Shown: piece after piece, positions 1 to 64,000 of the stretch
Numbering within the stretch: position 1 is the first letter of the stretch
Layout of the letters: each line of letters begins with the position of its first letter
Assembly (NCBI RefSeq): GCF_006345805.1
Contig: NC_043004.1
Location: 26,660,001-26,724,000, forward strand
Source of the DNA: Octopus sinensis
Taxonomy: Eukaryota
Direction: 5' to 3'
DNA length: 64,000 bases
Notes under the pieces: generated by a model
The model's database searches: none
Told to the model about the DNA's origin: nothing
What the model saw: only the letters and a program-made list of their open reading frames with translations
Translations under genes and position numbers: made by a program

Positions 1-159
1 GTTTATATTGTTTAATGTTTACTCCAATCAAACCTAGTAGGAACAGAATGATTAATATATTTGTTTGGCCTGCAATATGGCTAAATGTTAGCTGAGAAGG
101 AACACAACTTCTAAATTAGACCTTTCTTACACAGAAACAAAGCAATTAATTTGAGGAAA

Positions 160-290
160 GAAGTAAATTGATTAAATTGATTCCCCTGTAGTCATGGATT
201 AGGTACTTTATTTTAGTGACACCTCTGCCCCCAGAAGGATGAGAGCCAAAGAACACCTTGGTAGGATTTGAACTCAGAACATAAGTTTCC
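160..290 (-). mobile_element. Degenerate tRNA-derived SINE, family B
   Basis: Diverged reverse complement of the 2639-2860 copy (ggtacttt..., gaaggatga..., atttgaactcagaac). Confidence 0.6.
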
Positions 291-2311
291 TTATAAAACT
301 ACATGTCCAGTTCTGGCCAATATTCCCTTACAAAAATTCATAACCGATTATATTGCAGGAAATCACCTTTAATTTCCTATAAGTGGTGACCTCTAAAATC
401 TGAACAATGTAGTCATATTCTTGATTTCATAGCTTGGAGTTCAAACAAATCTGTGACCATTTTTCTTATTACACTCACATTTTTTTCTAGAAGAACATCA
501 CTGTCAGTGTTGAGAAACTTTTGTGTGATTGGACAATGCCTTGTTTACCAATTCATTCATAATTTCCTGTATTTTTCTCCATCAGCTGAAAGCTTTTTCC
601 TTTTGGCTATCAACTTAGCACACTGTTTGAAGCCAACTTTCACCTCTGTTACTGTTCTGCTTCACTCAAAAATAATACTAACCAACTACAAAAAGCAATA
701 TTCAGTCTTGAGAAAAATTGACTAATTCAGTGCAGCACAGCCCTACTGCAACAACCACCATCATCACTACCATCACAGAAGATATGCCAAATGTTGAATA
801 AAAGAATTTGAGGAAATAGAAACACTGAAATCATTAGAATTACAGCTGTAATTTCCAGTTTGCATGAAGAATTTATATTTCAGATAGTTTTTCTATTCTG
901 CTAATTATTCCAAGAAATTGAACCGTTTATTTTTTTATTCTTTAAATTGTAATTAACTATTTCAACTTTTTAACTCATTTAAACATAAATTATTGTAACT
1001 AACTCAGAAAAAATGTATTTTCTTTGCCTTTCATTTTTTTCTTGAGTGTTAGAGTGTGATTTAATGGAGACATGGCTGCTATTTCTAGGTGCTGAAACAG
1101 ATTTCAGTAGATTCTACTGGCCAACTTTGGCTTTAAATCTCCCCATAGTAAACAAAATAAATAGCAATGTCTTTGATTCGATCACTTTAAGTTCCATCAC
1201 CAATCATTAACATTATTTAGTTATTAAAGACCGTTTTTATAACAGTGATGTTTCTTCTCTAAAACTAGTTTTCAGACAGATTTGTACTGCAACATTTAAA
1301 AGATGTCTCCAGCACATTTTGTTCTATTTAAAACTCTGATTTCATCCTATTCTGCTAAGAACAAAAAATAAGAATAAAGGAGAAATGAAACAAACTCTGA
1401 GCCATTTTGTTTATTGATGGTTGTATAAATGGTAAGCTTCATCTTAAAGTATATTTAAGATTACTTATAAGAAACATAGCACTAAACATGAAGTAAAGAA
1501 ACCATAAAATGTTAAACAGAACAGCAGAATGTCTGCTGAGCAATACATTTATCTCTTATTGTTTGATTCCAACCTATAAATCTCTGGATTTTTCTGATGA
1601 TGTCAGCATTGATCAGTTACATTTAGTAATTCCTTTGCTGGCCTTATGCAAATTCAGTTAGTCATGTGGAATGAAAAATGGCTCCTTGCTGTGGCATAAG
1701 TTATGACCGAGAGAAAGCCATGAATAAAAGAAACTGTGTGAATGCAATTATGCTTGACTAGTAACTTTGTATTTTGTGGAACAGTGCTTGGGGAATGGAG
1801 AGAGAAAGAAAGAGACAGAGAGAGGGTTTATATACATTTTTGTTATATCATTATTACAGATACAACACAAAATAGGGGAAACACATTTCTATCAACATGA
1901 TATTATCATTTAAAACAATGTATCTTTACTGTTGACAATAACTTACTGATGAAGTTGGTAAGGTGCTACATCAGCAACTAAAGGGTACCTGATTCAAATT
2001 CTACCATTAGCATACACCCAGTGTCTATCACTCTATAACAGTCCACTCCACCCACCTATAATAATTCAACATTAAATTACAGCTGTAGCTCGAAGTAACA
2101 GAATTGTAGAATTTGTTTCAAAGGTTGGCAAAAGGCTTTCTATGTGTAAAGGCTGAGTTGATTGAATAGAATCATATACATGACTCACACTTAGGGATTA
2201 CACACAATGGGACGGAACCTGAAACCATGTAACTGGGAAGTAAACTTCTTAATCACACAGTCATAACCTGTTCCAAGCTGGATGTATATATATATATATA
2301 GATACATACAT

Positions 2312-2596
<285 letters not shown>

Positions 2597-2601
2597 TGTA
2601 T

Positions 2602-2638
<37 letters not shown>

Positions 2639-2860
2639 AGGCGAGCTGGTAGAAACGTTAGCACGCCGGGCGAAATTCGTAGCCGTATTTCATCTGTCGT
2701 TACGTTCCGAGTTCAAATTCCGCCGAGGTCGACTTTGCCTTTCATCCTTTCGGGGTCGATAAATTAAGTACGCACTGGGGTCGATGTAATCGACTTAATC
2801 CCTTTGTCTGTCCTTGTTTGTCCCCTCTGTGTTTAGCCCCTTGTGGGTAGTAAAGAAATA
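2639..2860 (+). mobile_element. tRNA-derived SINE, family B, near full length
   Basis: Head ggcgagctggtagaaacgttag, B-box-like gagttcaaattcc, core gcctttcatcctttcggggtcgataaattaagtac (Meta-domain-like); many copies in the window. Confidence 0.9.
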
Positions 2861-2880
2861 TATATATATATATATATATA

Positions 2881-3389
2881 GGGTCATCCCATGAATAATG
2901 CAGTTTTTTTTTCAATTGCATGAACTAAAAGTCGGAAGGGGGTGGGATAAACTACCTGCATAAACTTGCTATAAAAGCAGGTAGTAATTTTAACTTATTC
3001 TTAGTACAAGTTTTGAGGAGTGCAGTTCGATTCTAAAAGTTATTTTTTCAAACCTATAAAGGAAGTGACAAAGGAGCATATTTAGCATATTTTGCTTTAT
3101 GAGTCCAATACAGGCAACAAACCAACGGAAAGTGTGAGGAATATTAATGCAGTATGTGGGGGATGAACAATAAGCATAAGCCAATGTCAACGGTTGTTAT
3201 GGAAATTCCGAGCCGGAACCTACAGTCTAGAAGGCGAGCCTCATCCTGTAAGATTTGTAGAGCTCCACGAAATTGGGTCAATGAGTTCCTCATAAGCTTT
3301 CTGAGTCTAATCGCGCGCAGAGAGTGAAGGCGTGCTCTTCTCCCGAATCAACTTTTTTTGGACTGAGTAGTGACTGGTGATGAGAAATG
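2881..3389 (+). mobile_element. Decayed mariner transposon, 5' part with internal deletion
   Basis: Broken translation HILLYE..NINAV..CQR..KFRAG.YSLE..P, then (W)VPHKLSESN..RV..CSS and VTGDEK; starts after (TA)n. Confidence 0.85.
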
Positions 3390-3680
3390 AGGGCGCATGG
3401 CTTAGTAGTTAGAATGTTGGACACATGATCGCGAGATAGTGGATTCAATTCGTAGACTAGGTGGTACATTGTGTTATTGAGCAGGACACTTCATCTCATG
3501 CTGCTCTGCTATCACTTCGACACCTGAGTCGTAGCACACAGTGCACCTGTTCGGACAACGTTGATTTGATGGAGAGAGTGAGCTTAAGTGTGGCATGAAC
3601 ATCTAATCAATATAAACGATTAATTTGTGCAGGTCATTTGGCAAAAGGTGAACGCTTATTCGTCATATTCGACGGGAGAG
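3389..3680 (+). mobile_element. tRNA-derived SINE, family C
   Basis: Head ggcgcatggcttagtagttag, core ttgagcaggacacttcat; related to the minus copies at 25525-25870 and 28375-28532. Confidence 0.7.
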
Positions 3681-3705
3681 TCCACTATATATGTGTATAT
3701 ATATA

Positions 3706-3778
<73 letters not shown>

Positions 3779-3885
3779 CATATGTATATATGAATGTATG
3801 TATACAATTGCAGCGGGGAAGGTGTTTGTAAGCCATTTAAGAAACACACAAAATCCGTTAGATTCACTTTAACATTTAAATTTAA

Positions 3886-3935
3886 TTTTCAAAATATTTT
3901 CGTCGCTTTGAGACCGCGACCTGTTCACTGACAAA
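3886..3935 (-). ncRNA. Hammerhead-like motif with variant core
   Basis: Minus strand: tttgtca GTGAACAG gtcgc-ggtctcaaa-gcgac GAAA atattt tga; 5-bp stem II followed by GAAA, core deviates from CUGANGA. Confidence 0.45.
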
Positions 3936-3961
3936 ACTTCATGCAGCACGAACATTTTCAC

Positions 3962-5041
3962 TAGTACCCACAAAGGAAGGAAGCAGGTTGCTCTTGCAGC
4001 TTATATAATAACTGTCCAGTAGGAGGCTGAAGGGGTCACCTATGAGGCTACGGTGATACCTAGACCTGCTATCCGCAATAACAGTATTGTACCATCCAAC
4101 AGCAGATTAACCAGATCTCACACCTGTACAATTGCTATTCCCAGAGATAATAACTATAGAGAGCGTCACCGAAGACCTCGGTACAGCCGCCACGGATAAG
4201 GAACAATCCATAAACACAGATAAGGTGACCAGGCCCGCAACATATGTTACCACCAGTATAATTACCAGGCCTAGAAATGATGACCAATCCAGGACCAGCG
4301 ACTTGGAGGAGGTATCCGCTGTTCCCAGTACCGCCACCGCGGATGATGACCAAATACTTACCTTCAACACTGATGGAATGACCAGGGGTACCATTAGGGT
4401 CACATCTCATGTTTGTAAATAGATTGGATCTGCGAGTACTTCCTTCAAGCGACATTTTCTTAATCACCAATCATCCTTCAGAGTCCCAGAAAGACAGTTT
4501 GTCACTCCCTGGCTCGCCATGTGTGGCATCTCAAAGATCAAAGGACCCCGTGCGATATCAGAAGGAAATTAATTGATCATCCGGGCCCATATGTTAATGG
4601 AAGTGACCGTGCAAGATCCCACATCGCGGGAGAGCCAAAATTCTTAAGGGCTATACGAAATCTGGCACGTGGTCGGAAAGAAGTGTTTTATAAATGTGTC
4701 CACTTCAACCGCTACTCAATGGGAAATTGGATCTCCCCGTTTCCTTGTTATGTCGCACTGGGTCTATAAGAGATGTTCTTTTTTTTTCCTGGTTAAGGGG
4801 AAATAACCGGTCCTCATTAACGTTTTATTTTTTTGTTTTGTTAAGACGTATTTCTCGTTTTCCGAGCGTTTCCTCACGTCCGTGATATAGAAATTAAAAC
4901 TTTTTGTCTTTTATGTTGAGTGTGACTTATCTTTGTAATGAGATCGTTCACAAGCCGTTCACAAGATCGTTCCCAAGATCGTTCTCAAGGCTTTAACTTT
5001 GTGGATACAAAATCTTGGGTAAGATATAAAATTTTGTTGTA
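3962..5041 (+). mobile_element. Penelope-like element 3' portion with decayed GIY-YIG endonuclease
   Basis: CSCSLYNNCPVGG (3989), EGVTYEATV (4029), then *IGSASTSFKRHFLNHQSSF (4420), VWHLKDQ, RKEVFYKCVH; AT-rich tail ending at (TA)n. Confidence 0.85.
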
Positions 5042-5052
5042 CTATATATATA

Positions 5053-5136
<84 letters not shown>

Positions 5137-5393
5137 AATAATGAGAGTGACAAATTGAATATTAATTTAATTAATTTCAATTTAAAACCAGTAGCCTAGC
5201 ATATAGAAAAATCTGAAAATTCAGAAAAATTGTAATACATGCGTAGAATAGGGATGACCACTAAGTGGACATCCAATATGCTAGAAGATCACCTACGATC
5301 TCATTACAAAGAAAGGAATGTTCTCTAGAGAAATTCAGCAAACACCAGAACATAAGCGGGTAAGACAGATGAAAATATAAAAAAAACAGAATT

Positions 5394-5464
5394 GATAGTA
5401 GATCGGTTTCGTCATCAACGATTTTACTTACGTAATCATCGTCCGTGGACTCTTCAGTACGATC
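5394..5464 (-). ncRNA. Type I hammerhead ribozyme motif in a short repeat (about 5135-5500)
   Basis: gatcgta CTGAAGA gtc...gac GAAA Ccg ATC tactatc; stem I 6/7 bp, 40-nt stem II region, one mismatch in stem III. Confidence 0.8.
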
Positions 5465-5819
5465 GCTCCAATTCAATATAACCATCCCTAAATACAGCAA
5501 TATATATATATACATTTATAGGAAGCAGGGTTTGAAAATGCAAAGATCTTTTAAAGATGTTTATTGACTTGACGCGTATACGTGTGAGTATGCGTTTGTG
5601 TGTGTGTATGTGGGCGTGGTTATGTAATTTTCGGGTGTGTGTGTGTGCTATATTTATTGTTGTGAAGTGTGTGTGTACGTGTGAGTGCAAGTGTGTATGT
5701 TATTATTCTGTGTGGTGCGTGCAAATGTTAGGGTGTATTATTGTGAGTGTTTTGTTTGTATTGTTTGTACAGTGTCTATGTATACGTAGATTAAACATCT
5801 TCATTGATATACTCTTAAA

Positions 5820-6153
5820 ATCTATGAGCAATCCAAATCAAAATATAGCCTGTCTTCCCACAAATACCTGTTGGAGAATTGGAAACGCTACTTGGATGAT
5901 TGCCTCATCCTATGATCTCACACACTCGGCCAACTCAATGAATTCAAAAATTTAATCAACAGTGTCCACAACCATATCCAATTTACAATGGATTATAGTC
6001 AAGACCAACTTCCATTTCTAGATATTCATATTATAAAAAAAGAACCCAACATTGAAACTGATATCCACCACAAACCAACTGATTCCAAGCAATACCTCCT
6101 GTTCACCTCTAATCATCCAAAGCAAACGAAGACAAACATTCCCTTCAATCTAG
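5820..6153 (+). pseudogene. Penelope-like reverse transcriptase fragment
   Basis: WKRYLDDCLIL*...IQFTM...LPFLDI...ETDIHHKPTDSKQYL..SNHP..KTNIPFNL. Confidence 0.9.
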
Positions 6154-7149
6154 TATGACAGTCCACCGCCAACAATTGAGGGACCCACTACAAGATAGAT
6201 ACCACTGAGTAGCCATTTAGATTTCTGTGCACAAAACAAGTCCTCTAAATTCCTAGTTTCCCCACTGTACCACTGCCCAGACAACACCACTGACCTAACA
6301 CGAATAAATAAGGAAAACATACTTATTCAAAAATACAGACCACAACTCACCATACTCTAACATACCCCCCCCCCCCCGGTACTCATGCACAACAAACACA
6401 CACAAAAACACGCACAGATGTACAAACACGCAAAATACAATGCAAACTTCCCACACAAACTTATAGGCTAAATTTTTATATATGGAGTAGAGTGAATGTA
6501 TATGTAATCACATGTGTATATAGAGGTATACATACTCATATAAGCATATAGATACACAAATATATACATATGTATATACACGCTCTATGCACATACATAT
6601 ACATGTACAAATGCATATATACATACATATGTAAATAAACACGTAGAAATCATATTAGATATCATTCCAAAAATAATAAAGTTAAAAATAGTGAACCTAA
6701 TACATAAAACGAAATAGTATATCCTAATAAACAAATGATGAAAACTCCCAATGATAGTCATAAACATAACATCAACAATAAACACGACCATCATCATTAT
6801 AATAACAGTACAAAAAACTCAAGCATTACATGCTCTACAACAGAAATAGAACTCAGAAAAATATAAATCTTAATAATTACCACCTTCCTAACCACACTAA
6901 TATAAACAAACCTATAAATACTGGCAACATACACCATAGCTGTATAATTAAAGATAAAAATAGGAACATTAAGGCAACAGGCAGAAAACACAGGAATAAT
7001 CAAAATAAGACAATTTACTGAAATGATATGAATAACCATAATACTCTAATTAATAAGGATAGGAACAACATAGTAAAAAAGAAATTTATACCATGTATGT
7101 AAAGATTTGACTCTCTGAATACAACCAAATTCTTTACCAAAGCAGACAA

Positions 7150-7320
7150 CGAGAAAACCATTTGGATAATAATTCCCTTTGCAAAACACTTAAAATCTAA
7201 CTTTATTAGATGCATCAGAATAATTATTAATGAAAACTTCAAAAACAATAAATACGCAAAAATATTTAATAACAAACATATTAGATTTGGATTTTTCAGT
7301 TTCACCTAATCTTTTTAACA
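7150..7320 (+). pseudogene. PLE RT-endonuclease linker remnant
   Basis: TIWIIIPF...NFIRCIRIIINENF...KIFNNKHIRFGFS..PNL resembles the IIWFNPP..KIFN..VSYS..PN linker of Neptune/Naiad-type PLEs. Confidence 0.6.
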
Positions 7321-7451
7321 ATAAGAAACTAGATGAATTCTATCAAAGCAAACTTACTAAAACTGAACATAGAAACTGAACGCAGAGCTTCCTCTCCACC
7401 TTACTTTTTGGATGCAGCACAAATCTACACGTCTCCGTTAAAACATCCATT

Positions 7452-8406
7452 CTTTTATTCTTTTACTTATTTCTGTTATTTGACTGCGGCCATGTTGGTA
7501 CATCACCTTTAGTCAAGCAAATCGCCCGAGGACGTATTCTTTGTAGGCCTAGTACTTATTCTATCGGTCTCTTTTGCCGAACCGCTAAGTTACGGGGACG
7601 TAAATACAGCATCGGTTGTCAAGCGATGTTGGGGGGACAAATATAGACACACAAACATATACACACATACATGTATGCATACATACATACATACATACAT
7701 ACATACATACATACATACATACATACATACACACACACATACATACATACATACATACATACATACATACATACATACATACATACTTACATACATACAC
7801 ACGCATACATATATATATTGTTTAATTCTATTTGATTATTTATTTAACGATTATTGTTATTATTCTTGACCTGAGGAGTGACTATACTTTTAGATTGAAT
7901 TATTTTTCGATTAAATTTAAATTTAATTGTAATTCGAATTGAAATTATAACAATGAAACGTACGTAGTCTTTTTACTTATTATATTTTGTTTATTCATTT
8001 TTGTACTTTTTGTGATCTAGTTATATGTTTTATAATATATTTTATTTTTCTTTATGATTTGGTCAATGTCTACCATTGTTTGAATTACATAATAGTGGTT
8101 TTTCTCTAATTTATATATATTATATATTTATATTGTGAAATTTGATTTAATACTAAATTGAATTTTCCCCTGTAAGTTTGGAGTTATACTCCCTAATATT
8201 ATATATATATGTGTGTGTGTGCGCGCGCGCGCGCGTGTGTGTGTATACGACGAGCTTCTTTCAGTTTCCGTCCACCAGATCCACTTACAGGCTTTGGTCG
8301 GCCCTAAGCTATAGTAGAAGACACCCAAGTAGCCACGCAGTGGGACTGGACCCGAAACCACGTAGCTGGCAAGCAAGCTACTTACCATACAGCTACTTCT
8401 GCGCCT
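7452..8406 (-). mobile_element. tRNA-derived SINE, family A, split by an insertion in its internal microsatellite
   Basis: 3' half 7452-7665 and 5' half 8225-8406 match the intact copies 27333-27741 and 47853-48238; (TACA)n and HHR-bearing DNA lie between. Confidence 0.85.
7868..7969 (+). ncRNA. Type I hammerhead ribozyme motif with long stem II
   Basis: gac CTGAGGA g..(77 nt)..t GAAA C gtac G TA gtc; palindromic stem III acgtacgt, GUA site at 7964-7966. Confidence 0.8.
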
Positions 8407-9120
8407 ATACATACATATTAAATATATAAATAGTGGCATTGTAGGATGGCATGTATTTTGTTTCTCATGTTATTCCTTCTAGAAAATAGCTGATAATCAG
8501 TGTTAAGAAATATTAGATCCATTTCAGTAATTCATATATCAATGGAGTTTCTTACATGATATTTTAACGTGAATGTGTTGTTTGGTCTCTTTAAACAATT
8601 ATTGCAAAAACAAAACTATTTTTCTGGTAACACATGCTTTTATACTCAAGCTAAATCTTCATTTAAACAAATCTCACTGTAAGTTTCTATCTCCTCCCTC
8701 TCACAAGAATTATAATGTAAGATAAGTAAGTATCGAATTAAAAATTCTTTGAAGTTAAATATTTTAATTCCGTTTATCCCACAATTTCAGTCACTTGTTT
8801 TCACTTTTTCTTGCTTATAACCTCTACTTCACTTATCCCATTGAATATTCCTAAAATTCACTATTTCAAATCGTTTTAGCACACGACACCACTCCTCCTT
8901 CTCTCAGCATTTTGTCACAAAATTTTCTCATTTCCTCTCTCATTGAACGATCCTAAAGTTAAATATTTCAATTCATTTTAAACACTTAATGGACATTGCT
9001 TTTACTCTCACATTGAATGTTCTTAAAGTTAAATTCTCCAATTCATTTTAGCATACAATGATTCTGTCTTTCCTTCTCTCTCCTTTTTGTTTCAGACTCT
9101 CATTGAATTTTCCTTTTCCT

Positions 9121-9440
9121 TCATCATCATCATCATCATCATCGTTTAACATCTGTCTTCTATACGGGCATTAGTAAGATGGTTGATAGGAGCTGGCCAG
9201 GTAGAACACTACCTCAAGTTACTGTCTGTTTTGACATGTTTTTTACAGGTGGGTACCCTTCCTAACACCAACCATTCTACAAAGTGGACTGAGTACTTTT
9301 TATGTGGCACTAGCACTGGCGAGGTTAGTTTTGGCATGATTTTTAGAGCTGGATGCCCTTCCAAATGCCAACCACTTTTCAGTGTAGACTGGATGGGTTT
9401 TACATGACACCAGCACCTGCAGGGTCACCAGGTAACATGC
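9121..9440 (-). mobile_element. SINE-like family D with (GAT)n tail
   Basis: catcatcgtttaac... and ggatgcccttcc...gccaacc; same family at 29307-29595 and 62021-62110. Confidence 0.75.
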
Positions 9441-9879
9441 AAGACAAGGAATTTTGAGAAGGATGGGGGTATTGGAGAGTATTTTGTGTCAGATGAGGAA
9501 AAGTTAGAGTGTGACAAAGAAACAAAAAGGCAGAAACAGGTGTCTTGCAATAGAGGAGATAGATGGTTACAAGTATCAGTGCATAGATGTAATGGTAGAG
9601 TAAGGGAGAAAGAGATAAATGGTGGCAATTACCAGGGCATGTGCTCAAGGTAGGGAGTGGGGATTGCAGTGACTGGTGAAAACTTAGGTATAAAGACGGG
9701 GTGGAGGAAAGCAGTGATAAAGTGAGCAGAGCAGTGAGGGCAGGGAAGTGGGGTGGGAGAAAATCATAGTGTATGAAGAAGAAATGTGAGGAAATGAAAG
9801 ATGCAGTTTAGAAGATGGGATGCAGTTTGGTTTCTTGGTGTAGGGTGTGTGAAAAGTTTATTGTTAAGTGTGAGTGGGA

Positions 9880-10030
9880 CACAATGCTTCTAGAATTCAG
9901 TTTCGCTGATGTGGGTAGTTCTTCTTTAGAGCCTCATATCACCAGACATCCATACTTATTTCCTCTTTGAGCCCTAACACCCTGAGATTGGTTCTCACCA
10001 CTTCATCCCTAATCTTGACCTCCTAGACAG
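9880..10030 (-). mobile_element. RTE-like LINE 3' end remnant
   Basis: Minus strand resembles GR....EVVRTNL..LGL.EE RTE C-terminus. Confidence 0.45.
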
Positions 10031-11139
10031 CATTACGAAGGAAAGCGATGAAGTGATCAATGACAATCCTGTATGTCTTCAAACCCCTGAAGGACAAACA
10101 GACGGCATCACAAAAGCGACCATGAACACCATCCATCTTAAAAACAGTAATAAAAGCAGCAACAACAACAGTCAAAACAGAATTTTAGTGAAAAACAGAG
10201 ATAGACAAATAAGCAATACAGCCAGGAAAAGTGATGCCCTTAAACCCGAAACCAAAAGCAAAGACAAGAACAAAGGCAAAAACCTGAAACACCAAAAGGT
10301 AAAATGAACAAATACAAGGAAAGAAACTGACAGAGCCAAGATTGTCTGTAAATTTTATTTAAATGGCACCTGCTGACATAGAGAAAAGGGGATCAACTGC
10401 AGTTTTGCCCATCTTAAGCCTCATCAAAACAAGAAACAGGGTAACTGACCAAAACAAAACCAGCAAAAACATAGAAGAGGGAAATTGTCAGACATGGACC
10501 TACAGGCTAATAGTACACCAACGGGAAGATGCAGGTATAAGAATAGGAAAAGAAATCACTATATATCCTCTGCACCCCTCAAAAGGCAATATGCAGTGGC
10601 TGTATGAACTGCAGCTATCAAGCAACAAGCTTTTTTTGAACATGGCCCAGAAGATAGTGCAGCAGCTGATATGGATGCCAAAAATGCAAAATCAAAGCCA
10701 TGCATTTCAATGCACAAGACCACCTCAGGTTATGGACCCAAGACAGCCACCACTAACACCAGTAACACCCACACAGATATCACCGATATTGCTATTAAAC
10801 ATAGGAGATCTGCTAAAACTCTGTAACAGAGGTAAAATTCTCTATCTAAAAGAGTTTGCTTCACTAACTGAGTTTGAGCATGCCAGTGATACAAGGAGCG
10901 TGACATCTTCACAGATATAGCAACTCCTCCAAGCTTTTAGATATATATGAGTCTGTGTTTGTGTGTGTATATATATATTTATATATGAATTTTTGTTTGT
11001 GTGTGTGCATATATACATACATAATGGGAAAATTCCCTTGTCATCTGTACGACTTGCCTAACTTACTTATCTTTACATTTATATATATATATATATATAT
11101 ATAAAATACATATATACATATATTACATACATATATACA

Positions 11140-12130
11140 GAGGTAACATCAATAGAACCAAATGGGCAACTAAATGTGTGAAAGTATGTGGGAGTAACTG
11201 AAGATCCCTTCAAAAACTGCTTTAACAATCACAAGTCCTCATTCAACATCCTGGAGAGACACAATGCCACAACTCTGGCCAAGCACTTTTGGTCTTTGAA
11301 AGAAAGCACCACCGAGTACACCATAAAGTGGAAGATCCTGGAGAAATGTACACTGCACTTTAATAGTAGCAAGAAGCGTAGGTTGTGCCTGGCTGAGAAA
11401 AGAGAGCCAGCACTCAGGCATTTACCTGAATAGCAGAAGTGAAGTGTTTAATCCTTGCCCACATGAAAGAAAGTACATCCTATCATACCAGTGTGCCTCA
11501 TCATGACTACAATCATCAGTCCCCTTAGCTTTGTTTCTCATCCAATACTCTGGAGTCCAGCAAAGAGTTTGACCAGAGAATTCATCAATGCACCCACATA
11601 CAAACATGCTTGCCCCAACACAGTGGACACCTATCAAATAGACTGTTTTCCCCTCCCCACCAATATAAACTCACTCTTACACATTGTTCACCTACACACA
11701 CCACATACACACATAAATCCCCCACAACCTTAACCAATATAGAAAGAAAACACTAATGAACACAGTTCTGTATGCCTGCATCCCCTGAAAAAGTTATACG
11801 CATAGTACCACCACTCATACCTAATTTCCATAAGAACATCAACCTGAAAGATGCATACATGTCCCACAAACCCTTCAAGAAAGCTCATATTGACTTGCAG
11901 GAAGACCAACCCAGTGGCAAGGTTTCAGTACCAAGGGACATAACTCTTGACTTGATCCCCTACTTGTTTCATTCCATAATCTTTTCACGCCAGCCGAAAA
12001 CCAGATGTGTCCAGTCACTGCCAACTATAGAGAGCAATTGCCAAATAGGTGAAAAATTGCATTTTTATGCAACATTGTGGATTAAATATTTAGTAGATAA
12101 TACAATAAAGTATTGGACACAATAGGAAGC
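11140..12130 (+). mobile_element. Penelope-like element 3' portion with GIY-YIG endonuclease remnant (11140-11485)
   Basis: KYVGVTEDPFKNCFNNHKSSF...TTLAKHFWSLKE...IKWKILEK...LCLAEK...YLNSRSEVF.PCPHERKY. Confidence 0.88.
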
Positions 12131-13599
12131 GAGACGATTGTATTCACTGAATATGCATAAATTCTCCATAGGGCAGGGTTTTGGTATAAAGAGGCTCTCA
12201 TATATTTTCTGAAATGAAATCCTCAATAGGCTTTATATATATTTATATTCTAAAATAAAGGTTATAACTGTATGTGATATTTTTCAATTCATTAATTCAC
12301 TGCATTATATTTATATACAAAAATGATTAATGAAAATAAATGAAAATTCGTTGCGATAAAAGGATGCTTTTATTGCAAAATTTTCAAACGATATGAAAAT
12401 ATTGAAATATTTACAATTATTATTCAATTTTTTCCTTATATTGGCTCGTATCTTGCTTATCACATATACTACAATATTCATATATGTTACAATATAAACA
12501 CTAATGTACATACATTTAAATATTGAATAATATGAAAGTGCAAATTAAAGATTTCTAGAAATATACTGTTGGCTATTTAATAGGATGGCTAAACTTCTTA
12601 TGTAGCAACAGAAAAATATTGATCCTTATCAGGAAAATACAGAAACAAATAGGAAATTCTTACTGAAGAATAAGGAAACCAATATACTTTAATAAATTAC
12701 AAATACATTCCCCTGTTGGCTATGTGTTTGAAAATGTTTATCAGTTCTTCATTATCATCAAAGATACTAAACAATTAGAGATTCAAGGGTCTATCTACTT
12801 CACTCAAGCATTACAGCTTATACTAAAATTGAATGTGGGAAAGAATTTCTCCAAACTTGCTGTTACTGAATATGTAATCTATTTGATAATTCATGTGTAT
12901 ATATTTGGAAAGACAAGCTAGACAAGATACACTTTAAGACAATTCAAGGTGGATTTCAAATCATTCGTGGCAGTGACTTGCAGAAATAAAATACTCTCAA
13001 TTCTATCAAAATATTATCCTCTTTTACCTCTTTTTCTCAAAAGAATTTGCAGAGAGTAATTAAATCTTAAGTTTTACTCTTTGTTACCAAGTCTCCATGT
13101 ACCTTTCAATTTAGTTTCATAATTAATCTATTACACTTGTTATTTTCATATATTTTCCTGCTCTACCAAGGAAAGTTCAATAGAGGAAACTTTCTTAAAT
13201 TGGTCAAACACTTAGCCAAAATATAGAAGTATTATCAAAATACTTATATGCTAATTAAACAATAAAACCCAAGATTGCTAATGCTTTTTCTTTTAGATCT
13301 TGATAAGCCAACTAACATTCCTGCCAACTCAGAATTGCTATAGTTTATTTGAAGAATTAATTCTACTTTGAAGTGATAGAAGAACTAAATTCAGTGAGCA
13401 TCATGAATAGAAAGAACTAATAGCGAAGTCATTTTCAAAGAGGTGGTGGGAACAATCTGGTTTGAAAATGTGTATGGTGCATTATATTTGATGGAGGGAA
13501 AATATGTGTAAAGTAGGAAAAGGTCTCAATGGACGAGTCTATAATGCTTGTAACAATACTGGTCGTACAATATCTACAATGTTTGAACAGTTGTATCAG

Positions 13600-13910
13600 C
13601 TTGCTGCTGCTTCTTGCTTTATGTTCATGCTTGATGGGGTGCGGATCATCCCAGTTTAGTCATCCCAGAGACGTCATCATGCATAGAGCCAATCAGGCCC
13701 AACAGTGCTCTCCATTGCTGGTGATCCAGTACCTGGCCCTCTGCATCCTCCAAGATGACATTGAGCCTCTGGAGATCTTCCCCAAGGTCTCTTCCAGCTC
13801 ACAGCTACTGTGTCAAATGAGAGTAAAGCCCTGGTAGGATGATCTAGCAAGAGATAGGAGACATGTCCATAGCAGTGCATGTGACAACTATGAGATAGGA
13901 AGCTGCGGGG
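13600..13910 (-). mobile_element. RTE-clade LINE 3' end remnant
   Basis: CYGHVSYL..DHPTRALLSFD....WKRPWGR matches the RTE C-terminal W.GH...KRPRGRP pattern. Confidence 0.7.
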
Positions 13911-14199
13911 AATTGTATCACTAGTGGTGAATTATAAATTGATTACATGTACTCAATCATTGCCTGTTTTCCAATAGTTTTGAAAAAAATTGAAGTTGAC
14001 TATACTGACCTGCCATGCCATAATGCAGTAAGACATCTCTGCAAAATCAGCTTATGGTTTCTGTGACTTCAGATGGAGATTGAAAATTTTTGTAATGAGA
14101 AAAGTTGTTCAGCTTTTCTTGTAAATGGTGAATGGTGGTGGAAATTAGTGTTCTGTCCTAATGTGTTTAATTTTTTACTATAAAGTGATTTTAAGCTTA

Positions 14200-14700
14200 T
14201 ATGCAACACATACTCTACAATGAAAGCCTTTCAGTGTAAATTAACTTTTTTTTCACTCTCTTCTAATGCTAAATAACTGCAACTACTTTCCATTCAGTGA
14301 AAAATTTAACCAAGAAGCAAATTCTCTATTTCTTTCTGAATTCACATGAAGCATTCACACAAAAAAATCTTCTCAGATCTCAACTAAAATGCAAAAACAT
14401 TAAAAATTTTCCCAAATCCATATCACTGCATTATCAAAGAACTTGACGTTAGATTTCCAACTGAAAGTTATTGACTTGCAGCCAAAGAACATGATACAAG
14501 ACAAATATCAAAAAGGAGAGGAAATCTTTTATGAATGCTGCCCAGATAAAAGATATATTTCTTTGAAACCTTAGCATAGTCAGAGATTTGACTCAACCTG
14601 CTGTTTATGGAAATGAAAGCTGTTCAAAGATGAATGTATAAAATAAATTTCTAGGTCAGTATTAACTGACCAATACTTGTCCTTAATTCTGATTACAAGA
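14200..14700 (+). pseudogene. hAT (Buster/Charlie-type) transposase C-terminal remnant
   Basis: FPNP....FQLKVIDLQ....DKYQ....FY..CP...F.ST pattern with frameshifts. Confidence 0.6.
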
Positions 14701-14839
14701 ACCACAATATTTGGGCCATAATGTGACAATATTTTGTTCCTACCACCATAAAAATTGCATGAGAATTTCCTAGTTCTCACTGATTGACATCTTACAGAAG
14801 TTTATGTAGGGATGTATTCTTCCAATGATTTCTGATGTA

Positions 14840-15020
14840 AGCACAGGGCCAAAAGTTTTGAAGGGTGGGATTATTTGATATCAGTAACTTCACTACTTGT
14901 TCGATACTTTATTCCATCAATCCCAGAAGGGAGAAAGCCATTGGCAGGATCTGAACCCAGAATGAAAAGATTCTGAACAAATATTGCAAAATATTTTTCC
15001 AATGTTCTAACCAGTCCACT
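14840..15020 (-). mobile_element. Degenerate SINE family B
   Basis: Diverged match to the family B head and core. Confidence 0.55.
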
Positions 15021-15254
15021 ACCCTTATATGTTCTGATGGTGTAAAACATTACAACTATTAAACAAACTGTTTTCATGGTACTGTTATATCATGGTTTTA
15101 TTTTACAATCATTTTGACTTTCAAAACAAAATATTTCCAATCCAATTCCTAAAATGTTTACTAATTTCTCATAAAACAATATATTTTTTTCTGAGAAGTG
15201 TAAAATTAATCAAATCTTCTACAGAATATTTATGAATACATTAATGGAGAAGCT

Positions 15255-15960
15255 AGGTGGTTGTTGGATTTACTAGAAATAATAGTCAAAATTTTTCCAA
15301 TCACATTGTACCATCTTCAAAACAATGGAAAAAGAAGGAAAATTTAGTCATGTTTTGGAAGTCCTTCTTGTCATGATGATACCATCGTTTTTTACAGACA
15401 TAGTATATCCAGAACTACATTAGCAATTGCATCTATTTGATATGAAAACAGGAAGTGATTTGAGAGAGATTTGGTTGCTATTTATGCTAGGTCAGGTGAT
15501 TGTGTAGAAGCTATATAATTGACTGATATTTCATATTATGCAACTGGTGGTGAAAATAACATGTCTTAGATAGATCTTAGCAAGAAATATAAAGGACAAG
15601 GGTGACATGTTTTAGAGGGCATTCTTCAGGAAATGTATTTCAATGCCATAATCTTATTATTCTAATGAAGGATTTATTTATTAGAACTCAAACAAAAGGA
15701 TGATGTTAAAATAAGGAAAAAAAATTAAAAAATTAACATTGAAGAATTCTTGCCTTATTTTGACAAATGCTTAAGAGAATTCTTGCATAGTTCATTTAAT
15801 ATAACTTTAAATAGTAACAACAGAGATTTACAAAGTGCTCAGTTGGTTGTATGTCGAACAAATAGATAGAACAGAGTTAATAAGTGAGCTAGAAATAGCA
15901 GTCAAATCTTCTCCAAATTTCACACTAGGGAAGGAAGAAACACAATGAGTTATGTCATTA
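15255..15960. repeat. Cluster of old repeat family E copies (GCTAGAAATAGCAGCCAAATCT..CTCAAATCAC-like motif)
   Basis: Motif at about 15272(+), 15475(-), 15888(+); also about 1075(-), 16715(-), 30482(+), 31173(+), 36935(+). Confidence 0.65.
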
Positions 15961-16279
15961 CCAGTAGAAATATAGAACACCTCTGGTTAAGGATCTACTC
16001 ATCAGTGCTGATGTGAATGTAAACAACAAGAATCAGATGAATAATTGATATAGCATATCTCCTCACTGCAAATGTCTAGAATAGGTAGAATACTGAACAC
16101 CATTGTAAGTGCCAGTAGTAGCATAGTAACATTGTTGAATGTTTAATTAGCTGGTAGTGTTGAGTGATCACCATACATTGTCATTGTGTTTTGGTTGTGA
16201 TGCCCTGACATTTCAGGGCCAATTCAGTTCATCAGCAAGGAGAAGTTTAGAAAAGGGAAAAGCATCCACAATTCATTAT

Positions 16280-16640
16280 AAAACAGGGGTAGTGGAACCA
16301 TTAAAATCTCAGACAAAGTGTTCCATAATATTTGTTCTGGCTCTTTATATTCTGTGTTCAAATCCCACTGAGGTCTGCTTTACTTTTTAACCTTCTCGCA
16401 TCAAAGAATAAAGCACCAGTCAAGTATACATGGTTTTTCCCTCCCCACAAAATTTCCGACTTTGTGTCTATGCAAAGATATTATCATTTCTAAAACAAAG
16501 TTAAAATAGTATCAAAAACAGTAAAGCACTACACTATACAGCTATCAGTACTATATTTTGTCTCTATATTCTACATTCAAACTCCATTAGGTTGACTTTC
16601 CATTTCCTCTATCCAGAGGTCTAATAGTCAATGCATCCCA
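16280..16640 (+). mobile_element. Two degenerate SINE family B copies
   Basis: gttcaaatcccactgaggtc.. and attcaaactccattaggttgacttt match the family B core. Confidence 0.55.
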
Positions 16641-16799
16641 GCCATGACCACCCCATATTTTTTGGACAGGATTAGGTTATTTTTAAGATAATAGAGTAGA
16701 ATTCAAAGAAAATTTGGCTGTTATGTCTGACAGGTCTGTATAGAAACTCTTTTATTTTCAGTAAGTATCAGTGATGCACTTGAGGAAATACCATCAGCT

Positions 16800-17420
16800 A
16801 AAAACTTCCCATACATGTTTATGATGGTCGTTTTGCCTTGTAGGAAATCATAATTCCTTATAAGAGTAATATCCTATTAGTTTTTCCGGCATGGAAGATC
16901 ACATTGAAACTTAGAATGTTTGTTTAGGTGCTCATGTCTTTGTAATTAATTTATGGCACACATAGAACATAAACTTGCAGTCATCAAAACTAGGTTTTAT
17001 TGCCAAGGTGATATCTTCAGTCTTTTTCAAATAAAAACATAAACTCAGCTGCACTTTAACATGTGTAATATCTATCAAAATAGTTGTCATACAGTTCTAT
17101 GATATGATTATTAAGTCAAATTTTCAGTAGCGAGGTGTAAACTTCATAGTAAATTTTTTCTGCATCAATATTCATTCTGTTCTTTACCATCAGTAACTAT
17201 CTTCATTATATAGCCTCACTGAATGCCAAAAATCTTTCACAAAACTGTCAACAACAGGAAGTGTATTCATCATTTTCATAATGCTGCTTTCTTTGTTCTT
17301 CCTGTGAGGAATAGTTTAGGAGGAGTTTCTTAGCTAGTTTAAAGTATATTTGCCAGTGATTTAAAAGTATCAGCTTGTTCACTGACTTTAATATCCTTAG
17401 ATAAGAGAAGTACAAATATT
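16800..17420 (-). pseudogene. Possible pogo/Tigger transposase relic
   Basis: Only weak, frameshifted resemblance to FNADETGLF and neighbouring motifs. Confidence 0.3.
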
Positions 17421-17784
17421 AAACTATGAGTCTGTCTCAGTTAATTATACAATATACCATTCTATGTGATAACCAATGAGCTCAGTATGTATATGGTATT
17501 AAACATTGATAATGCTAAAATGAATGGTAGAACTAAGCAAAATGCTCACTGACAGGACACCAACTCAACATTCTGCACTTAACCATTTCCTTCTCAAATT
17601 AAAACTTAGAATGTCTAATATCAATTAATAATCTTTGATTACTTATGAAACACTTTATATATATATATGTTTAAAACTATTTTAACACTGTTTGTTTGAA
17701 ATATACTGCCTTCGTTTCATTTAATTTTTGAAAATAAAAAAATTTAGTAAAATACCTTTGTCTCATTATTAATCTGGTGTTTAA

Positions 17785-18130
17785 GCAGTGAGCTGGCAGA
17801 ATTATTAGCATGGACAAAACACTATGCGACTCTGCCATTCAACCTTTCAAGGTCAATAAAATAAGTACCAGTTGAACACTAAGGTCAATGTAATCAACTA
17901 AACCCTACCCTAAAATTGCAGGCTTTGTACCAAACTTTAAAACCAAAGGTAGCAAGCTGACAGAATTGTTAAAGCACCAGACAAAATGCTTAGTGGTGTT
18001 TCTTCCAGCTTTTTACATTCTGAGCTCGAATTCTACCAAAGTCAATTATACTTTCGTTCTTTCTGAGTTGATAAAATAAACTACCAGTTGAGTAATAGGT
18101 AATTTATTACTCAAATAACCCTCTTTCTTT
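17785..18130 (+). mobile_element. Two tandem SINE family B copies
   Basis: gcagtgagctggcagaattattagc.. and ggtagcaagctgacagaattg..; each has gataaaataa.taccagttga. Confidence 0.75.
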
Positions 18131-18242
18131 AAAATTTAATTTACATCAATCTAAATAGAAAGTTTGTATTATAGAATCAGGGGCAGTCTTTGAAGGGCTG
18201 GTATTGAAAGGATTAAAACATGTAGATATACGTTTATTTTAC

Positions 18243-18920
18243 ACTAGCAGTAATACCCGTCGTTACTTTTATTCTTTCTCAGGAGTCACATTCAAAGTAT
18301 TATTATATATATAATAGATTTCTCAATGGGGATTTCAGGGGAGAGTTTCAGGGAGTCACTGGCGATGCATCGTGATGATCAAAAATCCGGCCTGCTAAAA
18401 TTTGGTTAAAGTGATTCAAACTGCAGACTCAATGCAAAATGGTCACATTTAATTCAAAGCATTAAAAATGTTATGGAAACAATTGGTATGTGTTCACAAA
18501 GTCCAAACGATTAATACAAAAAACCCTCCAGGCTACATCCCGAAAATGAATTTCTTTGCCGAATTTCTACAATGTTTACGGCGATTCGTTTTTATATCTT
18601 GATTTTTTTTTTTCATGCAATTTATGCATGCTTGCACACGTGGTGAACACAGTTCACGTCAAACAGCTGACTGAGTAAAGTTCACTATTCAATGCATGGG
18701 ATAAGGCCGAAACAAGCATATTATTGATTTTTGCACTTGCGAGATGAATTTCGGAACAGAAATAGTGCAGTTCAATTTTCATTCGCCTAAACTTTAAGTG
18801 ATCCATTTTTGGTGGTTCTACGATTTGTTGGCTAGGAGGAGATGTGCCAGGAAGTTAAACACACAGACACACACACAGATACACACACAGACACACAAGT
18901 TGAGTTTTATATATATAGAT
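18243..18920 (+). mobile_element. Non-autonomous Helentron/HINE-like element
   Basis: Starts actagcagtaatacccg; (CA)-rich microsatellite near the end; ends ttttatatatatagat. Confidence 0.65.
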
Positions 18921-19671
18921 GTGTAGTTTTGCTTTGAGTATTATTGGGCCATAAAACTCCATTTATAGTAAAGAAGATAATCTGAAGTTAGCAAAAGAGA
19001 ATTAATAGGGACATATTGAAGACAGCTCAGAGGTGTTAATAAGGATAATTTACAAGTCATGGTTGTTAAATTAGTTTAATTTGTTTTGTCAATATTTCAT
19101 TTACCACTTTACAAAATTTACTAGAAATTCTATAAAAGAAAAGTCCTGAGATATAGATATGTGTTGAAATAGGATAGCACTTGATTCATTTAAGTGCAAG
19201 ATGTAATTAGAAAGCTCTGTTGATCTAGAACTTATTTCAAAGATGAAGGTAATAGATTTTGAAGATATTCTGTGTTTGCTAGATATTAAAGGCACCAGGA
19301 TCAATAGGTTTGCATTTATTAATAATGTAGCACCATATATCAACAGATCAGAAAAGGGTAAACTTTAAAGCAAAACATTCACCTTGAAGTAGCTTTCTAA
19401 TATCCTGAATAAGAGACAAGAATTAATGCCTTTATGGAAACAACCAAAACCAATATTACTACTAGAGAAATATCAAACTTGGGTAAGTCAACAAACTACA
19501 TCAGTTAGAGTCCATGCCACTTCCTGTAATAGGACTAAATAGTTTATTTGAAGGACTGATAGAAATAATACAAGATTTGACTGAGTGAATAGATTTACAA
19601 GCACACAACATCTAAAATAGTACATGCTTTTAAAATGGTATTAAACTGAAATTATTATTTTTATGGAATAG

Positions 19672-20010
19672 ACATAGGTTTGATTGTGTAGTTAAAAAGC
19701 TTGGTTTGCAACGATAGGGTTTTAGGTGTACTCTCACAGCACTACACACATTGTCATGTGTGTATGCGTTTTTGTGTGTTTGTGTGTGTCTTTGTGTCTG
19801 TGTTTGTCTTTCCTATTGCTTGTCAACTGATGCTAGTTTATTTACATTCCTATAACTTTGCAATTTAGCAAAAAAAAAAAAAAGACAAACAAAAATGATA
19901 GAATAAGTACTGACTTTAAAATAACTACTATGGTAGATCTGTTCAACTAAAACCCTTCAAGGTGGTGTCCTTGCAGGACCACTCTCCACTGACTGAAACA
20001 AGTTTTAAAG
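19672..20010 (+). mobile_element. Degenerate SINE family A
   Basis: tRNA-like head, TG microsatellite, gatagaataagtac, gactgaaacaag tail. Confidence 0.7.
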
Positions 20011-20554
20011 AGATAAGCCACATGTACATATGAGAAAATCTGAAATAAAATCCTTCAATGAATATCATGAGACCTTTTGGTTTTCTCTTCTCTTATATTC
20101 CAGCCTTCCTTTAGTAATCCTGTTGTTTTAGATTGATGTATAGAATTATGTATATATGTAAGTATACTGTAAAGTGTTAAAATGTATGTATAATCTGCTA
20201 ATATAATAATGAGCATTGTCTTTTTATATATTTGTATATATATACACACAAAATAGAGCTGGAGTGAGAGGTGAAGGTAGAGGAGATAAATGGCAAAGAG
20301 AGTATCATATGAATGAGAAAGGAAGGGATGATAGATGAATATTGAAGGAAGGAGTGAAAGCCGATAAACGGCATTTGAAGTGTGAATATATGCGTGTGTA
20401 AAAGCGACGTATGTTTGTGTGCATGTGTGTGTGTACAATGGAAATGGGATGGTAATGTTCAATGCTGAAACTGTGTGAGTATATATGTGTGAGCATGTAC
20501 AAAAGAGCTATATGAAATTTTATACATGTAAAGTAAAAAAAATATAAAAAATAA

Positions 20555-20755
20555 ACTAGAATCCTTGTCTGATATTGGATCAATCCCAAAATCTAATCAG
20601 TCCGTTCCAGTTATGAGGCCAAACATCCTTAAAAGTTTCATCCAAATCCATTCAGCGGTTCTTGAGATATCTTGTTCATGGATAAACAAGGAAACAAACA
20701 AAGAAACAAACATGACTGAAAACAATACCGCCGCCTTCGCTAAAGTAGAGGTAAT
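20555..20755 (+). mobile_element. Short HINE-like element
   Basis: actag start, aagtttcatccaaatcc..ggttcttgagatatc core, (AAAC)n, terminal hairpin-like ccgccttcgctaaagtagagg. Confidence 0.55.
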
Positions 20756-20784
20756 AATAATAATAATAATAATAATAATCCATT

Positions 20785-20990
20785 CTACTATAGGCACATG
20801 GCCTGAAAATTTTGGGGAGGCAGCTAGTTGATTACATCAACCCCAGTATGTAACTGGTACTTATTTCACTGACCCTCTCATGGTATGAAAGGTAAAGTCA
20901 ACCTCAGTGGAATTTGAATTCAAAATGTAAGGACAGCTGCTAAGTATTTTTTCCAGCGTGTGCTAGTGATTCTGCCAGCTTGTCACCTTG
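20785..20990 (-). mobile_element. SINE family B
   Basis: Reverse complement of the family B head and core. Confidence 0.8.
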
Positions 20991-21199
20991 ATAATAACAA
21001 TAATAATCTTGATAGCCATAATTTGTATTAATAGCACCAGCTTTCTGTCTGTTTCAGTAGAGAATTATAAGACATTTCACACAAGTTGCTGCTCTTTTAT
21101 TATAATATTTTGTGTCAAAATCCATTTTTAATAGAGTTTACATTAATCAGAGTGAATGTTTGTTTCTGCCATATTATGTAGATTAGTTTACTACAGAAG

Positions 21200-22320
21200 T
21201 ATCATACCATCTTAAATACATCCACAGCAATCAAGGTGACATTGGGAACCAATTTGTATAATGGTTTAGCAGGCTCTCCAGGCTGGTAGAATGACAGAAA
21301 GAATTTATAGATATAAAAAAAAAATCAGGTGTCATTGGATATGTTTTTGCATACATGAATACTTTTAAGTTTTGAAAGTGACTACTGCCATATTGCCATT
21401 TATTGTTCATAATGGAGAATAATCACAATAAAAGTCAAGAGATAAAAATAAGTTCTTAGTTCTGAACTGGTATATCCTGATAATCCTCAGGTATCACATC
21501 TTTACAGTCAAGTGAACAAACACATAACAAATAATCCCTGCGAAGCAGATAATACAAAGTTCTCTAGTGTGGTGGATGGTCAGTGTAGCAAGAAATTTCC
21601 AATAACCATTATTTGTATTCACAATATTATCACTAAAGTCTGAAAGAAGAGAGTCATAGTGCTTCTATATGCACTGGAAGTAAAGATGTTGTTGACAGTT
21701 GTTTTATTGTACACAATATATAGTTGCTACAAAGGTAAGAGATTCAAAAATAGTGAGTGGTGTGCATCTCAATTTAGATAGCAAAATACCTATACATGTA
21801 TGCCTTTTAGAAGTTTGATCATTCAACAGTCTTATTGCAGAGAGAAATAAATCATGTACATCTTGATATTCATCATTAGCAAAGAAAGTCAATCTGCTGA
21901 AATTTTTAATTATAAATATTGTTGATGTATTTGTGCGTCTGGGACTGACAGTTTTTAATTTTCAAATTCAACAAAGACATCCTATCATTAAATATCATTT
22001 GCCAAGATATTTATTGATCAAGAAATTAGTATGTTTGATCCAAATAATGCTCAAGTGGTGCTTGAACACAACAAGACTTATAGCTTATTTGAAGAAAATG
22101 AAGATGAACTCCAGGCAAGAGTTATTTATGATGACTTTCTCAGATATTCCACTTGTCACAATACATCTAGCGGCATTACAAAAGAATCCTTGATGTTACT
22201 GGCAGGATCTATGTAATTCATTCTTTAAGGGAGAGCTTTCTTATGTTTGGTTATTGCTTCTGTAAAACACAGGTGCTACAGGTTTTACTGATTTGCTTGC
22301 TATGAACAATGTTTGGCATG
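21200..22320 (+). pseudogene. Decayed Helitron Rep/helicase
   Basis: Relic of EFQKRGLPHxH (about 21370), LY..V.KH..PC...DGQCSKKFP (21500-21600), F.IQQRHP, FEENED..AR.IYDDF..Y, GATGFTDL; probably resumes at 24560-24890. Confidence 0.75.
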
Positions 22321-22347
22321 TCTACCAGATGGTGAATTTTATAGAAA

Positions 22348-23069
22348 ACTAGCAGTATAACCTGGCCTTGCCTAGGGTTAAGTTACGATTAATAAGCTAA
22401 TCAAGTTCTTTATTTCAAACCAAACTAAGTAATATAGACGTCAAATTTAGGCGAAATCCGTTGAAATTAGTTATATTATATATATATAATATAATATAAA
22501 TATATATGGCCAACAGGCACGAACACACATACACACATGTACGTACATACGCCTATTGCATGTTTTGTGCACGCATACATCTTCATAAACAGAAATGAAT
22601 GGAAAAAATGTTGTTAAATTTGTAGATTAACACTCGCATGATTTTCACTAAAGTATATTATACTATGATTACAAAATATAATGTCTTTCAAAATCAAAAA
22701 ACAAAACATTTTACATTTTATTTTTTATGAACGTCATAACTTACTCTCTCTCTCTCTCTCACTTTGTCTTTCCCGTAAAACTCTCTGCCTCCTTCTTCCA
22801 CTTTTCTTTATCTTATTTTTTTTTGTTAGACGCCATCAAAAAAGCCAAGGCTGATATTTTTCGTGGTTAAAAGCTATGTCTAAAAATAGATATTTACGCT
22901 ACCCACGGGTGCTTCGGGGAAAAAAATAAGTTGACAAATCCCAGATAGAGTGTTAACAAATGTCCTCCTACAATTTGAGTGACATGCGTGCTAATTTGTG
23001 GACATACATAAATTACAATCACGTACACACACACACACGCACACACATCCTCCCTTTTATAGATATGAT
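22348..23069 (+). mobile_element. Non-autonomous Helentron/HINE-like element
   Basis: actagcagtataacctgg start, (CA)n, cttttatagatatgat end; same layout as 18243-18920. Confidence 0.6.
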
Positions 23070-23164
23070 GATCCTGATCAACAGCAAAGTTTGACAAGAG
23101 TTAGATTTAAGCATTCTTGTGAAGAAATATGCAAGGTATAATATGCTCAGTTCATAAAGAAGAA

Positions 23165-24548
23165 GAGCAGGTGCTAAAAATTATGGGCTTGACTCTCTGA
23201 CTTCACATGTTAGCAAGGTCATGGAACACAGTATCAGAAAGAGGCCCATCACATTCCTGGAACAAAATAACTTGCTCTCAAACATAGCAACATAGCCTCT
23301 GTCCAAGGAGGATCTGCATCACACAGCTACTACAGTATTATGAGTAGGTACTGAAATAACAGTTCAACCACTTAAAAGTGGATGTGATATATCTCAGCTT
23401 TGTCAAGACCTTTGACAAAATTGATCATGGGATAACATGTCACAAGTTGCATGACATTCGAATTACTGGAAAATTAGACAAGTGGCTGCATGACTTTTTA
23501 AAAGGCAGAAGTCAGACAGTGCTCTTTCTAGGGAGACATCATTTACCTTAAGGAACTGTATTGGGATTACTACTGTATGTGGTGGCTCTCTTCTCAGACA
23601 TGCCCTCAGCCTTACAGTCAGTCACTCTCAGCTATGTTGATGATAAGAAAAGTATCACAGTGGTCAAAGATCCTGATGACATCCTAAAACTGTAGAAAGA
23701 CCTGAAAGTTATATATAGGTGGGCTGATGAAAATAACATGCAGACTACATTCAGAATACACAGTCCAGAGGTTGGTGCAATCCTAGTCAGAGTCAGAGTC
23801 GGTGCATGACCTTGGAATCCATATGAGTAATGAGGCCACATTCCATATGCATATCACCTAGATGACAACACTGCACACAAATAGCTGGTTGGATTCTGAA
23901 ATCATTCAGAACCAGGAAAAAGAATTCTGTGATACTTCTGTGGAGAACTTTTGTTCTCAGTCATCTGGATTACTGCTCCCAACTGCAGTCACTGCAGAGC
24001 ATAAAACTAATGGTAGAACTTGAGGCAATTCAGTGGAAATACACATAGAAGAAGACTGACTTAGTGAAACAAACGAACTACTTGGAGAGGCTAAAGGAAT
24101 GCTACTCCATAGAGAAGGTGTGAAAGATATGCAGTGCTATACATATGGAAGATTCTGAAAGGTCTAGCTCCCAACTTTGGAACTGAAAGCTATACCAACC
24201 AGCAAACTGGCTGCATTGCATAATAATAAAGACCTTGTTTTCTCTACCTGGAAGAAGAACTCAGTAATGTTAACAGCTGGGGTTTCAAGGGTCTATAACT
24301 CGTCAACATTCTGCCAAACAGCCTCAGAGATTTTTGAGGTATAGATGTGGAGGTCTTCAAAGAATGTCTGAACACACTTTTATCTGAGGTACCAGATAAA
24401 GCCTCATTGTGGCAGAAAGCACAAAGGAGAGCAGCTCCGTCCAACTCACTACTTTATCAGAAACATTAGAGAAAAGAAACCCAATCACACTGAAAGACAG
24501 TGTCCCAGCATGGCCTCAGTCTTTAGCTGAAACCAATAGAACAATAAA
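23165..24548 (+). mobile_element. Decayed CR1-group LINE, RT through 3' UTR
   Basis: SLTSHVSKVME..FLEQNNLL, TQLL, VDVIYL.F.K.FDK.DHG, SYVDD, SHLDYCSQL; ends ctgaaaccaatagaacaataaa. Confidence 0.85.
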
Positions 24549-25524
24549 CGCATATTCTACATTTTTTATCTTTAAGCTAGTAACAGCTGCACATGTTTCA
24601 TATTGATGTTTTGGAAGACAACATTTATTAAATTCGAAAAAATTTAACTGATGAAACAACACTGATATATGCAGTGACTGATCTGTTGTATATGTTGGAC
24701 AATTTAGTTAGTAAGATTGAAGTATAATACTTTTCAGTTTATCCACTGCCTAACATGGTTTTATAAAAGATAATATCTCAGTTTATGAAGAAAATATTGA
24801 TTCTGATGTTGAAACTATTTACAATGAATATATCCACTTGCTCAATGATGACAAAAAAATCACTTTGAAAGCATTAAAAGGAAAAATGAGACATTAATGA
24901 ACAAAGATTGAGACTGATTAATACCTCAGGTGGCACAATTAAAGCCTCTTGTGCAATATATTGTTCTTGTATGTACATGAAAAAGTACATAAGCTTTGTT
25001 ATAACATAGTCTGAACTTGTGTAACATTACTGAAACAGGACTGCACTGCATGCTATGGTCATGGGGCTTTGTATATTCTAATGTAGATGGTTTTTCAACC
25101 AGGTATTTTTTATACATCTTTTTATATTATTCATTTTGCCTCTTGTGTAAGTTATCTTAGTGTATTCTTAAATAGCATTGAAATTATGTTTCAATATTTT
25201 TGGTACTGTCTTGACTTTGATACTGCAATGATGAAGACAACTGATTGGCAGCTGAAGATGGTAAGTTCACTATTTATGTGATGTGTTTTCATTCTTACAT
25301 AGTTGCCTCTACTCATTGTGACTAACTCTGTAGGCTCTCTTCAGACAGTTTTGGTGTTTCTAGTTTTATTTATATTTTTTTTCAATTTTACTTATTTTTT
25401 TCATATTTGGAATATTTAAACATTTTTAAAGAGAATTTACTTGTGGCAGATATTAGTTTTTATATGATTTGTACTTTAATATGTGTTTGGTGTTGTTTAA
25501 CAGTGAACATAATGTATATATATC

Positions 25525-25870
25525 AGAGTCGGTGACCCCACCCCTTCGGTCATAAATGACCATGGGATTGCACCAAGAAAGTTACCCACGAAGGCACAAG
25601 TCCAGGCAAGGTTGTTTACAGAAGACCAGCAGTCGCCCATGCATACCAGACTGCCCTCTCCATGCCACTGGTATTGTCCAAGGGAATGGAAAAGGCCGAT
25701 ACAGCTTGGCACCAGTGACGTTGCAACTCATTTCTACAGATGAGTAAACTGGAGCAACGTCAAATAAAGTGTCTTGCTCAAGAACACAACACACAGTCCG
25801 GTCCGGGATTCGAAGTCACAACCTCACAGTCATAAGTTTGATGCTCTTACCACTGAGCCATGCGCCTTCA
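25525..25870 (-). mobile_element. SINE family C
   Basis: Minus-strand head aggcgcatggctcagtggtaagagc..ttcgaatcccgg, core ttgagcaagacacttta. Confidence 0.85.
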
Positions 25871-26054
25871 CTATATATTTATATATATATGTAATAGAAA
25901 TACGTTTCAAAAAGAAAATAGAAACTACACATAGAAAAGATATGGGGAAAGTAAGAAGAAAAAAAGCAAAAATGCAAATTGAATATCAAAAAAAAATTTT
26001 TTTTAAATAAAATAAAGGCTTTTTTATGAAAAGTAGTGATAAATAAATACAATT

Positions 26055-26127
26055 AGATGAACTGAGGTAGAATTAAATTCATTATTTTGAATTGTTAAAG
26101 AGACTCAAAATTAAACCGGTATCATCT
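26055..26127 (+). ncRNA. Degenerate hammerhead motif
   Basis: agatga aCTGAGG...tAAAC cg GTA tcatct; 6-bp stem I, damaged core. Confidence 0.5.
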
Positions 26128-26752
26128 TTGTTGTTCACTGGCTTTGAAATATATATATATATATATATATAGGAGATAAATAAAAATATATGCATACATA
26201 CAAACATATATGTACGTACCTACATCTACATGTATATATACATGCATATATAAATAATTATACGGAAGTACAGGACATCACAATAAGACGTAGAAACAGA
26301 AAAAGCCAAAAAACAAAAAACAAGAAAACGGAAAACGAAAACAAATACAGGACAGGTTACACAAGGACAAACCCCCGTCATCAGCTGTCGCTAGAGGAGT
26401 CAGGCATGTTTCGAAGGCATAACAGAACACTAATCCAATAGGCCTTCCTGCGAGAGAATTAAAATAAAATTTCAAGCAGCGGGGCACAATGAGTACGAAC
26501 ACAAACAAGACGTAACAATAAGACTGCAAAATTAAAATACATGTACAAAAACAAACACAAGAGGACGAACGAAAAAGCCTTTTTTCTGGCATAGACAAAC
26601 ATAAAACTGCAAAAATAAAAATACATGTACAAAAAGTACAATTAGTTACAAAACGAGAAAATAACAAGAATACTATACAGGAAATTAACCACACAAGGGG
26701 ACGAACGAAGAAGCCTTTTGCTGGCAAGGACGAAAGTATACATAAACATCAA

Positions 26753-26840
26753 CACTACAGCTGTTTCAGATGTGTTCTATATTGATGAACAAAAGCGTTA
26801 CATCAAACAAAAAGAAAAAGAAAATTGTTTTCCTCAGGTG
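26753..26840 (-). ncRNA. Type I hammerhead ribozyme motif with long stem II
   Basis: cac CTGAGGA a..(63 nt)..t GAAA C agct G TA gtg. Confidence 0.8.
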
Positions 26841-27332
26841 AATAAAGAGTAAAATTTAACACTTAGAATTTCTCACAAAACAGAGCATAGAGCAAATTGA
26901 CCCTACTAACTGGGTTACAGCTGAGAGAGTGAACAGCGAAAGGTATTACAGAGTATATATTCATGCTGATACATTAATGAATTCGTTTGAGGGACCAGAA
27001 TAAAGGAAGGAAGTAGGGGGAAGACATAGAAAGAGAGAAATGGAGGGAGAAAAGAAGGGGAAAAAAGAAAAAAGGAAAAAAAGAAGTCCCATCACTTAAA
27101 GGAATATTTCAAAGTGTTTTGGGAACCAACAGCTGAAGGGACAATCCTTAGTTTATTTATTACTTTTTATCAGTGGTGCAGCATAACATCCCTTCAGCTG
27201 TTTGTCCTCAAGATTTTTCACTGTAATAGCTTCTAATATTCACTCTCCCAGCTGTAACCTTGTTGTAGAGTCAATTTGCATTATGCTCTATTTTCTAGGA
27301 AATTTATGTGTTGACTTTTATTATTGTTTCAC

Positions 27333-27741
27333 TTTCTCTTTTCTCTCTTTTACTTGTTTCAGTCATTTGATTGCAGCCATGCTGGAACACCGCCTTTAAT
27401 CGAGCAACTCGACCCCAGGACTTATTCTTTTTTAAGCCCAGTACTTATTCTATCGGTCTCTTTTGCCGAACTGCTAAGTAACGGGGACATAAACACACCA
27501 GCATCGGTTGTCAAGCAATGCTAGGGGGACAAACACAGACACACAAACACACACATGCATATATGTATATACATATATACGACGGGCTTCATTCAGTTTC
27601 CATCTACCAAATCCACTCACAAGGCTTTGGTCGGCCCAAGGCTATAGTAGAAACACTTGCCCAAGATGCCACGCAGTGGGACTGAACCCGGAACCATGTG
27701 GTTGGTAAACAAGTTACTTGCCACACAGCCACTCCTGGGCC
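27333..27741 (-). mobile_element. Full-length SINE family A
   Basis: Complete tRNA-like head to gtaaaagag tail. Confidence 0.92.
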
Positions 27742-27798
27742 TGAAGAAAATGTTTTTTTTTTGTTGCATGATGTAACACATCTGAAGCAGCTGTAGTG
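27741..27798 (+). ncRNA. Hammerhead paralog of 26753-26840, interrupted by a SINE
   Basis: CTGAAGA aaatg..gatgtaacacatct GAAG C agct G TA gtg; its stem I 5' strand (cac) lies at 27330-27332. Confidence 0.7.
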
Positions 27799-27812
27799 AA
27801 CCTCAACCTATC

Positions 27813-28146
27813 TTGGCATCTTGGGCAAGTGTCTTCTGCTATAACCTCGGGCCGACCAATGCCTTGTGAGTGGATTTGGTAGACGGAAACTGAAAGAAGC
27901 CCGTCGTATATATGTATATATATATATATGCGTGTGTGTGTTTGTGTGTCTGCGTTTGTCCCCATTGACAACCGATGGTGGTGTGCTTATGTCCCCATTA
28001 CTTAGCGGTTCGGCAAAAGAGACTGATAGAATAAGTACTGGGCTTACAAAAGAATAAGTCCCAGGGCCAAGTTGCTCGATTAAAGGCGGTGCTCCGGCAT
28101 GGCCGCAGTCAAATGACTGAAACAAGTAAAAGAGTAAAAGAGTAAA
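27813..28146 (+). mobile_element. 5'-truncated SINE family A
   Basis: Matches the family A body and tail. Confidence 0.9.
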
Positions 28147-28154
28147 GTGTATAT

Positions 28155-28370
28155 ATTTCTTTATTGTCCATAGGGGGACAAACAAGGACAGACAAAGGGA
28201 TTAAGTCGATTACATTGACACCAGTACGAGACTGGTACTTTATTTATCGACCCCAAAAGGATGAAAGGCAAAGTCGACCTCGGCTGAATTTGAACTCAGA
28301 ATGTAACAACAGACGAAATACCGCTAAGCATTTTGCCCGGCGTGCTAACGATTCTGCCAGCTCGCCGCCT
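28155..28370 (-). mobile_element. SINE family B
   Basis: Close reverse complement of 2639-2860. Confidence 0.9.
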
Positions 28371-28374
28371 TCTT

Positions 28375-28532
28375 TTAGTACAGCAGGGATCGCCACCACC
28401 CCCTGCCGGAGCCTCGTGGAGCTTTAGGTGTTTTTCTCAATAAACACTCACAATGCCTGGTCTGGGAATCGAAACCACGATCCTACAAACGCGAGTCCGC
28501 TGCCCTAACCACTAGGCCATTGCGCCTCCACT
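28375..28532 (-). mobile_element. SINE with a family C-like tRNA head
   Basis: Minus strand ggaggcgcaatggcctagtggttaggg..ggtttcgattccc. Confidence 0.75.
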
Positions 28533-28730
28533 TAGTAAGTACATATATGTCATTAGACATTGTTAGTGCACAGGTGCACTATCCTGCACTCTACCTTGGT
28601 GCTTTTACTATTTAATTACCTGATTCTATAGGATTGTGAAAATGTTATTAAATGTGTGTGTGTGTGAGTGTGTTTATGTGTGTGGGTGTTGTGTGAGTGT
28701 GTTTGTATGTATATGTGTGTGTATGTATAT

Positions 28731-29148
28731 ATTCTTTTATTCTTTTACTTGTTTCAGTCATTTGACTGCAGCCATGGTGGAGAACCACCTTTAGTCAAGC
28801 AAATCGACCCCAGGACTTATTCTTTGTAAGCCTAGTACTTATTCTATTGGCTTCTTTTGCTGAAGTGCTAAATCATAGGGACGTAAACACACCAACATCG
28901 GTTGTCAAGCGATGTTCGGGAATAAATACAGACACACAAATATACATACATATACATATATATATATATATATACTCATATACACGACGAGCTTCTTTCA
29001 GTTTCCGTCTACTAAATCCACTCACAAAGCTTTTGGTCAGCCTGAGGCTATAGTAATAGACACTTGTCCAAGGTGCCACACAGTGAGACTGAACTGGAAC
29101 CATGTGGCTGGTAAGCAAGCTACTTGCCACACATCCGCTCCTGTGCCT
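28731..29148 (-). mobile_element. Full-length SINE family A
   Basis: Matches the other family A copies. Confidence 0.9.
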
Positions 29149-29306
29149 ATATACAATCAAGTGACTGTCACAGAGAATCACCATATTAAAAGGTAGGCTA
29201 ATAGGTCAGTTATTCATATTTTACTAATCTGTCTATAACAGCCAGTCCCTGGAATCACTTTGAGTTGTCACAACCCACTATTTATTAACACAGAAACCTT
29301 ATACAT

Positions 29307-29595
29307 TCATCATCATCATCACCACCGTTTAACGTCTGCTTTCCATGCTAGCATGGGTTGGACGATTTTGACAGAGGGCTGGCGAACCAGATGGTTGCAC
29401 CAGGCTCCAATCTTGATTTGGCAGAGTTTCTACAATTGGATGCCCTTCCTAATGCCAACCACTCCGAGGGTGTAGTGGGTGCTTTTTACATGCCACCGGC
29501 ATTGGCGCCAGTCAGGTGGTACTGGCAACGACCTCGCTCAAATCCTTTTACACATGCCACCAGCACAGGTGCCAGTAAGGCGACTTTGATTAATT
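29307..29595 (-). mobile_element. SINE-like family D
   Basis: cgtttaacgtctgctttccatgctagcatgggttggacg...ggatgcccttcctaatgccaacc. Confidence 0.8.
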
Positions 29596-32109
29596 AGGAC
29601 TTGTCATTTAGTTGCTTCACTGGTTCAATGAATTAATGAAATCAAACTTATTGAATATCTTAGAAACTCTAAAATAGGAAAGTCGAGGTTGGGTTGGTGT
29701 TAGTGGTTATGTCTGTGTTCTAAATCTGAATGGGAGCTTGTCTACAATAAAGAAGCATTGGTCACGTTTAGGTATGCTAATTGAAGCTTGTTTGATTAGC
29801 ACTCTCCATGACATTATGTCTAATTAAGCAGAACTGACCAGTGCTATAGGAGTTTAGTAGTTATATTTGTTGTAGAAGTAGCAGGAGGAGGAGGAAGAGA
29901 AGGAGGTGGAGGATAAGAAGAGCAACAATAACAAAAACAACAGCAGCAACAACATAGATGACTAGAAAGCCCATTATGACTAGTTTTACAAAAACAAAAA
30001 CTATCTATTAATGTCACTTTGTAGACATTTTTCACAAAATAATTACTGATTTATTCCATCAACACATTGTATTTGCTGAAATGGCACAAATCTTTTTGTA
30101 ATTAATCTAGTCAAATTAATTACAAAAATTAGACACAATCTTAATTAAAACAGACCAATATGGCCAACACAACAGACATAACATATATTAGATACAACCT
30201 TAAATAGTCAACACAATAGAGGTAAAGCAGATCATTTACATACTTTATACAGTGTTAATTAGAAGAACCCATTACTTTCTGCACCTCCTCCTCACCCAGT
30301 TTACTGAGTGAGGAGAGTGGGTACTCAAGAGAAAGTCTCTATAATGCTTGTTTCACCTTAAAACATAAATGGAAGTAGAATAACTTCTTCCATATTTTCT
30401 GAGAAGAGAAACATTGAAAAAGACAGACTTCTACAAGTTACATCACTGCAATAGAAATGGCTCTTTATGGTCTCTTGTCTTGCTAGAAAGATCAGCCAAG
30501 TCACTCTCAAATTACACTATATCATTTTAGAAAATGGCTGACACCTTTGACATATTTGATAATGTAGTTTGCTGTAGACTCCATCTCAAAAATAGTCTTC
30601 TGGAAAAGGACTAATTTGAGACTAAACAACAGCAGCAAAATATATATTTTTAATCTTATTTAACCTTGTTGATATAACCCTAAAAATCTGAAGGTGTCTT
30701 TACAAAGGTGACTACAAGCCTGTAAGTCATGAACAAAAGGTAATGATAGTAAAATCACAGTTATAAACACCAACCTGGCTTTTTTGTTTGATTTTCTAAA
30801 TTTATGTTCTTCTTTGGTCATGTGTTACAAGTTTCTTCTGACTAGACACAAACCTATGCAGCTGATAACAAACTTTATTCACTGTAGACTACTCTATAAT
30901 GCAATCCCATCTACACATAACAAATGTTTCAAACCAAGCATACATAACTTTTGTGAAGTGACACTCTGTAAACAGCTGCAATAAAGATATGACAACCAGG
31001 TCTCATTCAATAATACTAAGATAGTTGTTACACTTAGCATTCTTGCAACATTACACTCTTATTTCTGGTGATCAACGAAAAATAAAAACATCTTGTAATA
31101 TTTACATATGCTAGGGGGTCAATCTATGATGATCTTTCAAGGTCACCACAGGGCACTGAAGAAGCTTAATTTGCTGGAAATAGCAGACAAGTCTACCTCA
31201 TATCAGATTCTACTATCTTAAGTAGAAAGGGCACATTAGATAAAGTAGTCCTCGATACACTAAACTTCTAGATGTATGGCTGAAGTGTCTTTGTTGTTAA
31301 GTGGGCACGGTAATATCTCAAATAGGTTAAACACTCTTAACAACACCACATTTCCAGAATAGAGAAATCTTCATCTAAAGAACAGCTTTCCTCTTCAAGA
31401 CTACAAAATACTTCAATGCTTGCTAACTTTCTACAATTATTGGTTTTCTCAAGTACAACTTTGTGGTGGTGCACAACTATAACAATTATAACAGAACACA
31501 GAAGCACCACACAACACACACTCCAGCCTCTAGTCCACATGTGTTTCATCTCCTTTCCCTTTGCTGTTTCAACCTCTACAACAACGGTCTCTATTTTTTG
31601 GAATTGGCTGGCCTTCTACCCTCGCAAGTTTAGCATTCTTGACCTAAATATCTCCCTTTTGCTTCTTACCTTTGTTGTGTCAAACATTCAAAGCACACAC
31701 AATTCATTACTTACACCCAGTCTTCCTCCTCAGAGCATCAGTCCTGTGGAATTTCATGCAGGTGTTAAATCTCCACCAGCTTAAATAGAACATTAATGGC
31801 ATCGATCTCACCAGTCTCAGTGGGATGCGGGGTGCTGTAAAGAGCATGACCACTGACCTTCTTCTAGATTCAGTAAATAGGAAAAAGAAAACAAAAATAC
31901 CAAGGAGTCACACCTATATTAAATATATTTGATTATTATTGCAGGATGGTCAAAGCTGGATTGCTTTGATGACAGACAGGATGATCGAGGCTGGATTGGC
32001 TTCATTCATTGGTGGAAGTGCTAGAACAATGCAATACCAAATGTAGAATCTATGCTGCAAAGGAAAACTCCCATGTTTTGACTATGGAAGTTTGGTCAGA
32101 AGGAAGCAA

Positions 32110-32168
<59 letters not shown>

Positions 32169-32200
32169 CACCACCACCACACCACCACCACCACCACCAA

Positions 32201-32243
<43 letters not shown>

Positions 32244-32256
32244 GCTACTGCTACTG

Positions 32257-32300
<44 letters not shown>
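32110..32300. repeat. Compound (CTA)n(CCA)n(CTA/CTG)n microsatellite
   Basis: Direct reading. Confidence 0.95.
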
Positions 32301-34427
32301 GTCAGGCCATATTGTTTGATCGAGGTAAAGTATGTACCATTGAACTGAATGTACAAGCAGGAATTATTGGACAGTGAGTAAAAGAGCAACAGCAACAGTT
32401 CTGACAAGAAATACCACCACCACCACAACAACAACAACAACGAAAATAAAAATAACAAAGACCTTGTCTCTCCAAAACAACCATATATGGTTAAAGTAAA
32501 TGACTTTAAGAAAGTGTTTGTTCAGGTTAAAGAGACAAAATAAATGTTTCCCAGGCGTCAATATAACATCAGGAACACCAAAAGGTGGCAACTGTCAACA
32601 TGATTTTTGCATTTCTTTTCAAAAATAGCATTCCTTTTCTTGTTGAATGCCTACACATACGTGTATGAGTGAGTGTATACAACCATACACATACGTGTAT
32701 GTGTCTTTATGTGTATTTATATATGTGTGTGTGTGTGTTGGTATGTATGCATATGTGCCTGTGTATGTCTATACATACGCACATACATATATGTATATAT
32801 GTGTGTGTGTGTATATATGTATGCATATATATGTCTATATGTATATATGTGCATGTGTATATATGTAATTATACCTTTTTGGTGTATACATATGTAAATG
32901 CATATTATACATATGTGCGCATGTATAAACTTTTACTCACTTTTCATGATATACACACACATACATATGAATAAACACCTACATAAATATGAGTGTGTGT
33001 ATCTGATCTCCTTCCTTTCTATCTCTACATGTGTTTCTTCTTTATTTCTTTCTCACATTTTCCATCCATCCTTTCCTTTTCCCTCTTTCAATCAATCACA
33101 CTTCCTCTTTCTTCCCTTTATCCTTCCTACTTTCTCCTTTGCATTCATTCAATACCTCGATGTTTCCTTCATTTATCGTTCAATTTTTGTATTTTCTGTT
33201 ATTTATTTTTGTATATTCTTTATTTGTCATTTTCTTTTTAGTTGCCTTTTTTTTTCATTTAATCAATTACTTCATTAATCTTTTTATTCTTATATTACAA
33301 CTTTTTATAGTATTTTTTAAAATATTTGTTTGTATTGATTTTTTCCATTCTTTGTACCCAGTCAGTAAAAAGGGTTAGAATTTTTCAGGAATCAGAATTC
33401 TGGCAGCAGAGGAAAGAAGATACAAAAACTACTGTTGAATATGGGTTTAGCATTGTTTAATGAGATTTGTGTGTATGTGAGTGTCTGTATATCTGGGTAT
33501 GGATTTCTCTCACCCTTTCTTCCTCTCTCTGTACACACACACACACACACATATATATACATGTTTATATATGTTTATATATATGTATTCACATACACTC
33601 ATTCATGCATACACATGTCCCTTTTCAATAATTGTTTCCACATCCCATTTCTATATTTATCTTCACTACATATAAACATGAATATATATACACACACATA
33701 TATGTATATGTATACATATATACTGACGCACATATACATACACAGCACCATGACAAATACCAATTAAGCACATACACACACACAACACCAAGACAATCAC
33801 ACACACACAACACCAAGATAATTACACACACACGGTTGACAAACGGACACACATATACACACACCATCCTACCAAATTTTACAAACACACACAGACACAT
33901 CTATTCACACCACATATGTATATACACACACACATAAAGACACACACACTGGCATCATTCTGACCTCTAAAGACCAATCCCCCAAATCATTAATGCTTGA
34001 AGGAGAGACAAAAAGAAATTCTTTTCAGTTCTACATTACTCTTCCTTCTCCCCACTCAAACACACCTACAGTGTCCCTTGAAATAGAAAATAGTCTTTTA
34101 CAATAACATGGTTGACCAGGTCAGTTTAAGCTACCCTACTACTATAATGTAAACTTTTTTGAACTTATAATATTCTGTGTGTGTATGTATATACAGATAT
34201 AATACCAATATTCCACTGAACTTTTTAATAATTCCTTCTGGAAACTATCTTTAGCATTTTCTTGAGAATGTATATATATATATATGTTGTAATCTTTTGT
34301 GCCCAATATTTTCATGAACTTGTTATACTTTTTTATGTTCTTAACATGTTCTTGTTACCAAAGAATGTATATATGTATTGTAGTATTTTGTGACAACCAA
34401 TAATTAACACAACCAAACTTTTACATG

Positions 34428-34472
34428 TTACTTTTGACAATCTTTTTCTAAAAAGTGAAACCGGTAAAGTAA
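34428..34472 (+). ncRNA. Decayed hammerhead motif
   Basis: ttactt TTGACAA t-ctttt..aaaag-t GAAA C cg G TA aagtaa; 6-bp stem I, two core transitions. Confidence 0.7.
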
Positions 34473-34774
34473 ATAAGCATCTTTTAAAATTGCATTTTCA
34501 AACCTTCTTTCATATATAATTCCACTCGTGCGGTATCTTACAACTCCACTTTGTTATATATATATATATACACACATATATTTATCAGTGTGTACGAATA
34601 ACCCGGAAAAAATAAATAAATAGTTGCCAGGGTAGCAAAGATTCACATAAATGCCAAGGATATTATAGCCTGCTTATAACGGTAGAAATTCCAGGGTTGA
34701 GTGAAATGTTTTTGTATACTATAGATAAATTAAGAAATGTAATCAAACGCAGTTGTTATTCAAATCCTTTATAC

Positions 34775-34858
34775 TTCCAACATGTTTTGAAAAAAGCATT
34801 GATATTATTCCGGAGGGAATAAAATGATGTAAAGCAATGCAATCATCTCGTCAAGGAA
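34775..34858 (-). ncRNA. Decayed hammerhead motif with long stem II
   Basis: ttcc TTGACGA g..(59 nt: gcattg/caatgc, tattcc/ggaata)..c AAAA C at G TT ggaa. Confidence 0.65.
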
Positions 34859-35310
34859 AAAAAAGAAACAAAACACGTCAATAAGCCATTCGGTTAAAAG
34901 CTCCCCCCATGGTTTCGAAACACCAACTCCAAAATACTATACAATTCACCTTCTCAAACACCAGCTGCTGACATCACTTCTCACTTGACCAATGAAGTTT
35001 TACCTCCGATCAGAAATAAAACAAACTGACTTCTTGAGGGAATCAACTAACCGGAACGGTTGATGACCATTAGACAAAACTAATGACCAAGTCCTTACGG
35101 GGAACTCAATCAAGCAGAACGCTAAACTTGACCAAAACAAAAACAGGCTCTTTCTAACAATTAGCAATTCCCCAAATTTAATCAATAAAAATTCTATCAT
35201 TTTGCCATCCCCACATACAACCTAATTATCATTCAATAGAACTTAGGTAACCCTAGAAAAATTTAACTTAACAGGTACTATATAAAGCTGAGATGAACTC
35301 AACTGCATCA

Positions 35311-35425
35311 TAGTCTGATGATGGCTTAGCTCGCCGATTCTTCGAAGACAGTGTTAATACTATTTTTGCTAAAGAATATTAATTTTGCAATAATAAATCT
35401 TAGAGCGAGTTATAAACAGTAGCTG
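35311..35425 (+). ncRNA. Decayed hammerhead motif with very long stem II
   Basis: tagt CTGATGA ..tagctcgc...gcgagtta tAAAC a GTA gctg. Confidence 0.5.
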
Positions 35426-35600
35426 CTACACATCGTGACGTATATTTGCCACATTAAATATGGCTAACCCCTAAGGGTGGATGCTACTGTAGTTTGTAGC
35501 CCCAGGAGGACACCTCCTCCAGCTGGCTTTAGACACACTTTCTGTGCCCTATCAGTATTTGCAAAGGGAAGCCATCCTTCCCATCTTCAACTTATGATAC

Positions 35601-35643
35601 ACACGGACTGGAGTTTCTGGGTATTGACCCGTCATCGGCGTGT
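35601..35643 (-). ncRNA. Compact hammerhead motif with CCGAUGA core
   Basis: acacg CCGATGA c-gggt caat accc-a GAAA C tcca G TC cgtgt; 5-bp stem I. Confidence 0.7.
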
Positions 35644-35777
35644 GACAATCACAGTTGTCGATGAAAAGTAAGTTCCCTTAGCAAATACTTATCCCTTTTC
35701 CAGTATCGTAAAGACACTGATATCGAAAAGGTGTAATCAAGCAATAATAAATCTTAGAGCGATTTATAATTCGCTCT

Positions 35778-35985
35778 ACGTCTATTGAGGTGAAAACATT
35801 CTGTGCCGTATGAATATGTCCCTCGTTTAAGAAACAGATTGGGTTTATTTACATTTCTAAAGAAAAAAAGATACCCTTCCCCCACTCATAACCCTAAAAC
35901 AGATTGAAATACTAGGGTCATAATTATGAGTGACAATTTCATATGACACTGCTAGAAAAAACTGCCGTTCAAACCGAAAAGATCT
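35778..35985. mobile_element. Truncated Merlin-like MITE (one TIR)
   Basis: Matches the right half of 36433-36844. Confidence 0.85.
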
Positions 35986-36432
35986 CAGATATTATTTGAT
36001 GTAGAACACAATCCTTGAGTTAGAGTGGAAAGCTATATTTAATATATACATACAAATAAATACATACATATATATGTGTGTGTGTGTATGTACATACAAA
36101 GAGAGGCATACATATATATTGTTATAAAGCGGTCTTTTGCCACTGTTGTATCTGTCTTTGTACGACGGTTATCGCTCTGACAGATATTTCGAAGTCGTCG
36201 ATAGAATGTTTCTATGTGGCACTGTACAACTCCCACCCACCAGTTGTACAGTGTTATTATCCTCAAATGGTTGAATGGTTATACGTCTTCTCAATATCAC
36301 AGTATAATTACTATATCAACACAGAAACTACTATCAATACAGTTTATACGTACTCTCTCGATACCGGCTGATGTCACCTTACTTATTACAGTGATTGTGT
36401 CACTCCACTCATCAGGTGGTAGGAGTGTACCA

Positions 36433-36844
36433 GGATCTTTTCGGTTTGAACGGCAGTTTTTAAAAATAATTTCCGCGTAACTAAACACTTTTAAACTTCG
36501 TATACTGGTAGAATGTGTTTATAAAACATCTTTTTCTCTTGGCTTTATTGAGAAAATTCTATAGTTTGTAAGATATTTGTTGTTTTTTTTCTTCAATTTC
36601 TGCAATTTCAACCAATCAATGACGTCATTGAGGTAAAAAAAACCATTCTGTGCCGTATGAATATGTCCCTCGTTTAAGAAACAGATTGGGTTTATTTACA
36701 TTTCTGAAGAAAAAAGATGCCCTTCCCCCCACCACTAACCCTAAAACAGATTGAAATGCAATAGATCGATACTAGGGTGATAATTATGGGTGACAATTTC
36801 ATATGACACTGCTAGAAAAACTGCCGTTTAAACCGAAACGATCC
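36433..36844. mobile_element. Merlin-like MITE
   Basis: TIRs of about 28 bp (GGATCTTTTCGGTTTGAACGGCAGTTTT); 8-bp TSD gtgtacca at 36425-36432 and 36845-36852. Confidence 0.9.
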
Positions 36845-37646
36845 GTGTACCATTATTACTAATTCCCTATAACATATATACATACATATATGCAAATAAA
36901 CACAGAAGGTTCTGCCATCAGGTCATGTGAACTATTAGAAATAGCAGCTTCATCTCGCTAAAATCACTCTTTACTCTCTTTACTCTCATGAATCCAGGAA
37001 TACCATATTGAATAAGTTGTCTTCAAAACAATTGTATTTGGAAACAGGATATTGATGGTTTATGATCATAAGGTCTTTGAGTTGAACAACAACAATTAAA
37101 ATCAATCCAGAAGCTAAGTTATTGTACAATCGTACAGGTGAGAAGTTCAAATCCAGAACAAGTACATTCTTGATTTTTGTGAGGTCTTTATTGTGAAATT
37201 TCTCAGTTTTTTTACTGGAAGTTAGAAAACATGTTGTAGACAGGTGCCCTTTCATGAGTAAGAGGTATGTCTCACCCACTTAAAGCTATGAAAGTGGAGC
37301 TAAACGCCAGTTAATATTTAAATCCTTTCAAGAGCTAGGAATGCAATTTTATTTATTGTCGTATCGAAATATATCAAAATGTAAATTTTTGCAGTCGAAG
37401 TTACAGGAATAAAACAATAATGGCTATAATTAGAATGATAATAAATACCAATTTTTCCACACGGTCACAAAACCTCAAATAATGAGAGGGGTACTTATTA
37501 AAATGACTCAACTTGTTGATTGCTATTTGTTTATGGAGGACAAAACGAAGAAAGGCAAAGGTAGTCATGTTAGGATTGTGACTCAGATGGTAAAGAATGT
37601 CTCCCACTAACCACTTCTTCATAAGAAACACCAAGAACATCATACG

Positions 37647-37679
<33 letters not shown>

Positions 37680-37689
37680 GCATACATCA

Positions 37690-37870
37690 TTTACTTGTTT
37701 CATTCATTTGGCTGTGGTTGTGCTAGGGCACTGCCTTGAAGGGTTTTAGTCGAACAAAATGACCCTGGGACTTATCATTTTTTGAAGCCTAGTACTTATT
37801 CTATCGGTCTGTTTTGCCTAACTGTTTAGTTATGGGACTAGTTGTTAATTGGTGTTGGGAAACACACATA
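37690..37870 (-). mobile_element. SINE family A, 3' half
   Basis: ttacttgtttca..ctagtacttattctatcggtc. Confidence 0.75.
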
Positions 37871-38479
37871 CACACACATGTTAAGGTATAATCTTATATA
37901 AGTATTGTAGTATAATCGCGAAACGCCATTTATTTGGAATTATCATTGCAGTAAAAAAGAAGCAAAACTTTTTCTAAAACGGGAAATTTCAAAGCAACAA
38001 GACAATCAGGATCTATCATTGACTACATTGCTTCATTTTCCAAAAATTTGGATTAGCTGATAATTTCGATATTATCTCCATCACCTACCTGTTTAAATTT
38101 TAAATACCATTAAAGAGAGAGAGAGTGTGTGTGCGTGAGAGAGAGAGAGAGAAAGAATTTTACTTAATATCTACAAGGATTATTTTATTAACTTGAAGGT
38201 TCGTGTGTCACATAGCTAGCTAGAGGCGATGGCCTCTTGGAGCTAATCAATGGCAGCTTTAGTCATATATTTATGGACTGCCATATTAGCTTGGCGATAA
38301 CTGTTGATATCCAGTACCGCTGCCGTAGTTTCCTTTAGAGAGATAATAATAATAATAATAATAATATATATATATATATATAACAGGAAGGTTTATGAAA
38401 ATAAACAAAAGACAAAGGCAGGTGGAGTACAAACAAACAAATGTATTAGTATGGCGCTCAGGAATAGAAATAGAACAAA

Positions 38480-38517
38480 TCTTTTACGTTTCGAGCCTAC
38501 GCTCTTCGACAGAAAGA
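38480..38517 (-). ncRNA. Minimal hammerhead-like motif with variant core in a short repeat (38380-38580)
   Basis: tctttctg TCGAAGA gc gtag gct c GAAAC GTA aaaga. Confidence 0.55.
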
Positions 38518-38591
38518 TACACAGAAAAGAAACAAGGAGAGAAAAAAATGCGTGTAGGAGCTAACGGTCTATCATGGCGTATATATATACA

Positions 38592-38624
<33 letters not shown>

Positions 38625-38625
38625 G

Positions 38626-38659
<34 letters not shown>

Positions 38660-39092
38660 TACCTTTTAGAATATTAGCTCATAAAGGACAGCTTTCGACT
38701 TTTTCTACCCAGAAGGGTTTTTAACACAGTATTTAGATGTTTCCTTTTTTTTTTATAGCTTAATGGGCTTCGAAAGCCAATGTTCCAAACAGAAAATTTT
38801 CACTTTTTCTCAAATGTTTATAAATTCTTATTACGTCAACAAAATATACATATACACATACATGCATATAGTCAAGTGCACATACAAATATTCATACATA
38901 TACATGCATGTATACAGACATGCATATGCACGAACACTCACACACACACACACACATACACACACACACATACATATATATACATATATAGATACATACA
39001 TAGAAATACATACAAATGTATGAATCTATATACGTATATATGCAGAATGAATTACAGGCATGGTAGTGGTGAATATTAGTTGTCTCTTGCAG

Positions 39093-39150
39093 ATCTGACT
39101 GAAGAACATCAGGTGCCTTTGGCGCTAACTTCGAAACCATGACATCAGAT
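39093..39150 (+). ncRNA. Hammerhead motif with mutated cleavage triplet
   Basis: atctga CTGAAGA ..gtgcc ttt ggcgc..c GAAA C catg ACA tcagat; 6-bp stem I. Confidence 0.7.
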
Positions 39151-40284
39151 TAACTGACATTACCTTTGCAAAGGTAAAACACTATTCTTATTAACTAATT
39201 TTTTTTCCTATCATGCCTGTATTAATTTAGTATATATATATAATATTTAGTGCATGTGTGTTTGTGTGTGGGGGGGGGGGACGTGTGTTTTTAGTGTGCA
39301 TAAGAGCAACACACAGCAACTCTTTCAATATAAAAAGAAGTGTTTTCTTAACCTGACCAAGATTTGAATGTACATGCAATTGCTACTTTTTGCAGTAAGA
39401 GTTACTTTTAGAATAGAATCGCTTACAGAATAATTCTTACAATTTTAATAAAATGAATTAATGGACATTTAATCAGTTTTATTTCTTAATTTATTGTTGA
39501 TTTTTTTTAGTTTATGTAATATTATAAGTTGGTAAAAACGTACATCGTAACATGAAATTATTTGGTGTGGAAGTGTTTAAATTGAAAAAGTACAAGCTTT
39601 GAATTCTTCCAAGTAAATAAGAAAATAAAAATAAAATAGAATTTACAAATGGGAATTGCTGCAAATATATTGATCAAATCAATAATAAAGATTTAATCAA
39701 TTCAATGCTCACATCACACCTATGTAGAGTGATTTGAAATAAAGCAGATTGAGAGAATAATTCCAAATGATGTAAACCGAGAAACTTTAAAAGAGAATAA
39801 ATCCATAATGTATGTATGTATGTATGTATGTAGGTAGGTAGGTAGGTAGGTAGGTATACTTACAAACACATACACAGACACATATATGTATGCATGCATA
39901 AATGTAAGTATGTCTATAAGTATGTAAGTTTGTGTGTGTATGTATGCGTGTGTGTGTGTGTGTGTGTTCATTGGGTGAACTGCGTTTTAATTTTGTCTAA
40001 GAGTGACTCTCTTATACTTGATTCTTTATCAGTTTTAGCCATTGGACTGTGCCCATGCTGGAGCAATGCCTCCTAGAGTGTACTTGATTATATTGAACCA
40101 ATAATTATTTTATTGAGTATGGAAGGGGAAAGTTAAAGTGGACTTCAGTGGGATTTGAATATAGCATATAAAACACTCTAATCAAATACCATTCGCTATT
40201 TTATTGACTTCTCGCCAATTCTCCCGCCAAACCACGATTTGTAAAACTAATTTTTTATTCAATATAACAATAACATCGGCTTCA

Positions 40285-40484
40285 AATTTTAGCACAAGGC
40301 CAGCAATTTCAGGAGAGGCGTTACGTCAATTACATCTACCCCAGCGCCCAACTGATACTTAATTTATCAACCCTAAAAGGATGAAAGGCAAAGTTGACTT
40401 CAGTGGAATTTGAACTCAGAGCGTGAAAACAAATGAAATTCGCTAAGCATTCTCCCCAGTGTGCTAACGATTCTACCAGCTCAC
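40285..40484 (-). mobile_element. SINE family B
   Basis: Reverse complement of family B; an older copy lies at 40080-40230. Confidence 0.85.
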
Positions 40485-40978
40485 TAATAATATCACTAAT
40501 AATATCACTGATAATATCACTAATAATATCACTAATAATATCACTCATAATAACACTAATAATATCACTAATAATATCACTCATAATATCACTCATAATA
40601 ACACTAATAATATCACTAATAATATCACTCATAATATCACTCATGATATCACTAATAATATCACTTATAATATCACTAATAATATCACTAATAATATCAC
40701 TAATAATATCACTCATAATATCACTCATAATATCACTAATAATATCACTAATAATATCACTCATAATATCACTAATAATATCACTCATAATATCACTAAT
40801 AATATCACTCATAATATCACTAATAATATCACTAATAATATCACTCATAATATCACTAATAATATCACTAATAATATCACTAATAATATCACTAATAATA
40901 TCACTCATAATATCACTAATAATATCACTCATAATATCACTCATAATATCACTAATAATATCACTAATAATATCACTA
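40481..40978. repeat. 12-bp minisatellite TCACT(A/C)ATAATA, about 41 copies
   Basis: Direct reading; source of the SLII and ISDI ORFs. Confidence 0.97.
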
Positions 40979-41607
40979 TTGTTTTCAAAACAAACTCCAG
41001 AAAGTTTTAATCATAAATCATAGATCTTATCCAAATATACAAGATGTGGTGACAGCTACGGATGATTGTCATCATGGCTGTGGGATTAGATAGTTGGTTT
41101 TGTAACCATATGGCTCTGAGTTTGAACAAAGATTGCAGCAGCTTCGGATAGTGTCTCCTACCAGAGTTTCGGGTTGATCAATGCTTTTGAAGGGGAATTT
41201 GTTTGAAAGAAACTGAATAGAGAAACATTGCATGCACACACAGACACAGACAGACAAATACACACACATTATGTAATGATGTGTATAGAATTATATGTAT
41301 ACAAATGTAGAACAAAGCTAACTGTAATATTTTGCTCAGAGAAACTTCACTCAATATGCTTTGTACGTTAAAAACACAGCTCACTTGGAGTAAAATCAAC
41401 AGACTGTTAGTTTCATTTAGCCTCTGCAGTGATGAACTAAATTGGGCTTTCATTCCAGTGAAGAAGCCATCGTTCCAGTGTAGAAACCATCAAACAAAAC
41501 ACTCGCTTATTCGTATGGAAGATGGACAGGCTTAAATCAGTATCAGTGTGAGTACTTCTATTGAAACACCATTAAATTAAAATACTTTTGTTTATACATT
41601 ACAAATG

Positions 41608-42030
41608 GGATCTTTTCAGTTTGAACGGCAGTTTTTTTCTAGCGGTGTCATATGAAATTGTCACCCATAATTATAACCCTAGAATCGATCTATTGCATTT
41701 CAATCTGTTTTAGGGTTAGGGTTAGGGTTAGGGGTGGGGGAAGGGTAGCTTTTTTTCTTCACAAATGTAAATAAACCCAATCTGTTTCTTAAACGAGGGA
41801 CATATCCATACGGCACAGAATGCTTTTTAACTCAATAGACGTCACTGATTGGCTGAAATTGCAGAAATTGAAGAAAAAAAACAACAAATATCTTACAAAC
41901 TATAGAATTTTCTCAATAAAGCCAAGAGAAAAAGATGTTTTATAAACACATTCTACCAGTATACGAAGTTTAAAATTTTTTAGTTACCTAGAAATTATGT
42001 TAAAAACTGCTGTTCAAACCGAAAAGATCC
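41608..42030. mobile_element. Merlin-like MITE containing (TTAGGG)4
   Basis: Same TIRs as 36433-36844, opposite orientation; 8-bp TSD tacaaatg at 41600-41607 and 42031-42038. Confidence 0.92.
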
Positions 42031-42193
42031 TACAAATGTTATACACATTGTTCTTTTAGTCTCTCTCTCACTCTCTCTTTCTCTATCTAACTATCTATCT
42101 ATCTATCTATCTATCTATCACTATATATATATACACACACATATATAATTGTATACATACATACATACATACATGCATACATGCATACATACA

Positions 42194-42225
<32 letters not shown>

Positions 42226-42519
42226 CATACATACATACATACATACATACATACAAATATATATAATACATTAAAAGTCAGATTGAATCTTGCTTACAAT
42301 GTTACCCAACCAAACTGGTGCATAATGGGAAAATACTATGACTTAAGTCACCTCTGTAAATGTAAATACGATGCGATGTTGGCAAATTAACAAATTTGCA
42401 ATTCTATACCTCGGTGATTTATTGATTAAAAGTGAATCTTGGGATCAGCTTATCGAACATGTAAAGATAATTCAGTTAAGCAAGAGGATGGAGCTACTGT
42501 TTATGATGTTTAACATTTC

Positions 42520-43162
42520 AATAGAAGATCCATTTTTCATCACCAGTCACAAGTCTATCCAAAAAGGGTGAAATGAGTTCACGAGAATGTAGAGAAGAGC
42601 AGATGTCAACTCGGGATCTGAGGTTGCTTTCGGACAATTCATGAGCCACCCATTTTCCAAGTTGTTGAAGATGACGATGAACAGTTGTATGGTTTGAACT
42701 AAGCTTTATTGCCAATTCTTCAACTGATAATGCAGGATTTTCTTCAAGTAATACCTCAAGGAGCTTATCATCAAACTCAACTGGACATTCTGTTTAATCT
42801 TCATCTTCAAGTCTGAAATTTCCACTTCTGAATGTTGCAAACCATCTTCTGCAAGTTCTTTCATTCAAGCATTCTTTTCCATAAACTGAGAGTGTGTTTC
42901 GAGTCACTTAGGCTGCAGAGTTTCCTTTTTTGTACTCATAAAGCATTATGTGCTTTAAATGATCTTTGGATACTTCCATGTTAGAAAGGGTTTTAATCAA
43001 AGAAATTTTAATTCTATTATTTTGTAAAATAATATCTAATTAGTTTAAATGTATACAAATGCATAAAAATAAATTTTAATTCCATTAGACATTCTAAAAT
43101 ACTATTAAATTTCATTCAATTTTAAAGAAGGTAAAATCAGACAGAACTTATGGAATGACTTG

Positions 43163-43166
<4 letters not shown>
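42520..43166 (-). mobile_element. Decayed mariner transposon, 5' half
   Basis: LGKWVAHELSESN..RVDICSSL...FLDRLVTGDEKWIFY; probable TIR tatcaagtcattccataagttctg next to (TA)n. Confidence 0.88.
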
Positions 43167-43186
<20 letters not shown>

Positions 43187-43193
<7 letters not shown>

Positions 43194-43338
43194 TTTAGAG
43201 GACTGACCTCTAAAAGTGGACAGCCTATATGCTAAACATAGACGTCAAATCGCCATTACCACAAAGAATGACGATTTGACGTCTGTGTTTAGCATACAGG
43301 CTGTCCACTTTTAGTGGTCAGTCGTCTAAATTTTGTAT
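43187..43338. repeat. Fold-back with arms of about 70 bp and a 9-nt loop
   Basis: 43187-43257 vs 43267-43338; homologous to the tail of the HHR element at 5170-5285. Confidence 0.9.
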
Positions 43339-43429
43339 GTAAAACAATTTTTAATCTTTGGATTTTTTAAAATATGCTAAGCCACTGGTTTTAATCGATT
43401 AATATCTATTTCTACCCTTATTTAATTTT

Positions 43430-43471
<42 letters not shown>

Positions 43472-44004
43472 GTAAGATCCTCAGATCTAAGTGTAGCCTG
43501 AATTTTACCTATTTCACTTTATTAATCTGGATAATTCAAATTCAATGTTTTCTTGAAACAATTAATTTCTATAGAGATTAGCATTTAAATTCCAATCTTT
43601 GAAGAGTTTTCATTCTACAACATTCTTAAACGAACGAAAAATTATCCAGCAACTCAGGCTAATACGAACAAGTCTTGTAGCTGTAAAAGACTAACTAATA
43701 TCTCTTGTCAAGAGTGCAGTTGACATGCACTCACGCACCATCTTACATGCACTATAAATTATTTCCATTCCATTTTCTTCAAATTTTAATTTCTGCCTTT
43801 AAGTAGCAATCAAGCTCTGATAGTTTTGCAATGTGTTTTAGTTTCAATATTGAAATTAAACAATTACAATCTGCAATATAATAAATCCAACAAACTGACA
43901 TTGATAACAGCGATAATCTGTTTGAATTATGGAAAATATTTTCTTGCTCATACTATTTTTATTTTCTTGCCTTTTATATCATTGTCATCATCGTTATTGT
44001 TGGC

Positions 44005-44590
44005 CCCCTCCTCCTCTCCTCCTCTTCCTCCTCTTCCTCCTCCTCCTCCTCCTCTCCTCCTCTTCCTCCTCATATTCCCCCTCCTCTTCCCCCTCCTCTT
44101 CCCCCTTCCTCCTCCTCTTCCCCCTTCCTCCTCATCACCCTCTTCCTCCTCCCCATCCTCCCCTCCCCTCCCCTCCTCCTCCTCCTCCTCATCATCATCA
44201 CCCCCTTCCTCCTCCTCCTCCTCCTCATCATCACCCCCTTCCTCCTCCTCCTCATCATTATCATCACCCCCTTCCTCCTCCTCATCATCATCATCACCCC
44301 CTTCCTCCTCCTCCTCCTCATCATCATCACCCCCTTCCTCCTCCTCCTCTTCCTCATCATCATCACCCCCTTCCTCCTCCTCTCTCCTCATCATCATCCC
44401 CCCTTCCTCCTCCTCCTCATCATCATCACCCCCTTCCTCCTCCTCCTCATCATCATCATCACCCCCTTCCTCCTCCTCCTCCTCTTCCTCATCATCATCA
44501 TCATCATCATCATCCCCTTCCTCCTCCTCCTCCTCCTCATCATCATCATCATCACCCCTCTTCCACCTCCGCCTCATCATCACCATCAGC
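44005..44590. repeat. Higher-order (CCT)n(CAT)n CCCCTT minisatellite
   Basis: Direct reading; pyrimidine-rich plus strand, almost devoid of G. Confidence 0.93.
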
Positions 44591-44862
44591 ACCATTCAGT
44601 AATTTTATTTTTATTATGTGCTTTCACTGCGCTGCTAAGTGAAGATCTTAGTGTTTTGGGTATGTGCTGTGGTTTATTTACGTATTGTTATTTTTACTGT
44701 ATTGAAAGAGCTCTATGTAAGATGTGTGTGGTACCTAGCAGTGTTACTTTTGGTCTTCTATAATATATATTATATATTCATAAGTTTTCAGGTTTTGGTT
44801 ATGTATGCGTCTGCCTGTTTTTCAGTTATATATTATTATTGTAGTTGTTGCTTTTATGAATA

Positions 44863-44917
44863 TTCTTCTTCTTCTTCTTCTTCTTCTTCTTCTTCTTCTT
44901 CTTCTTCTCTTCTTCTT

Positions 44918-44948
<31 letters not shown>

Positions 44949-44983
44949 TTATTATTATTATTATTATTATATTATTATTATTA
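44863..44983. repeat. (TTC)n(TTA)n microsatellite
   Basis: Direct reading. Confidence 0.95.
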
Positions 44984-46313
44984 CTTTTTTTTTCTTCTTT
45001 CAAATTTGCTTCCATTTCTTGCCGAGTGTCTTCCCGACTCCTAGGGCAAAGAAACTCATAGTATACATTGGTAGGCCATTAAACCAAACTCAGAAGTTCG
45101 TTCATTTTTTTTTTTTTTTTTTAAAGTTAAATTAACATACATGAGCAGCAACAGTTCTCACATCGACAATGCTCTTCTCAATACGTGTGATGTACCAGTT
45201 AAGACAATCTTTTGCACTTCTTGCAGGGATGGTAAGCCAGGGATCATTCTCATATAATTTTCGGTTCCCTTCTTGATCATTCCTAGTGCTCCTACGATCA
45301 CTGGTATTGTAACCGCCTTGAGATGCCACATTTTCTCAATTTCAATGAGTAGGTCTTTATATTTTCTGAGCTTGTCAAACTCTTTCGCTGAGATATTATG
45401 ATCACAGGGGATGCTCATGTCGATCAATAAGCAAACTTTATTGTTTTGGTCTTTCACAACAATATCTGGTTTATTGGCCTTGATGGTTCGGTCTGTATGT
45501 ACTGGAAAGTCCCACAGAATGGTTACATTTTCTCCTTCAGTTACAGCCTCAGGGTGGTGATTATACCACTTGTCGGCAGTTTTGATATTGTAATGCCGAC
45601 TTATTAGCCAGTGGAGATATTGGCCAACTCTGTCATGTCTTAATTTATACTCCACTGGTGCTAAGACTTTACATCCAGAGATTAGGTGGTCCACTGTTTC
45701 AATCATGTCGTTGCAGAATCGGCATTTTGGGTCTGCTCCATTTTTCATCACATTGGCCTGGTAGTTCCGGGTTAATAGGCTTTGATCTTGAGCAGCCAGG
45801 ATGAAACCTTCGCTCTCTGCTTTTAGCCCTGAGCTCCGTAGCCACTGATGGGTTTGCTTCTGGTCAACATCAGCTTGTTTGCTGCGGGTCACATATTTGC
45901 ATTGCAGAGGTTTCTCCTCCCACCTATCAGCCAATTGCTCGTGCGCTTTCTTCATTGCCATCATTTTCACCTTCTTTGCAACAATAGTTGCCGTACTTCC
46001 CTCGGGTTGTTCAGTTTGGGTATCCTGCACGAGATCAATAGCAAATTTTTTGCTTTCCTTTATGATAGAATGAAGCTTCTTTCGTCTCTCGTGATTTTCC
46101 ACGAGCTTTAGCATCCAGTCAATCGATATTTCGAGATATTTGGCCAGTCCAATTGTGGTTGTTTTGTAAGCTAGTTCAAATTGGATCAGGCCTCGACCTC
46201 CTTGGGCTCTGGGAAGGTAAAGGCGATCTACGTCTGCCTTTGGGTGGTGCATCCTATTACAACTCAGCAGCTTGCGTATTTTTCTATCTATATTCTTTAC
46301 TTCACCCATATTA
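44984..46313 (-). mobile_element. 5'-truncated R4/Dong-type non-LTR retrotransposon inserted in (TAA)n
   Basis: (TAA)n at both junctions; ORF plus a 3' UTR of about 170 nt. Confidence 0.9.
45158..46310 (-). CDS. C-terminal part of the R4/Dong protein: RT thumb, CCHC knuckle and restriction-like endonuclease
   Basis: RLYLPRAQGGRGL, AAQDQ, CRFC..ETVDHLISGC, RHD, ILWD, KPDIVV..LIDMSIP, K..KY; about 384 codons without a stop. Confidence 0.92.
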
Positions 46314-46365
<52 letters not shown>

Positions 46366-46366
46366 C

Positions 46367-46575
46367 AAGGTATTGAGCAGGCAGAAGCATTAGCACCCTG
46401 GATGAAATGCTTAGCGGTATTTCGCCTGTTATGTTCTGAGTTCAAATTCCAGCGAAGTAGACTTTGCCTTTCATCCTTTAGGGGTCACTGAATTAAGTAA
46501 GTGAAACACTGGGGCTGATGTAATTGACAAGTCCATTTTCCCCAAATTTCAGGCCTTATGACTTTAGTAGAAAGG

Positions 46576-46577
<2 letters not shown>
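46367..46577 (+). mobile_element. SINE family B between two (TAA)n tracts
   Basis: Family B head and core. Confidence 0.85.
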
Positions 46578-46638
<61 letters not shown>

Positions 46639-46641
<3 letters not shown>

Positions 46642-47190
46642 CTACAGCATCACCTACTATACATCTGGTCTTTTCTAAGGATGTGGATTGTACTTTTCAG
46701 CACAATCTTTTGAATTTCTCTGAGACATGGTTCTCCTGGGATGTTACCTCAATGTGTCTGACATCCCCTTTTTATCATACATAGGACACCTACAATAACA
46801 GGAACAGTTCTCACTTTAAGATACCACATCTTTTGCTTTTCAATTTCCAGGTCCTTACATTTACTTAACTTGTCAAATTCCTTTACAGATATATTTTTAT
46901 CAGTAGGAACATTTAACATTTTCTTCCCTGTCTTTAATGACTATATCTGGTCATTTATCCTGGATCATTCTGTCGGTGTTGACTTGAAAATTCCAGAGGA
47001 TAGTGACATTTTTACCTTCAAAAAGTGGCTGAGGATGATATTCATACTAGTAAGCTGTAAACAGGTTTTGTAGTGTTTACATATTTTCCAATGTAAATAC
47101 TATCCTACCCTATCATGACGATTTTTGCATTAATTTGGTGTTAGCACAGGACATCCCAAGACGAGATTGTCTGTTGTTGGGGGTTACATG
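46639..47190 (-). mobile_element. Older, decayed R4/Dong 3' fragment
   Basis: Homologous to 45158-45720 (ILWNF..TDRM, KEFDKLSK.KDLEIEK.KMWYLKV.TVPVIVG.L, EIQKIVL); abuts (TAA)n. Confidence 0.85.
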
Positions 47191-47221
47191 GATAGATCAA
47201 AACAGTTTGATTCAGAATCCT

Positions 47222-47261
47222 TGGTACTCTGGGTTTCAAGCATGTGGCTAGTCTTCACCCA
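47222..47261 (-). ncRNA. Hammerhead-like motif with GUGAAGA core
   Basis: tgg GTGAAGA ct-agc cacat gct-t GAAA C ccaga G TA cca. Confidence 0.55.
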
Positions 47262-47473
47262 GTGGAGTCTGAATGAAAGTTTAATTAAAGAGAGTCAATG
47301 ATTATTACTGGACATTAGTTTGTGATTGGTCAAGAAAGGTCACACAATATTGATGTATTTCAGTGACAGCAGTTAGAGGGAAAATTCTGCGTGATGAAGA
47401 GGAAATCGACCGTGTAGTGGTATATTCTGTTGAATGCTTAGCCATAAATAGAACTGAAATCAGTAAAAAGTTT

Positions 47474-47843
47474 TATATAAAAATTATAAATATTATTGGG
47501 ATCAATAGTGTTATTTTCCAGCTAAATAAAGCACGATAAAGGTAAAATTACAAATATAAAATAGTGGTGCAACAAAGCACTAATGTTTGCTGGAAGTAGC
47601 AGTCGATAACAGTATGGCGCTATGTAATGCTTCACTGAATATATACTGGCAAAACTTTTTATAATCATTACCTGCACACATCTTTGCCAGTATATATTCA
47701 GTGAAGCTTTATCAACTGCTATTTCCAGCAAACATTGGTGCCTTGTTGCACCACTATTTTATATTTCTAACTCTACCTTTACTGTGCTTTATTTAGTTGG
47801 AAAATAATACTATTGTATCCCAATAATATTTATAATTTATATA
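47474..47843. repeat. Imperfect fold-back with arms of about 160-180 bp
   Basis: 47474-47653 vs 47683-47843; one indel of about 18 nt. Confidence 0.9.
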
Positions 47844-47852
47844 TATATATAT

Positions 47853-48238
47853 AGGCTGTGTGGCTGTGAGCTTGCTTACCAAACACATGGTTCCGGGTTC
47901 AGTCCCACTGTGTGGCACCTTGGGCAAGTGTCTTCTACTATAACCTCAGGCTGACCAAAGCCTTGTGAGTGGATTTGGTAGACAGAGACTGAAAGAAGCC
48001 TGTTGTATATATATGTATGTGTATATGTTTGTGTGTCTGTGTTTGTCCCACCAGCATCGCTTGACAACTGATGCTGGTGTGTTTACATCCCCATAACTTA
48101 GTGGTTCAGTAAAAGAGACCAATAGAATAAGTACTAGGCTTATAAAGAATAAGTCCTGGGGTCGATTTGCTTGACTAAAGGCAGTGCTCTAGCATGGCCA
48201 CAGTCAAATGACTGAAACAAGTAAAATAGTAAAAGAGA
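47853..48238 (+). mobile_element. Near full-length SINE family A
   Basis: Matches the other family A copies. Confidence 0.9.
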
Positions 48239-48619
48239 TATCTGTTAAAATGAGATGTCAGTATTATTTTCATTTTTGTGTAATTTAGATAACAATTCAT
48301 TCACCACACCCTTTATATATATATATATATATATAATTTCAACAATTGAGGGTAAAATAATTAATTATTAATCAATTTCACCAAGTATTCAGTATGTAAA
48401 GGGACCATTATAGGCGAATTCAAAATATTACATTATATATAAGGGCTTAGTAAAATAAATTACTTTGCCACATACTGAACTCATTAGAAATAGCAGCTAA
48501 AGAAATTTCTTCAGCTATTTCTAATACTTAAAGAAGATCTCCCTCAGATAGTGTTTGCCTAAACTAACTCACAAAAGTATGGGGGAAAAAACATTAAAAA
48601 ATCAAGTGCAAAGGTTATT

Positions 48620-48671
48620 TGAGAATGTACGTTTCTAGATTAGTCAATTCGACATTTCTTTCTTCAGCTCA
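48620..48671 (-). ncRNA. Hammerhead ribozyme, left-arm copy with one stem III substitution
   Basis: tgag CTGAAGA...GAAA C gtac A TT ctca. Confidence 0.85.
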
Positions 48672-49331
48672 GAATTCCTTGAATCGGATTTGGGAACACT
48701 GAAAGTCGGGAGCATACCCTTTCGGCTTCTAATCACCTCTAGAATTCTGCTCGAACTAAAAGTGCTATCAAATTCGAATATGCAAGCGAAGAATTTCTGC
48801 TCTCCCCTTTCCACCAGCGTGGGTTAAAATTGACAAACACCATGTATTAACGCAGAATTTAGCAGAGAGAGATGAATTATAATTTCAACAATTGAGGGTA
48901 AAATAATTAATTATTAATCAATTTCACCAAGTATTCAGTATGTAAAGGGACCATTATAGGCGAATTCAAAATATTACATATATATAAGGGCTTAGTAAAA
49001 TAAATTACTTTGCCTTATATATAATGTAATATTTTGAATTCGCCTATAATGGTCCCTTTACATACTGAATACTTGGTGAAATTGATTAATAATTAATTAT
49101 TTTACCCTCAATTGTTGAAATTATAATTCATCTCTCTCTGCTAAATTCTGCGTTAATACATGGTGTTTGTCAATTTTAACCCACGCTGGTGGAAAGGGGA
49201 GAGCAGAAATTCTTCGCTTGCATATTCGAATTTGATAGCACTTTTAGTTCGAGCAGAATTCTAGAGGTGATTAGAAGCCGAAAGGGTATGCTCCCGACTT
49301 TCAGTGTTCCCAAATCCGATTCAAGGAATTC

Positions 49332-49383
49332 TGAGCTGAAGAAAGAAATGTCGAATTGACTAATCTAGAAACGTACGTTCTCA
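49332..49383 (+). ncRNA. Type I hammerhead ribozyme with intact core
   Basis: tgag CTGAAGA aagaaat-gtc gaatt gac-taatcta GAAA C gtac G TT ctca; GUU site at 49377-49379. Confidence 0.88.
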
Positions 49384-49566
49384 AATAACCTTTGCACTTG
49401 ATTTTTTAATGTTTTTTCCCCCATACTTTTGTGAGTTAGTTTAGGCAAACACTATCTGAGGGAGATCTTCTTTAAGTATTAGAAATAGCTGAAGAAATTT
49501 CTTTAGCTGCTATTTCTAATGAGTTCAGTATGTGGCAAAGTAATTTATTTTACTAAGCCCTTATAT

Positions 49567-49598
<32 letters not shown>

Positions 49599-49969
49599 GA
49601 TTTGCATGAATGTATGTATTTATTGGTGATCAGTGTATATAGCTGACCAATGTGTTAGAACTTTATGCAATCTGTGTTGTGTCACCAGTTTCCTAGGTGA
49701 TGATATTTGAAAGAATTTTTCACTTTTAACTTTTCAGCAACTCAAACTACTCAAAATGTTTCTTCTTCCTTTTGTATTTCAAACATAACTGTATGTAATA
49801 TTTGTATAAAATGGTGTATTTGAATATTAAATATTTAGTGTTACATGAGCTTTTATAATTTTGGGGTGTGTCTTTCTTACAACTCTTTTATATTTAAACT
49901 TAATGGATCATTAACGATTCCTGTTGCCTGATTTATTTCTTTATTGGTAAACTCATATTTTTCTCAAAT

Positions 49970-50650
49970 ATACTATTATCAGAAACCAGTTGCCACTAGG
50001 TTTCTTCATTTGATGAAATGTTTGTTAAGAAAGAATTCAAAAGACTTTTTGATAATGGTATCATTGAGTCTTCTATCTCGCCATGGTGAGCACAATAGCT
50101 GGTAACCAGAAATAGTGTTAAACAACTCCCATTATCGGCTACTTACAAATGATAAATTGCTGCTGTGTTCTAGATTGATTACTTAATATCAAAGAACTTG
50201 TGCATTTTTTTAAGGAGTTATGGATTGCATAATTATCAATAATGATCTTTAAAGAATTCAGTTCTGTCCTTCACTATCTAATGGTTGGTGGCAAAACTAT
50301 TCAGGAACACAATGGGAATTTAACTATTTCTTTCAGTTACTTAGAAAACAAACATTTTTTGCTGAGCAAATAAAACAGTAAGAAATAATTCCCTGCAATT
50401 TGATTTAGGAAGATTAATCCTAATAGATTTCTAAACTATATGCCTTATATTGGGGACAAAGTTTAACATTTTCCTTGCTCTTTTATAAGTCAATAAAACA
50501 AATATCAGCCCCACATTGGGGTCAATTACACTGCTACTTTTCCTTCAAAGATGGGGTTTGTATCTCAGAATGGGATCACTTTTTGACTTTTCAATGAATT
50601 TGTTCTTGCAGTTAAACCACAATTGGAATAAATATTCATCCAAGACCAAG
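49970..50650 (+). pseudogene. Ty3/gypsy RT relic
   Basis: KPVATR...FVKKEFKRLFDNGIIESSISPW*AQ*LV, later GKTIQEH.GNL. Confidence 0.65.
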
Positions 50651-51464
50651 GTAGAATTTATGGGATTTAATTCTTAAGAGGTGTGTTCATTAATTTTATT
50701 TAACATGATAGATTCAATAATATTCTGATAGATTTTATAACTAACATATATTCTATATATCCTTAATACTGAATAGTTGGCAAAATAGCTGTCGTGATAA
50801 AAAGGTTTCTTGCCAAAATGGGCAGCAAATATAATGAAGCAAAGCAAAGTGTGAAACACTTCGGAAAAGGTGAACAAATAGAAATTGAAGTTGTCAATGT
50901 GTACAGATATGTATTGACTCAAATTCATTATCATACTATAATGCATTCATCTAAATATATTGATTACAGAGAGAAATTGTTTGGGTTGACAGGTATAAGT
51001 CATTAATATTGTTTACAGTTTTCACACTCAAATCTTTGCAATTTTGTGAAACACTGAAGATATATGATAAAATTTAGAATGAGTGCAGGATACTAAGGCA
51101 TCAATAGCTGATCTATATCAAAGATTAATCAATAATTAATGGACCAAATTACAACACAGCTATGCTACTATAATTATTTATTGATAACAGTCCACCTTCT
51201 ATCCACATTTATTTTGATTCAGTTATCTAATTAACTGGAATCTGTAAGTATCTTCTGCATTACTTGAAATATACTTCAGTAAATGGCTAATGCAAATCAT
51301 TACATCTCTGGCTTCCAGTTAAATCAGATGAAATTTCTTTAATTAATTTCAGTTAGCCAGAGCTGAAACATGCCTCAATCTGACCAGAGAAATGAAAGAA
51401 ATTTACATGAGTTGTACTTATTTCTAAAAGCTACTATCTTATCAAAATTAATACTTTACACACA

Positions 51465-51495
<31 letters not shown>

Positions 51496-51539
51496 CACAC
51501 CACACACACACACACACACACAAATATATTTATATATAT

Positions 51540-51800
51540 AATTTTAAATTAATAATAAAAGGCTAAAATTATCAATTAAATTAATTAATCAATCAATTAA
51601 TTAATAATTTTACCAAGTAGATCAGTACGTTAAAATAATCTTTATAGGTAAAATTATACAAATATTTTATAATTATAAACATAATTATAATTAGGGTTCA
51701 GCTAATTGCTTCACCACACACTGACTTTAGAAATAGTAGTTAAAATTCCATTTCTACTACTGTAAGAATCTCCATGACAGTAACACACTTTTTTACATAG
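51540..51800 (-). mobile_element. Diverged relative of the 48.3-kb unit tail
   Basis: aattttaccaagta..cagta.gt.aa..tataggt.aa, ccacacactgac..tagaaatagtag match 48350-48500. Confidence 0.6.
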
Positions 51801-53034
51801 GCAAAGAGAAAAACAATGAATCAACACAACCAGGATTAAATTCCTCTGTTATGGCCTGGAGGATGATAATGAATAGGAGGTGGGGCTGAGGACTGACCCT
51901 TGATAAACACCTACCTGCACACTAATTCATCAGTGTAGCCATGGCCAATTCTTACCTTACTAACAGCACTCCTGTTAGCCATTTGTCTATCCATAGCTTC
52001 CTCAGAGATCACCTTATCACAGAGCAGGGCACTCTGCTGAAAATTTATACTCAAGACCTTTCAGCTGTTGCACAGTTAAGAGTAAATAAATTTTTTTACT
52101 TACATAAAACTTTGAGGGTTTTAGAAAATAACAAACTCTTTCATAATCAATCAAAGCAATGATATAACTTTTCAACAACTTCCCAGTCAGTGCTGTATGT
52201 TTCCATAAGTCTTTATCCTGTATTCAGTATTTAAGTTGTATTTCAATGTAACCTGCCACTGCAACCCTTAGCCATCTCACTTTTCTGACTATTTAAATAG
52301 ATATTTTCTTTGTAATTCTACTAAATTTATTTTCATCTTGGGCTCACATTTTCTTTAAAGCTTTTAGACACTCTCAGCCTATAATTAACTCTCCAGGTAA
52401 TATAAAACAGTAACCACCCTGAAATACTGGATATTATGTTTAATCAAAATTATGGAAATACATTGCATTCACTTCATAAACCACTTTTATAACCCTTTGT
52501 CAGGTTAGAGAGGACCTTTGTCAAAGATCATCTCTAAACTGTTTTACAAATACTTCAGTTATACACATGTAATGAGACAATCTGTTCATACTAAACTCAA
52601 ATCCTTATGCATTTTCTTCTTCTATCCATATACATAGATAGGATATTTTGTAATTTAATCTAGTAAGCTGGACCATTTTTCTTTTTAATGTCCTATACAA
52701 ACATGTATTAGCAGTCATCATCACTTGATCGCAATTATTGCACTTTTAACCTTACTCAGGATGAGATCCTATTTTTATTTGTCTTTATTCAGATTCTTTA
52801 ATCTAAATATAATACTGGACATTCTTCTTTTTATTTAGTTTTCTATCTATGGCTCTAGTTATCATATTTCTGAACATATTTCTTTAAGTCTTCATGTATT
52901 TTCTGTGTATCCTAATATATTTTTCTATTTACATCAATTCCTATCATTTGAATTCCTCCCAAGCCCCTTAAATACTTTCTAAGAGATAGTACTCCTACAA
53001 AAAAATTCACATATTACACACAAAGTGTGTAATA

Positions 53035-53570
53035 TACAGTGTGTGGGCTAAATATGACAGTTTGCATAAGACAAAGTGGAAAAAAGAATATCCTATCCAA
53101 AAATAAAAGTATTTTAGAAAATCAAAAAATATCAACTAGATTATGGCTGGAAGATATAGTTTACTCAAAATTGGTGCCCTCAGCTTCCACAACAATATCA
53201 AGATGATTCTGAAACCTGGTGCATGCATTCCTCACTGTATCCCTAGGATGACTTATGAACACCCCCTTAATCTTGACCACCAGCTCAGCCTTGCTGTTGC
53301 AAGCAGAATGGTTGGTGTCATTCTCAACTGCACCCCACACATAGTAATCCATGTGCTTACAATCAAGAGGATTGAGAGGCCGGAAATTGGGGCTGGTGAA
53401 GTTGTAGAAATTATTTGACAACCATTTCTTACTCTTTCTGGAGGTATGGCAAGGAGCCGAATCCTGCTGCTATACATGTGGCCTTGAAACAGCAACCCTC
53501 TCCAGCCAGGATTTGACTACAGTTTCCAGCAGTTTCACATGGGCATTTGAATTGAACCTAAGGCCCTGTT
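53035..53570 (-). mobile_element. Tc1/mariner (maT/DD37D-like) 3' part
   Basis: QQDSAPCHTS...P.NPLDC..MDYYVWG...RNACTRF..L..VVEAEG..FE*; terminus ta-cagtgtg. Confidence 0.82.
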
Positions 53571-53599
53571 CACCAATTGTTGGTCATAGCTTTGTTGTC

Positions 53600-53800
53600 T
53601 CCACTGTAACTGTCCATATTACATCTTACTGCCTTTACAATGTTCACAGATCATCAAGCACAAGTTGGCATTTTGATACCCAGTAAAAATCATCATAATA
53701 TCGGTTACTCTTTTCCAATATCTAAATGGATTCCAGTTCTCCATGTCCGCTAACTTTTTCTCAACTACAACTTTAATCTTTATTCTTCTCAGATACTGTT
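53600..53800 (-). pseudogene. Possible PLE RT relic
   Basis: FRYWKRVTDIMMIF resembles WKRYVDDI. Confidence 0.4.
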
Positions 53801-54488
53801 GACTGTTCACCAATACATCAAGCTGTTTCTGAAAATGGAAATTTTAAAAAGAATCATCAAATTTAGCCTGGACACTCTATATGAACCAAATACATACTAG
53901 TTAGACAACAGACAAACACATGATTAAAAGTCTCATAAAGCAAAATACAAAACTCATCACACCAAACCATAAACTGACACGAATATATGACAAAAACAAG
54001 ATAAAATAAGATAAAAACCTTCCTTATTAAAACACACCATAAGCTTGTAAACCCGGAAACAAACTTAGAATGGTCAACATAATTTACAAATTTGAGCGTA
54101 AAAATGCAAGTTACAAACAGCACATTTTCTACTGTTACATGGGTCAGATAAGTATAACACTAACATATAGACTTAACATGCATTTTATAACAAAAAATGA
54201 TTGCAATTTACTACCTACACTACACACCATAAATCAAAGCTACATAAGCAAATATTTTCAGAAAACACTTCCATTTTTTATAGAATCCTCCACAGAAACA
54301 GATGATAGATTCTGGAAGCAATACTAATATCATAACACTAATATTGCTACAGTCAACATATAACATATTTTACTAGTGTAAATCCAATGATATAACACAC
54401 TAATGCTTTAATGGCCAAGTTTTAGTTGAATAATCAATATAAATATAAGGGTTCTGCAAAAAGCAGTGCAGAAGCTCAATCCATTCAA

Positions 54489-54532
54489 TATCCTGAAGAT
54501 AAGGTTGAGGTAGTCTTGAAACATTAATGATA
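54489..54532 (+). ncRNA. Decayed hammerhead motif
   Basis: tatc CTGAAGA t-aagg..tctt GAAA C attaat gata; NUH site damaged. Confidence 0.55.
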
Positions 54533-54618
54533 GAGTTGGATTTGGGAACTTTATCGTTTGAAATGAAATGTAAATGTCTGATACTCAGGGTTGAACAAAT
54601 TGAATAGTCATGTTTGCA

Positions 54619-54658
<40 letters not shown>

Positions 54659-54663
54659 TTTAT

Positions 54664-54870
54664 GGTGGTGATCTGACTGAATCATTAACATATGGGGAAA
54701 ATACTTAGCGGTATTTCGTCTGTCTCTATGTTCTGAGTTCAAATTCTGCGAAGGTCAACCTTGCCTTTCATCCTTTTGGGGTTGACAAAATTACTACCAT
54801 TCGAACACTGGGGGTAATGTGACCAAATTAAAACCATTGCCAAAACTGCTTATCTTGAGCCAAAATTTAA
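54664..54870 (+). mobile_element. SINE family B
   Basis: Family B head and core. Confidence 0.8.
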
Positions 54871-55668
54871 AATCAATATATATGTATGTGTGTGTGTGTA
54901 TCATTGTGTGTTATTGTGCAAATGTATATGTATATGTCATACACACACTCACACACACATTCACACATGTAAACAGTGTTGGAGTGCATGCGTTGTACCT
55001 GATGTAACAAAGTTTGGGAAGCAAAACTTAACCGTTGCTTTGCTATGCATAAATATCTTATACTCACCTGACATAATCTGCTTTTAGTAAAAGAATTGCA
55101 GAAAATGTAGAACAAATATCAATAATGAGGGGAGATATTTAGTCCTGTTCCCTGAATACATATTGAAACGCAGTATATTTATTGGATATTTATTCTAAAG
55201 AGAAAAGGCTGAATCAACATAAGCATGGTATTAAATCAGAGAGTTTGGCCATTAAACCAAGTTTTGACAATGTTCAATCAAGTTCACAGCAAATACACCA
55301 TCATTCTGCTTAACAGCAATCATTCATAGGAGACAGATACATGGAATGAAAATATATCTCTACACATTTCCTTCTTCATTAATCTGCAGACAGATAACAG
55401 AAATCAATAAAGACTTAGAAATAATATTCCTGGGTTAGATGCCAGTTGAAAGGTGAAAATGAAAGTTGGATGTTTAGTGCACAGTCTGTGCATCAGTTTT
55501 AATCACACACACACACATGCATATATGTAATATGCATATGTGTATATAATATATATATATATATTGATAAAAATGGTAAGACAACAAAAGAAAGAAAGAG
55601 ACCTGGATATTATGTAAATAGAGGAATTTATCTGTAAATGTAATATGTGACAGTTATTCGGTAGCCAT

Positions 55669-55729
55669 GATAAAACTCCGAGTTTTGGATGCCGAGGTGC
55701 AAATCCACGCCGCTATCTCTTCAGTTATC
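55669..55729 (-). ncRNA. Hammerhead motif with a CpG-type G12A change
   Basis: gataa CTGAAGA gat..atcc AAAA ctc g gaG TT ttatc; 5-bp stem I. Confidence 0.78.
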
Positions 55730-56378
55730 CGGCCATCAGAAAAATGCTATGAAAAATGACTGTTATACAAAGGGAAATTACTGTGTGATTGACCGTTATT
55801 AAGATAAAAGAGCTATTTGAATGACCGCTAAGTAAGGGGAGGGAGTAAAAAAGTTCATAGTATTCGCATAAGCGCGCATGTTCATACCTTCACATGCATA
55901 CCTGCACATCCATGTGCGTGCACCTAAAAGTATACATTCATCCACAAAGCTGATGCATATTTGAATATGTTTGTATTAGTGTAAAGGAATCTCTGTATTT
56001 TCTATAACTTTTTAGTATATAGTTGGTCATTGTGACCATTTAGCATTGACCTAGTTTTCTTGATACAAAATCTGTTTGCCAAATAGCAATAAACAATATC
56101 TAAGGCATTATAATCCCCTTTCTACTTTAATTTCTCTAGGAATAACTTCTGCCATTTATTTCACTCCTACCTACTTCTATAAATAGAAAATCTCTTTTGT
56201 CTCCATTCAACTGAATATCCCTCCCCACTTTCTAGCAGTTCCATATAACTTAAAGAATTCTAATACCTTAATGTTCTTAACCTTCAAATCAACATCTCTG
56301 TTTATATATCTACCCTCTTTATAATGTTATCAATTAACATGAAAATAAGTATATGTATTGATGGGAAACCTCTATAAA

Positions 56379-56462
56379 TGGCTGATGATTGCTCAACATT
56401 TTAAAACTGTTGTAATACTTACAATGTTTAATAAAATGATGAAGCATGAAACGATCGTACCG
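56379..56462 (+). ncRNA. Type I hammerhead ribozyme motif with long stem II
   Basis: tgg CTGATGA t-tgct..(59 nt in total)..agca-t GAAA C gatc G TA ccg. Confidence 0.82.
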
Positions 56463-56583
56463 AATTACCAAAGATATTCTTGTTGCTTATTTTGATTATA
56501 ATCACCCTATGGATTTATATGGATAACACCATACAAAATTCTGGTGCATCTAGCTTAAGTACCATATTCATTTGAATCTACAG

Positions 56584-56642
<59 letters not shown>

Positions 56643-57149
56643 TAGATAGATATATATATATGTATATATATAAAGCATGATTTATTTGCGATCAGTGTCC
56701 ATTGACACAATGCAATTTGATATAATACAAGTCTGTTAGTGGTAAGTTTCTCATTGGAACTGGTCTATAACAGATTAAGATATTTAGAAAAAAATGGTCA
56801 GAAATAGTGATATGGTCTCCAAGCGTATTTCTTTGAAGCGTATATCTTTACTTTTAATTAAAAGCCACAATGAAAGGGGGCAGAACTATTAGCTAAAACA
56901 TCTAGGTAGCACTTTCTATGACACTCTCAAAGTGCCTGAATAACTGTACATTGGTGTGGTTTCTCTTGTTATCTTCTCCAAAAAGTCATGCGTTATAAGC
57001 TGATTTAACCAAGGATTATAAAGAATTTTACAATTACTGTTGAATGTTGAGTGTGATACAATTTAGATATTTAATTGTGAACAAATTAAATATATTTATA
57101 CTAGATCGAATCAAAAGTTTTTCCATATTTTAAACTTTAATAATTTTTA

Positions 57150-58270
57150 CAAATTATATACAAAAAGTGTTTATTCATTGAAATATATCTCATCATGTTT
57201 ATAATGTGTTGCCAGTGTTGTGGCAGTAGCTCAATTCCACACTTTTACTGATTAGCTGGTTTAGAGGCAAAAAACTCCATACAACCATTTTCAACTTCAT
57301 CCACACTGTTAAACTGCCATCCATGCAAGAAATTAGTCACAGCTTGTAAAAGGTGGTAATCTGATTGTGCATGATCTGGACTATAGATAGGATGAGGTAA
57401 CATTTCCAATCCTTATAGTTTGCACTTAGTCGCATTGGCAGTGTGTGCCAGGGCATCGTCGTGCTATAGGAGTGTACATCTTTGATTGACTGATGCCAAG
57501 TAGCAAGCTTTTAAAACATCATAAACTTACTGCAGTTGCTGAGCATAAAGGTTAACATTCATGGCATAACCATCTAGGACAAGCTCAAAGTTCAAAACAC
57601 CCTTGAAATTCCACCAAACACAACATGACCTTCTGTTCAAATAACTCTAGTTTGACATCAGGTTTTGAAGCCTGGCCAGAGTGAAGCCACTAATTTCTCT
57701 TATCTATTTTTTCATCCCCAGTTGCAATTTGACTCATAAAATGGGCATCTTGACTATTTGCCCACAAATGTTTGCTAATGTTCATGAGTCATTGAGCCTA
57801 TTCATTGGTCAGTTCTTGAGGAATTTTTTGACAACGTCTGTTCACAAGGCTGAGAATATGGAGGTATTGATTGATGGTACTTTGTGAAGGAGCAAGCTCT
57901 GTCAACAATGTATGAATGCTTGTGCTTGGCTATTCAAACATTTTAAGCAAACCCCCATCTTCCACAACAGAAGGTTTTCTAGACATTGGTTTGTCTCCAA
58001 GGCTGGTGCCACCTACCGTGAAATGTTTGAACTAGTTTTGTGCCATACATTCATTGACAATCCCTAGGCCTTCCACATCATTAATTTCTTTTGCTACTGC
58101 CCTTGCAGTCAGTCCTTTTTTCCACAGGTAGTGTAAAATGGCTCTAACGGAAATTTTTTGACCACTCATTATCAGACTTGTAAAATTAAGAATAATCAAT
58201 TAATGTTTATCTGTTATACATGAAAATAAAGAATAAACTATTCAACAAGGATTGGACAAATTTTATCACG
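57150..58270 (-). mobile_element. Decayed near-full-length mariner
   Basis: IATGDEK, HDDA (HDNA-like), LEMLPHPIYSPDHAQSDYHL. Confidence 0.85.
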
Positions 58271-60064
58271 GTATTATCTCACATATTGCAATATTGATAT
58301 AGTGCAGTGTGGTGGTGGTGGTTGTGGTTGTGGCGGTGGTGGTGGCGGTTGTGGTGGTGGTGGTCTAGTGTGGAGCTGTATTAGAGTGTGCACTTATTTC
58401 CTTCTCACTTGGCATTATCTGTTCTCTTCTTCAGGTATAAATAATAATGGACACTGTTAATTACTAAATTTGGAATACTTCTCTTCTTTAACTGATAGAA
58501 ATATTAACTTTTTTGCTTGGTTATGTAAAATAAAATATTGGAAAAAAGGGGTGTTGTTGATTGAAGTGATTTCCAGTGTTTTAATGCATTTTATTTTATT
58601 GATCCTGCAGCGTTGAAAGTAAAACTGGTCGGATGTGAGCTTAGAACAGAAAGGAAAATAATATTACATAATTCCTATCTATCATTTTCTCTGCAGCAAT
58701 CTTGATTGATGAAATGTTAATGGAAAAAAATAAAAAAAGACAAAGAGAATATCAATACATTTAAATTGGCTTTTTAAAGCCATGTTTGGTTGTAAATATA
58801 GCAGTTGTCTCATATAAACTGAGAATGGTATTCTGAGAGTAAGTTCATCATGGGTATCTAATATCAACTTTGCAAATAAAGATTGAAAAAATTTTATGCC
58901 CAGCCAAGGTATCTGGATATCAATCCATTACTTGTAAGAGAAATAACAAAGATATTTTACTATTTCTCAGTTGTACTTCTCTCTTCTGAGATAAAACCAA
59001 ACATAACGAACCGTTCTTTAATAGCTAAACACATTTTAAAAATCTACATGAAATATTGCTGCATAAAGCAATATTTCTTATTGAAAACACAACTTTGTAT
59101 TCATTTTTGTGGAAGATAAGAAAAAGATTGTATTTGTTTTGATTATGCAAAACCTTTTATCTTTAGACTTGTGATAAACACTGGCAGAAATAAAGTTTCA
59201 GAGATATAGGGATCATTTACATTTTTAGCTCAAATACTACATTTTCAGGAATTGTTGAAAAGGAAGGAAAATGTAGAAATCTTTCTTTTTTACCACTTTT
59301 GATAAATTGTTTTCCACTTTGAAAGACAATTTATCAGAACCCCTACTCAGTTGGATATCAAATGCACAACTTTATAGAAAAACACTTTAATAGCTCAAAG
59401 TGCAGAAGCATAAAGGAGCATCACCATCATTTACCTCACTGTCATGTCATCTACACATATATGCGCACTCATAAATAATACACAGACTTATATGTGAGTG
59501 TCTGTAAGTGTGTGTGAGTGTGTGTATGCAAACGTTAGTATATATTTATTTATGTACATACACACACACACACACACACTCACACACACGCACACACATA
59601 CACACATGTATCTATGTATACCAATAAAATGCAACATCTCTCGAAATCAGGCCAAATTTCTTTTTCCTTCAACTCGCTTCATGATCCTACAGATGTGACA
59701 TAAATTTGAAATATGTATAAAAGAGGTGAAACTCTGCTTCTTATTTTTAACTGAAAAATTGCAGGAAAAATTTTGTAACTTATACGCAAAAATGAAAAAA
59801 ACTTTCCTATTTTATGTATACACATGTTTATTTTAATGACTAATGTTTGTTCAAATACACAGTTGGTAGATGGATGAAATGTTTTTTTTCTTTCTTAATC
59901 TGTATTAAAGTTTTAATATTACTTCATGCAATATTTCTTGTGCCAATGTAAATGGAATTGTCTTAAAAGTTTGGATATTTTTACGTTGGCCAAAAATCTT
60001 TACACTTTGATGCTTTATTTACCATTAAACTTTCAGCAATAAAAGTTTTTTAATGTTAGTATCC

Positions 60065-60528
60065 TTTCATTCTTTTATTCTTTTTCTTGCATCAGTGATT
60101 TGACTAGGGCCATGCTAAAACACCACCTTTAGTCGAACGAATCAACCCCAGTACTTGTTCTTTGTAAGTCAGGTACTTACTCTATTGGTCTCTTATGCTG
60201 AACCACTAAGTCACGGGGACGTAAAAACACCAACATTGGATGTCAAGTAATGGTCGGGGACAAACACAGACACACAATTGTAGACACACATGTATATATG
60301 TATATATTTGTGTAGCTGTGTTTGTCCCCCGCCCCCATCACTTGACAACCGACGTTGGTGTTTTACATCCCTGTGACTTAGCAGTTTGGCAAAAGAGACC
60401 AATAGAGTAAGTACCTGGCTTACAAAGAACAAGTACTAGGGATGATTCATTCGACTAAAGGTAGTGTTTCAGTATGGCCACAATCAAATGACAGAAACAA
60501 GTAAAAGAATGAAAGAATAGAAGAATAC
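60065..60528. mobile_element. Two SINE family A 3' halves joined back-to-back as a fold-back
   Basis: 60065-60275(-) and 60310-60528(+), joined through the internal microsatellite. Confidence 0.88.
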
Positions 60529-60569
60529 CATTTAAAGAGGAGAAAGAAGCATCATTTACCTTTCACAGG

Positions 60570-61000
60570 GTATCCCAAATAATTGGTGGAATAGTAGTTA
60601 GAAACCTTTATTTGTATGGTGCCATTGTAAGAAACCACATATTTAAACATTGACTAATCTGCTGAGTCCTTGGCCACAATACATTTAATAGATTCCACTA
60701 AAAACACTCATGGTCCAGGTAGAAAATTAAGTCTATTACCAAAGAGCAGGTGTAGGTCTTCTCATTGTCTCCTGCACAGACTTTGTCTGATGAATTTCAC
60801 TCCAAATCGTGGGCCAAACTTAGAATTTGGTAAAAGAAACTTGCTCAAGGTTTCTTGCTGTGTTATTCTAACCCATGTCATTATAAAACAAATTGTAAAT
60901 TGAACATCTGAATGAAATGAATATGTTAGTATTCTGCTGGTGTTGAAGATTTTGTAAAGTGAATGTCTTAACCACAAGAGCATGTCTGTATTATGTATTG
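60570..61000 (-). pseudogene. Possible RTE-like RT relic
   Basis: FYNDM (YADD-like), Q..L..F...KFG, FKYV. Confidence 0.35.
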
Positions 61001-64000
61001 TTAGCGAGATTTAAGAATACTTAGTTATGTGTCAGGCCTTGTTTATCAGTTATATAATAAACTTCATTTGAACTCATGAATGAGGTTTAAACAGTAGTTT
61101 ACCCTCATCACCATTGTATCACTTGCTTTTAGTACAAAATTAAATTGAAATAATACACTGTCTGGAGTTGAAATTATTGAGATACTACTTCTTGTTATTG
61201 TTTAATTATTTTGCTTTTGTTGCAACTGAGTCTAAACACCTGGAAGATAAATAGACAAGTACAAGAACAATATATTCTAGACTATTTTTATCTCTCTTGA
61301 GAAATTTTAGTTCCATAATAGTAAAGCTATTGTAATTAATGCTGTTGTTCTTTTCTCAGACTATGGTTTGGATGATTCAGTCTTCTCTATGTTGGTCATC
61401 TTGAATTAACAAAATTGTTATAATTTATTAATATGGAAAGGTTACTATTGGCAGTCAATTCTTGACCATTTTAATTTTTCCTTTTAGCTATTAATGATTG
61501 CATCTGAGAATCTGAGTGCGGATATTTGCAAATCTTTTATATTAATTTTTAACTTTGGTACCAAGCCAATTTCTGAAAAGACAATGGAATATTCAGTTGA
61601 TACAATGTTACTGGTATCTGTTTTTTTTTTTTTTGACTTAACAGTACTGATTAACAGTGAAGATGATCCCAGTGGAATGTGGATATAGAAGGATATAACT
61701 AAATACGCCACTACATAAAGCACTTTTCTGTTGCCCAAACTGAACACTCTGTGGATTTTTATATTTAAAGCCTCTCTCCAAAATGATTTTCATAATGGAG
61801 CTTTTAGATAATTGCATGATTGTCATTTTAAAGATCTGTTTTATAATTAACATCACACCCCCCCTCCAACCTTTATAATGTCTCTCTTTACCATAACAGT
61901 ATCTTTTGTCTTTTACTTGTTTAAAGGATTAGACTGTCTCCATGCTGGGGCATTATCTTGAATTTTTAGTTGAATGAATCGATCTCAGAACTTAGATTTT
62001 CTTTCCCTTCATGATTAATGTCGTCATCATCATCATCATCATCATTGTCACCACCATAATTTAACGACCATTTTTCCATGCTGGAATGGAGTGGATGGCT
62101 TTCAAAACCTAGCAACTAGTAAGTTCTCCCAACAGTAGAGTGTTACTAGAAATTCCTTCTCACAGAAATCATGATATTGGTGGTTAAAAGAGGGGAGATG
62201 ACATTAGGCCAGTTAGCTCTGGCTGCCATAAACCATTGTAGTAGTGTTAGAAAAAACAAAAATGCCTCTTCTCTAGATTAGAGATTAGAGAGTGTTGCAA
62301 ATGCAACATATTTGTCTTTCATTGTATGTGGAGTGGGTTATAAGTGTGATCTAGGATATCTGTGTGGCCTAGGATGTCCGTGTTCATTGAAAGTGATTTC
62401 TGATGTCTGTGTACATAGCAGCAGTGCTATCCAAACTATGGATGCAGTACTTGACTGTTTGTGTCTCATATGAACTTTCAGGAAGATTAGTAGTTGTCAA
62501 GGATAAAGTATTTTCTGAGAGAAAGGCCAGTCTGTCAAATGAAGTCTTTGCTATGCTGAGGATCTGTGTTTGCCAGGGGGAATTCACAATGAACCCTACT
62601 ATTTAAAATGATTAGAAAGTTTCTAGTTGGGCGCTATTTATGTTTAGTTGGAAGATTTGACATGATAATGGTTTTAAGTTATGTTATTCCAGTATTTGCA
62701 GTTGGTAACCATTAATTAGTAATAAAGTATATAGAACAATGAAAAGAATACACATGGCTCACATTTCATAAGGAATTACTGCTAATGTTTACTTAGGAAA
62801 ATGAATGCTAAAGTTAATGAGATTAATATGCAGTTGGAACTTTAACAGCTTAACTCTGTATAGAAAATATGGGTTGGTAGGGAATCCTCTAGAGTTGCTA
62901 TTTTTGGGAAAAGCTGATAGGATGAAACATGACAGTTTGTAGACATCAATAAGTTTTGCTGCTATAAAGAAAGGAATATTTGACTTTTCAGTTTAAAATC
63001 TTTTATCAGTGAAGTCATGAAACAGAAGTGAAAATATTATTCACTTTTCAGGAGAATCTACTTATTGACACCTACAAACTCGTTTTGATTTTATTACCAT
63101 TGTTTGTCAATACAGATATTCATCAGTTCCTTAGATTCTAGAGTTGTTTCTATTTAGTATGAAGGTTGGATGGTGCAATACACTAAATAAGTCAAGAATA
63201 AAGAAAGAGGGGGAAGAAGAGGGAATTTCAGTTAGATTTATACTGACTTTTGAGGAAGGTCATTGTGAATATTAAGCTGGGGTTACTTTACTATGTCAGT
63301 AGTAAATAAATATATTGTGGCATCCATGTATATACATTTAGACAGAATAAAAAGAAAAGAAAAAACTTTAGAAATGAAATGGTGAAGAATGAGAAGAAAC
63401 AGAAAAGAAGAGGTTGAATGCTTAGGAGTGGAGGTAAGGTGAATTTGCTAGGAGGAGAAGAGGGAGGTGGGAGATAAAATTACTTGTCATTAGGAGCACA
63501 TAGCAGCTGGAGGTAAATTGGTGGATTACTACTTAACAGTAAAACTATGCACCCGTATATCCACATGCATGCACATACAATCACTGTGCAACTATAGTAT
63601 CCCCATAAGTGTGCGCGTGCATGTACACGCCTGCATATCTTCATGTGCAGAAAGGAAGATGTAAGATCACAGGGTTAAGAAAATATAAAGGTAGCAAACA
63701 TATATTCACATATATACACACACACATATATGTGTCTGTATGCGTATGTCATTATTCAGTTTTATTTCAAGATAAACTTTTTGTTTTAGGTAGAGGCAAT
63801 CTACATCACTGTTGATGTGGAAATTATGTGTGCTTGTTAGTATTTTTTGGGTTTTCACATCGATGGCTTGGATCTCATCAAGCAGCCCAAATGTTGGTAT
63901 GAGTACTGGCACTGCAAATACATTGTGGAACACTGTTTTATTGAATGCAGAGAGTTCTGAAGTCCAACTTTTCTTTATTTGGCTATAATATTCTTTAGTG

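What the first reader, a model, noticed from the sequence alone, without database searches (positions are those of the whole stretch)
3800..56580. Recurrent back-to-back architecture: pairs of HHR-bearing 3' ends facing outward, including pairs from different families
Seen: same-family inverted pairs at 26750-27800, 43187-43430, 47474-47843 and 48332-49569. Apparently different-family pairs occur at 3810-5041 (minus HHR-like end plus a plus-strand GIY-YIG PLE), 34570-35440 (HHRs 34775- and 35311+) and 55565-56580 (55669- and 56379+). Where HHRs give the orientation, the left piece is minus and the right piece plus, usually with TA-rich microsatellite outside. Known: Penelope insertions often have an inverted 5'-truncated copy. 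Inference: each end of a break in (TA)n primes its own cDNA, the two templates can be unrelated RNAs, and the cDNAs are joined in the middle. This would be a two-template integration or break-healing system that builds chimeric palindromes.
Basis: partly seen in the sequence, partly recalled or inferred. Interest (0 to 1): 0.82.

Follow-up and report, generated by a model that had tools for sequence, protein, structure and literature searches.

The report
Back-to-back Penelope retrotransposon ends
These back-to-back pairs of ribozyme-bearing ends are mostly the known inverted insertion pattern of Penelope-like jumping genes; pairs mixing two families are rare in this genome and likely mostly later neighbours, though one could record two different RNAs copied into one DNA break.

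Summary
All seven structures exist, with the left piece minus and the right piece plus. The four same-family pairs are the known inverted, 5'-truncated insertion of Penelope-like elements (PLEs). Their arms end at two different fixed sites and share private variants, so they likely come from double priming on one source RNA. Earlier scan notes found this many times, in this genome and others.

The mixed-family pairs do not form a system. In 1 Mb of unselected DNA, mixed neighbours were 2 divergent against 10 convergent, while same-family neighbours were 22 against 3. Among 321 fetched copies, 1 had a direct mixed head-to-head junction; about 94 had a same-family one.

3806-5041 joins a young element (3.5% diverged) to an old one (14%). 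34571-35393 is three pieces. Only 55565-56584 has halves of equal age and a blunt, unique junction. It could be a two-RNA event, but it breaks the tail/no-tail rule of true pairs. Two-RNA twin priming is already published for LINE-1. My repeat library is incomplete, so a rare leak of a few percent is not excluded.

The parts
3686..3791 (.). (TA)n tract outside the 3' end of element A
3806..3944 (-). Family A: young (~3.5% from consensus) non-coding ~190-nt HHR element, G3-C8 core at 3892-3928, ends at the no-tail start site
3942..3952 (+). ~10-nt fold-back stub of A, joined to B through 2-nt microhomology (AA); similar stubs join other A copies to non-PLE DNA
3951..5041 (+). Family B: old (~14%) 5'-truncated PLE with broken GIY-YIG-type ORF end, decayed HHR, no-tail end; best other copy 81% over 750 nt
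5135..5500 (-). F-related HHR element (HHR 5401-5457) whose 3' end faces B's 3' end across the TA tract 5043-5133 (convergent pair)
26753..27055 (-). Family K left arm with HHR, no-tail end
27221..27811 (+). Family K right arm with HHR and tail, interrupted by a SINE at 27337-27742
34571..34890 (-). Family C PLE 3' end (~7%), decayed HHR, tail end
34891..34899 (+). 9-nt fold-back stub of C, ~2-nt overlap with X
34898..35153 (+). Family X: internal 3'-UTR piece of an RT+GIY-YIG PLE (~10%), without its own 3' end
35152..35393 (+). Family H 3' end (~12%) with decayed HHR, joined in tandem to X
35416..35741 (-). Family I HHR element, later insertion with ~28-bp target duplication, convergent with H
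43190..43430 (.). Family F same-family inverted pair: short left arm (-, no tail), right arm (+, tail); HHR not included
47419..47847 (.). Family J same-family inverted pair: left arm (-, tail), right arm (+, no tail); HHR lies further 5' in longer copies
48332..49563 (.). Family G, very young 547-nt tandem HHR unit (retrozyme-like), inverted pair: left arm (-, tail), right arm (+, no tail)
55565..55945 (-). Family D PLE 3' end (~3.5%), HHR ~55669-55725, tail end, (TA)n outside
55946..56584 (+). Family E PLE 3' end (~3.0%), HHR 56382-56456, near-complete tail; blunt (0-1 nt overlap), unique junction with D

Best explanation
The structures are 3' ends of Penelope-like retroelements; the same-family pairs likely come from one PLE complex priming both ends of an AT-rich cut on one source RNA, and the mixed-family pairs are likely mostly later juxtapositions. 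Shown in sequence: in same-family pairs one arm ends at the inner start site (no tail), the other at the outer site (tail); the arms share private variants; the central junctions vary. Inferred: the GIY-YIG nuclease cuts both strands in (TA)n; each 3' end primes cDNA at one of the two start sites of the same RNA (or of sibling RNAs from one locus); both cDNAs stop early and are joined 5'-to-5' by end joining with 0-3 nt of microhomology, sometimes after a short fold-back. Inferred for mixed pairs: PLE debris is dense and all families land in the same TA tracts, so a new element's 5' end is sometimes joined to an older neighbour with loss of the DNA between them (A to B; probably C to X/H), or a later deletion fuses two neighbours. 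D/E cannot be told apart from a two-RNA event.
For: Same-family divergent 22 vs convergent 3, mixed 2 vs 10 (tandem 15 each), neighbours within 2 kb in 1.0 Mb outside the window. At the 5' junction of 243 fetched copies: 73 same-family inverted arms within 40 nt (66 of 224 without family F, whose query was itself a palindrome), 1 mixed inverted (L087). 0 of 39 f42 copies and 0 of 39 D-tail copies had a recognised mixed partner, while 20 of the 39 D-tail copies had a D partner. Nearest mixed neighbour within 1.4 kb: 5' side 9 divergent vs 19 tandem, 3' side 22 tandem vs 40 convergent; bias-matched odds ratio 0.86, p=0.81. Direct abutments without TA also occur in the other orientations (5 on the 3' side). 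Tail/no-tail complementarity: G 14 of 14 resolvable insertions (read by eye), A 10 of 14 (4 short), E 5 of 7, D 16 of 19 and C 11 of 12 (read by eye), with 1 tail/tail case. Arms share variants: G 1/51 mismatches within pairs vs 515/1682 between insertions; variant letters shared with own partner vs other copies: A 13/52 vs 66/1438, D 56/133 vs 811/4974, E 10/39 vs 58/1104, C 45/167 vs 477/4602. A 5/144 vs B 28/199 from consensus, p=0.0008; no B copy above 81% over the 750-nt body. Fold-back stubs like those at A|B also occur in 5 of 29 other A copies joined to non-PLE DNA. A/B is no-tail + no-tail and D/E is tail + tail, against the rule of true pairs.
Against: D and E are the same age (10/286 vs 9/301, p=0.82) and join bluntly with no TA and no remnant of either element on the far side. 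C and X are not separable by age (p=0.27). Two more direct mixed head-to-head joins turned up, both with family D (L087: f23/D; G000:C3:60168186-60168406: f42/D-tail). Three direct mixed joins in 64 kb is more than the sample rate predicts, although the window was picked for this. The library is incomplete: 0.16 pieces/kb recognised outside the window vs 0.41 inside, and 44 of 99 unexplained 5' flanks match nothing held. It also favours 3' ends, which biases the raw 2-vs-10 count towards convergent. Shared variants between arms could partly come from gene conversion. For D, C and E the focal arm was selected for having the tail. Searches scored only 40 candidates each.
Confidence: 0.6

Rival explanations
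1. Rare two-RNA twin priming: usually both cut ends use one RNA, but in a small share of events the second end is extended on another active PLE or retrozyme RNA. D/E, and perhaps f23/D and f42/D-tail, are such events; A/B is not.
For: Equal age, blunt unique junction and TA-type repeats on both outer sides for D/E. Two further direct mixed joins involve D; one pairs an f42 copy ending at that family's common 5' end with only the ~40-nt tail of D between two TA tracts. The same outcome is published for LINE-1 (PMC11702581; PMC13174262). The PLE protein is predicted to be a dimer and extends both strands (PMC11167929).
Against: Rate no higher than direct abutments in other orientations; 1 of 321 copies, upper 95% bound 1.7% before correcting for library gaps. 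D/E is tail + tail, seen in 1 of 17 resolvable D pairs. A deletion between two neighbours in one TA tract gives the same picture.
Confidence: 0.25
2. Self-priming (fold-back) of one cDNA or an antisense template makes the same-family inverted pairs, as proposed for rotifer Penelope; mixed pairs are juxtapositions.
For: Palindromes at many central junctions and short fold-back stubs; arms share variants; proposed in PMC3846280.
Against: A fold-back copy of a no-tail cDNA cannot supply the tail on the other arm, yet arms are almost always tail + no-tail. In some copies the second arm is little more than the tail (L006, L016) or a non-overlapping upstream piece (L040, L047, L066).
Confidence: 0.1
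3. A general two-template integration or break-healing system in which each end of a (TA)n break picks an RNA independently from the pool.
For: Three direct mixed junctions in this window, each unique.
Against: Independent picks predict many mixed pairs among the co-active young families, random tail status and mixed subfamilies within pairs. None of these is seen.
Confidence: 0.04
4. Each mixed pair is one composite element with two HHRs that moves as a unit.
For: None found.
Against: No other scored hit crosses the D|E, A|B or C|X junction (40 candidates scored each), and no cross-family link appears among the family sets apart from microsatellites and one convergent C/D flank.
Confidence: 0.01

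Closest known systems
Complex insertions of EN+ Penelope-like elements: inverted 5'-truncated copy and one-sided tail (Craig et al. 2021, PMC8557442, passages seen; Arkhipova et al. 2013, PMC3846280, passages seen)
   Same: Head-to-head truncated copy at the 5' end, tail on one end only, (TA)n targets, HHR in the terminal repeat, microhomology 5' joins.
   Different: Tails here run to about 60-150 nt in the families measured (A, D, E, C, G), against the 30-40 bp described. In the passages seen these papers describe same-family arrangements only, and PMC3846280 found no evidence of cross-mobilisation between families.
Poseidon_Ac in vitro TPRT (Frangieh et al. 2024, PMC11167929; parts 1-2 of 4 read, covering the main text)
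   Same: Cuts and extends both strands at AT-rich DNA; two RT start sites define the tail; predicted dimer.
   Different: They saw no difference in start site between strands in vitro and did not model inverted insertions; the genomic pairs here use one site per arm.
LINE-1 twin priming on two different RNAs (PMC11702581 and PMC13174262, passages seen; supplements not opened)
   Different: There the single event is shown by de novo capture or a shared target duplication. Here TA tracts hide duplications, and no such case for PLEs turned up in my four paper searches.
Metazoan minimal HHRs and non-LTR retrozymes (Cervera and de la Pena 2014, PMC4209133, passages; Li et al. 2026, 10.64898/2026.07.22.740005, first of 5 parts read)
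   Same: Type I HHR with palindromic stem III; dual HHRs 100-700 bp apart on opposite strands tied to truncated PLEs; tandem non-coding units (family G).
   Different: Long loop II in several families here, and a natural G3-C8 core in family A (the passages seen list U3-A8).

Membership tests
EN+ Penelope-like elements | RT plus C-terminal GIY-YIG endonuclease ORF upstream of the terminal repeat | tested here: met
   Longer copies of B, C, D, E and X run into sense-strand ORF pieces matching RT/GIY-YIG proteins. P0002 passes the Pfam GIY-YIG cut-off; P0029 and the D ORF hit below it. The window's own B copy matches only weakly (E=0.002). Not shown for A, F, G, H, J, K.
EN+ Penelope-like elements | Type I HHR in the terminal repeat, sense orientation | tested here: met
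   Motif seen in each family or its longer relatives, except X, where none was found. Cleavage not tested.
EN+ Penelope-like elements | Inverted 5'-truncated copy and one-sided tail | tested here: met
EN+ Penelope-like elements | Clade assignment by RT phylogeny (Poseidon, Neptune, Nematis, Hydra) | not tested
   No tree built.
Non-LTR retrozyme (family G, 48332-49563) | Tandem non-coding units each with an HHR | tested here: met
   547-nt unit in arrays of up to several copies, 97-100% identical, HHR in the unit; no ORF of 150 aa there.
Non-LTR retrozyme (family G, 48332-49563) | Self-cleavage and circular RNA | not tested
   No RNA data examined.
Two-RNA twin-primed chimera (as for LINE-1) | Two different elements in opposite orientation with a direct junction | tested here: met
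   A|B, C|X and D|E.
Two-RNA twin-primed chimera (as for LINE-1) | Both halves of the same age | tested here: inconclusive
   Met for D/E (p=0.82), not met for A/B (p=0.0008), unclear for C/X (p=0.27) and C/H (p=0.05).
Two-RNA twin-primed chimera (as for LINE-1) | Single event shown by one target duplication or an empty allele | tested here: inconclusive
   TA tracts hide duplications; no contig of related organisms joins across the D/E site.
CACTA/MITE DNA transposon (considered for 26750-27800) | Fixed terminal inverted repeats with target duplication | tested here: not met
   Copies extend past the CACTA-like end on one side only, have variable centres and carry an HHR.

The most novel reading that the evidence does not exclude
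Penelope-like machinery occasionally writes two different RNAs into the two ends of one cut. The D/E pair at 55565-56584 (and the f23/D and f42/D-tail joins elsewhere) would be such events, the first seen for PLEs. They would show that both target ends prime independently, and that a PLE RNA and a short non-autonomous hammerhead RNA can be used at the same break, a direct trace of trans-mobilisation.
Probability: 0.3. Interest if true: 0.55.

Novelty: new member of a known kind. Interest (0 to 1): 0.3.

Why it matters
How PLEs form their head-to-head insertions is still open: self-priming has been proposed, and in vitro work shows two start sites and extension of both strands. The counts here (complementary ends, shared variants between arms) favour coordinated double priming on one source RNA and put a low ceiling on two-template events. 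If the D/E junction is a true two-RNA event, it extends a mechanism known for LINE-1 to PLEs and would link retrozyme-like RNAs to a specific PLE enzyme. As a genome-wide break-healing system it is not supported.

Tried and rejected
Rfam found no hammerhead in the window, only microsatellite-driven miRNA matches. A strict HHR descriptor found 0 hits and a loose one was at shuffle level; later descriptors allowed palindromic stem III and long loop II.

I first read 26750-27800 as a CACTA-type MITE; rejected. I first read L066 as a mixed pair (D plus a foreign ORF); the ORF is D's own upstream part. Apparent mixed pairs therefore need full-length references.

An apparent recurring C/D antisense link was one convergent flank plus microsatellite. 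The first library was contaminated by flanks and was rebuilt.

Empty-allele test for D/E: contigs of organism C hold both unique flanks at about 5% divergence but break at the microsatellites, and none joins across the site. In three organism C runs nothing covered 55900-56060 at 86% likeness. A hole in contigs proves nothing, so this is not counted as evidence. No such test was run for A/B or C/X/H.

A word search of earlier findings with eight terms gave nothing. Paper searches for Penelope with twin priming returned 2 unrelated-looking papers, seen as listings only. Structure prediction and covariance models were not used.
Full report
SETTING. The window is G000:C8:26660001-26724000 of a 2.7-Gb animal genome. 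A broken RT fragment in it is 83% identical to an Octopus protein, so an octopus is likely. Family letters (A-K, X, f-numbers) are my own labels.

OBSERVATION. All seven structures exist with the left piece minus and the right piece plus. The motifs are type I hammerheads with a palindromic stem III and often a long loop II. Rfam misses them, but a descriptor scan found 37 in 1.06 Mb against 5-9 in shuffles, and intact versions occur in other copies. Several window copies are decayed. Longer copies of B, C, D, E and X run into sense-strand ORF pieces of RT/GIY-YIG type, so these are 3' ends of Penelope-like elements. A and G look non-coding.

CORRECTIONS. The pairs at 43187 and 47474 have no HHR in the window. 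B's HHR is destroyed. The third mixed 'pair' is C(-), a 9-nt fold-back, X(+) and H(+), followed by a later element I(-) with a ~28-bp duplication. The window also holds four convergent mixed neighbours, as many as divergent ones.

SAME-FAMILY PAIRS. These are common and strongly oriented: 22 divergent, 3 convergent and 15 tandem within 2 kb in 1.0 Mb of unselected DNA outside the window (p=1.6e-4). Of 243 fetched copies (249 minus 6 duplicates), 73 had an inverted same-family arm within 40 nt of the 5' end; 66 of 224 without family F, whose query was itself a palindrome. The two outer ends are complementary, one at the inner start site and one with the tail: G 14 of 14 resolvable insertions out of 17 (by eye), A 10 of 14 with 4 short arms, E 5 of 7, D 16 of 19 with one tail/tail, C 11 of 12 (by eye; the automatic counts over-called tails because alignments ran into TA). 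For D, C and E the focal arm was selected for the tail. All four window pairs follow the rule. The arms also share variants: in G, 1 mismatch in 51 informative comparisons within pairs against 515 in 1682 between insertions; in A, D, E and C the share of variant letters found in the own partner is about 2.6-5.4 times that in other copies. Gene conversion could contribute. The inverted copy and one-sided tail are published PLE features (PMC8557442; PMC3846280; PMC4209133; passages seen). A purified PLE protein cuts and extends both strands and starts at two sites that define the tail (PMC11167929, main text read). My inference: one complex primes both ends on one source RNA and the two truncated cDNAs are end-joined. 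Pure fold-back cannot supply the tail on the second arm, although short fold-back stubs occur. Earlier scan notes reached the same reading in this genome and others.

MIXED PAIRS, GENOME SAMPLE. In the same 1.0 Mb, mixed neighbours within 2 kb were 2 divergent, 10 convergent and 15 tandem. The library favours 3' ends, so I also made a bias-matched comparison around the 243 copies: 5' side 9 divergent and 19 tandem, 3' side 22 tandem and 40 convergent; odds ratio 0.86, p=0.81. Direct mixed head-to-head joins: 1 of 243 (L087, f23/D), 0 of 39 f42 copies and 0 of 39 D-tail copies, 20 of which had a D partner. The upper 95% bound is 1.7% for 1 of 321. One more was seen in the sample: an f42 copy joined to only the tail of D between TA tracts (G000:C3:60168186-60168406; junction unique among scored hits). 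Direct TA-free abutments occurred 5 times in the other orientations. Limits: the library recognises 0.16 pieces per kb outside the window against 0.41 inside, 44 of 99 unexplained 5' flanks match nothing held, and each search scored 40 candidates. A true rate of a few percent is therefore not excluded.

MIXED PAIRS, WINDOW. All three junctions are TA-free, and none recurs among scored hits, so they are not composite elements. A/B: A is 5/144 and B 28/199 from consensus (p=0.0008), and the best other B copy is 81% over 750 nt, so no recent source for a B template is evident. A ends in a fold-back stub with a 2-nt overlap, as in 5 of 29 other A copies joined to non-PLE DNA, and both ends are no-tail. 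This reads as A inserted beside an old B. C/X/H: again a stub and a ~2-nt overlap; ages 6.9, 9.8 and 12% (C vs X p=0.27, C vs H p=0.05). One event would need three RNAs; unresolved, but a later insertion is simpler. D/E: 10/286 and 9/301 (p=0.82), blunt junction at 55945|55946, microsatellites outside. This is the one good candidate. Against it, both ends carry the tail, seen in 1 of 17 resolvable D pairs, and a deletion between two neighbours in one TA tract gives the same picture. The empty-allele test gave no contig across the site and is not counted.

COMPARISON. I found no PLE case in four searches. Earlier scan notes list single-locus PLE candidates in other genomes, unchecked by me.

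VERDICT. Real structures of a known kind. Double priming is a good model for same-family pairs. A two-template system is not supported. A rare two-RNA leak, with D/E as an example, has a probability of about 0.3. Interest 0.3.

Noticed in passing
window 3892-3928 (-); family A, L001-L030: The hammerhead core has a natural G3-C8 swap (GUGAACA) throughout this young family; the double swap only partly rescues cleavage in vitro (PMC11167929). Other families carry U3-A8.
   Followed up: partly
G000:C3:60168186-60168406 (L287:8186-8406): A short HHR element (f42, minus) joined head-to-head to only the ~40-nt tail of family D, with TA tracts on both outer sides; the junction is unique among scored hits.
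   Followed up: partly
L087 (G000:C23:14163605-14166890): A short HHR element (f23, minus) truncated inside its hammerhead and joined with a 1-nt gap to family D.
   Followed up: partly
L391-L429: Many f42 copies (roughly 15 of 39 by eye) stop at the same 5' position directly against (TA)n; possibly the RNA 5' end or a TA microhomology hotspot. The query ended at that position, which biases the count.
   Followed up: no
L118, upstream of the E copy: Very AT-rich DNA directly at the 5' junction that looks mitochondrial; no clean reading frame under table 5, not tested further.
   Followed up: partly
L103, upstream of the E copy: GC-richer coding-like sequence joined directly to the 5' end of E; source not identified.
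   Followed up: no
window 5814-6357 (+): Broken PLE RT fragment joined to a GIY-YIG end by a large internal deletion (P0002 residues 396-510, then 700-772).
   Followed up: partly
window 11182-11482 (+): Another GIY-YIG-type PLE ORF fragment, related to family D.
   Followed up: no
window 60059-60528 and 27337-28149: Inverted arrangements of an abundant SINE-like repeat; one copy splits the K hammerhead from its stem I.
   Followed up: no
window 45158-46441 (-): 427-aa open frame that looks like the 3' part of a LINE (RT end, zinc knuckle, REL-type nuclease; recalled, not scanned), interrupted by a SINE; a related piece follows at ~46640-47300.
   Followed up: no
window 35778-35987, 36432-36844, 41606-42031: Copies of a repeat with 28-bp terminal inverted repeats, MITE-like.
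   Followed up: no
L018 (G000:C30:11168958-11172102): Tandem array of about eight family A units separated by TA tracts of varying length.
   Followed up: no
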